Part shown: positions 1 to 37,532 of the stretch, piece by piece
How the letters are laid out: every line of letters starts with the position of its first letter
How positions within the stretch are numbered: position 1 is the stretch's first letter
Assembly (NCBI GenBank): GCA_016177355.1
Contig: JACOVL010000076.1
Coordinates: forward strand, 1-37,532
From: Betaproteobacteria bacterium
GTDB lineage: Bacteria; Pseudomonadota; Gammaproteobacteria; Burkholderiales; SG8-41
Direction: 5' to 3'
Length of the DNA stretch: 37,532 bases
Translations under genes and position numbers: made by a program
Notes under the pieces: model-generated
What the model saw: the letters and a program-made list of their open reading frames with translations, nothing else
What the model was told of the DNA's origin: nothing
Databases searched by the model: none

Positions 1-76
1 GCGACAACCTGACCGCCTGAATCTTGAACTCGACCGTATAACGATGGACCTTCTTTGGCCCGATCGGTGCCGCCAT
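1..76 (-). mobile_element. IS3-family transposase OrfA, first 25 codons only (gene runs off the left edge)
   Basis: Minus-strand ATG at 76-74, preceded by GAGGAGG (reverse complement of 82-88) 5 nt upstream. Translation is MAAPIGPKKVHRYTVEFKIQAVRLS, which resembles the N-terminal HTH segment (Y-x-x-EFK-x-x-AV) of IS3/IS911-type OrfA proteins. Recognised from memory; too short to be certain. Confidence 0.55.
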
Positions 77-86
77 GGAAACCTCC

Positions 87-692
87 TCAAGCGTTAGGCC
101 GAGGTGTCCACTTTATCGGATGAGGTTCTCTTGCCCGAAAGCGGGTGGCATTAGGAGACAGGTCGTTAATGCAGACCTGCAGCTTAAGGCCAGCTGTCAA
201 AATGGCCCCGTCAAGCACGTCCTTGTATCTAAAAAAGTCATTAAAGCCGAAGTAGTAGCACTCGCGGTTGTCGTGCTCTTCGGTCATGTCATAGATGTGC
301 GTGAGGCCGTAAAGGGTTCCGCGAAACTGCATCATTTGGAGTTCGGCATCACGTCCATCGGCATGAAGCCAGATCAGCCTGAAAGAATGTGCTGAAGCTG
401 GATATGTCCGGAGCTGGTCGATTGCGTCGCCGACGATGGCTGATACTGCGTTTGTGCGATTTATCGTCTCCGACTTCGAAACCACTTCACCGCGAACGAA
501 TGCCGCGCGTTCTGCCGTGGTCCGCTCGATATTGTCTTGTCGCGATTTGATCTCGATAATATAGTGCGCATTGTCTTTAATGACGTAAAGATCGGGCGTT
601 TTGCTGTCTCTCTTTCCGGGTATCTCGGACACTTCAAACTCGTGCTCGTTCAAGAGCCGGATGATTGCCGACTTCAGCTCGCGGTCGTCCAT
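87..692 (-). CDS. hypothetical protein with an N-terminal PD-(D/E)xK nuclease-like motif
   Basis: 201-aa ORF in the low-GC island. The N-terminus reads helix (LLNEHEFEV), then TPD(34)LYVIKDNAHYIIE(47)IK(49), which fits the PD...(D/E)xK restriction-endonuclease-fold signature. The C-terminal 130 aa were not recognised. No clear SD. The stop overlaps the SD of the IS3 orfA. Confidence 0.6.
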   Translation of the reverse strand: MDDRELKSAIIRLLNEHEFEVSEIPGKRDSKTPDLYVIKDNAHYIIEIKSRQDNIERTTAERAAFVRGEVVSKSETINRTNAVSAIVGDAIDQLRTYPASAHSFRLIWLHADGRDAELQMMQFRGTLYGLTHIYDMTEEHDNRECYYFGFNDFFRYKDVLDGAILTAGLKLQVCINDLSPNATRFRAREPHPIKWTPRPNA

Positions 693-800
693 GAGTCACT
701 TAACGTGTTGTTCTGCGGCGGCCCAGAGCGACGGGTGCATTGGCACCGCGCTGGCGGCCCGTCCGCAGCAACAAAGTTAGACGTGGCCGTTGCCATTGCG

Positions 801-1517
801 TTAATGCTGCGTCTTGCTACGCATAACATCAAGTTGCTCGGAAAGCTTTTCCCGATCATAGAGCTTGTATTGCACCGTTTGGCTTGAATGTCGACAGTCA
901 AGCGAAAGCTCCTGCGGTTCAACACCCATCCATTCCACAACAGCGTTGACAGTCTCTCCAGTCCGCAGCCACGCACGCGCCGCAAGATCGACAATTTCTT
1001 CTTTGAAAGGTAGTACCCGCCAAATCCTATGAACACACGGCAATGAGTCGTCATCGGGCACAAGGAGTTCCAGAAAATCGCGATGACCAACGACCATATG
1101 CAGGTAGCGCTCCATGGCGCCATCGCTGTCTTCCATTGGATGGATTGGGAAAGTTAGTCCGGCTTTAAACCCGCGCCCTTCAGTGAGACCAATCCCGCCA
1201 TAGCTGTTGGGCACCAACATGCCCCGATGAACGACGAAATCACGCTGCTCCGATAGAAACTTCATTAGCGGGTCGGAAAGTAGGCGATCCTTTTCCTCGC
1301 GAAACCAGGTAGGGAAATTCTCTTCATTTTGTAGCCCCATCTGGATGAGTTGAGGAACCTCCTTAAGCGATTTCAAGAACGCATTCAGGTGCCAACGAAA
1401 GGGGTCTGAGTAGTGATAGAACTGCTCGAGCGTGTGAATCCAGAAATGAGACTCCCTAAATCGATCGAGTGCTGACTCGATCTTCGCGAGTGGATGCTCT
1501 GTGCCTCCTGTCTCCAT
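801..1517 (-). CDS. hypothetical protein with a HEPN-like Rx4H motif
   Basis: 238-aa ORF in the low-GC island. The N-terminal 100 aa are predicted all-helical and end in R92-D-F-V-V-H97 (coded at 1227-1244). This fits the HEPN R-[NDH]-x3-H ribonuclease motif. I recognise no other family. Confidence 0.55.
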   Translation of the reverse strand: METGGTEHPLAKIESALDRFRESHFWIHTLEQFYHYSDPFRWHLNAFLKSLKEVPQLIQMGLQNEENFPTWFREEKDRLLSDPLMKFLSEQRDFVVHRGMLVPNSYGGIGLTEGRGFKAGLTFPIHPMEDSDGAMERYLHMVVGHRDFLELLVPDDDSLPCVHRIWRVLPFKEEIVDLAARAWLRTGETVNAVVEWMGVEPQELSLDCRHSSQTVQYKLYDREKLSEQLDVMRSKTQH

Positions 1518-1604
1518 ATCCTGCCACGTCTAACTAGAAATAGGTGGCGGTTACTTGGTGAGGAAAAGTATATACCGGCAGCATGCACAGACCTCGGGCG
1601 GCGG

Positions 1605-3062
1605 TTATTTGCCTTCCCTGAACGCGCGCTCGATGTCGGCGCTGGCTTTGTCTTCTTCTCCCGGTTTCGTTTCTTCGCCGGGGGCGGACTCGACCGGCGG
1701 GATCTGGATCTCGATGCTCGTCGCGTCCTTCACCGCGCCCTTGCCCGTCATGCCGGTGACGAGCTGCGGGAACGCGATCACGAGCGCGAGCGCGACGAGC
1801 TGCACGCACACGAACGGCACGATGCCCCGGTAGATGTCGAGCGTCTTCACTTCCTTCGGCGCGACGCTGCGCAGGTAGAACAGCGCGAAGCCGAACGGCG
1901 GGGTCAGGAACGAGGCCTGCAGGTTGATGCCGACCATCACCGCGAACCACACCATGTCGAGGCCGAGCTTGGCTGCGACCGGTCCGAGCAGCGGCAGCAG
2001 GATGAACGCGATCTCGAAGAAGTCTATGAAGAAGCCGAGCACGAAGATCAGCAGGTTGACGACGATGATGAAGCCCCACACTCCGCCCGGCACCAGCGAG
2101 AACAGCCGCTCCACCCACAGGTCGCCGTCCACCGCGCGGAACGTGAGCGCGAAGACGGTCGAGCCGATCAGGATGAACATCACGAAGCTCGCGAGCCGGG
2201 TGGTCGAGTCGAGCGCCTCGCGCAGCATCTTCATGTTCAGCCGGCCCTTGGCCCACGCCAGCGCGAGCGAGCCCACGGCGCCGAGCGCGCCGCCCTCGGT
2301 CGGCGTCGCGATGCCCATGAAGATCGAGCCCAGCACGAGAAAGATCAGGGCGAGCGGCGGGACCATGACCAGCAGCACGTGGCGGTAGAGCGGCCATCCC
2401 CGCAGCGTGCGCGCCCCGGGCGGCAGCGCCGGCGCGACGCCCGGCTTGAGGAAGGAAGCGATCGCGACGTAGAGCATCAACATCCCGACCAGCGCCAGGC
2501 TGGGCACCGTCGCGCCGAGATAGATATCGCCGACCGAGGCGCCGAGCACGTCGGCGAGCACGATCAGAACGATGGACGGCGGGATGATCTGGGCGAGCGT
2601 CCCTGAGGCGCAGATGACGCCGCTCGCGAGCCGGCGCGAATAGCCGTAGCGCAGCATCACCGGCAGCGAGATCAGCCCCATCGCGATCACCGAGGCGGCG
2701 ATGACCCCCGTGGTCGCCGCGAGCAGGGCGCCGACGAAGATCACGGCGTAGGCGACGCCGCCGCGCACCGGGCCGAACAGCTGCCCGATGGTGTCGAGCA
2801 GGTCCTCGGCCATGCCGCTGCGCTCCAGCACCAGCCCCATGAAGGTGAAGAACGGGATCGCGAGCAGCAGCTGGTTCTGCATGATGCCGAACAGCCGCTG
2901 CGGCAGCGCCTGCAGCAGCTCCGGCTGCAGCATCCCGAGCTCGAAGCCGATGAAGGCGAACAGCAGGCCGTTCGCGGCGAGCGCGAACGCGACCGGATAG
3001 CCGAGCAGCAAAAAAATCGCGAGTCCCGCGAACATCAGGGGCGCCATCAGCTCAAATGCCAT
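1605..3062 (-). CDS. dctM: TRAP transporter large permease subunit (DctM family) with a charged C-terminal tail
   Basis: 485-aa polytopic membrane protein with typical DctM sequence (LLLGYPVAFAL..., AIPFFTFMG..., GTLAQIIPPS). High GC3. Confidence 0.9.
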   Translation of the reverse strand: MAFELMAPLMFAGLAIFLLLGYPVAFALAANGLLFAFIGFELGMLQPELLQALPQRLFGIMQNQLLLAIPFFTFMGLVLERSGMAEDLLDTIGQLFGPVRGGVAYAVIFVGALLAATTGVIAASVIAMGLISLPVMLRYGYSRRLASGVICASGTLAQIIPPSIVLIVLADVLGASVGDIYLGATVPSLALVGMLMLYVAIASFLKPGVAPALPPGARTLRGWPLYRHVLLVMVPPLALIFLVLGSIFMGIATPTEGGALGAVGSLALAWAKGRLNMKMLREALDSTTRLASFVMFILIGSTVFALTFRAVDGDLWVERLFSLVPGGVWGFIIVVNLLIFVLGFFIDFFEIAFILLPLLGPVAAKLGLDMVWFAVMVGINLQASFLTPPFGFALFYLRSVAPKEVKTLDIYRGIVPFVCVQLVALALVIAFPQLVTGMTGKGAVKDATSIEIQIPPVESAPGEETKPGEEDKASADIERAFREGK

Positions 3063-3077
3063 GACTACGCCGTCCGC

Positions 3078-3593
3078 CTATTCGGCGCGCCCGCGCAGGA
3101 ACGCGATGCGCTTGATGGTTTCCGAGACGCCCTGCAGGATCAGCAGCAGGAAGGCGAGCGGCACGACGAGCTTGACCGGCCAGCGCAAGAGGCCGCCGGC
3201 ATCCCCCGAAATCTCGTTGATGCGCCAGGACTCGAGGAAGGCGCCCCAGCCGTACCACAGGATGATCGCGCACGCCGGCAGCAGCATGAACAGCCCGCCG
3301 AAGACGTCGATCCACGCCTGCGCCCGTTTCGAAAGCCGGCCGGAAACGAGGTCGATGCGCACGTGCGCGTTGTGCTTGAGCGTGTAGCCGGCGGCGCACA
3401 GGAACACGATCGAATAGAGGTACCACTGGATCTCGAGGAAGGCGTTGGAACTGAAGTTGAAACCGTAGCGCGCGACCGCGTTGGCGGCGCTGATCAGCAC
3501 GCAGGCGAGCACGAGCCAGGTCGTGCAGCGGCCGACGCGCTCGTTCACGGCGTCGATCAGCCGCGACACGGAGAGCAGCGTTTTCACGGCCAT
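3078..3593 (-). CDS. dctQ: TRAP transporter small permease subunit (DctQ family)
   Basis: 171-aa protein with 4 TM segments, 15 nt upstream of dctM on the same strand. This is the typical DctQ size and position. Confidence 0.85.
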
Positions 3594-3639
3594 GACTTTA
3601 GTGCTAAAATCAACGGTTTACAAGACGAAACGTGGCCCC

Positions 3640-4887
<1,248 letters not shown>

Positions 4888-4900
4888 TGATGAATGCAAA

Positions 4901-5317
4901 GTGCAAAGTGACGACGGGGACAGCATCCGCCGCCGGCGCAAGTGCACCGCCTGCAACAAGCGCTTCACCACCTACGAGACGGTGGAGCTGCGCATGCCGC
5001 AGGTGGTGAAGCAGGACGGCAGCCGCGCCGAATTCGACCTCGACAAGCTGCGCACCGGCTTCATGCGCGCGCTGCACAAGCGGCCGGTGCCGACGCCGCT
5101 GGTGGACGAGGCCGTCGCCACCATCGCCCAGGACGTGCTGTCCCTCGGCGAGCGCGAGATCGGCTCCCGGCGCGTGGGCGAGATGGTGATGCGGGAGCTC
5201 TACAAGCTCGACCAGGTCGCCTATATCCGTTTCGCTTCCGTCTACCGCAGCTTCCAGGGCGTTGACGATTTCCGGGACGCGATCAAGGAAGTCCAGCACC
5301 CCGCCGGCAAAAAGTAA
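4901..5317 (+). CDS. nrdR: transcriptional repressor NrdR, N-terminally shortened (first CxxC of the zinc ribbon absent)
   Basis: GTG start. (M)[25 protein letters not shown] aligns to residues 17 onward of canonical NrdR. The ATP-cone follows ([13 protein letters not shown]). An in-frame TGA at 4850-4852 and the lack of any start codon before 4901 exclude a longer N-terminus. Confidence 0.85.
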
Positions 5318-5327
5318 TCACGCCTTC

Positions 5328-6413
5328 GTGTTTACAGCCGACGATCACCGCCACATGGCCCGCGCGCTGGAGCTCGCGGGCCGCGGCCTGTACACGACGA
5401 CGCCCAACCCGCGGGTGGGCTGCGTGATCGTGCGCGACGGCGCCGTGGCGGGAGAAGGCTGGCACGAGCGCGCCGGCGGCCCTCATGCCGAAGTCATTGC
5501 GCTCGCAGCCGCGGGCGCGCGCGCGCGCGGCGCCACCGCCTACGTCTCGCTCGAGCCGTGCTCGCACCACGGCCGCACCGCGCCCTGCGCCGACGCGCTG
5601 ATCGAGGCGGGCGTTGCGCGCGTCGTCGCCGCCATGCAGGACCCCAATCCGCAGGTCGCGGGCCGGGGCCTGGCGCGACTCAGGGAAAAGAACATCAAGG
5701 TCGCCGCCGGCTTGCTGGAGAACGAGGCGCGCGAGTTGAACATCGGCTTCGTCTCGCGCATGGCGCGCGGCCGGCCCTGGGTGCGGATGAAGATCGCGGC
5801 GAGCCTCGACGGCAGGACCGCGCTCCTGAACGGCAGCAGCCGGTGGATCACCGGCGAGGCGGCGCGGCGCGACGGCCATCACTGGCGCGCGCGCGCGTGC
5901 GCGGTGCTGACCGGCGCCGGCACGGTGCGCGACGACGACCCGCAGTTGACGGTGCGCGAGGTCGCGACGCCGCGCCAGCCGCTGCGCGTGGTGGTGGACA
6001 GCAAGCTCGAGACCCCGCCCGCGGCGAGGATATTGCAGGGCGGCGGGACGCTGGTGGCGGCGGCGCGCGCGGAGCAGGGGAAAATCGCGGCGCTCCAGGC
6101 GCAGGGCGCCGAAGTGATCGTGATGCCGAACCGCGCAGGCAAGGTCGAGCTCGGAGATTTGTTCCGGGAGCTCGCGCGCCGCGGCGTGAACGAGGTGCAC
6201 GTGGAAGCGGGGCACAAGTTGAACGGCTCGCTGCTCGCGGAAGGGTGCGTGGACGAGCTCGTGATCTACCTCGCGCCGAGCCTGATCGGCGACGCCGCGC
6301 ACGGCATGTTCGATCTCCCGGCGCTCACCGACCTCGCCGGCCGCCGCGTGCTCGGGATCCGGGACCTGCGCCAGATCGGACCCGATATCCGGGTGATCGC
6401 GAGGTTCGTATAA
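5328..6413 (+). CDS. ribD: bifunctional riboflavin biosynthesis protein RibD (pyrimidine deaminase/uracil reductase)
   Basis: MARALELA...TTPNPRVGCVIV, HAEV and LEPCSHHGRTAPC deaminase motifs, plus a C-terminal reductase domain. The start is uncertain: GTG 5328 is preferred and ATG 5355 is possible. The ORF-track start at 5262 overlaps nrdR. Confidence 0.9.
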   Translation: MFTADDHRHMARALELAGRGLYTTTPNPRVGCVIVRDGAVAGEGWHERAGGPHAEVIALAAAGARARGATAYVSLEPCSHHGRTAPCADALIEAGVARVVAAMQDPNPQVAGRGLARLREKNIKVAAGLLENEARELNIGFVSRMARGRPWVRMKIAASLDGRTALLNGSSRWITGEAARRDGHHWRARACAVLTGAGTVRDDDPQLTVREVATPRQPLRVVVDSKLETPPAARILQGGGTLVAAARAEQGKIAALQAQGAEVIVMPNRAGKVELGDLFRELARRGVNEVHVEAGHKLNGSLLAEGCVDELVIYLAPSLIGDAAHGMFDLPALTDLAGRRVLGIRDLRQIGPDIRVIARFV

Positions 6414-7003
6414 TGTTTTCCGGGATCGTCGCGGTGGTGGGGCGGGTGTCCCGGGTGGACCCGGCGGCGGGCGGCGTGCGCCTGCGCGTGGACGCCGGCG
6501 GCCTCGACCTGGGCGATGTCGCGATCGGCGACAGCATCGCCGTGAACGGCGTGTGCCTTACCGTGGTGGCGAAATCGGCGCAGACTTTCGAGGCGGACGT
6601 GTCACGGGAGACATTGAACAGCAGCATGGGCTACACGGCGGGGAGCCGCGTCAACCTGGAGAAGGCGCTGCGCCTGGCGGACCGCCTCGGCGGCCACCTC
6701 GTGAGCGGCCACGTGGACGGCGTCGGCACGGTGAAGCATTGCAGGCCGGCCGGCGACAGCCGCCTGCTGGCGGTGGCGGCGCCGCGCGGGCTGGCGAAAT
6801 ATATCGCGCGCAAGGGCTCGATCGCGGTAAACGGCGCGAGCCTGACGGTGAACGCGGTGAAAGGAGCGGAATTCACGGTGAATCTCATCCCGCACACTCT
6901 GGCCGCCACCAATCTGGGCGACCTGCGCGCGCGCGACCCGGTCAACCTGGAAGTGGATATGCTGGCGCGTTACGTCGAGAGGTTGAAGGGGAACCGCAGA
7001 TAA
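6413..7003 (+). CDS. ribE: riboflavin synthase (alpha chain)
   Basis: MFSGIV...GDSIAVNGVCLTV...GSIAVNGASLTV shows the duplicated lumazine-binding repeats. Its ATG overlaps the ribD stop (TAATG). The last codons and the stop lie inside a decamer repeat array. Confidence 0.93.
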   Translation: MFSGIVAVVGRVSRVDPAAGGVRLRVDAGGLDLGDVAIGDSIAVNGVCLTVVAKSAQTFEADVSRETLNSSMGYTAGSRVNLEKALRLADRLGGHLVSGHVDGVGTVKHCRPAGDSRLLAVAAPRGLAKYIARKGSIAVNGASLTVNAVKGAEFTVNLIPHTLAATNLGDLRARDPVNLEVDMLARYVERLKGNRR

Positions 7004-7151
7004 ACGCAGATACACGCAGATAACATCAAGACTAGAGACAAGTGAAGTAAACAGGGCCGACAGGTATTAAGGGATTGCGGATTCAAAGGTCTTATCAGGT
7101 GGTTCAGCTTATTTTTGGTTTTTATCCGCGTTTATCTGCGTTTATCTGCGG
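6995..7151. repeat. inverted pair of 3 x 10-nt tandem arrays flanking a 96-bp AT-rich core
   Basis: Left array: cgcagataaa/cgcagataca/cgcagataac (6995-7024). Right array: tttatccgcg/tttatctgcg/tttatctgcg (7121-7150). The reverse complement of the right array matches the left at 27 of 30 positions. Confidence 0.9.
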
Positions 7152-7173
7152 CTAATATGGGTTTGAATTTGAT

Positions 7174-8316
7174 ATGAGTTCGAGACAGGAAACGGGCATC
7201 AGCCCCATTGCCGAGGTCATCGCCGAGCTGAAGGCCGGCCGGATGGTGGTGCTGGTGGACGAGGAGGACCGCGAGAACGAGGGCGATCTGCTGATGGCGG
7301 CGGAGTTCGTGACCGCGGACGCGGTCAACTTCATGGCGCGCTACGGCAGGGGGCTCGTCTGCCTCACGCTGACCGAGGAGAAGTGCCGGGCCCTCAACCT
7401 CCCGCTGATGGTCGTCAACAACCGCTCGACGCTCGGCACCAACTTCACGGTATCCATCGAGGCCGCGGCGGGCGTCACCACCGGCATTTCCGCCGCCGAC
7501 CGCGCGCGCACCGTGCAGGTCGCGATCCGGGCCGACGCGGGCCCGCGCGACCTGGTGCAGCCGGGCCACATCTTTCCGCTGATGGCGCAGGAGGGCGGCG
7601 TGCTGGTGCGCGCCGGCCACACCGAGGCCGGCTGCGATCTCGCCCGGCTCGCGGGCTGCGCGCCGGCGGCGGTGATCTGCGAGATACTCAAGGACGACGG
7701 CGAGATGGCGCGGCTGCCGGACCTCGTCGAATTCGCCGCGCAGCACAAGCTGCGGATCGGCACCATCACCGACCTCATCCATTACCGCGCGAGCAATGAA
7801 TCGCTGGTCGAACGGATGACGGAGCGCGACATCGAGACGGCGCACGGGAAATTCCGTCTCCACGTCTACAGCGACCGCATCGGGGACGCGACCCACCTCG
7901 CGCTGGTGCGCGGCAGGCCCGTTCCCGGCCAGGAGACGCTGGTGCGCGTGCACGAGCCGCTGTCGGTGATGGACCTGCTCGACGTGGAAAGCCGCAGCCA
8001 CTCCTGGAACTTCAACGATGCGCTCGCCGCGGTGAGCCGCGCCGAGCGCGGGGTGATCTTGCTGATGCACCGGGTGGAAACGGCGGCCGAACTGCTCGAG
8101 CGCGCGCGGCCGCGCGAGGGCCAGGCGGCGGCGCAGGGCATCGCGCTCCGCAACTACGGCATCGGCGCGCAGATCCTGAAGGACCTCGGCGTGAAGAAGA
8201 TGCGGCTGCTGGCGCTGCCGCGCCGCATGCCCAGCATGGCGGGCTTCGGCCTGGAAGTCACCGGCTACTTGCAGCCAGGTGGGGGAACGGGAGAGCGGGA
8301 GAGCGGGAGAGCGTGA
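7174..8316 (+). CDS. ribBA: 3,4-dihydroxy-2-butanone-4-phosphate synthase fused to a degenerate GTP cyclohydrolase II-like domain (RibBX-type RibBA)
   Basis: The N-terminal domain has typical DHBP synthase sequence (DEEDRENEGDL, GHIFPL, RAGHTEA). The C-terminal domain aligns to GCHII, but VRVHSECxTGD...CDCG is replaced by VRVHEPLSVMDLL...SHSWNF, with no zinc cysteines. The last 12 codons are encoded by an octamer array. Confidence 0.9.
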   Translation: MSSRQETGISPIAEVIAELKAGRMVVLVDEEDRENEGDLLMAAEFVTADAVNFMARYGRGLVCLTLTEEKCRALNLPLMVVNNRSTLGTNFTVSIEAAAGVTTGISAADRARTVQVAIRADAGPRDLVQPGHIFPLMAQEGGVLVRAGHTEAGCDLARLAGCAPAAVICEILKDDGEMARLPDLVEFAAQHKLRIGTITDLIHYRASNESLVERMTERDIETAHGKFRLHVYSDRIGDATHLALVRGRPVPGQETLVRVHEPLSVMDLLDVESRSHSWNFNDALAAVSRAERGVILLMHRVETAAELLERARPREGQAAAQGIALRNYGIGAQILKDLGVKKMRLLALPRRMPSMAGFGLEVTGYLQPGGGTGERESGRA

Positions 8317-8361
8317 GGGGGAAGGCGTATTTTCGATCTCCCGACCTCACGACCTCCCGGA
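8288..8361. repeat. tandem 8-nt array with an imperfect inverted partner array
   Basis: Left: cgggagag x3 then cgtgaggg (8288-8319). Right: ctcccgac/ctcacgac/ctcccgga (8338-8361), whose reverse complement resembles the left units. Fills the ribBA-ribH gap and contains the ribBA stop. Confidence 0.85.
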
Positions 8362-8367
8362 ACTTAA

Positions 8368-8844
8368 ATGGCGCGGAAAGACGACATCGAGCGGCTCGAG
8401 CCGGATCTGAACGGCGCCGGGCTGCGCATCGGCATCGTGATGAGCCGCTTCAACCAGGACGCGGGCGAGGGGCTGCTGTCGAGTTGCGCCGCGGCGCTCG
8501 CGAAGCACGGCGTGCGCGCCAGGGACATCCGGGTCGTCACCGTCCCGGGCGCGCTGGAGGTGCCGCTCGCGCTGCAGAAGATGGCGAACACCGGGCGTTT
8601 CGACGCGCTGATCGCGCTCGGCGCCGTGATCCGGGGCGAGACCTACCACTTCGAGATCGTCGCCAGCAAGTCGGCGGAAGGCATCGCCTCGGTCGCGCTC
8701 GACACCGGGGTGCCGGTCGCGAACGGCGTCCTTACCACCGACAACGACGGCCAGGCGCTGGCGCGCGTGGCGCGGAAAGGCGCCGACTGCGCCGCGGTGG
8801 CGGTGGAGATGGCCAACCTGATGAGGCGGCTCGGTGAAGACTAG
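8368..8844 (+). CDS. ribH: 6,7-dimethyl-8-ribityllumazine synthase
   Basis: 158 aa. Contains [32 protein letters not shown] and GVLT, the classic RibH motifs. Confidence 0.95.
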
Positions 8845-9253
8845 CCGCCGGCGCTCGCGCGAATTCGCGCTGCAGGGCCTCTACCAGTGGCAGCTCTCCG
8901 GGGCCGAGCCCGCGGCCATCGCCCGCCAGCTCGCGGAAGCGAAGGGCTTCGACAAGGTGGACCCCGAGTATTTCAAGGCGCTGATCGAGGGCGCGGTGGC
9001 CGCGGCGCCCGCGCTCGAGCGCGAGATCGCGCCGCTGCTCGACCGGGAGTATTCGCGCCTGAGCCCGGTCGAGCGCGGCATCCTGCTGCTCGGGGCCTAC
9101 GAGCTCGCGCACCGGCCGGAGGTGCCGTACCGGGCGGTGATCAACGAGGCGGTGGAGCTCGCCAAGAGCTACGGCGGCACCGGCGGCCACAAGTACGTGA
9201 ACGGCGTGCTCGACAAGCTCGCGGCGCGGTTGCGCGCGGCGGAAAAGCAGTGA
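8834..9253 (+). CDS. nusB: transcription antitermination factor NusB
   Basis: GTG start overlapping the ribH end. [15 protein letters not shown]... and the conserved position after ribH support the call. Confidence 0.92.
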
Positions 9254-9256
9254 GTG

Positions 9257-9502
9257 ATGGACGAGCGGCTGAGAAAACGGATCATCCTGTTCTACCTGGG
9301 GGGCATCCTCAATGTCTTCCTCGGGCTCTACGTGGCGATCGAGGGCGTCAGCTTCCTGCCGGCGGACACGGTGCGCTGGCTCGTGTTGTTTTTCTTCATC
9401 TTCGCCGCGGTGGATTTCTATTTTCCCCGCGCGATGAAGAAGAAATGGCAGGAAGACCAGGCCAGGCTGAGCGCGCAGCGCCCGCCCGCCGGCGACCAGT
9501 GA
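9257..9502 (+). CDS. small hypothetical membrane protein (2 predicted TM helices)
   Basis: 81 aa from ATG 9257 (GTG 9254 is also possible). High GC3 like its neighbours. Two hydrophobic segments and a basic/acidic tail. It starts 1-4 nt after the nusB stop, and its stop overlaps the thiL GTG (GTGA at 9499-9502). Confidence 0.5.
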   Translation: MDERLRKRIILFYLGGILNVFLGLYVAIEGVSFLPADTVRWLVLFFFIFAAVDFYFPRAMKKKWQEDQARLSAQRPPAGDQ

Positions 9503-10479
9503 CGGGCAAATCCCTCTCCGAGTTCGAGATCATCCGCCGCTACTTCACGCGGCGGGCGCGCCGCGCCGTGCTGGGCGTGGGCGACGATGCGGCGCTGGTA
9601 CGCGCGCCGCGCGGCCGCGAGATCGCGCTGACCACCGACATGCTGGTCGGCGGCCGGCATTTCTTCGCCGATGCCGACCCGGAGCGGCTCGGCCACAAGG
9701 CGCTGGCGGTCAATCTGTCGGACCTGGCGGCGATGGGGGCGGCGCCGCGCTGGGCGACGCTCGCGCTCGCGCTGCCGCGGGTGGACGCGCGCTGGCTCGC
9801 CGCCTTCTCGCGCGGCTTTCTGCGCCTCGCGCGGCGCCACGGTGTGGAACTCATCGGCGGCGACACGACGCGCGGGCCGCTCGCGGTGTGCGTGCAGATC
9901 GCAGGCGAGGTGCCGGCGGGGCGGGCGTTGCGGCGCGACGGCGCCCGGATGGGGGACGACATCTGGGTTTCGGGCACGCTGGGCGACGCGGCGCTCGCGC
10001 TCGCCGCGCTGAAACGCAAGATTGCACTTTCGGGGCGGGAACGCGCGCTGCTGGAGCGCAGGCTGCACGCGCCGGCGCCGCGCGTCGCGCTGGGCATGGC
10101 GTTGCGCGGCGTCGCGCGCAGCGCGATCGACGTTTCCGACGGGCTCGTCGCCGACCTCGGCCACGTGTGCGAGCGCTCGGGCCTGGCGGCGGTGATCGAG
10201 GCGGCGCGCATCCCTCTCTCGCCTGTCGTAAAAAGTAAAATAAAACAACCAGTTGCGATGAATGCCGTGCTCTCGGGTGGCGACGACTACGAGCTCGTCT
10301 TCACCGCCGGGCGCACCCGGCGCCGGGCGATCGCCCGGCTGTCGCGGCGCCTGCGCCTGAGGCTTACCCGCATCGGTAGAATCATCCGGCGGCGGCGCGG
10401 GGGCTCGCTCGTTACCGTGCTCGGTGATGACGGCGGGCCGGTGCGGTTGCCACGCGCGGGGTTCGATCATTTTGGCTGA
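9499..10479 (+). CDS. thiL: thiamine-monophosphate kinase
   Basis: GTG 9499. SEFEIIRRYF...LGVGDDAALV...TTDMLVGGRHF...GGDDYELVFT are typical ThiL motifs. Confidence 0.9.
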   Translation: MTGKSLSEFEIIRRYFTRRARRAVLGVGDDAALVRAPRGREIALTTDMLVGGRHFFADADPERLGHKALAVNLSDLAAMGAAPRWATLALALPRVDARWLAAFSRGFLRLARRHGVELIGGDTTRGPLAVCVQIAGEVPAGRALRRDGARMGDDIWVSGTLGDAALALAALKRKIALSGRERALLERRLHAPAPRVALGMALRGVARSAIDVSDGLVADLGHVCERSGLAAVIEAARIPLSPVVKSKIKQPVAMNAVLSGGDDYELVFTAGRTRRRAIARLSRRLRLRLTRIGRIIRRRRGGSLVTVLGDDGGPVRLPRAGFDHFG

Positions 10480-10966
10480 TCTCGTAATCAGGCCCTCCTG
10501 GCGTTTCCTCCTGCGTCATCCCGCGCATTTCGTCGCGTTCGGCGGCGGCGCGGGGCTCGCGCCGGTCGCGCCGGGGACGTGGGGCACGCTGCTCGCGCTG
10601 CCGCTCTACGCGCTCGTCGCGCCGCGGCTCGCCCCGATGGAATTCCTGCTGCTCGTCGCGGCGTTGTTCGGGCTCGGCGTCTGGGCCTGCGGCGTGACGG
10701 GCCGCGCGATCGGCGTCCCCGACCACGGCGGCATGGTGTGGGACGAGCTGGTCGCGTTCCTGCTGGTGCTGTTCTTCGTCCCGGACACGCTCGAGTGGCA
10801 GGCGGCGGCGTTCCTGCTGTTCCGGCTGTTCGATATCCTCAAGCCGCCGCCGATCCGCTATTACGACCGCACTTTCAAGAGCGGCTTCGGCGTGATGCTC
10901 GACGATCTCGTCGCCGCGTTTTACACGCTGATCGTCCTGGCGGTTGCGAAGACGATCATCGAGTGA
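10472..10966 (+). CDS. pgpA: phosphatidylglycerophosphatase A
   Basis: HFVAFGGGAGLAPVAPGTWGTL matches the PgpA signature. The start is uncertain: TTG 10472 overlaps the thiL stop by 8 nt, and ATG 10424 would overlap thiL by 56 nt. Confidence 0.82.
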   Translation: MADLVIRPSWRFLLRHPAHFVAFGGGAGLAPVAPGTWGTLLALPLYALVAPRLAPMEFLLLVAALFGLGVWACGVTGRAIGVPDHGGMVWDELVAFLLVLFFVPDTLEWQAAAFLLFRLFDILKPPPIRYYDRTFKSGFGVMLDDLVAAFYTLIVLAVAKTIIE

Positions 10967-10980
10967 CGCAAGATAGAACG

Positions 10981-11469
10981 ATGCCCGACCCCGTCCTATA
11001 CCGGCTCGCAGAAGAAGTCGGCACGGCGCTGAAATCCCGCAAGCTGATGCTGGCGACCGCCGAGTCGTGCACTGGCGGCTGGATTTCGGAAGCGGTCACC
11101 ATGGTCCCCGGCAGCTCGGAATGGTTCGAGCGCGGCTTCGTTTCCTACACCTACGTCTCCAAGCGCGAGATGCTGGGCGTGAAGGAAAAAACGCTGGAAC
11201 AGCACGGCGCGGTGTCGGAAGAAGTCGTGCGCGAGATGGCGAGCGGCGCGCTCGCGCGCTCCCACGCCCAGGTCGCGGTGGCCGTAAGCGGCGTGGCCGG
11301 CCCGACCGGTGGCACGCCCGACAAGCCCGTCGGCACCGTCTGCTTCGCGTGGTGCGCGAAGGGCGGCACGCCGCGCTCGGACACGCAGCACTACTCCGGC
11401 GACCGCGAGGCCGTGCGCAAGCAATCCGTCGCTCACGCGCTCAAGGGCGTCCTCGCGCAACTCAAGTAG
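10981..11469 (+). CDS. pncC: nicotinamide-nucleotide amidohydrolase (CinA C-terminal domain protein)
   Basis: 162 aa. LATAESCTGGWIS...VSGVAGPTGGT is the typical PncC/CinA-C motif set. Confidence 0.9.
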   Translation: MPDPVLYRLAEEVGTALKSRKLMLATAESCTGGWISEAVTMVPGSSEWFERGFVSYTYVSKREMLGVKEKTLEQHGAVSEEVVREMASGALARSHAQVAVAVSGVAGPTGGTPDKPVGTVCFAWCAKGGTPRSDTQHYSGDREAVRKQSVAHALKGVLAQLK

Positions 11470-11475
11470 CGTAAG

Positions 11476-11539
11476 TGGGGTCAGTGTAAGATTTCCGCAG
11501 TGATACAGGCCGGCCGACGGATAAGTTACACTGACCCCA
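11476..11539. repeat. 14-bp perfect inverted repeat with a 36-nt spacer
   Basis: TGGGGTCAGTGTAA (11476-11489) and TTACACTGACCCCA (11526-11539). The spacer contains the palindrome GGCCGGCC. Lies 7 nt after the pncC stop. Confidence 0.8.
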
Positions 11540-11647
11540 ATTGCGTTTCGTCCGCTATCGACATGGGCCTGCACCTAGTGCCCAGGCTAATCCCCTAATC
11601 CACGATGCCGCCGACGTGCGGGACTTCCGGTCCCGTTGACTTTGATG

Positions 11648-11663
11648 CATTACCGTGGTAATG
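11648..11663 (+). promoter_or_regulatory. palindrome upstream of vapB, candidate autoregulatory operator
   Basis: CATTACC-GT-GGTAATG is a perfect 7-bp inverted repeat ending 9 nt before the vapB ATG. AbrB/MazE-type antitoxins typically bind palindromes in their own promoters. Confidence 0.4.
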
Positions 11664-11671
11664 TGACAATC

Positions 11672-11935
11672 ATGTCGCTCGCCCAGTCCAAACTGACCGC
11701 CCAAGGCCAGATTTCCGTGCCCTCCGAAATTCGCAAGAAACTCGGGGTCGGGCCCGGATCCATCCTCGAGTGGGACGAGAAGAACGATGAGATTATTGTC
11801 CGGAAAGCCGGGCGGCACACCTCGGCGGACGTGCACGAAGCGCTGTTTTCTGACGGCGGCCCCAACCGAAAAGCATCCGCAAACGTGAAGGATGGCATCA
11901 GAAAGTACATCCGGCAGAAGCATGCACGCCGTTGA
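11672..11935 (+). CDS. vapB: AbrB/MazE/SpoVT-family antitoxin (VapB-like)
   Basis: MSLAQSKLTAQGQISVPSEIRKKLGVGPGSILEW is a looped-hinge-helix (SpoVT/AbrB) N-terminus. 87 aa. Overlaps the downstream PIN gene by 14 nt. Start could be TTG 11636. Confidence 0.8.
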   Translation: MSLAQSKLTAQGQISVPSEIRKKLGVGPGSILEWDEKNDEIIVRKAGRHTSADVHEALFSDGGPNRKASANVKDGIRKYIRQKHARR

Positions 11936-12302
11936 TACCAATCTTCTCGTGCGACTGATCGTACGTGACGACGCGGATCAGGTAAAAGCTGCGGAGGCGT
12001 TTGTCGCAAAAGGGGCGTGGGTGTCCCACCTCGTGCTGGCAGAAACGCTATGGGTTCTCGACGCGGTTTACGATCGCTCACCCGCGCAGATCGCGAATGC
12101 GATCGACCGAATGCTGAACCACAAGGAATTGACGCTCCAGGACGCGGATATCGTCACGCTGGCGCTGGTTCATTTCCGTTCCCGTCCCTCACTGGGTTTC
12201 TCCGATTGTCTCGTTTTGGAAATTGCCCGCAAAGCCGGTCATCTACCGCTCGGAACCTTCGACCGGAATCTTGCAAAACTTGACGGTACACGCCGCCTGT
12301 AG
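11922..12302 (+). CDS. vapC: PIN-domain ribonuclease toxin (VapC-like)
   Basis: MHAVDTNLLVRL (conserved first Asp), acidic residues later (LAETLWVL, GFSDCLVLEIA) and a TFD motif near the C-terminus. 126 aa. Confidence 0.85.
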   Translation: MHAVDTNLLVRLIVRDDADQVKAAEAFVAKGAWVSHLVLAETLWVLDAVYDRSPAQIANAIDRMLNHKELTLQDADIVTLALVHFRSRPSLGFSDCLVLEIARKAGHLPLGTFDRNLAKLDGTRRL

Positions 12303-12584
12303 CGCGTTCGATCTTCACTACACAACCCAAACGGTGGCCGGCTTTGGCCGTAAACCGCCCGGTTTGGCAAAGGTCAGAAACGCCTCCGAACCCGACACCC
12401 CACGGGTGTCTGTAGAAAAAGGCAATGGGGTAAGGACGTTGGCGCGCTTTGCCGGCGCGCGGGCGCGGTTTGACGGGCGGGTCGTCAACTCAACACTCGC
12501 GTCGCGCGTTTTTAGGGCATGGCGTGCTCGGAACGGGAGCGGCTGGTTTAAAATACACGGCAACGAACAACAAGGATCCCCCTC

Positions 12585-13625
<1,041 letters not shown>

Positions 13626-14040
13626 CCTGCGCGCGCGGGCGCTGCGGCTGCTCGCCCGCCGCGAGCACTCGCGGCGGGAGCTCGAGCGCAAGCTCGCCGT
13701 TCACGCCGAGGACCCCGCCGAGGTCGCCCGCGTGCTCGACGAGCTCGAGGCGCGGGGCTGGCTGTCGGAGCGCCGGGTGGTGGAGCAGTTGGTGCACGCG
13801 CGCCGCTCCCGTTTCGGCGCGCGGCGCATCGAGCGGGACCTGCTCGACAAGGGAATTTCCGCCGACGCAGTCGCAGCGGCGCTCCCCGGGTTGAGGGAGA
13901 GCGAGCTGGAGGCGGCGCGCGCGGTGTGGGCGAAAAAATTCGGCAGGCTGGCGCGCACGCCGGCCGAGCGCGCGCGCCAGGCGCGCTTCCTGCAGGGACG
14001 CGGCTTCGCCTTCGACGTCGTGATGAAAGTCATCAAGGGC

Positions 14041-14124
14041 AGGGATGAGGGATGAGTGCGGAGGGATGAGGAATGAAAACCAAATTTCAATACCCTAGTC
14101 ACCAGTCACGAGTCACCAGTCACG
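14041..14124. repeat. two adjacent, unrelated tandem heptamer arrays
   Basis: Array 1: agggatg/agggatg/agtgcgg/agggatg/aggaatg (14041-14075). Array 2: agtcacc/agtcacg/agtcacc/agtcacg (14097-14124). Confidence 0.9.
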
Positions 14125-14459
14125 CTTTTGCGGTAGTGATGGCGCTTACCGCCATCACGTTGACAGGCTGCGACTATCTTCCGTTCGGCTATACGCCGGT
14201 CAGGGAGATCACCGCGGCGCCCGCGCAGTTCGAAGGCAGGGAGGTCAAGCTCAAGGGCAGGGTGCGGGGCATTCTGAAGCTGGGGGGCCTCAAGGCCTAC
14301 ACGCTGCAGGACGACACCGGGCGGGTGACGGTGACGACGGACGGGCAGCTGCCCGCCGAAAACGCCGAGGTGGCCCTCAAGGGCACCGTGAAAAGCGCGC
14401 TGATCGTCGGCGGCTCGGCGGTCGGCCTGCGGGTGGAAGAAACGAAGCGTTTGCGGTAG
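14073..14459 (+). CDS. small lipoprotein, function unknown
   Basis: ATG 14073 has GGAGG 8 nt upstream. The signal peptide has a basic n-region, a hydrophobic core AFAVVMALTAITL and a lipobox LTGC. The mature part is about 95 aa and beta-rich. The alternative start ATG 14139 has no SD and lies in a 9-bp hairpin stem. Confidence 0.65.
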   Translation: MKTKFQYPSHQSRVTSHAFAVVMALTAITLTGCDYLPFGYTPVREITAAPAQFEGREVKLKGRVRGILKLGGLKAYTLQDDTGRVTVTTDGQLPAENAEVALKGTVKSALIVGGSAVGLRVEETKRLR

Positions 14460-14464
14460 ATTCT

Positions 14465-14542
14465 GAGCTTTCAGCGATCAGCTTTCAGCATTCGGCCAAA
14501 GCAAGGCCCGTTTCAAGCTGATAGCTGACGGCTGACAGCTAG
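14465..14542. repeat. inverted pair of tandem heptamer arrays (imperfect long hairpin)
   Basis: Left: agctttc/agcgatc/agctttc/agcattc (14466-14493). Right: aagctga/tagctga/cggctga/cagctag (14515-14542). The arms are complementary except for 1-2 positions per heptamer. Fills the lipoprotein-alaS gap. Confidence 0.85.
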
Positions 14543-14547
14543 ACCAC

Positions 14548-17165
<2,618 letters not shown>

Positions 17166-17169
<4 letters not shown>

Positions 17170-18125
17170 AGAAAATCCTTATGTTGACCGTGGTGATGCC
17201 GATCTTTGCTCCGCCGGTGGCAGCGCAGGCTTATCCCGCCAAGCCGGTCGAGCTCGTCGTCCATACCTCGGCGGGTGGTGGCGGCGATCTCTTCGCGAGG
17301 ACGGTGGCGGAGATCATCACCAGGGGGAAACTGCTGCCGCAGCCGCTCGTCATCAGCAACAAGGGCGGGGGTGGCGGTGCGATCGCCTTCAACTACGTCG
17401 CCGGCAAGCGCGGCGATCCGTACACGCTGCTGGCGGTGCCGAGCACGGTCCTGCTCACCGCGCCGCTGCGCAGCGGGCTGGACATCGGGCTCGACAAGTT
17501 CACCCCGCTGGCATCGCTCGGCCTGGATTTGAACGCCCTGACGGTGCGCGCGGATGCGCCGTACGCGACGATGGCCGACTTTATCGAGGCGGCGAAGCGC
17601 GAGCCGGATTCGATCGTCATCGCGTTCGGCTCGATCGGCGGCACCGCGCATTACCTCGCGTACCGGATCGAGAAAGTCACCGGCGCGCGCTTCAGGACCG
17701 TCTCGATGAAGGGCGCCCAGGCGGTGCTGTCCGTGCTGGGAGGGCACGTGCACGCGACCACGGAAAACCTGAGCGAAGTCATGGGACACGTGGAAGGGAA
17801 GAAGATGCGGGTCATCGGCGTGCCCGCCGGGCAGCGTCTTGCCGCAGCGCCCGGCATCCCGACGCTGCGGGAGCAGGGATACGACATCCGTTCGGGCGTG
17901 AGGCGCGGTTTCGCAGCGCCCGCGGGCATACCGAAGGAGGCGGCGGTGGTGCTCGAAGCCATGCTGGAAAAGGTCCACGAGAGCGCGGAGTGGAAGGACT
18001 ACGCCGCGCGGAACCTGCTGGAGAATACCTACCTGAACGGGGCGGCTTTCGCCCGCTATCTCGCCGAACGCCAGCCCGAGATGGTCCAGTTCATGAAAGA
18101 CGCGGGGCTCGCCGGGAAACCTTAG
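17166..18125 (+). CDS. Bug-family (TctC-like) tripartite tricarboxylate transporter substrate-binding protein
   Basis: Signal peptide [32 protein letters not shown], then a typical Bug/TctC start and length (about 320 aa). Its ATG overlaps the alaS stop (ATGA). No tctA or tctB nearby. Confidence 0.82.
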
Positions 18126-19507
18126 AACGGCAGTCTCGCGTCCTTCTTGACCGCCAGGATCGCGCGGCGGAAATCTTCCTGGATCCTTCGCAGGGCGGCT
18201 TCGTCGTCGGCCTCGAACCGCAGCACCACGACCGGCGTGGTGTTGGAGGGCCGCGCGAGGCCGAAACCGTCGGCGTACTCGACCCGCAGGCCGTCTATCG
18301 TGATCACCTCGCGCGCGCCGTCGAACTTCGCCGTCTGCCGCAGCTTGTCCATCAAGGCGTAGTTCTCGCCCTCGGCGAGCGCGATGTGCAGTTCCGGCGT
18401 CGAGACCGCTTCCGGCAGCGCTTCCAGCACGGCGCCGGGGTCGCGCTCGCGGGAGAGTATCTCGAGCAGCCGCGCGCCGGCGTAGAGCCCGTCGTCGAAC
18501 CCGTACCAGCGGTCCTTGAAGAAGATGTGCCCGCTCATCTCGCCGGCGAGCGGCGCGCCGGTTGCCGCGAGCTTCTGCTTGATGAAGGAGTGGCCGGTCT
18601 TCCACAACACCGGCTTGCCGCCGTGCTCCCGCACCCAGGAAAACATATAACGTGTTGATTTTACGTCGAATATTATCTCCGCTCCCGGATGGCGCGTGAG
18701 CACGTCCGCGGCGAACAGCATCAGCTGGCGGTCGGGATAGATGATTTTTCCGCTGCGCGTGATCACGCCGAGGCGGTCGCCGTCGCCGTCGAACGCCAAG
18801 CCGATCTCTCCCTGACCCGCGGCAAGCGCGCGTTGCAGGTCGGCGAGATTTTCCGGCTGCGACGGATCGGGGTGGTGGTGGGGAAAGCTGCCGTCCACCT
18901 CGCAGTAGAGCTCGGCCACCTCGCAGCCGAGCCGGCGGTAGAGCGCGGGTGCGACGGCGCCCGCCACGCCGTTGCCGCAGTCGACGACGATCTTCATCGG
19001 CCGCGCAAGCTTGACGTCGCCGGCGATGCGGGCGAGATAAGGCTCGCGCACGTCGTGCCGGCGATAGCCGCCGCCGCCGTGCGCAAGGTCGCCGCGCTCG
19101 ATACGTCGGCGCAGGCCCTGTATCGCATCGCCGGCGAGGGTCTCGCCGCCCAGCATCACCTTGATGCCGTTGTAGTCGGGCGGATTGTGCGAGCCCGTGA
19201 CCATCGCGCAGGAGAGCGTCCCCAGGTGGTGCGCCGCGAAGTAGAGCATGGGCGTCGGCACTTGCCCGACGTCCGTCACGTCCACGCCGCTCTCCCGCAG
19301 CCCCCTCGCGAGCGCGGCGGAAAGCTCCGGGCCGGAATGGCGCCCGTCGCGGCCGATGACGACCGCGGGCTGGCGGCGGTCGCGGGCTTCCGAGCCGATC
19401 GCGCGGCCGATCGCCTCGACGACCGCGGCGTCGAGCGTGCGGCCGACGATGCCGCGGATGTCGTAGGCCTTGAATATCTCGGGCGGGAGATGAACGCGCT
19501 CGTTCAT
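18122..19507 (-). CDS. algC: phosphomannomutase/phosphoglucomutase
   Basis: IFKAYDIRGIVG, the active-site loop TGSHNPPDYNGIK, DGDGDR and GEMSGH. 461 aa. Confidence 0.92.
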   Translation of the reverse strand: MNERVHLPPEIFKAYDIRGIVGRTLDAAVVEAIGRAIGSEARDRRQPAVVIGRDGRHSGPELSAALARGLRESGVDVTDVGQVPTPMLYFAAHHLGTLSCAMVTGSHNPPDYNGIKVMLGGETLAGDAIQGLRRRIERGDLAHGGGGYRRHDVREPYLARIAGDVKLARPMKIVVDCGNGVAGAVAPALYRRLGCEVAELYCEVDGSFPHHHPDPSQPENLADLQRALAAGQGEIGLAFDGDGDRLGVITRSGKIIYPDRQLMLFAADVLTRHPGAEIIFDVKSTRYMFSWVREHGGKPVLWKTGHSFIKQKLAATGAPLAGEMSGHIFFKDRWYGFDDGLYAGARLLEILSRERDPGAVLEALPEAVSTPELHIALAEGENYALMDKLRQTAKFDGAREVITIDGLRVEYADGFGLARPSNTTPVVVLRFEADDEAALRRIQEDFRRAILAVKKDARLPF

Positions 19508-19551
19508 AGCCTGCGAATTATCTCACGCGCATCGCCAGATGCCGGTGAACC

Positions 19552-20556
19552 CTATTTCCCGTTTCCTGAAGTGAAGAATTCCAGCACGCGCCGCGGCAGC
19601 CAGTCGAAGTTGCCGGGAGGGGCGCCGCCGACGAAGCCGACGTGCCCGCCTTCCCCGGGTTGCTCCAGCGTCACCGCGGCGGATACCTCGTCGGCGCGGG
19701 GCAGCGCCGCGGCCGGGAGGAACGGGTCGTTCCTGGCGTTGATGACGAGGGTGGACACGCGGATATTCCTCAGCCCCGGCTTGCTGCTCGCGCGCGTCCA
19801 GTAATCGTCGGTGTCCCGGTAGCCGTGCAGCGGCGCGGTGACGAGATCGTCGAACTCGCGCAGCGTGCGCGACGCGCGCACCGCGCCGGCGTCGTAGAGC
19901 CCGGGGAACCGTTCCAGCTTGGCGAGGCTTTTCACCCTCAGCGTTTTCAGGAAATTGCGCGCATAAACGAGGTTGAAACCCTGGCCGAGCGCATCGCCCG
20001 AGGCCATCAGGTCGAGCGGGGCCGAGACGGCGGCTGCGGCGTCGATCACGCGGACCGCGGCATCGCCGCTTTCTCCCAGCCACTTCAGCAGCGCGTTGCC
20101 GCCGAGCGAAATACCGACCGCGTAGAGCGGCGCGCCGGGATTTTGCGCGCGCAGCCGCCGCAGGATCCAGTCGATCTCCGGCGCGTCGCCCGAGTGGTAG
20201 GCGCGCGGCAGCCGGTTCGGCTCGCCGCCGCATCCCCGGAAGTGCACGACCACGCCGCGCATGCCGCGCCCGCGCAGCGCGGCCATCAAGGCCAGCGCGT
20301 AGTGGCTGCGCGAGCTGCCTTCGAGGCCGTGGAACAGCACCACCAGGGGCGTTTCCTCTTGAACCTTGAACTTTGAACCTTGAACCGGGCTTTCCGCCCA
20401 GTCGACATCAATGAAATCGCCGTCGGGCGTGTCCCAGCGGCTGCGCCGGTAGGCGGCGCCGGGCCGCGGCATCAGCGTCGCCGCGTAGAGGGTCTGCAGG
20501 TGGCCGCCCGGCAGCCAGCGCGGCGCGGCGTATGGCGGGGGATCAGTCAAAACCAT
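19552..20556 (-). CDS. alpha/beta-fold hydrolase, YheT-like
   Basis: PLVVLFHGLEGSS, nucleophile elbow GISLGGN, and DDPF...GGHVGF near the C-terminus. Collinear with E. coli YheT as I remember it. Confidence 0.85.
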   Translation of the reverse strand: MVLTDPPPYAAPRWLPGGHLQTLYAATLMPRPGAAYRRSRWDTPDGDFIDVDWAESPVQGSKFKVQEETPLVVLFHGLEGSSRSHYALALMAALRGRGMRGVVVHFRGCGGEPNRLPRAYHSGDAPEIDWILRRLRAQNPGAPLYAVGISLGGNALLKWLGESGDAAVRVIDAAAAVSAPLDLMASGDALGQGFNLVYARNFLKTLRVKSLAKLERFPGLYDAGAVRASRTLREFDDLVTAPLHGYRDTDDYWTRASSKPGLRNIRVSTLVINARNDPFLPAAALPRADEVSAAVTLEQPGEGGHVGFVGGAPPGNFDWLPRRVLEFFTSGNGK

Positions 20557-20618
20557 AAAGCCGGGCGGGATTGGTGATGAATACCCGCTTGCGCGCGGCT
20601 TCGTCCGGCACCCACTCC

Positions 20619-22127
20619 TTATTTGGTCTTCACGTAACGGGCGGCGCTCGTTCCGGCAAGCTTGCCGAACACCGCGCCGGAGGTGAGCCCCGTGCCCCCC
20701 GGGTAATTGTGGTAGAAAATGCCGCCCACCATCTCGCCCGCGGCGTAGAGGCCGGGGATCGGCTTGCCGGCGGTGTCTTCGACTTCACCCTCCCGGCTGA
20801 TCTTCACGCCGCCGAAGCTGAAGGTGACGCCGCAGGTCACGCCGTAGGCCTCGAACGGCGGCTCGGCCACGGTGTTCGCCCAGTTCGACTTGTTGATCCG
20901 CAGGCCCGTGGTGCAGCGGCCGTCCTTGACCGCCATGTTGAAGGGCACGTCGGTGCGCACCGCCTTGTTGTACTCGAGGATCTCGCGCAGGCAGGCCTCG
21001 GCGTTCACCCCTTCGAGCTTCTTCACCAGCTCCTCCAGCGTGTCGGCGCGCGCCTTGGTCACCTGCTTGATGCGGTACTCGTCGCGCAGCATCGGAATGA
21101 TCTTGGCGTCGAAGATCTGCCACGCGAACATGCCCGGCTGCTCCAGGATCACCCGGCCGTACCTGGCGTAGGTGTAGTTGCGGAAGTCCGCCCCCTCGTC
21201 CACGAAGCGCTCGCCGCGCGCGTTCACCATGATGCCCCACGGGTAGCTGTGCTTCTGGAACTGGTCGCCGACCGCGAGGTCGCCGAAAGGGGGCGCGTTC
21301 ATGTCCCAGCCCACCGCGTGGCATCCCGACCAGTGGCCGTAGGACATGGCGCCCGCATCGAGCGCCATCTGGATGCCGAGCCCGGTGTTGTAGCGGGTGC
21401 CGCGTACCTTGGCGAGGTCCCATCCCGGGCCGAGGTAGCGCGTGCGCATCTCGGCGTTGGACTCGAATCCCCCGCACGCCAGCACCACCGCCCTGGAGCG
21501 GATCTCGACGTTCCTCCCCCCGTGCTTCGCCCGCACGCCGAGCACGACGCCGTCGTCGCCGGTCATCAGGCTGATGGCCGGCGTTTCGTAGAAGATCCTG
21601 ATGCCTTCCCGTTCGCAGGCCTTGTGCTCGTTCTCGATCAATCCCGGCCCGCCGCCCCAGGTTTCGGCCGCGAGCCCGCCCCAGAACTTGTAGCGCTTGC
21701 CGCCGTCGACCTTGTACGACTGGCGCCCGTAGCTCGCCTGGAACCTGACGCCTTTCTTGCGCAGCCACACCAGCGTCTCGAAGCTGCGCGTGATCAGGAT
21801 CTCGCACAATTCGGGGTCGGTCCGGTACTGCGTGATGCGGCCCATGTCGTCGTAATAATGCTCGGCGGTGTAGGCGCCGTAGTCATGGGTCTTCTTCTCC
21901 GCCTCGGTCAGATCGGGAATAAGCTGCGCGAGGTCGTCCACGCCGTTGTAAACCACCCGCATCAGGCCCGCGGTGTAGCGGCTGTTGCCCCCGCAATCCG
22001 CTATCGGCGCGGCCTCCAGGAGGATGACGGACGCGCCGCCCTCGCGCGCGGCGAGCGCCGCGCTGCAGGCGGCGTTGCCGGCGCCGACGACGATCACATC
22101 GGGCTTGCTAAAATCGGTGGTGCTCAT
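20619..22127 (-). CDS. FAD-binding dehydrogenase, tricarballylate dehydrogenase (TcuA)-like / fumarate reductase flavoprotein-like
   Basis: ATG at 22127 gives MSTTDFSKPDVIVVGAGNAACSAALAAREGG (dinucleotide-binding fold), plus a C-terminal GLYAAGEMVGG motif. The Pro/Ala-rich extension upstream to 22217 overlaps the preceding gene and is rejected. Confidence 0.82.
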   Translation of the reverse strand: MSTTDFSKPDVIVVGAGNAACSAALAAREGGASVILLEAAPIADCGGNSRYTAGLMRVVYNGVDDLAQLIPDLTEAEKKTHDYGAYTAEHYYDDMGRITQYRTDPELCEILITRSFETLVWLRKKGVRFQASYGRQSYKVDGGKRYKFWGGLAAETWGGGPGLIENEHKACEREGIRIFYETPAISLMTGDDGVVLGVRAKHGGRNVEIRSRAVVLACGGFESNAEMRTRYLGPGWDLAKVRGTRYNTGLGIQMALDAGAMSYGHWSGCHAVGWDMNAPPFGDLAVGDQFQKHSYPWGIMVNARGERFVDEGADFRNYTYARYGRVILEQPGMFAWQIFDAKIIPMLRDEYRIKQVTKARADTLEELVKKLEGVNAEACLREILEYNKAVRTDVPFNMAVKDGRCTTGLRINKSNWANTVAEPPFEAYGVTCGVTFSFGGVKISREGEVEDTAGKPIPGLYAAGEMVGGIFYHNYPGGTGLTSGAVFGKLAGTSAARYVKTK

Positions 22128-22137
22128 CGCTTTCCTT

Positions 22138-22593
22138 TCAGTGCAGCGTCTTCGCTCCGCGCAGCGGCTCGGGATCGCCGCCGCCGGAAGCGCTGCCGGC
22201 GGGGGCGGGGGAGGCATGATGCGCGACCATGCGCCACCCGCGTTCGGTACGCTGGTAGACGTTGGTGGCGATCACCGGGTTCGCCGGACGCTGCTCGCCG
22301 GCGACCGTGATGTATTCGTAGGCGCTGTGCACGGCAAGCATCATGCCCTGCACGCTCTGCTGATCGCGCAACTGGAACCGCAGCGTCTGTCCGGCAGCGA
22401 AGATCCGCCGCCAGGACTCGCGCACTTTCTCGACGCCGCTGACGCGCGGCGCGCCGGGATGCACGCAGTAAATGTCGTCGTCGTCGGCCCAGACCGACAT
22501 CATGGCATCCAGGTCGCACTTGGTGAAAGCCTCGTAGAACGCGGCTTCGGCGTCCTGTGGGCTGGAAAACAGCGCTTTTTTCACGCCGGGCAT
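22138..22593 (-). CDS. SnoaL-like / NTF2-fold (DUF4440-like) protein
   Basis: 151 aa. AFYEAFTKCDLDAMMSVWADDDDIYCVHPG is the typical N-terminus of NTF2-like small proteins. Lies 10 nt upstream of the FAD dehydrogenase. Confidence 0.65.
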   Translation of the reverse strand: MPGVKKALFSSPQDAEAAFYEAFTKCDLDAMMSVWADDDDIYCVHPGAPRVSGVEKVRESWRRIFAAGQTLRFQLRDQQSVQGMMLAVHSAYEYITVAGEQRPANPVIATNVYQRTERGWRMVAHHASPAPAGSASGGGDPEPLRGAKTLH

Positions 22594-22619
22594 GATGGCG
22601 GGACGGTCTACTGGCGCGG

Positions 22620-23633
22620 TCAGGCGATTCTAGCAGATCGCACCGCCGCGGAAACGCGCTCGGGCGTGAGCTGCATCATGCAGTTGAAATGGCCGAGCGG
22701 GCACACCCGCCTGAAGCACGGGCTGCACGGCAGGTCGAGCTTCAGTATGATGGCGGCCGGCGACAGCGGCGGGGTAAACGCGGGGCTCGACGAGCCGTAG
22801 AGCGCGATCACGGGCTTGCCGAGCGCGGCGGCGACGTGCATCAGCCCGGAATCGTTGCTCACCACGAGCCGCGCCGAGGCCAGCACGTCCATGGCTTCGC
22901 CGAGGGTGGTTGCGCCGCACAGGTTGCGGCAGGCGCCGCCGCTCGCGCCCTCGATCTCCGCGCCGATGGCGGCGTCGTTGGGCGAGCCGACCAGCCACGC
23001 TTCCCACCCTTCGGCGGCGAGCTCGCGCGCGAGCCGCGCGAAATAGGCCGCGGGCCAGCGCTTGGCGGGGCCGTATTCCGCCCCCGGGCACAGCACGATG
23101 ACCGGGCGCGGGGACTCGAGACCGAGCTTCATCAGCGTCGCGCGGCGCGCAGCTTCGTTCGCCCGCAGCGCGGGAACGGGCAGGGGCAGGGGCGGCGCCG
23201 CGCCGGGGGGGTGCGCGAGCGCGGCGAAGCGCTCGGCCATCCGCGGCAGGCGCGCCGGATCCAGCCGCCGCGCGTCATTCAGCAGTCCCCAGCGCAGCTC
23301 GCCCACGTAGCCGGTGCGCCGCGGGATGCCGGCGAAAAACGGAACGAGCGCGGACTTGAAGGTATTGGGCAGCACGATGGCCTGGTCGTAGCCCTCGCGC
23401 GCCAGTTCGCGGCCCAGGCGCCGCCGCTCGGAGAGCTTGAGATCGCCGTGGATGAAAGGGCTGGCGATCGCCCGCCGCACTTCCGGCATGCGCTCGAACA
23501 GCGGCAACGTCCATGGCGGCGCGAGCACGTCGAGCGCCGGGCCGGCGTGGCGCGCGTGCAGGAGCTTCAGCAGCGGCTGCGCGAGCACCGCATCGCCGAC
23601 CCACGAAGGACCCACAACCAGGATGCGCTGCAT
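22620..23633 (-). CDS. waaF: ADP-heptose--LPS heptosyltransferase II
   Basis: MQRILVVGPSWVGDAVLAQPL, SNDSGLMHVAAALGKPVIALYGSS, and a length of 337 aa. Confidence 0.9.
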   Translation of the reverse strand: MQRILVVGPSWVGDAVLAQPLLKLLHARHAGPALDVLAPPWTLPLFERMPEVRRAIASPFIHGDLKLSERRRLGRELAREGYDQAIVLPNTFKSALVPFFAGIPRRTGYVGELRWGLLNDARRLDPARLPRMAERFAALAHPPGAAPPLPLPVPALRANEAARRATLMKLGLESPRPVIVLCPGAEYGPAKRWPAAYFARLARELAAEGWEAWLVGSPNDAAIGAEIEGASGGACRNLCGATTLGEAMDVLASARLVVSNDSGLMHVAAALGKPVIALYGSSSPAFTPPLSPAAIILKLDLPCSPCFRRVCPLGHFNCMMQLTPERVSAAVRSARIA

Positions 23634-23652
23634 GTGTTGTGAGTCCTTCTGT

Positions 23653-23756
23653 AGGGATGAGGGATGAGGGATGAAGGATGAGGGAAAAACCTGAACTGGC
23701 TTCGTTCCTGTTGGCTGGTCTCCTCCGCCCTCATCCCTCCGCCCTCATCCCTCGGG
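23653..23756. repeat. inverted pair of tandem heptamer arrays of the GGGATGA family
   Basis: Left: agggatg x3, aaggatg, aggga (23653-23687). Right: cctccgc/cctcatc/cctccgc/cctcatc/cctcggg (23722-23756), whose reverse complement is agggatg/agggcgg alternating. Same unit family as 14041-14075. Confidence 0.9.
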
Positions 23757-23766
23757 CGAAGGACAC

Positions 23767-23970
23767 TTAGTGTCCGGAGCCCTTGGCCCCGCCCTTGAGG
23801 GTATAGCGCGTGCCGCAGTAGGGGCAGAGCGCCTCGCCGGTCTTCTCGATCGGCAGGAACACGCGCGGATGGGCGTTCCACAGCATCATGGACGGCATCG
23901 GGCAGTGCAGCGGCAGGTCCGCGGCGGCGACCTCGATGTGGCGCCGCGTGTTGACGGTTTTCCCGCTCAT
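23767..23970 (-). CDS. small zinc-finger domain protein
   Basis: 67 aa from ATG 23970: MSGKTVNTRRHIEV...LHCP...CPYCGTRYTL. The motifs HCP and CPYC suggest a zinc knuckle. The position between ilvE and waaF is one I recall from betaproteobacteria. Confidence 0.7.
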   Translation of the reverse strand: MSGKTVNTRRHIEVAAADLPLHCPMPSMMLWNAHPRVFLPIEKTGEALCPYCGTRYTLKGGAKGSGH

Positions 23971-23978
23971 CGGACCCT

Positions 23979-24908
23979 TCAGCCTGCGACCGGGGTGACC
24001 CAGTCGCGGTGCCTGTCCGATTTTCCGGTCACGCAGTCGAAGAAGGCCTGTTGCAGCTTCTCGGTGACCGGCCCGCGCCTGCCGCCGCCGATCGTGCGGT
24101 TGTCGAGCTCCCGGATCGGCGTCACTTCCGCCGCGGTCCCGGTAAAAAACGCTTCGTCCGCGCAATAGACTTCGTCGCGCGTGATGCGCTTGGCGACGAC
24201 CGGCAGGCTGAAATCCCGCGCGATGCGGATCACCGCGTCGCGCGTGATGCCTTCGAGCGCCGAAGTGAGCTCCGGCTCAAAGAGCGTGCCGTCGCGCACG
24301 ATGAAGATGTTCTCGCCCGAGCCCTCGGCGACGAAGCCGTCCACGTCGAGCAGCAGCGCCTCGTCGTAGCCGTCCTGCGTCACCTCCTGGTGCGCGAGGA
24401 TGGAATTCATGTAGGTGCCGACCGATTTCGCCCGGCACATGGTGACGTTGACGTGATGGCGGACGTACGATGAAGTCTTGACGCGGATGCCGCGCTCGAG
24501 CGCCTCCGCGCCCAGGTAAGCGCCCCACGGCCAGGCGGCGACTGCGACGTGCACGCTGACGTTTTTGGCCGAGATGCCGAGCGCTTCGGAGCCGTAGAAG
24601 GCGATGGGACGGATGTAGCACGCTTCCAGCCGGTTGGCGCGCACGACTTCCTTCTGCGCCTCGATCAGCGTCGCCTTGTCGTAGGGGATCTTCATGCCGT
24701 TGATGTGCGCGGAGCGGAACAGGCGGTCGGTGTGCTCGATCAGCCGGAAGATCGCGGTGCCGTTCGTGGTCTTGTAGGCGCGCACCCCTTCGAACACGCC
24801 CATGCCGTAGTGCAGCGTATGGGTGAGCACGTGGGTAGTGGCACTGCGCCAAGGCACGAGCTTGCCGTCGTACCAGATATGCCCGTCGCGGTCGGCCAGA
24901 GACGGCAT
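23979..24908 (-). CDS. ilvE: branched-chain-amino-acid aminotransferase
   Basis: 309 aa. IWYDGKLVPW, HYGMGVFEGVRAY, EALLLD and GENIFIV are class IV aminotransferase motifs. Confidence 0.95.
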   Translation of the reverse strand: MPSLADRDGHIWYDGKLVPWRSATTHVLTHTLHYGMGVFEGVRAYKTTNGTAIFRLIEHTDRLFRSAHINGMKIPYDKATLIEAQKEVVRANRLEACYIRPIAFYGSEALGISAKNVSVHVAVAAWPWGAYLGAEALERGIRVKTSSYVRHHVNVTMCRAKSVGTYMNSILAHQEVTQDGYDEALLLDVDGFVAEGSGENIFIVRDGTLFEPELTSALEGITRDAVIRIARDFSLPVVAKRITRDEVYCADEAFFTGTAAEVTPIRELDNRTIGGGRRGPVTEKLQQAFFDCVTGKSDRHRDWVTPVAG

Positions 24909-25046
24909 CTGCGAACCCCATTGAATAAAACGGGTATTTTAGCGCAAGTGGTGGAAAACCCGGCGGCCACTGAGTAGAATGCTGTATCCGTCCGCCAACG
25001 CCAAAAGCCGGGCTTCGCCCCGGTCGCGGCACCCCAGGGAGAATTC

Positions 25047-26357
25047 ATGGCGCGCGATCTGCGCACATGGCTGAATGAGCTAGGCCAACGCGTCATCACC
25101 GAGCAGGACAGCGAGCAGGAGAAGCTCAACAAGACGCTCGTCATCTTCGCCTGCGGCCTGATGGGGTTCGGCGCGATGGTGTGGCTCGCCATCTACCAGG
25201 CGATGGGCATCAGGTTCTCCGCCACGGTGCCGCTCGTCTACCTCGCGATCTCGGCCAGCTCGCTCGCGCACTACCTGTGGAAGCGCAACTTCGCGCTGTT
25301 CCGCACCACCCAGGTCGCCCTGTTCCTGTTCGTGCCGTTCATCATGCAGTGGAGCATCGGCAGCTACGTCAGCTCCTCGGGCGTGATGCTGTGGGCGCTG
25401 CTCGCGCCGGTGGGGGTGATGGTGTTCCAGGGCCCGCGCCAATCGCTGCCGTGGTTCATGGCGTACCTCATGATGACCGGACTCTCGGGTTTCTTCGATT
25501 ACTACCTCGGCGAAGGCACGCAGCAGGGCGTGAACATGCAGACGATCGCGGTGTTCTTCGTGCTCAATTTCGCCGCGATGTCCACCATCGTCTATCTGCT
25601 CATCAGTAATTTTGTCCGCCAGCGCGACAAGCTGCAGGAGCGCCTGGACGCGCAGAACAAGCTGCTCAGGGAAGAGCAGGCGAAGTCGGAACGGCTGCTG
25701 CTCAACATCCTGCCGGGCCCGATTGCCGAGCGTCTCAAGCAGAACCATGCCACCATCGCCGACGGCTTCGCCGACGTCACCGTGATGTTCGCCGACATCA
25801 TCGATTTCACGCGGCTGTCGGAGGAGATGCCGCCCAAGTTCATGGTGACGCTGCTCAACGAGATTTTCTCGCACTTCGACCAGCTCGCCGGGAAGCACGG
25901 GATGGAAAAAATCAAGACCATCGGCGACGCCTACATGGTGGCGGGCGGATTGATCGAACATTGCGGTGTCGACATCCCGGTGGACGGCAGGGATTACAGC
26001 GCCGCCATGGTGGACCTGGCGCTGGAAATGCGCGAATACATGGATACGTTGTCCGGCGTGAAGAAGTCGCGGTTGCAGATCCATATCGGCATCGGCACCG
26101 GGCCGGTGGTGGCCGGCGTGATCGGGATAAAGAAGTTCATCTACGACCTGTGGGGCGACACCGTCAACATCGCGAGCCGGGTCACCGCCGAGGCGGGCGC
26201 CGGCACGATCCTGGTGGACGTCATGACCTACAGGCGTTTGCGCAACAAGTACGAGTTCGAGGGGCCCCGGACCCTCAGCGTCAAAGGCAAGGGCGATATC
26301 ACCGCCTACCGCCTGGTCGGCCGCAGGCCCGAAGGCGTCGCGCCCGCCAGCGCATGA
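25047..26357 (+). CDS. membrane-anchored class III adenylate cyclase
   Basis: About 190 aa with roughly 6 TM segments, then a coiled linker, LLLNILPGPIAERLK and VTVMFADIIDFT...KIKTIGDAYMVAGGL...YDLWGDTVNIASR. The Lys (KTIGD) and Asp (YDLWG) specificity pair points to ATP. Confidence 0.85.
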   Translation: MARDLRTWLNELGQRVITEQDSEQEKLNKTLVIFACGLMGFGAMVWLAIYQAMGIRFSATVPLVYLAISASSLAHYLWKRNFALFRTTQVALFLFVPFIMQWSIGSYVSSSGVMLWALLAPVGVMVFQGPRQSLPWFMAYLMMTGLSGFFDYYLGEGTQQGVNMQTIAVFFVLNFAAMSTIVYLLISNFVRQRDKLQERLDAQNKLLREEQAKSERLLLNILPGPIAERLKQNHATIADGFADVTVMFADIIDFTRLSEEMPPKFMVTLLNEIFSHFDQLAGKHGMEKIKTIGDAYMVAGGLIEHCGVDIPVDGRDYSAAMVDLALEMREYMDTLSGVKKSRLQIHIGIGTGPVVAGVIGIKKFIYDLWGDTVNIASRVTAEAGAGTILVDVMTYRRLRNKYEFEGPRTLSVKGKGDITAYRLVGRRPEGVAPASA

Positions 26358-26400
26358 AGCTGAATTTGGACGACCAACCCGGCAGGAAAGGAGGGTAACC

Positions 26401-27894
26401 ATGTCATCGCAGCAGCGACTTCCGTTGGTCCAGGTTGAACCGGGGTCTTATCGCGTGCAGCGCCCGGCCAGCGGCGACGAGGTGATGGAGCTGGCAAAGA
26501 AGAACGACATCCAGATTGTTGATCTCAGGTTCATCGACGTGCCGGGATTGTGGCAGCACTTCTCGATCGGCTTGCCCGAGCTCAAGAAGGACCTGTTCGA
26601 GGAGGGCATCGGTTTTGATGGCTCCTCGATTCGCGGCTTCCAGGAGATCCACGAGTCCGACATGCTGCTCAAGCCGGATCCGACGACCGCCTTTAGGGAT
26701 CCGATGTGCGAGGTGCCGACGCTGGTGATGATCTGCGACGTGGCCGATCCGGTGCTCCGGCGGCCTTATTCACGCGATCCGCGATACATCGCGAAGAAGG
26801 CGGAAGCGTACCTCAGGCAGACCGGCATCGCGGATACCTGCTACTTCGGTCCGGAGCTCGAGTTCTTCATTTTCGACTCGATACGGTTCGAGCAGAACCA
26901 GCACTGCGGCTACTACTATGTCGAGTCCGCCGAGGGCGAATGGAACTCCGGCCGGGATGAGGGCGCGTTCGGCGGCGGCAACCTCGGCTACAAGCCGCGC
27001 TACAAGGAAGGCTACTTTCCGGTGCCCCCGCACGACACCCTGCAGGACATCCGCTCGCAGATCATGCTGGCGCTGATGGATGCCGGCATTCAGGTCGAGG
27101 TGCATCATCACGAGGTCGCGACCGCCGGCCAGAACGAAATCGACATGCGCTTCGCCCCGCTCACGCGCATGGCGGACAACGTCATGCTGTACAAGTACTT
27201 CTGCAAGAACATCGCGCGCAGGCACGGCAAGGTCGCGACTTTCATGCCGAAGCCGATCTTCGCCGACAACGCGAGCGGCATGCACTGCCATCAGAGCTTG
27301 TGGAAGAGCGACAAGAACCTGTTCTTCGATGCGCAGGGCTATGCGCTGACGTCCCAGATGTGCCGCTGGTACATCGGCGGGCTGCTCAGGCACGCGCCGG
27401 CGTTGATGGCGTTCTGCGCGCCCACCACCAACTCCTACAAGCGGCTGGTGCCCGGATATGAAGCGCCGGTGAACCTGGCGATGTCCCAGCGCAACCGGTC
27501 GGCGGCGGCGCGTATCCCGATGTATTCGGATTCGCCCGGCGCGAAGCGGGTGGAGTTCCGCTGTCCCGATCCTTCGGCCAACGCGTACCTCGCATTCGCC
27601 GCGATGTTGATGGCGGGGCTGGACGGCGTACAGAACAAGACCGACCCCGGCAAGCCGCTCGACAAGAACATCTATGATCTGCCGCCGGAAGAGGCCAAGG
27701 GTATCGCCCAGGTGCCGGGCTCGCTGGAAGAATCGCTGCGGGCGCTGGAGAACGATCACGAGTTCCTCAAGCGTGGCGGCGTATTCACCGACGACCTGAT
27801 CCAGACCTACCTCGAGTACAAGTGGAAGAAGGAAGTGGACCCGGTGCGGCTGCGCCCGCATCCGTGGGAGTTTTACCTCTATTTCGACATCTGA
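26401..27894 (+). CDS. glnA: glutamine synthetase, type I
   Basis: AAGGAGG lies 6 nt upstream of ATG 26401. GPELEFF, HHHEVATAGQNE, NASGMHCHQS and the adenylylation-site context KNIYDLPPEE are present. Confidence 0.96.
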   Translation: MSSQQRLPLVQVEPGSYRVQRPASGDEVMELAKKNDIQIVDLRFIDVPGLWQHFSIGLPELKKDLFEEGIGFDGSSIRGFQEIHESDMLLKPDPTTAFRDPMCEVPTLVMICDVADPVLRRPYSRDPRYIAKKAEAYLRQTGIADTCYFGPELEFFIFDSIRFEQNQHCGYYYVESAEGEWNSGRDEGAFGGGNLGYKPRYKEGYFPVPPHDTLQDIRSQIMLALMDAGIQVEVHHHEVATAGQNEIDMRFAPLTRMADNVMLYKYFCKNIARRHGKVATFMPKPIFADNASGMHCHQSLWKSDKNLFFDAQGYALTSQMCRWYIGGLLRHAPALMAFCAPTTNSYKRLVPGYEAPVNLAMSQRNRSAAARIPMYSDSPGAKRVEFRCPDPSANAYLAFAAMLMAGLDGVQNKTDPGKPLDKNIYDLPPEEAKGIAQVPGSLEESLRALENDHEFLKRGGVFTDDLIQTYLEYKWKKEVDPVRLRPHPWEFYLYFDI

Positions 27895-27907
27895 AACCCG
27901 CCACTCG

Positions 27908-30610
27908 TTATTGCCCGCTGAACACGCTCTGCCAGAGCTCCATCACTGCTTGCGAGTGCTGGCTGACCTCGGCGGGCTTCATGCGCGCGTACTTCTCGCC
28001 CGCGAGCCGCAGCACGTGCTGCTTGCGACGAAACTCCCGGTAAGCGATGCGGACCCTCTCCGCCGGCGCCGCCGGGATCAGCCCGGACTCGCTCGCGAGC
28101 TTGAGCAGCGCGAGGTTGCCGATGTTGCCGGCGAGGCCGGGATGGGAGTGCGCGAAGCCCAGTACCAGATATTGCACGATGAATTCGACGTCAACGATGC
28201 CGCCGCGGTCGTGCTTGAGGTCGAACATCGGCGTCCGGTTGGGGTGCGCGTCGAGCATCTTCCGGCGCATCGCGGCGATCTCGCGCTTCAACGCCGCGAG
28301 ATCGCGCGGCTTGCGCAACAACTCGGTGCGCAGCGCCTCGAACGCGCGCCCGATCCCGGGGTCGCCGGCCACGAAGCGCGCGCGCGTCAGGGCCTGATGC
28401 TCCCAGGCCCACGCGTGTTCGAGCTGATACTCGCGGAAGCTGGCAAGCGGGCTCACCAGCAACCCGCCCGCCCCATCGGGTCGCAGCCGCAGATCGGTCT
28501 CGTACAGCACGCCGGCCGGCGTGATCCCGGTGAGCCAGGCGTTGATGCGTTGCGCGAAGCGCGCGTAGACCTCGGAGGCCTCGGGGGCGTCGTCGTCGTA
28601 GAGAAACACCAGGTCGAGATCGGAGGCGTAGCCGAGTTCCTTGCCGCCCAGCTTGCCGTAGGCGATCACCGCGAAGCGCGGCGCCGCGCGGTGGACGGGG
28701 CGCAGCGGCCAGGAGACCCGCAAAACCTCTTCTAAGACCACGCCGGCCAGGTCGCTCAGATGGTCGCTCAGCGTCTCCAGCGGCAGAAGTTCCTCCAGGT
28801 CCTGCGCGATCAGCCGCAGGGCGTGAACGTGCTTGAAGTGCCGCAGCACGTCCATCTGCTTCTCGGCATCGCCGGCTGCGTCGTCGAGCTGCGCGCGCAG
28901 CGCGCCCGCCGCGACCGCCCAGTCCGGGGCGTCGTAGAGGGTGCGATTGTCGAGCAGTTCGTCGAGCAGGATCGGGTGCAGCGTCAGGTATTGCGCGACC
29001 CAGGGGCTCGCGCCCATCATTGCCGCAAGCCGCGCGAGGGCCTGCGGGTATTCCTCGAGCAGCGCGAGATAGGAGCCGCGGCGGCCGATGCTCTGGAGCA
29101 GGTCGAGCAACCGGTCGAGCGTCGCGTCGGGGTCGCCCCCGGACGCCGCGGCTTCCACCACCATCGGCACCAGCCGGTCGAGCCGGGACTGGCTGGCCGC
29201 CGACAGGTCCCGGTAACGGCTGCTTGCGCGCATCGCACTCAGCCGCTGCCCGATCGCCTGCGGCTCGCGGAAGCCGAGCGCCGCGAGCGAGGCGGCCGCT
29301 GTTTCGGGGTCGGCAGTTTCCTGCCACAAGTGAGCGAGTGCGTGCTCGCCGCCGGGCGATGCGGTGAAGATCTCCTCGAAATGACGCGTGACCCGGCTGC
29401 GGTGGCGCTCGAGCTCGGCGGCGAGCGCCGGATAGCCGGGCAGCCCCATGGCCTCGGCGATGAGCGCCCGGTCGGATTCCGCCTGGGGCAACACGTGGGT
29501 CTGCTGGTCGTCGAGGTACTGCAGGCGGTGCTCGAGATTGCGCAGGAAGGAATAAGCCGCCGCGAGCTCGCGGACGGCGGCCGCCGGCAGCAGATTGCGC
29601 TCGGCGAGCAGCGGCAGCAACGCGAGAGTGGGCTGCAGGCGCAGCGCGGAGTCGTGCCCGCCGCGGATCAATTGAAACAACTGCGCGATGAACTCGATCT
29701 CGCGGATGCCGCCGGGCCCGAGCTTGATGTTGCCGGCGATGTCGCGGCGCTCCACCTCGCGCCGGATCTGGCGATGCAGGTCGCGCAGCGAGGCGAGCGC
29801 GTTGTAATCGAGATGACGCCGGTAAACGAAGGGATACACGAGTTCCGCGAGATCGGCGGCGCGGTCTCCGGTCAGCGGGCGTGCCTTGATCCAGGCGTAA
29901 CGTTCCCACTCCCGTCCCTGGGTGATGAAGTAGTTCTCGAGCATGTCGAAGCTCGCCGTGAGCGGGCCGCCGTCGCCGTAGGGGCGCAGCCGCATGTCGA
30001 CGCGGAATACGTGACCGTCCGCGGTGATCTCGGATAGCGCTCCTATGAGCCGGCGCCCGAGCCGCGTGAAATACTCGTGATTGCTGATTACGCGCGGTCC
30101 CCGCGTCTCGCCGTCCTCGGGATAGACGAGCACGAGGTCAATGTCGGAGGAAACGTTGAGCTCGGCCCCGCCCAGCTTGCCCATGCCGACCACGTGCAGT
30201 TGCTGGACGCGGCCGCTTTCCGCGCCGACCGGCGCGCCGTGCTGCTCGCCGAGCCATTCGTTGAGTTGAGTCAGTGCCCGGGATATCGTGACCTCGGCCA
30301 GTGCGGTGGCGGTCGCCACGACCTCGGCGAGCGGCGCGATCCCGCCCAGGTCGCGCGCCATCAGGCGCAGCATCACCCGCCGGCGCAGCATGCGCAGGAC
30401 GCGCTTGAGGCCGGCCTCGTCGGCCGTGGGCTCATCCGCAAGCAACGCGCGCATCTCGGCGGCGCTGAACGGATGAGCGATGCCGGCATCCAACGATGAC
30501 GGCGGTCCGGTCTCGATCAGCCGCCGCGCGTAACGGCTCAGGCGCGCGACGCGCGCGAGCGGGTCGTCGGCGTGCGCTGCGGCATGCGCGTTATGGGATT
30601 CCATCGGCAA
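27908..30610 (-). CDS. glnE: bifunctional glutamine synthetase adenylyltransferase/adenylyl-removing enzyme
   Basis: 900 aa with two nucleotidyltransferase repeats (GKLGGAELNVSSDIDLV and GKLGGKELGYASDLDLVF). Confidence 0.95.
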   Translation of the reverse strand: MPMESHNAHAAAHADDPLARVARLSRYARRLIETGPPSSLDAGIAHPFSAAEMRALLADEPTADEAGLKRVLRMLRRRVMLRLMARDLGGIAPLAEVVATATALAEVTISRALTQLNEWLGEQHGAPVGAESGRVQQLHVVGMGKLGGAELNVSSDIDLVLVYPEDGETRGPRVISNHEYFTRLGRRLIGALSEITADGHVFRVDMRLRPYGDGGPLTASFDMLENYFITQGREWERYAWIKARPLTGDRAADLAELVYPFVYRRHLDYNALASLRDLHRQIRREVERRDIAGNIKLGPGGIREIEFIAQLFQLIRGGHDSALRLQPTLALLPLLAERNLLPAAAVRELAAAYSFLRNLEHRLQYLDDQQTHVLPQAESDRALIAEAMGLPGYPALAAELERHRSRVTRHFEEIFTASPGGEHALAHLWQETADPETAAASLAALGFREPQAIGQRLSAMRASSRYRDLSAASQSRLDRLVPMVVEAAASGGDPDATLDRLLDLLQSIGRRGSYLALLEEYPQALARLAAMMGASPWVAQYLTLHPILLDELLDNRTLYDAPDWAVAAGALRAQLDDAAGDAEKQMDVLRHFKHVHALRLIAQDLEELLPLETLSDHLSDLAGVVLEEVLRVSWPLRPVHRAAPRFAVIAYGKLGGKELGYASDLDLVFLYDDDAPEASEVYARFAQRINAWLTGITPAGVLYETDLRLRPDGAGGLLVSPLASFREYQLEHAWAWEHQALTRARFVAGDPGIGRAFEALRTELLRKPRDLAALKREIAAMRRKMLDAHPNRTPMFDLKHDRGGIVDVEFIVQYLVLGFAHSHPGLAGNIGNLALLKLASESGLIPAAPAERVRIAYREFRRKQHVLRLAGEKYARMKPAEVSQHSQAVMELWQSVFSGQ

Positions 30611-30672
30611 TTGGGGTTAAAATACGTAAACCCTTGACTCAATATCGCATTTTTTCGATTCTCAGGCAAAAC

Positions 30673-33600
30673 GTGAGGTTGCCCGAAAAATTCAGGTGGC
30701 TGCAGGTAAGCTCGCTCTGGGTCTACCGGGCGCTCATGTGGAGCGTGATCGCCGCCGGTCTTGCCTTCGGCTCCGCCGTGCTGGGCCTGCGCTACTGGGT
30801 CCTGCCCAACCTCGAGAGCTACCGCGAGGACATCGCGCGCATCGTCGGCGAAAAAGCGCGCCAGAAGATCGCGATCGGCAGGATCCGCGCCAACTGGGAC
30901 GGGTTGCGCCCCCAGCTCGTGCTGGAGCAGGTGACGGTGTTCGACCGCGCCGGCCGGCCCGCGCTCGAACTCTCCCGCGTGGACCACACGCTGTCGTGGC
31001 TGTCGCTGCTCACGCTGGAGCTTCGCTTCTATTCCCTCGATATCCACCAGCCCACGCTCAACGTCCGGCGCGATGCGCGCGGCGCGCTGTCTGTGGCCGG
31101 CATCGAGTTGACCGGCGACGAAGACGGCGGCGGCTTCGCCGACTGGCTGCTCAGGCAGCGCGACATCGGGGTGCACGACGCCGTCATCGTGTGGAACGAC
31201 GAGCAGCGCGCCGCGCCGCAGCTGGAACTGAAGCAGGTCAACCTGCGCATTTTCAACCGCGGCGACCGTCACCGGTTCGGGCTGCGCGCGGTGCCGCCGA
31301 AGCCGCTCGCCGCGCCTCTCGATGTGCGCGGGGACTTCACCGGGGAGACCGTCAAGGCGCTCGCCGACTGGAACGGGAAACTCTTCCTGCAGCTCGATTA
31401 CGCCGATATCGCGGCATGGCGCACCTGGGTTCCGTTCCCGATCGAATTCCCGCGCGGCGCCGGCGCGTTGCGCGCGTGGCTCACCTTCAGCCACCATCAG
31501 CTGACCGACATCATCGCCGACGTGCGGCTTGCCAACGTGCGCGCGCGGCTGGCGAGGAATCTGCCGATGCTCGATCTCACCGATCTGGCGGGCCGCATCG
31601 GCTGGAAGCAGTCGGAATCGAGTTTCGAGGTGACGACCTCCAGGCTCGGCCTGGCGACGACCGGCGGTCTGATCCTGCAGCCGGCCGATTTTCGCCTGAA
31701 CGTCGTCAACGCCGGCGAGCGCGGGCCCGCGCGCGGGGAATTGAACGCCAACGCGCTCGAGCTGGCGGCGCTGGCGGCGCTTGCCGACTACCTGCCGCTG
31801 CCAGCCGAAGCGCGCAAGCAGCTCGCCGCGCTGTCCCCCAGGGGCAGCCTGTACGACGTCGCGGTGCGCTGGAACGGAGACTGGCGCGCGCCGTCGCAGT
31901 ACAGCGCCAGGGGACGGTTCAACAACCTGGCGCTCAACCGCACGGGCAAGGTGCCCGGCTTCAACGGCGTGAGCGGCAGCCTGGAGGGTAACGAGAAGGG
32001 CGGCACGCTCTATCTCAATACGCAGAGGGCGGCGGTGGATATGCCGCTGGTATTCCGGGAGCCGCTCGAGTTCGACGTGCTCACGGCGCAGATCGCGTGG
32101 GCGCGCAACGGGGGTGAATTCGAAGTACGGCTGAACAATATATCGTTCTCCAATCCCCATCTCACGGGCACGCTGTTCGGCAACTACCGCACGGCCGGCG
32201 ACACGCGCGGTTCCATCGACCTGACGGGCAACCTGACGCGCGCCGAGTTGCGCTTCGTCAGCCGCTATATTCCGCTGGTGGCGGGCGAGGACGCGCGCGC
32301 CTGGCTCGACGCCGCTTTCCTGGCGGGCGGGTCGAGCGACGTTTCGCTGCGGCTCAAGGGCAGTCTCGACGAATTTCCGTTCCCCGACGGCAAGAACGGC
32401 GTGTTCCAGGTGACCGCGAAGGTGACGGAAGGCGCGCTGGACTATGCCAGGGGCTGGCCGCGGATCGAGAACATCGCCGGAGACCTCGTCTTCCGCGGCG
32501 CGCGCATGGACGTGAACGCGCGGCATGCCACCGTCTTCGGGGCGCGGCTGGCGAAGGTGCACGTCGAAATTCCCGATCTGACCCGCCAGGACGAGGTGGT
32601 GGGCGCGAACGGCGAAGCGGAGGGGGCGACCGGCGAGTTCTTCGCCTTCATCGAGAAGAGCCCGGTGCTCGAGATGATCGATCGTTTCACCGAGGGCATG
32701 AAGGCGCAGGGACAGGGCAAGCTGACGCTGAAACTCGCCATTCCCCTGCACGCGACCGGCAAGAGCAGGGTAAACGGCGTCTACCTGTTCGCCAACAACA
32801 CGATCGTGCCCGACCCGGACCTGCCCGCGGTCGAAAACGCGGCGGGGCGGATCGAGTTCACGGAATCCTCGGTGCGGACGCAGAACCTGACCGCTACCGT
32901 GCTGGGCGGCCCGGTGACGATCAACGCCGTCACCCAGCGCGACGCAACGGTGCGTGTCAACGTGCAGGGCCGGGTCAACGCCGACAACGTGCGCCGTGCC
33001 GGCGGCGGCCCGTTCTGGGCGCAGTATCTGCGCGGCGCGACCGACTGGCGCGCGGTCTATACGATCCGCAGGCGGGTCGCCGACGTGGTGGTCGAGTCCA
33101 ATCTGCAGGGAATCGCCGCCGACCTGCCGGCACCGCTCGTCAAGGCCGCGGCCGAGACGCTGCCGTTCCGGTTCGAGCGCCGCTCGCTCGCGGCCAACCA
33201 GGATCGGCTGGGCCTTGCCTTTGGCGACATCGTCAGCATGAACCTGGTGCGGCGCCATGAAGGCGGCCGCCGGACGGTCACGCGCGGGATGGTGCGTTTC
33301 GGCGGGCAAGCGGCGGAACCCGAGCGCAACGGCGTGTGGGTGAGCGGCGCGGCGAAGACGCTCGATCTCGACCGCTGGCTCGCCTTCTTCCGCCAGACGG
33401 GAAGCGGGGATGCGAACGTCGAATGGGGCGGCATGGACCTCAAGCTGGGCGCGATGGACGCGATGGGCCGGCGCTTCAACGAATTGGGGGTGAACGCCGC
33501 CGCGCAGGACGGGCAGTGGCGCGGCACCCTCTCCGGCAAGGAGCTCGACGGCAGCATCGGCTGGCAGCCGCAGGGGCGCGGCAAGCTCACCGCGCGGATG

Positions 33601-34515
33601 AAGACGCTCGCCGTGCCCCCCGCGGCCCCCCCCGGAGCGGCGCAGGCTGCGGGCGGCGCCCGGGCGCAGAAGGAAGCCGAGCCGCCGGCGCTCGATATTA
33701 CCGTGGACCAGTTCGTGCGCGACGACAGACAGCTCGGCCGGCTCGAGCTCAACACCACGCCGGAGGGCCGTGACTGGCGCATCGAGAGGCTCCGCATCGT
33801 CAGTCCCGACGGCACCATCGCGGCCGATGGATTGTGGCAAAACTCGCTGGCGCAGCCGCGCACGCAGGTGGCCTTGCGCCTGGAGGCGGGCGACGTCGGG
33901 AAGCTCCTCGCCCGGTTCGGCTATCCGGAAGGCGTGCGGCGCGGCACCGCGAAACTCGAGGGCGTGCTGTCCTGGAACGGCGCTCCGTACGACTTCGACT
34001 ATCCAACGCTGTCCGGCAATCTGCTGCTGGAGGCCGCGAAAGGGCAGTTCCTGAAACTCAAGCCGGGGATCGGCAAGCTGCTCGGCATCCTTTCCCTGCA
34101 GGCGCTGCCGCGCCGCGTCACGCTCGATTTCCGAGACATCTTCAGCGAGGGCTTCGCTTTCGACGAGATCGTCGGAGCGGTCAAGATCGCCCGCGGCGTC
34201 GCCGGCACCGAGGCCCTGCGCATCCAGGGCCCGTCGGGCCGGGTGGTGATGAGCGGGGAGGTGGATCTCGCGCAGGAAACGCAGAAGCTGCGGGTGCGCG
34301 TCAGCCCCCACATCAGCGACAGCCTTTCCATCGCCGCGCTGGCCGGCGGCCCGATCGCCGGCGTCGCCGCCTTCATCGCCCAAAAAGTGCTGAAGGACCC
34401 GCTCGACCGGATCGCTTCCTACGAGTACTCGGTGACCGGCACCTGGTCGGAGCCCAACGTGGTGAGGGTCGACCGCACCACCGCCGGCGCGCAGGACGGC
34501 AGCAAGCCGCAATGA
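30673..34515 (+). CDS. yhdP: YhdP-family (AsmA-like) large envelope protein
   Basis: GTG 30673 gives 1280 aa with one N-terminal TM helix (ALMWSVIAAGLAFGSAVLGL), then a long beta-rich region and a conserved C-terminal segment (YEYSVTGTWSEP). The upstream part of the 30496 ORF overlaps glnE. Synteny with tldD matches E. coli. Confidence 0.85.
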   Translation: MRLPEKFRWLQVSSLWVYRALMWSVIAAGLAFGSAVLGLRYWVLPNLESYREDIARIVGEKARQKIAIGRIRANWDGLRPQLVLEQVTVFDRAGRPALELSRVDHTLSWLSLLTLELRFYSLDIHQPTLNVRRDARGALSVAGIELTGDEDGGGFADWLLRQRDIGVHDAVIVWNDEQRAAPQLELKQVNLRIFNRGDRHRFGLRAVPPKPLAAPLDVRGDFTGETVKALADWNGKLFLQLDYADIAAWRTWVPFPIEFPRGAGALRAWLTFSHHQLTDIIADVRLANVRARLARNLPMLDLTDLAGRIGWKQSESSFEVTTSRLGLATTGGLILQPADFRLNVVNAGERGPARGELNANALELAALAALADYLPLPAEARKQLAALSPRGSLYDVAVRWNGDWRAPSQYSARGRFNNLALNRTGKVPGFNGVSGSLEGNEKGGTLYLNTQRAAVDMPLVFREPLEFDVLTAQIAWARNGGEFEVRLNNISFSNPHLTGTLFGNYRTAGDTRGSIDLTGNLTRAELRFVSRYIPLVAGEDARAWLDAAFLAGGSSDVSLRLKGSLDEFPFPDGKNGVFQVTAKVTEGALDYARGWPRIENIAGDLVFRGARMDVNARHATVFGARLAKVHVEIPDLTRQDEVVGANGEAEGATGEFFAFIEKSPVLEMIDRFTEGMKAQGQGKLTLKLAIPLHATGKSRVNGVYLFANNTIVPDPDLPAVENAAGRIEFTESSVRTQNLTATVLGGPVTINAVTQRDATVRVNVQGRVNADNVRRAGGGPFWAQYLRGATDWRAVYTIRRRVADVVVESNLQGIAADLPAPLVKAAAETLPFRFERRSLAANQDRLGLAFGDIVSMNLVRRHEGGRRTVTRGMVRFGGQAAEPERNGVWVSGAAKTLDLDRWLAFFRQTGSGDANVEWGGMDLKLGAMDAMGRRFNELGVNAAAQDGQWRGTLSGKELDGSIGWQPQGRGKLTARMKTLAVPPAAPPGAAQAAGGARAQKEAEPPALDITVDQFVRDDRQLGRLELNTTPEGRDWRIERLRIVSPDGTIAADGLWQNSLAQPRTQVALRLEAGDVGKLLARFGYPEGVRRGTAKLEGVLSWNGAPYDFDYPTLSGNLLLEAAKGQFLKLKPGIGKLLGILSLQALPRRVTLDFRDIFSEGFAFDEIVGAVKIARGVAGTEALRIQGPSGRVVMSGEVDLAQETQKLRVRVSPHISDSLSIAALAGGPIAGVAAFIAQKVLKDPLDRIASYEYSVTGTWSEPNVVRVDRTTAGAQDGSKPQ

Positions 34516-34841
34516 TGCCGAGATTCGTGCTAGTCGCGGGGCTGACCGGTGCGGCGCTGTGCGCAGCGGCCCAAACTTTTACCGTGCCGCCCGAGCTGTG
34601 GGACCGGCCGCGCAGCGGCCGCGCGATGCTCGAGCAGCCGGCAATCCGGCAGGCTGTGAATGCCTGTCTCGCGCGGCCGGGAACGCGCCTCGTCATACAC
34701 CACGGGCCCGGGCAGGAATCCGCGCTGCAGGCCGAGGAATTGCGCACATGGCTCGCGGCGCTGGCGCTCGACGCCAGCCGCATCGCCTTGCGCAACGACT
34801 TGAAGCCATCCGAGCCGCTGCGGCTCGAAGTCGCCCCATGA
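34512..34841 (+). CDS. small hypothetical secreted protein
   Basis: 109 aa with signal peptide MMPRFVLVAGLTGAALCAAAQT. High GC3. Its start overlaps the yhdP stop (ATGATG) and its stop overlaps the start of the next gene (ATGA). Confidence 0.5.
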   Translation: MMPRFVLVAGLTGAALCAAAQTFTVPPELWDRPRSGRAMLEQPAIRQAVNACLARPGTRLVIHHGPGQESALQAEELRTWLAALALDASRIALRNDLKPSEPLRLEVAP

Positions 34842-35707
34842 GCGCCTCCTCCTTCGGCAAGGCAAGGCCGCACGTGGCCAGTCCGGTCGCGCAGTCCGCG
34901 GCCACGCGCATCGCGGCGGTGCAGATGGCCTCCGGTCCCAACGTCGAGGGCAATCTCAACGAGGCGCGGCGCCTGGTCGAGAAGGCGGCAAACGGGGGGG
35001 CGAAACTGGTGGCGCTGCCCGAGTATTTCGCGATCATGGGCCTGCGCGACCAGGACAAGGTCAGGGTGCGAGAAAAGGCGGGTGGGGGCCCGATCCAGGA
35101 TTTCCTCTCCGCTACCGCGAAAAAGCACAAGATCTGGCTCGCCGGCGGCTCGGTGCCGCTCGAGTGCTCCGCGCCGGACAAGGTGCGCAACAGCTGCCTC
35201 ATCTACGACGACAAGGGCAGGCTCGCGGCGCGCTACGACAAGATCCATCTCTTCGGTTTCGAGATGGGGCAGGAGCGCTACTCGGAGGAGCGCACCATCG
35301 AGCCGGGCAAGGACGTGGTGACGGTGGACTCTCCGTTCGGCAAGCTGGGGATCTCCATCTGCTACGACCTGCGCTTTCCGGAACTCTACCGCGCGATGAA
35401 GCCGGTGGACATCATACTGATACCCTCCGCTTTCACCGAGACCACCGGGAGAGCGCACTGGGAGACGCTGATCCGGGCGCGGGCCATCGAGAATCTCGCC
35501 TACGTGCTCGCGCCGGCGCAAGGCGGCTACCATGTCAACGGCCGCGAGACCCACGGCGACAGCATGATCGTGGACCCGTGGGGCGTGGTGCTCGACCGGC
35601 TGACTCGCGGCTCGGGCGTGGTCGCGGCGGGCGTGAACCTCGACCATCTCAGGCGGTTGCGCGAGAGCCTGCCCGCGCTCACGCACCGCACCCTGTACCG
35701 CTGCTAG
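34838..35707 (+). CDS. carbon-nitrogen hydrolase (nitrilase superfamily)
   Basis: 289 aa with the catalytic Glu-Lys-Cys contexts LPEYF, YDKIHLF and ISICYDLRFPE. Confidence 0.88.
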   Translation: MSASSFGKARPHVASPVAQSAATRIAAVQMASGPNVEGNLNEARRLVEKAANGGAKLVALPEYFAIMGLRDQDKVRVREKAGGGPIQDFLSATAKKHKIWLAGGSVPLECSAPDKVRNSCLIYDDKGRLAARYDKIHLFGFEMGQERYSEERTIEPGKDVVTVDSPFGKLGISICYDLRFPELYRAMKPVDIILIPSAFTETTGRAHWETLIRARAIENLAYVLAPAQGGYHVNGRETHGDSMIVDPWGVVLDRLTRGSGVVAAGVNLDHLRRLRESLPALTHRTLYRC

Positions 35708-35716
35708 GAACGAAAA

Positions 35717-37180
35717 GTGAAAACCGAGAGCCTGAACGCGGGACCCGGGGCGGCGTTTTCCGCCGCCAACGAGATCCTGCTCGCCCCGTACGAGCTCGAC
35801 GACGGCCGCCTGCAGACGGTGTTCGGGCAGATGCTCGCGCACCGCGTGGACCATGCCGACCTGTATTTCCAGTACAACCGCAGCGAGAGCTGGAGCCTGG
35901 AGGAGGGCATCGTCAAGTCCGGGAGCTTTAACATAGACCAGGGCGTCGGCGTGCGCGCGGTGAGCGGAGAGAAAACCGCGTTCGCCTATTCCGACGACAT
36001 CAGTCTTGCCGCGCTCGAGGCCGCGGCGCGGGCAACGCGCGCCATCGCGCGCCAGGGTCAGGCCGGACGCACGCAGGTGGCGAAGCGCGCCGTGGGGCAC
36101 AACCTGTACTCGCCGCACGATCCGCTCGCGAGCCTGGCCGCCGGGGCGAAAGTGTCGTTGCTCGAGCGCATCGAGCACCACGCGCGGGCCCTCGACCCGC
36201 GGGTGGCGCAGGTCATGGCCTGGCTCGGCGGCGAATACGAGGTGGTGCTCGTCGCGCGTTCGGACGGCGTCTTTGCCGCGGACGTGCGTCCGCTGGTGCG
36301 GCTGTCGCTGCAAGTGATCGTCGAGCACGAAGGGCGGCGCGAGCAGGGCAGCTCGGGCGGCGGCGGGCGCTTCGATTACGCCTGGTTCACCGACGACATG
36401 CTGAAGGACTATGCGAGCAAGGCGGTGAACCAGGCGCTCGTCAACCTGGAGGCGCGCCCGGCGCCGGCGGGCACCATGACGGTGGTGCTGGGCCCGGGCT
36501 GGCCCGGCGTGCTGCTGCACGAAGCGGTGGGCCACGGGCTGGAGGGCGATTTCAACCGCAAGGGCACGTCCGCCTTCAGCGGCCGCATCGGCGAACGGGT
36601 GGCGGCGCCGGGCGTCACCGTGGTGGACGACGGCACGCTGGCGCGGCGCCGCGGCTCCCTCAACATGGACGACGAAGGGCAGCCGACGCAGTTGAACGTG
36701 CTGATCGAGAACGGGGTGCTCAAGAGCTACCTGCAGGACAGCCTCAACGCGCGGCTGATGAAGGTCGCGCCCACCGGCAACGGCCGGCGCGAATCCTACG
36801 CGCATATCCCGATGCCGCGCATGACCAACACCTATATGCCGAACGGCGACAGGACGCGGGAGGAGATCATCGCGTCGGTGAAGAACGGGCTCTACGCCGT
36901 CAACTTCGGCGGCGGGCAGGTGGACATCACCAGCGGCAAGTTCGTGTTCTCCGCGTCCGAGGCCTATGCGATCGAGAACGGCAAGGTCACCTATCCGGTG
37001 AAGGGCGCGACCCTGATCGGCAACGGGCCCGATGCGCTGACGCGCGTCGCCATGATCGGCAACGACATGGCGCTCGATCCCGGCGTCGGCACCTGCGGCA
37101 AGGAAGGCCAGAGCGTGCCGGTCGGCGTGGGGCAGCCGACGCTGCGCATCGACGGCCTCACCGTCGGCGGCACTGTTTAG
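35717..37180 (+). CDS. tldD: metalloprotease TldD
   Basis: GTG start, 487 aa. [18 protein letters not shown] (HExxxH) and the position after yhdP. Confidence 0.95.
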
Positions 37181-37274
37181 ACTCCCCGCCTCGATTGCCG
37201 CGCGTTGAACGGCGGACCACTCGTCCGTTCGGACGCGCGGACTTAAAACGGCGCGTCAGCGTCCGATTTTAAGC

Positions 37275-37280
37275 TATAAT
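37275..37280 (+). promoter_or_regulatory. possible -10 box for the DAHP synthase gene
   Basis: A perfect TATAAT lies 30 nt upstream of ATG 37310 in an otherwise GC-rich spacer. No convincing -35 was found at 17-nt spacing. Confidence 0.3.
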
Positions 37281-37309
37281 GTCTTGATTTCTCAGGCATA
37301 GAAGGCATC

Positions 37310-37532
37310 ATGCAATACCGTACTGATGACGTCCGGATCAGGGAGATCAAGGAGCTCGCGCCGCCGTCGCACGTGCTGCGCGAATTCCCGGTTTCCGAGA
37401 AAGCGTCCAAGCTCACGTACGAAAGCCGGGACGCGATCCACCGCATCCTGCACGGCGCGGATGACCGGCTGCTGGTGATCATGGGACCGTGCTCGATCCA
37501 CGACGTGAAAGCGGCCAAGGAGTACGCGGGCA
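37310..37532 (+). CDS. aroG: 3-deoxy-7-phosphoheptulonate (DAHP) synthase, class I, 5' partial
   Basis: MQYRTDDVRIREIKELAPPSHVLREFP...DDRLLVIMGPCSIHD is collinear with the E. coli AroG/F/H N-termini. The isoenzyme assignment is not determinable. Runs off the right edge. Confidence 0.9.
   Translation, partial: MQYRTDDVRIREIKELAPPSHVLREFPVSEKASKLTYESRDAIHRILHGADDRLLVIMGPCSIHDVKAAKEYAG

Follow-up and report, generated by a model that had tools for sequence, protein, structure and literature searches.

Two short genes of foreign composition, here called A and B, lie next to each other at the edge of a betaproteobacterial contig (JACOVL010000076.1, assembly GCA_016177355.1), and the question they raise is whether they belong together. 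The window, that is, the whole stretch of DNA analysed, is the entire contig of 37,532 nt. According to the original prediction, A (a HEPN-like RNase) and B (a PD-(D/E)xK DNase) would form one two-gene defence, abortive-infection or toxin module of a type not recognised. Our analysis points elsewhere: because the two genes are unrelated and B has been cut short by an insertion sequence, the region is better described as mobile conflict cargo than as a new two-gene system.

A foreign low-GC region downstream of dctM

The DNA to the left of the dctM stop codon (1605-1607, minus strand) is foreign and poor in G+C, and it abuts an IS3-family element. GC content is 0.53 in nt 1-1604 against 0.67 in the remaining contig (z about -5). 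For nt 130-1604 the value is 0.525, compared to a mean of 0.671 +/- 0.028 in windows of the same size elsewhere on the contig (z = -5.3). GC3 is 0.55 in A and 0.63 in B, compared to 0.93-0.94 in dctM, dctQ and glyA. The junction of the foreign DNA with the 3' end of the host dctM gene lies within 1518-1604, where GC steps from 0.51 to 0.63-0.68, with a GC3 of 0.55 in A on one side and 0.94 in dctM on the other. The low-GC island proposed for this end of the contig is confirmed by these figures.

The gene positions originally given also proved exact. Two co-oriented minus-strand ORFs occupy 801-1517 (A, 238 aa) and 87-692 (B, 201 aa), and 10 nt past the stop of B there is a transposase-like start, the ATG at 76 of the minus strand that opens MAAPIGPKKVHRYTVEFKIQAVRLS. 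A scan of the A-B spacer (693-800, 108 nt) revealed neither a terminator-like site nor a promoter-like site on the minus strand. The same A/B/IS arrangement was found elsewhere only in two other short contigs, with 100% identity. The contig ends inside the IS, at an assembly break, and neighbours are therefore visible only up to the IS; a partner gene may lie beyond it.

An IS3-family element truncates gene B

The left end of the element occupies 1-129 (minus strand), with its outer terminus at nt 129 and a 25-nt terminal inverted repeat at about 104-128. It contains the first 25 codons of OrfA, encoding the N-terminal HTH of the transposase (2-76, minus strand; translation MAAPIGPKKVHRYTVEFKIQAVRLS). 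In another locus (L045), MAAPIGPKKVHRYTVEFKIQAVRLS extends to a 136-aa HTH_Tnp_1 protein (E 5e-13). The position of the terminus is seen in seven independent metagenomic copies, which are alike only from AGAACCTCATCCGATAA... inward. As the window itself holds only 129 nt of the element, its assignment to the IS3 family rests on complete copies sharing these terminal 129 nt. They are about 1.33 kb long, bear 25-nt imperfect terminal inverted repeats and encode an HTH_Tnp_1 OrfA followed by an HTH_21+rve OrfB (rve E 6e-29), which is the architecture of the IS3 family. Short target duplications are a further likeness to this family, their length of 4 bp (ACAG, ACGC) being a difference, as is the left end of the window element, which reads AG... 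instead of the usual TG.... The insertion sites also have CTAA in common, at 24-25 nt outward from the element end. A blastn search of the IS end against plasmids gave no match.

The protein alignment of B with its relatives stops after residue 187, and the relatives run about 68 conserved residues further. At the DNA level, the junction between gene B and the IS is 129/130, inside codon 188. The 201-aa product of ORF B is a chimera, in which a truncated gene is followed by 14 codons and a stop of IS origin; this tail (residues 188-201, REPHPIKWTPRPNA; 87-129, minus strand) is foreign to the original gene. Gene B has thus been truncated at its 3' end by the IS, with 187 of about 255 codons left. 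Since the IS replaces the conserved C-terminal stretch of about 68 residues with 14 IS-encoded ones, B has probably lost its activity at this locus.

Gene B derives from a rare Hjc-like nuclease family

By profile comparison and structural modelling, the native part of B (130-692, minus strand) is a PD-(D/E)xK protein with an Hjc-like nuclease fold. B scored 22.4-22.9 bits against Pfam Hjc (gathering score 21.1), with weak matches to TdeIII, TnsA and Mrr_cat as well, and the B family profile matched Hjc from S. solfataricus (1hh1) in the PDB with E 6.3e-6. When the AF2 model of a full-length relative (P0123) was submitted to Foldseek, Hjc topped the list with probability 0.96-1.0 and modest E values (5e-3 to 5e-2), followed by Bax1, R2 endonuclease, VRR_NUC, RecU and NucS. 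The family is small; the search yielded no more than about 10 relatives, each 255-261 aa long.

The catalytic-motif segment T32-P33-D34...E47-I-K49 (546-599, minus strand) contains five residues, T32, P33, D34, E47 and K49, that are invariant in 10/10 members and fall on the 'PD' and 'ExK' segments when aligned with Hjc. The matched Hjc residues are D42/E55/K57 in the published numbering, and the spacing from D to E is 13 residues in both proteins. The PD-(D/E)xK signature ascribed to B has therefore stood, as D34/E47/K49 are invariant, align with catalytic residues of Hjc and come with a fold match.

The likeness to Hjc (PF01870) covers the N-terminal 65 residues or so of B, by profile and fold. 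Unlike Hjc, the B family is bacterial, measures about 255 aa and is extended at its C-terminus by about 120 residues that are conserved. The catalytic Glu that Hjc contributes to its metal site from helix 1, E12, aligns with a nearly invariant Lys (K7) in B, preceded by one helical turn by D3, which is also nearly invariant. The genomic context differs too. Members of the B family are found in defence islands and not among recombination genes, within a type I R-M locus or adjoining TIR genes (Thermoanaerobaculia loci), and the copy in the window is, in addition, truncated.

Gene A is an intact member of the lambda Ea47 family

Gene A (801-1517, minus strand) encodes an intact protein of 238 aa. 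A scan of A against Pfam, NCBIfam, PHROGs and PADLOC gave no match; for Pfam this is explained by the copy used, which lacked the PF26900 model. A PF26900 (Phage_lambda_Ea47) match is precomputed for A's own cluster and for every homologue among the at least 120 matches listed; in the 120 listed, query coverage is 93-100%. On these profile matches and on its homology to Ea47, A is assigned to PF26900, the Ea47 N-terminal-domain (Ea47-N) family, and the 'type not recognised' of the original prediction does not apply to it.

The link to phage lambda needed profile methods, since no match to A came up by tblastn in 50,697 phage records, even at E 10. Using hhalign, an alignment of 50 A family sequences matched lambda Ea47 with a probability of 98.3% (E 1.7e-14, 163 aligned columns), A 18-187 being aligned with Ea47 8-174. 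Both proteins contain the R-N/D-x3 motif, the R164-x-W166 element and the motifs of helices 1 and 2. Both are also accessory genes of mobile DNA located beside defence-type genes; lambda ea47 adjoins ea59/ea31, which scores as a Septu-type PtuA/HNH pair (E 5e-184). Ea47 differs from A in its length (410 aa), in a C-terminal half, about 235 residues long, for which A has no counterpart, and in its motif, R-N-T-I-E-K, with K at the position of H97 in A. The lambda gene has been an orphan for 40 years. Lambda can do without it, and no function is known for it (PMC10695390, PMC3224144), so that the relationship gives a name to A's family but explains nothing about it.

The A family comprises 1,221 representative clusters (50% identity clusters) at E<=1e-3. 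Its spread is patchy, with identities of 50-72% in Proteobacteria, Nitrospinota, Verrucomicrobia, Acidobacteria, Melainabacteria, Gemmatimonadota and Binatia. Clustered at 50% identity, the Ea47-N family thus numbers at least 1,200 clusters and ranges from lambda to Nitrospinota. Its near-invariant residues form a polar set (E22, Y34-H35, R41, R92-[ND]93, H/K97, S105, R164, together with W166), and A retains every invariant family residue. N- and C-terminal fusions are variable, the partner in one member being an Imm33 immunity domain. Given the number of clusters and the conserved motifs, the Ea47-N family is clearly under selection.

These data bear on whether the region could be decaying junk, remnants of an old island without function in which A would survive only because its insertion is recent. 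The disrupted B, the presence of the IS, a composition strongly unadapted to the host and the restriction of the arrangement to the two identical short contigs would all fit such a history. Against it, A is full length, without frameshift or stop, and it keeps all the invariant residues of a family under selection. We consider this explanation improbable.

The AF2 model of A is of high confidence (pLDDT 92, pTM 0.86). Foldseek found no significant neighbour for it in PDB and BFVD, the best PDB match having E 1.2; a BFVD match with E 0.011 (A0A516KPP1) is unnamed and uninformative about A. A search of the A family against the PDB with hmmsearch returned nothing. The comparison of folds and profiles proposed for both proteins thus supported a nuclease fold for B and gave A the Ea47 profile match, with no significant structural neighbour in PDB and BFVD. 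RES-domain and ADP-ribosyltransferase readings of the conserved R, S and E residues of A were considered and rejected, as the order of residues misfits and Pfam support is absent.

A and B do not pair in other genomes

Conserved pairing of A and B across genomes had been set beforehand as the test on which the two-gene module could fail, and no such pairing was found. Four B-family proteins were compared by tblastn with 21 independent A-relative loci (23 contexts), and a B relative was present in 0/21. The only B matches in A contexts (L005/L006) come from the same organism and arrangement as the window. Conversely, 0/4 independent B contexts (L001, L007, L035/36 and L037/38) contained a PF26900 gene. 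An all-against-all BLAST of 277 neighbour ORFs (>=60 aa) revealed no family common to more than two A loci, and in the loci compared neither the A family nor the B family has a conserved partner of any kind. A toxin-antitoxin reading of A was discarded, no conserved small neighbour being found among ORFs >=60 aa. Nor did PADLOC point to a known system: A, B, the full-length B relatives and lambda Ea47 gave no match in PADLOC-DB v2 at E<=0.01 to 1.

The surroundings of the two families are nevertheless of the kind that had been expected, as both were seen in the company of defence, toxin and transposon genes. For A relatives, a raw census of 137 ORFs located within 2.5 kb and pooled over loci included AIPR, a CBASS cyclase with E2, an NgoMIV-type REase, AbiU, SoFic, PDC-M04A, PDC-S24, MzaE, HipA, YoeB, five transposases and a terminase. 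A Tis1_ImmP gene is located near A in two loci (L003/L004). Neither family has been linked to defence by experiment or by a characterised homologue.

A single two-gene module would account for two co-oriented genes 108 nt apart, of the same foreign composition and with no terminator-like site between them, each of which is found in defence-type neighbourhoods. Yet the two families do not co-occur in the 21 A loci or the four B contexts, their sizes are about 100-fold apart (A counts 1,221 representative clusters, B about 10 proteins), no PADLOC model matches either of them and B is truncated at this very locus. We regard a joint module as very improbable. The explanation that we favour, and hold to be probable though by no means certain, is that of an acquired low-GC region carrying an IS and two independent genes. 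Nt 1-1604 would be the edge of a variable region that was horizontally acquired and inserted downstream of host dctQM, and A and B would be single-gene conflict cargo, merely adjacent. B is the remnant of a rare Hjc-like gene, elsewhere solitary inside defence islands, into which an IS3-family element inserted at codon 188. A, in turn, is a standalone Ea47-N member of a kind that moves between phyla alone and lands among transposons, toxin-antitoxin and anti-phage genes.

Is A a HEPN-like ribonuclease?

In A, the HEPN-like motif R-[ND]-x3-[HK] reads R92-D-F-V-V-H97 (1227-1244, minus strand), directly from the sequence. Of 70 full-length members with 19-51% identity, 69/70 have R92; at position 93, 34 have N and 25 have D, and position 97 is H in 60 and K in 10. 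Lambda Ea47 is among the 14% of members with K in place of H97. As the motif is near-invariant across a family that reaches 19% identity, it is more than a coincidental match in a single protein. Conservation among homologues, which had been called for as a check on the motifs of both proteins, is therefore seen in A as in B.

Membership of A in the HEPN superfamily is a separate matter and is weakly supported. Sixty members of the A family gave no match to HEPN and Abi Pfam families at E<=0.01 to 10. In the AF2 model, four N-terminal helices (11-32, 37-61, 68-80 and 83-90) are followed by residues 91-105, which contain the motif and are modelled as coil with a pLDDT of about 62, and then by a beta-strand; the motif is not at a helix start, whereas in HEPN proteins it begins the last helix of an all-alpha up-down four-helix bundle. 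Foldseek matches of the model to HepT (7ae9, 7ae6, 5yep, 7bxo, 6m6w) have E values of 3.9-7.3, probability <=0.25 and TM scores of 0.34-0.42. Of the HEPN-like reading of A, the conserved motif stands, and the assignment to the superfamily does not follow from these searches.

The closest likeness is to HepT/DUF86 (type VII TA). Both have R-[ND]-x3-H with aliphatic residues between R and H (RNxVVH in the A family, RNIAVH in HepT), and in A the motif is preceded by long helices. When A was compared by hhalign with a HepT profile, the motif fell on R-N-I-A-V-H with collinear helices, at a probability of 2-3% (P 0.016-0.025). This profile is shallow (Neff 1.75), as it was seeded from an SO_3166 fragment that led to a plasmid DUF86 gene whose 120 listed matches are all >=75% identical. 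The score was 18.8 against 11.4 +/- 2.2 for shuffles, and it was reached by 2/150 column shuffles and 6/150 block shuffles. A search of viral contigs for diverse sequences to add to the HepT profile found none, and the plasmid matches were almost all from Bacillus. In its single-gene, mobile, defence-island lifestyle, A resembles HEPN Abi effectors such as AbiV and ApeA. It differs from HEPN RNases in an extra alpha/beta C-terminal half with invariant R164/W166 of its own, and from HepT in having no MNT-type antitoxin or other conserved partner.

An alternative is that A is not a nuclease. Ea47-N would then be a non-catalytic or differently catalytic accessory of mobile elements, for instance an immunity or anti-defence protein, a sensor or an adaptor, and the likeness of its R-x4-H to HEPN would be convergent. 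This would be in keeping with the failure to detect a HEPN family by profile or fold, the lower-confidence coil around the motif, the K at position 97 in some members including lambda Ea47, the Imm33 fusion and the nearby Tis1_ImmP gene. The dispensability of ea47 in lambda and the lack of a conserved antitoxin-like neighbour, unusual for a constitutively toxic RNase, also fit. On the other side, nearly all the near-invariant residues have charged or polar side chains (E, H, R, R, N/D, H/K, S, R), a pattern typical of active sites rather than binding surfaces, and the motif is in register with the catalytic motif of HepT, beating 98% of column shuffles. Moreover, standalone autoinhibited HEPN effectors without antitoxins exist, ApeA being an example according to a preprint (bioRxiv 10.64898/2026.01.26.701840). 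We judge a non-nuclease A to be unlikely on balance, but serious enough to be kept in mind.

Returning to A as standalone conflict cargo, its conserved polar core looks like the active site of an enzyme, and A may be a self-contained conflict effector. The mechanism that would fit best is that of a metal-independent RNase using R-[ND]-x3-H in HEPN fashion, which its own C-terminal alpha/beta half would keep inhibited until a trigger releases it. It is tempting to extend this proposal to the whole Ea47-N family (PF26900). Its members would then be unrecognised, widespread single-protein anti-phage or abortive-infection effectors with a HEPN-like R-[ND]-x3-[HK] active site, in a fold without a solved relative. 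This extension is speculative, and we would give it a rather low probability. If it were true, lambda ea47 would acquire a function, as a prophage-borne defence gene beside the Septu-like ea59/ea31.

The locus itself matters little, as a further stretch of mobile cargo in which one gene is broken; the two-gene system proposed for it very probably does not exist. The family behind A is worth following. It is large, horizontally mobile and present in Pfam without a known function, it has a near-invariant RNase-like motif and no structural relative in the PDB, and it recurs among defence and toxin genes. Lambda ea47 can be tested directly in E. coli, so that finding a function for the whole family would be inexpensive. 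A second, smaller lead is the B family of rare Hjc-like proteins, found in type I R-M loci and beside TIR genes.

Results and discussion

Of the four components at the left end of the window, three are ordinary and one is a lead. The ordinary ones are an IS3-family insertion that coincides with an assembly break, a broken Hjc-like gene (B) and foreign low-GC cargo DNA; the single lead from the locus is the intact gene A, from an uncharacterised family with a conserved HEPN-like motif, the Ea47-N relatives of the N-terminal domain of phage lambda Ea47.

The low-GC DNA is clearly foreign to the high-GC host, since both GC and GC3 fall far below the rest of the contig. GC at nt 130-1604 is 0.525, against 0.671 ± 0.028 for equal-size windows elsewhere in the contig (z = -5.3), the lowest of which reaches 0.607, and GC3 is 0.55 in A and 0.63 in B against 0.93-0.94 in dctM, dctQ and glyA. 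The original prediction described the left 1.6 kb correctly, and its coordinates for the genes also agree with ours: ORF A (801-1517, minus strand, 238 aa) with the motif R92-D-F-V-V-H97 (1227-1244, minus strand), ORF B (87-692, minus strand, 201 aa) with T32-P33-D34...E47-I-K49 (546-599, minus strand), both motifs being read from the sequence, and a transposase-type start, an ATG at 76 on the minus strand, 10 nt past the B stop, which reads MAAPIGPKKVHRYTVEFKIQAVRLS and leaves the contig. No tRNA genes and no Rfam matches were found across the 37,532 nt of the window, which is an entire contig. Milder GC dips (0.576-0.60 versus about 0.67) at 7001-7500, 11501-12500, 16001-16500 and 25501-26000 may mark additional small foreign inserts, or may simply be intergenic stretches or low-GC genes.

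A and B had been proposed to form a two-gene nuclease-based defence, abortive-infection or toxin module. The check for conserved pairing, set beforehand as a refuting condition, came out against it. We retrieved 24 genome loci with A relatives and four additional contexts, and tblastn with four B-family proteins found no B relative in them, the sole matches being two contigs that duplicate the window locus. Likewise, the gene for PF26900 (Phage_lambda_Ea47), the Ea47-N family, is absent from four independent B contexts, and an all-against-all comparison of 277 neighbour ORFs gave no family present at three or more A loci. Neither A nor B has a conserved partner, and the data do not support a new two-gene nuclease system. 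Tightly abutting neighbours of close A relatives are mutually unrelated, none being conserved across loci: in a Ralstonia-type locus (L004 287-2102) a 176-aa ORF lies 10 nt upstream of the A relative and an overlapping GGACT/AIG2-like gene downstream, and in Roseateles (L008 7184-7987) a 267-aa ORF lies 14 nt upstream.

The element at the left end is assigned to the IS3 family because of the features of its complete copies, which are about 1.33 kb long, have 25-nt imperfect terminal inverted repeats and 4-bp target duplications, and encode an HTH_Tnp_1 OrfA (E 5e-13) and an HTH_21+rve OrfB (E 6e-29). Seven metagenome contigs contain a 40-mer taken from the left end of the window, and similarity across independent insertions starts sharply at AGAACCTCATCCGATAA..., window nt 129. 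This junction lies inside codon 188 of B. The protein aligns with its relatives through residue 187 (...NDLSPNATRFRA), beyond which come 14 residues unrelated to theirs and then a stop codon; the relatives run on for ~68 further residues with many nearly invariant positions. Because the DNA junction and the alignment break coincide exactly, B is a 3'-truncated gene joined to IS sequence. The contig stops inside the IS because repeats break assemblies; two further short contigs with identical dctM-A-B order end at the same place. CTAA[C/T] occurs 24-25 nt outside the IS left terminus in six of seven independent insertion sites, window included, the window's CTAAT being mere B coding sequence (S-P-N), and GGAC occurs 3-6 nt outside at several sites. 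The left flanks (window 130-160; L039-L045) hold short palindromes, with 4-bp target duplications ACAG and ACGC. Together, these features point to a preferred type of target site, which may be a palindromic element that occurs in repeated copies.

The assignment of B as a PD-(D/E)xK protein is supported. Pfam Hjc scores 22.4 bits, just above the gathering score of 21.1, and the other weak Pfam matches are all PD-(D/E)xK (TdeIII, TnsA N-terminal domain, Mrr_cat, bunyaviral L-protein endonuclease). A B-family profile finds Sulfolobus Hjc structures in the PDB at E 6e-6, aligning 'tPDllv' on 'iPDIIA' and 'IEiKS' on 'IEMKS', and T32, P33, D34, E47 and K49 are invariant throughout the family. With a full-length relative modelled by AF2 (pLDDT 81.5), the best Foldseek matches are Hjc resolvases (probability 0.96-1.0), followed by Bax1, R2 endonuclease, VRR_NUC, RecU, NucS and McrC, with modest E-values of 5e-3 and weaker. 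In contrast to Hjc, where helix 1 carries a Glu, the B family has a conserved Lys at the aligned position. Relatives number only about 10 among 5.8 billion protein clusters and are 255-261 aa long, save one 136-aa fragment; their conserved C-terminal extension is mostly missing in the window copy, which is a broken member of this rare Hjc-like nuclease family.

Defence and mobile genes surround both genes, and so A and B each fit solitary cargo of defence/mobile hotspots, an association that does not prove function. A census of 137 ORFs within 2.5 kb of A, made with no formal background model, held transposases (three DDE_3, one IS66, one Mutator), an NgoMIV-type restriction enzyme, a CBASS cyclase with E2, AbiU, AIPR, SoFic, PDC-M04A, PDC-S24, MzaE, HipA, YoeB and a phage terminase; one A locus is an AlpA/primase island carrying AIPR. 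One B copy has hsdR on one side and hsdM/hsdS on the other, in a type I R-M locus that has genes for DUF2971, SIR2_2 and Schlafen/AlbA_2 close by, and two full-length B relatives adjoin TIR-domain genes in two Thermoanaerobaculia MAGs (B-relative contexts with TIR or type I R-M neighbours: L007 8904-10022, L037 5862-6374, L035 4127-14516). The TIR genes are CAP12-PCTIR_TIR, downstream in one MAG, and ThsB_TIR, upstream in the other; TIR is a possible, non-conserved partner of this nuclease family. In lambda, ea59 and ea31 adjoin ea47 (L034 3510-5974, lambda 24509-26973) and score in PADLOC as a Septu-type PtuA/HNH pair (Ea59: PtuA E 5e-184, PDC-M01A E 4e-201; the HNH protein Ea31: PDC-M01B E 6e-113), by which the lambda b region looks like a small defence-cargo locus.

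A matched nothing in local libraries (Pfam, NCBIfam, PHROGs, PADLOC), and every A homologue listed carries a precomputed PF26900 match. Aligning 50 family members to lambda Ea47 with hhalign gave a probability of 98.3% (E 1.7e-14), pairing A 18-187 with Ea47 8-174, so A is the N-terminal domain of Ea47 occurring as a protein on its own. Ea47 is non-essential and has no known function (PMC10695390, PMC3224144). At E<=1e-3 the family comprises 1,221 representative clusters, and relatives at 50-72% identity occur in at least seven phyla.

Evidence on the HEPN-like reading of A runs both ways. Among 70 full-length members (19-51% identity), R92 is kept in 69, N or D at position 93 in 59, and H at position 97 in 60, the other 10 having K; the few other near-invariant positions are E22, Y34, H35, R41, S105, R164 and W166. 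R-[ND]-x3-H is a real family signature, HEPN in form. HepT toxins come up repeatedly among sub-threshold Foldseek matches, and in an hhalign comparison with a HepT profile that is real but shallow, the family's RNxVVH falls on HepT RNIAVH with the preceding helices collinear. The score is 18.8, whereas column shuffles give 11.4 ± 2.2 (18.8 is reached in 2/150); the B-family control gave P = 0.65. Against this, the hhalign probability is only 2-3% and the score is matched by 6/150 block shuffles, none of 60 Ea47-N members matches HEPN or Abi Pfam models, the PDB profile search was empty, and the best Foldseek match has E 1.2. In the confident AF2 model (pLDDT 92) the motif sits in coil of lower confidence rather than at the start of a helix, and the model includes an alpha/beta half not found in HEPN domains; even in lambda Ea47 the motif H is replaced by K. 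As the evidence is mixed, action like a HEPN RNase is our leading mechanistic guess, held tentatively and more likely wrong than right, and HEPN membership is not demonstrated. Gene A is intact and belongs to the Ea47-N family, which is uncharacterised; it combines a conserved HEPN-like motif with a fold for which no relative has been solved.

Some Ea47-N members carry variable, unrelated N- or C-terminal extensions. The protein P0195 has a C-terminal Imm33 immunity domain (residues 242-321, E 7.7e-12) fused to Ea47-N, and others (P0233, P0274, P0194) have N-terminal extensions of 150-195 residues or C-terminal ones of 50-120 residues that match nothing in Pfam. The sole fold-library entry like the A model is BFVD A0A516KPP1 (Foldseek probability 1.00, E 0.011; TM 0.59 on a 166-residue target), an unnamed viral protein that is probably another phage-borne Ea47-N relative.

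Follow-up and report, generated by a model that had tools for sequence, protein, structure and literature searches.

The closest described counterparts of the arrays studied here are the intervening sequences (IVS) of 23S rRNA genes. In Coxiella burnetii and Leptospira these carry an S23p open reading frame (PF05635) in the loop of an approximately 28 bp stem formed by terminal inverted repeats, and variable numbers of direct heptameric repeats lie on the 5′ side; the authors termed the IVS a selfish element of unknown mobility, and its stem is cut by RNase III in vitro (Warrier et al. 2016, PMC4990558). The heptamers GGGAATC of Xanthomonas and GGGGA(C/T)T of Nostoc are over-represented in non-coding DNA and tend to comprise about four units; between co-directional ORFs they sit no more than about 50 bp from stop codons, and spacers of divergent ORFs are depleted of them. 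At times they form inverted pairs, and they vary among close relatives; G-quadruplex tracts have been proposed for the Xanthomonas repeats (Rehm et al. 2015, PMC4692102). Heptameric long simple sequence repeats are a feature of large GC-rich genomes, according to Mrazek et al. 2007 as cited in PMC4692102. Lastly, TAACTGA direct repeats, intergenic arrays of 2–6 copies adjoining start codons, place an identical heptamer in Beggiatoaceae, cyanobacteria and Bacteroidetes, distant phyla without a known transfer mechanism (MacGregor 2015, PMC4679880).

The elements described below share the build of the 23S IVS in their sister-species cassettes, but occupy mRNA spacers at operon junctions and one coding loop rather than 23S helices 25 or 45; copies in the studied genome are ORF-less, both arms are full tandem arrays, and a second class with 8–10-nt units bears a nuclease gene. 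Non-coding bias, four units, stop proximity and divergent depletion recur as in the Xanthomonas and Nostoc heptamers, whereas here there are many unit families and 8-, 10- and 14-nt periods too, and PMC4692102 has neither the minigene cassette link nor the cross-phylum decamer. As most unit families have no G-tracts, G-quadruplexes cannot be the general rationale. Identical arrays common to distant phyla are shared with TAACTGA, which in contrast is described only as direct repeats of a single unit located upstream of start codons; the arrays of this study often form inverted pairs and favour the neighbourhood of stop codons. Cyanobacterial STRR heptamers were reportedly described by Mazel et al. 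in 1990. Like REP/BIME/REPIN sequences with their RAYT transposases, and like MITEs, the elements are short, gene-less, palindromic, dispersed intergenically and more numerous than the gene-carrying form; decamer elements also have defined ends and occur in duplicated copies. However, their arms are tandem arrays, no target-site duplication was seen at the elements, and the protein encoded by gene-carrying copies is a small PD-(D/E)XK nuclease or a four-helix bundle rather than a known transposase. Integron gene cassettes combine promoter-less small ORFs with attC sites, imperfect palindromes conserved in structure and not in sequence. The present elements resemble them in both respects but have two arms per ORF instead of a single 3′ attC, and each copy stands alone at one of many scattered housekeeping junctions, in contrast to cassettes arrayed next to an intI gene.

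Results

Tandem arrays at gene junctions in the window

The window, a 37,532-nt stretch of a betaproteobacterial metagenome-assembled genome (contig JACOVL010000076.1), contains all five intergenic loci of the original prediction as described (Table 1). For ribE, ribBA and recX the array indeed starts at the stop codon or inside it, and four of the five loci have an array followed by its complement. The exception is the recX spacer, where an RNA fold of both arrays (14038–14128) is no better than shuffles (z = −1.0), indicating no hairpin.

Table 1 Array features located in the window.
Feature	Position	Strand	Basis or context
Short TGCAAAG x2.3 repeat, nrdR start, after AATGATG-like stretch	4895..4910	+	Family recurrence; weak alone
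Gene-less decamer-armed palindromic element, ribE/ribBA junction	6992..7153	.	Fold and arm match
Octamer-armed imperfect hairpin, whole ribBA-ribH gap	8288..8361	.	Repeats and fold
AGGGATG-type heptamer array, about 5 units, recX/lipoprotein gene junction	14041..14076	+	Repeats and orthologous spacers
AGTCACC/G x4 array (minus strand: GTGACTG family)	14097..14124	+	Repeats
Heptamer-armed hairpin (AGCTTTC/AGCGATC ... AGCTGAT/AGCTGAC), whole lipoprotein gene-alaS gap	14465..14542	.	Repeats and fold
Translated in-frame array GTTCAAG-type x4 (VQGSKFKVQ), YheT-like hydrolase variable loop	20358..20386	-	Loop comparison
Hairpin AGGGATG x4.7 ... CCTCCGC/CCTCATC	23653..23756	.	Between minus-strand genes 23767-23970 and 22620-23633

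At the ribE–ribBA junction the left arm (6992–7023, AACCGCAGATAAACGCAGATACACGCAGATAA) and the right arm (7121–7153) enclose an AT-rich loop of about 97 nt. Three copies of CGCAGATAAA (6995–7023) face the complement of this unit (7121–7150) with 93% complementarity, and the RNA fold of 6988–7157 reaches −62.2 kcal/mol (z = −7.4). The ribE frame closes within the first decamer unit (AAC CGC AGA TAA). This arm is identical at 29/29 positions to that of a GxxExxY cassette in the relative G012 (L177), and in relatives the junction is empty or occupied by other arrays. The neighbouring gap holds paired octamer arrays of the CGGGAGAG type (8288–8317 and 8334–8356): the left arm, which contains the ribBA stop codon, consists of three CGGGAGAG units and CGTGAGGG, the right arm of ATCTCCCG, ACCTCACG and ACCTCCCG. 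The predicted fold is weak (8284–8365, z = −2.1); this octamer family also borders a PF05635 minigene in G006 (L207).

The first recX array includes the recX stop codon, an SD-like GGAGG and the ATG of the lipoprotein gene at 14073. Orthologous spacers carry AAGGCAG/AAGGATG variants in G003, G001, G002 and G006, and are empty in G013 and G005. The array that follows has no complementarity to it and, if translation begins at 14073, codes for part of the lipoprotein signal peptide, within its long N-region. In the gap between the lipoprotein gene and alaS, the arms (14466–14493 and 14516–14540) fold with z = −5.2 (14462–14545); the same spacer measures 0–10 nt in G003, G013, G001 and G005. In G006 it holds the matching heptamer family and in G002 and G014 different ones, each time following ATTC. 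The last hairpin (arms 23653–23685 and 23722–23753; folds of 23648–23760 at z = −5.8 and −4.6 on the two strands) belongs to the AGGGATG family, whose arrays occur in 20 of the 25 genomes of the genus.

Three intragenic or start-codon sites had also been proposed, with varying success. The array in the YheT-like hydrolase, CTTGAAC x4.1 when 20358–20386 is read on the plus strand, is translated in-frame, as anticipated for arrays entering coding sequence. This loop is short outside the genus; the VQGSKFKVQ peptide is also present in G002, and other species carry different array-coded inserts (LETR repeats, GSRIEDRG). The repeat at the nrdR start is short; its family is found at 7 loci, and it probably represents a minor copy of the AAAGTGC type. 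The A-rich stretch at 10228–10248 was not reported by TRF and is not counted.

Arrays are enriched genome-wide and keep a constant arm length

Within 147 kb of non-coding DNA, 110 arrays with periods of 7, 8, 10 or 14 nt (score 40 or more) were found against 2.3 ± 0.9 expected from dinucleotide shuffles, and the genome-wide density of TRF arrays of these periods is 7–10 times higher per kb in non-coding than in coding DNA. A complementary partner lies within 260 nt for 71 of 216 non-coding arrays, compared with 5 in the control. The notion that a single architecture, built from many units, is concentrated at the 3′ ends of genes is borne out: the distance to the stop codon has a median of 8.5 nt, with 19% of the arrays overlapping the stop. 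Spacers with arrays are mostly co-directional (86, versus 17 convergent and 12 divergent), at 1.20, 1.08 and 0.35 arrays per kb of spacer, respectively, an approximately 3-fold depletion in divergent spacers. The genes flanking the elements are ordinary housekeeping genes. The units had been thought to be locus-specific and without consensus; instead, about a dozen families recur genome-wide, among them AAACGCAGAT (18 arrays), AACGCCGATG (14) and AGGGATG (10). The purine-rich arm comes first, whichever strand is considered.

Could faulty assembly or binning of a fragmented genome have produced the arrays? The 400 nt next to contig ends hold twice the expected share of arrays (13% vs 6.9%), and in the source metagenomes array words are 10–1000x deeper than their flanks. 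Against this, contigs from four separate metagenome runs span the loci without a mismatch or gap, and the architecture recurs in isolate genomes from other phyla as well as in over 20 independent genomes within the genus, which makes an artefact hardly credible.

Arm length stays at about 27–28 nt irrespective of period (4 x 7, 3.4 x 8 or 2.7 x 10 nt units). This constancy bears on the proposal that the arrays form non-B DNA, such as G-quadruplex tracts, or iteron-like sites for a multimeric protein, for example a pentameric Avd-like PF05635 product. GGGATGA arrays do have four G3 tracts, four being the commonest heptamer unit number, the decamer period equals one helical turn, and genes for nucleic-acid-binding proteins are flanked by arrays. 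However, AGTGATG and GTGACTG prefer four units equally without G-tracts, it is arm length and not unit number that is constant across periods, unit variation is too great for a single reader protein, and the studied genome has arrays without either protein. We regard such a role as very improbable.

The position and stability of the hairpins also raise the possibility that the host selected them for use at operon junctions, where they would stabilise mRNA, couple or insulate translation, or serve as attenuators, in the manner of the REP/BIME elements of E. coli. The hairpins are stable, are located no more than about 10 nt from stop codons and are scarce in divergent promoter spacers; the recX array provides a stop, an SD and a start codon, and junction occupancy is kept across species. 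Nevertheless, many relatives have no element at a given junction, coding loops also receive insertions, and the flanking genes have no common theme. Arm mismatches on the transcribed strand showed no G·U-compatible excess (20 vs 31) and thus no sign of RNA-level selection. Taken with the absence of a T-run, these observations render a host-selected device improbable. The suggested terminator function was rejected, as the hairpins have no T-run and are located inside operons. A REPIN reading does not fit either, nor, in agreement with the original prediction, do CRISPR and classic REP/BIME readings: an Rfam search of the elements gave zero matches and no link to a RAYT-type transposase was found, the Y1/RAYT gene being missing in the array-rich G003 and G009.

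In sister species the arrays flank two minigene families

The original prediction missed that in sister species the arrays are the arms around two families of minigenes. Between 23 and 24 of the 30 PF05635 genes in the genus, whose product is a 23S-rRNA intervening-sequence or DGR-Avd-like four-helix-bundle protein, lie between inverted-complementary arrays with periods of 7 and 14, and 25/27 GxxExxY PD-(D/E)XK genes have such flanks with periods of 8–10. The minigenes in the loops are promoter-dependent and encode about 110–130 aa. Neither gene was found in the studied genome (72% complete), which has gene-less copies only. The cassette units of sister species match the units of its gene-less hairpins. 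At thyA/folA a gene-less GTGATGG hairpin stands in the studied genome versus a PF05635 cassette in G006.

Decamer and GxxExxY counts are correlated over 25 genomes (rho 0.55, p 0.005; Fisher p 0.036). By number, GGGATGA arrays and PF05635 genes are uncorrelated (rho 0.07), and G001, G003 and G005 have 24–32 GGGATGA pattern matches each (overlapping matches counted) with the PF05635 gene absent. Protein similarity and arm similarity covary weakly (rho 0.15, permutation p about 0.025), so the minigenes could be secondary passengers of pre-existing hairpins. Two cross-phylum decamer pairs surround a TIGR04256/PF13366 ORF whose start codon lies within the array; among the matches listed, these are 2 of 120 decamer loci with the gene.

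Presence of the elements varies at orthologous junctions

The architecture persists in the orthologous spacers of relatives while the units change. A given junction may be empty (an ATGA overlap), hold another array family or hold a full cassette, and elements stand where relatives have ATGA-type overlaps or 0–10-nt spacers. Presence and absence run both ways, the studied genome being empty at sites where relatives hold cassettes, and the reverse. The arrays are not lineage-specific, as had been supposed: the exact decamer dimer is present in at least 120 contigs, including those of cyanobacteria, Planctomycetota, Acidobacteriota, Gemmatimonadota and Methanoperedens archaea. Its ends, including non-repeat flank, are identical at 29/29 positions to a Wenzhouxiangella cassette, and decamer loops are common to different loci (C79 and C87, 92% over 73 nt; C82 and C61, 85% over 47 nt). 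The decamer class is demonstrably dispersed as a unit. For the heptamer copies compared, no common flank or loop was found beyond the array; they could therefore be written in place, and their dispersal as elements is less certain.

These comparisons bear on an origin in situ, in which slippage would amplify a 7–10-nt word at a gene end, intrastrand template switching (quasi-palindrome correction) would add the complementary arm, and minigenes would be later passengers. Duplications covering a stop codon would then be harmless and no element would move. Besides the heptamer copies with nothing in common outside the array, several observations agree with this scheme: the host stop codon is usually inside the first unit, the variable C-terminal tails of RibE look as if they derive from arrays, the units are very diverse and show only a weak link to the enclosed protein, PF05635-free genomes are still rich in heptamer arrays, and the three-frame stop codon excess in arrays is fully explained by periodicity and composition. 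One family was also observed at one site in non-sister species, where local sequence could template the unit. On the other hand, identical units occur at dozens of unrelated sites and again in other phyla and archaea, arm length is held near 28 nt without drift, two unrelated minigene families each have their own period class, and the loop DNA is AT-rich and foreign-looking (GC 0.48 vs 0.66 for the genome). The conserved non-repeat flank and the homologous loops at different loci speak against slippage alone for the decamer class. We therefore hold an origin in situ to be rather unlikely overall; as between slippage and site-specific seeding at 3′ ends, both offered originally, seeding is the closer half.

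Discussion

The original observation is thus partly confirmed and its interpretation partly supported. We favour, with moderate confidence, the explanation that the arrays are the arms of small selfish palindromic insertion elements (‘periodic-arm palindromes’), which bear minigenes in sister species. The elements lie at gene junctions a few nt from the stop codon, mostly within operons; their first unit can provide the stop of the upstream gene and, at the recX junction, the gene that follows also takes its SD and ATG from the array. An evident candidate for the inserting enzyme is the GxxExxY nuclease, for the GxxExxY class only. After insertion the arms may turn over rapidly through slippage and conversion, which would account for unit differences between species at one site.

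By analogy with the 23S IVS of Coxiella and Leptospira, the transcribed stem of about 28 bp probably acts as a substrate for RNase III, and a cut there would uncouple the adjacent cistrons. The elements would be mainly selfish or neutral, and not a regulatory device built by the host.

Arrays at gene ends

The five intergenic array loci proposed for the window are all present as described, and every array copy in the window lies between or inside protein-coding genes of ordinary housekeeping function. The claim that four of the five form hairpins agrees with RNA folding, with z-scores of -2.1 to -7.4 at four loci and -1.0 at 14041-14124. Three intragenic sites had been put forward as well: the array at 20358-20386 is real and the one at 4895-4910, though short, comes from a recurrent family, whereas that at 10228-10248 was unsupported.

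Intergenic array loci in the window
Position	Feature	Location	Arm complementarity	Fold z
6992-7153	decamer palindrome, 3+3 units	ribE/ribBA intergenic	93%	-7.4
8288-8361	octamer pair	fills the gap between ribBA and ribH		-2.1
14041-14124	AGGGATG array, then non-complementary AGTCACC/G array	3' of recX		-1.0
14465-14542	heptamer hairpin	before alaS		-5.2
23653-23756	AGGGATG/CCCTCAT hairpin			-5.8

If the ATG at 14073 is the start of the lipoprotein gene downstream of recX, the signal peptide would have an N-region of unusual length (MKTKFQYPSHQSRVTSHAFAVV...LTGC; 14073-14135), part of which would be encoded by the AGTCACC array. Two relatives of the same genus (G003 and G001) are alike but use other units, and in two more (G013 and G005) the gene starts immediately 3' of the recX stop codon. 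A hairpin of a different kind occupies 11470-11545, directly 3' of a gene ending at 11469: it lacks periodicity, and its two arms of 28 nt, separated by 20 nt, show 82% complementarity (CGTAAGTGGGGTCAGTGTAAGATTTCCG / CGGATAAGTTACACTGACCCCAATTGCG).

The source genome (G000) is a groundwater metagenome-assembled genome (MAG) of 1.70 Mb in 147 contigs, with 66% GC and 72% completeness, and the window is its contig C115. The organism is uncultured, and the order of its genes is proteobacterial. Genes were called genome-wide with a purpose-made codon-usage caller (91% coding), so start codons are approximate. Across the whole genome, non-coding DNA had 7-10 times the per-kb density of TRF arrays with periods 7, 8, 10 and 14 that coding DNA had; periods 6, 9 and 12 showed no such excess. 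Non-coding arrays of the enriched periods scoring at least 40 numbered 110, against 2.3 ± 0.9 in dinucleotide shuffles, and element edges lie a median of 8.5 nt from the stop codon, which 19% of them overlap. Enrichment and gene-end bias, on which the original prediction had been staked beforehand, therefore both hold. The next start codon lies a median of 20 nt from the element edge. The 115 array-occupied spacers comprise 86 co-directional, 17 convergent and 12 divergent ones (1.20, 1.08 and 0.35 per kb, respectively).

A complementary partner was found within 260 nt of 71 of the 216 non-coding arrays, compared with 5 in a complement-without-reversal control. Such inverted array pairs around a loop, here termed periodic-arm palindromes, have a median arm length of about 27-28 nt regardless of period (4.0 units of 7, 3.4 of 8 or 2.7 of 10), and, whichever strand is read, the purine-rich arm precedes the other (24 vs 4).

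Contigs from four metagenome runs confirmed the sequence with no indels, these being assembler contigs in which rare unit-number variants could escape. Arrays lie within 400 nt of contig ends in G000 twice as frequently as expected (13% vs 6.9%), and probably break short-read assemblies, so that array counts in MAGs are underestimates. Array words were 10-1000 times deeper than the flanking genes in the source metagenomes, indicating that many community members share them.

Candidate functions and known repeat classes

The suggestion that the hairpins act as terminators was not upheld. None of the five array loci has a T-run, none of the nine terminator-like sites (13 expected from shuffles) is the array hairpin itself, and the hairpins occur inside operons; one of the nine falls within the loop of 14465-14542, on the minus strand. 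RNA-level selection found no support: the sense strand showed no excess of G.U-compatible mismatches (20 on the transcribed strand vs 31 on the opposite one). None of the RNA runs screened contained this organism, the best of them sharing at most 11% of the words. Stops in all three frames occur in 33% of arrays and in 3% of non-periodic shuffles. Selection for such stops was ruled out with a unit-shuffled, re-tandemised control, which gave 50.6 ± 5 against 55 observed; three-frame stops are thus a by-product of period and composition. Arm orientation relative to transcription was also discarded, the 5'-arm test being uninformative for palindromes and showing only the intrinsic purine-arm-first rule.

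CRISPR arrays had been set aside in the original prediction, rightly so: their direct repeats of 24-48 nt are split by unique spacers of similar length, whereas the 7-14-nt units here abut head to tail without spacers. Rfam 15 gave no match at gathering score for the window and 19 loci carrying the minigene cassettes described below. A link to RAYT/Y1 transposases was not supported; Y1/RAYT genes are absent from array-rich genomes. PF01797 gave weak single matches at most and is absent from G003, G004, G005, G009 and G015, among which G003 and G009 hold 31-36 GGGATGA-array matches. REP and REPIN elements are dispersed intergenic palindromes with a family consensus, a description that the decamer class matches; in the heptamer families the array itself is all that the copies share. 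MITE-like traits are mixed, with terminal inverted repeats present and no consistent direct repeat at the borders. MITEs carry a target-site duplication and derive from transposase-encoding insertion sequences; the gene-carrying relatives here encode GxxExxY or PF05635 proteins and no known transposase.

Unit families and their dispersal

Units had been thought private to each locus, yet a limited set of families recurs throughout the genome. The decamer families AAACGCAGAT and AACGCCGATG occupy about 45 loci in G000, with ends defined as AACCGCAGAT...ATCTGCGGTT. Recurrent heptamers are AGGGATG, AGTGATG, GTGACTG, AAAGTGC and ACAGCTG, and recurrent octamers are AGATCGGG and AGAGCGGG, alongside 14-mers of GCGTGAC type. 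Nor are the units lineage-specific, as had been proposed: the exact pattern CGCAGATRAACGCAGATRAAC was matched in at least 120 contigs of distant phyla. The matches listed include Nostocales, Microcoleus, Tepidisphaeraceae, Bryobacterales, Gemmatimonadales, Anaerolineae, Wenzhouxiangella, Alicyclobacillus and Methanoperedens, and many of them likewise have the inverted arrangement. Inside the host order the decamer is found in the host's own genus only (12 of 25 genomes). GGGATGA arrays occur in 20 of 25 genus genomes and one other family, with none for a reversed-pattern control.

Comparison of copies beyond their repeats favours dispersal of the decamer class as a unit. A decamer arm is identical over 29 of 29 nt to the end of a Wenzhouxiangella cassette, including the non-repeat flank ATTGAAACCGC. 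Loops at different loci are homologous (92% over 73 nt between contigs C79 and C87; 85% over 47 nt between C82 and C61) and AT-rich, with a median GC of 0.48 against 0.66 for the genome. The decamer loops, including that at 7024-7120 in the window and those of the two contig pairs, fall into a few homologous subfamilies common to unrelated loci. Heptamer copies compared outside the array share nothing in flank or loop, so for these families dispersal is less certain. The alternative, that arrays grow in situ at each site, would fit two observations: one family can occupy a given site in species that are not sisters, and first units contain the host stop codon. We consider it unlikely and favour dispersal for the decamers.

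Two minigene families within the arrays

Among the cross-phylum decamer loci, two pairs of arrays about 400 nt apart (L093, from Wenzhouxiangella limi, and L119) enclose an ORF of 124-133 aa. The encoded protein matches TIGR04256 GxxExxY / PF13366 PDDEXK_3 with E-values of 1e-41 to 6e-43, and its start, MNAD..., is encoded by the array. GxxExxY genes are present in nine genomes of the genus, plus fragments in others; 25 of 27 have inverted-complementary flanks, and 20 of 27 stand between two TRF arrays, the periods being 8, 9 and 10. A second minigene, PF05635, is found in 20 of 25 genus genomes, with arrays on both sides in 24 of 30 cases and complementary flanks in 23 of 30, at periods of 7 and 14. 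The units of these cassettes (a minigene between inverted arrays) belong to the families that form gene-less hairpins in G000, namely GGTGATG, CGGGAGAG, AAGGATG/AGGGATG, GTTCAAC and the 14-mers.

Neither PF05635 nor GxxExxY genes were found in G000 at its 72% completeness, so all of its copies are empty. The three array pairs of G000 with over 150 nt between their members were considered as cassettes and proved to be separate elements flanking ordinary genes. The idea that G000 loops are decayed ORFs was likewise ruled out, as homology between spacers and cassettes is confined to the arms. Across the genus, the number of decamers correlates with that of GxxExxY genes (rho 0.55, p 0.005; Fisher p 0.036, uncorrected for phylogeny), and GGGATGA counts do not track those of PF05635 (rho 0.07). 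A GxxExxY gene accompanies 2 of 120 cross-phylum decamer loci among the matches listed. Together with the flank counts, this means that a minigene strongly predicts arrays, whereas arrays rarely come with a minigene. Similarity of the enclosed proteins correlates weakly with that of their arms (rho 0.15). In the literature we found no paper tying such arrays to GxxExxY, or the period classes to the two minigenes, and searches by decamer sequence returned chance primer matches only.

PF05635 cassettes and some GxxExxY cassettes of relatives carry a leader motif, GTCAAC-N15-18-CGTTA, after the left arm and ahead of the minigene start (for example at L202, L204, L160, L168, L173, L183 and L205). 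By strict regular expression, 6 of the 60 cassette loci contain it, and no G000 array has it nearby. The motif resembles AAC / CGT, the hallmark of ECF-sigma promoters.

Turnover of orthologous junctions

Sequence comparison within the genus indicates that orthologous junctions turn over fast. Between ribE and ribBA, G013 and G005 have an ATGA overlap. A decamer element occupies it in G000 and G012, two genomes that a RibBA tree does not place as sisters. The same junction holds GGTGAAT arrays in G002 and G014, ACCCATC in G003, CAGGATTAA in its sister G009 and CGAGTAA in G011. The gap between the lipoprotein gene and alaS is 0-10 nt in four species, and in four others it is filled by four different families, always after ATTC. 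The gspE-gspF junction is an example of an empty site in G000 where relatives carry a cassette, and between thyA and folA a gene-less GTGATGG hairpin in G000 corresponds to a PF05635 cassette in G006. Array-coded peptides in a hydrolase loop differ between species, with none outside the genus.

Further loci were observed in relatives. The spacer between recX and the lipoprotein gene in G002 (L219) contains a near-perfect palindrome of about 300 nt (GAGAACCTATTTCATATATAGGC ... GCCTATATATGAAATAGGTTC) nested in the array element, and in G006 (L221) an unrelated insert of about 300 nt sits in the same place. At gspE-gspF in G022 and G024 (L185 and L186), the CTCGAAA right arm occurs twice 3' of a PF05635 cassette, the copies being separated by a duplicated stretch of about 18 nt from the downstream gene start (ATGCGGCACTTCGCCTAC / GTGCCGCAATTCGCCTAC). 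The doubled arm looks like a second solo-arm insertion or an arm-plus-target duplication, and may hint at how the elements insert.

Discussion

The original observation is real and stronger than reported, and its interpretation was partly right. These elements are most likely selfish palindromic insertions with tandem-repeat arms, located at operon stop codons, sometimes carrying one of two minigenes and evolving fast in place.

Among the closest known counterparts is the intervening sequence (IVS) of 23S rRNA genes. In Coxiella, the IVS has a PF05635 (S23p) ORF inside a 28-bp inverted-repeat stem, with direct heptameric repeats of variable number at the 5' side, and RNase III cleaves the stem in vitro (PMC4990558). 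Inverted repeats of about 28 bp and direct heptameric repeats are present here too, with arms of 27-28 nt. The 23S IVS sits in helix 25 or 45 of the rRNA gene, unlike the window copies, and carries the PF05635 ORF that G000 lacks and 20 of 25 genus genomes possess. At the RNA level, the stems of the elements probably act as those of the IVS do. PF05635 is also the family of Avd-like accessory proteins of diversity-generating retroelements (PMC10053308), and PDDEXK_3 is listed as of unknown function, with multiple inter-domain transfers (PMC3424549).

Heptamer repeats of Xanthomonas and Nostoc share the period-7 excess in non-coding DNA, the position near ORF ends, the depletion in divergent spacers and the preference for about four units. 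GGGAATC repeats obey the same positional rules, their function having been left open (Rehm et al. 2015; PMC4692102), and one heptamer is common to distant phyla (MacGregor 2015; PMC4679880). The units of Xanthomonas/Nostoc type have G-tracts capable of forming G-quadruplexes, whereas here G3 tracts occur in the AGGGATG/AGGGCGG families only; AGTGATG, GTGACTG, AAAGTGC, ACAGCTG and the decamers have none, yet show the same architecture and copy number. The four-unit preference is equally true of AGTGATG and GTGACTG. Because arms of about 27-28 nt hold whatever the period, the 'four units' of Xanthomonas reflect arm length rather than four G-tracts.

A bolder and, taken as a whole, doubtful reading is that periodic-arm palindromes and the two minigenes form an unrecognised class of cross-domain mobile element. 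The GxxExxY PD-(D/E)XK protein would be the nuclease responsible for homing or insertion, the Avd-like PF05635 protein would act as a nucleic-acid chaperone, and reiterative short-template synthesis would write the tandem arms at the break. On either flank the purine-rich strand points inward in the 5' to 3' direction, as it would if one repeat-adding activity extended both 3' ends of a double-strand break. If true, a single mechanism would explain how 23S intervening sequences arose as well as the heptamer repeats of cyanobacteria (STRR), Xanthomonas and Beggiatoaceae.

Short-unit repeats of cyanobacteria, Xanthomonas, Beggiatoaceae and many GC-rich genomes have been known for decades without an origin or function, and 23S intervening sequences with the S23p ORF are likewise still 'selfish elements of unknown mobility'. 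The problem is now experimentally tractable, with arrays as the arms of two minigene families, one period class each, and the decamer ranging from archaea to cyanobacteria. In practice, these elements lead to errors in the annotation of gene boundaries, and what they rewrite extends from gene 3' ends, stop codons and start codons to signal peptides and loops of proteins.
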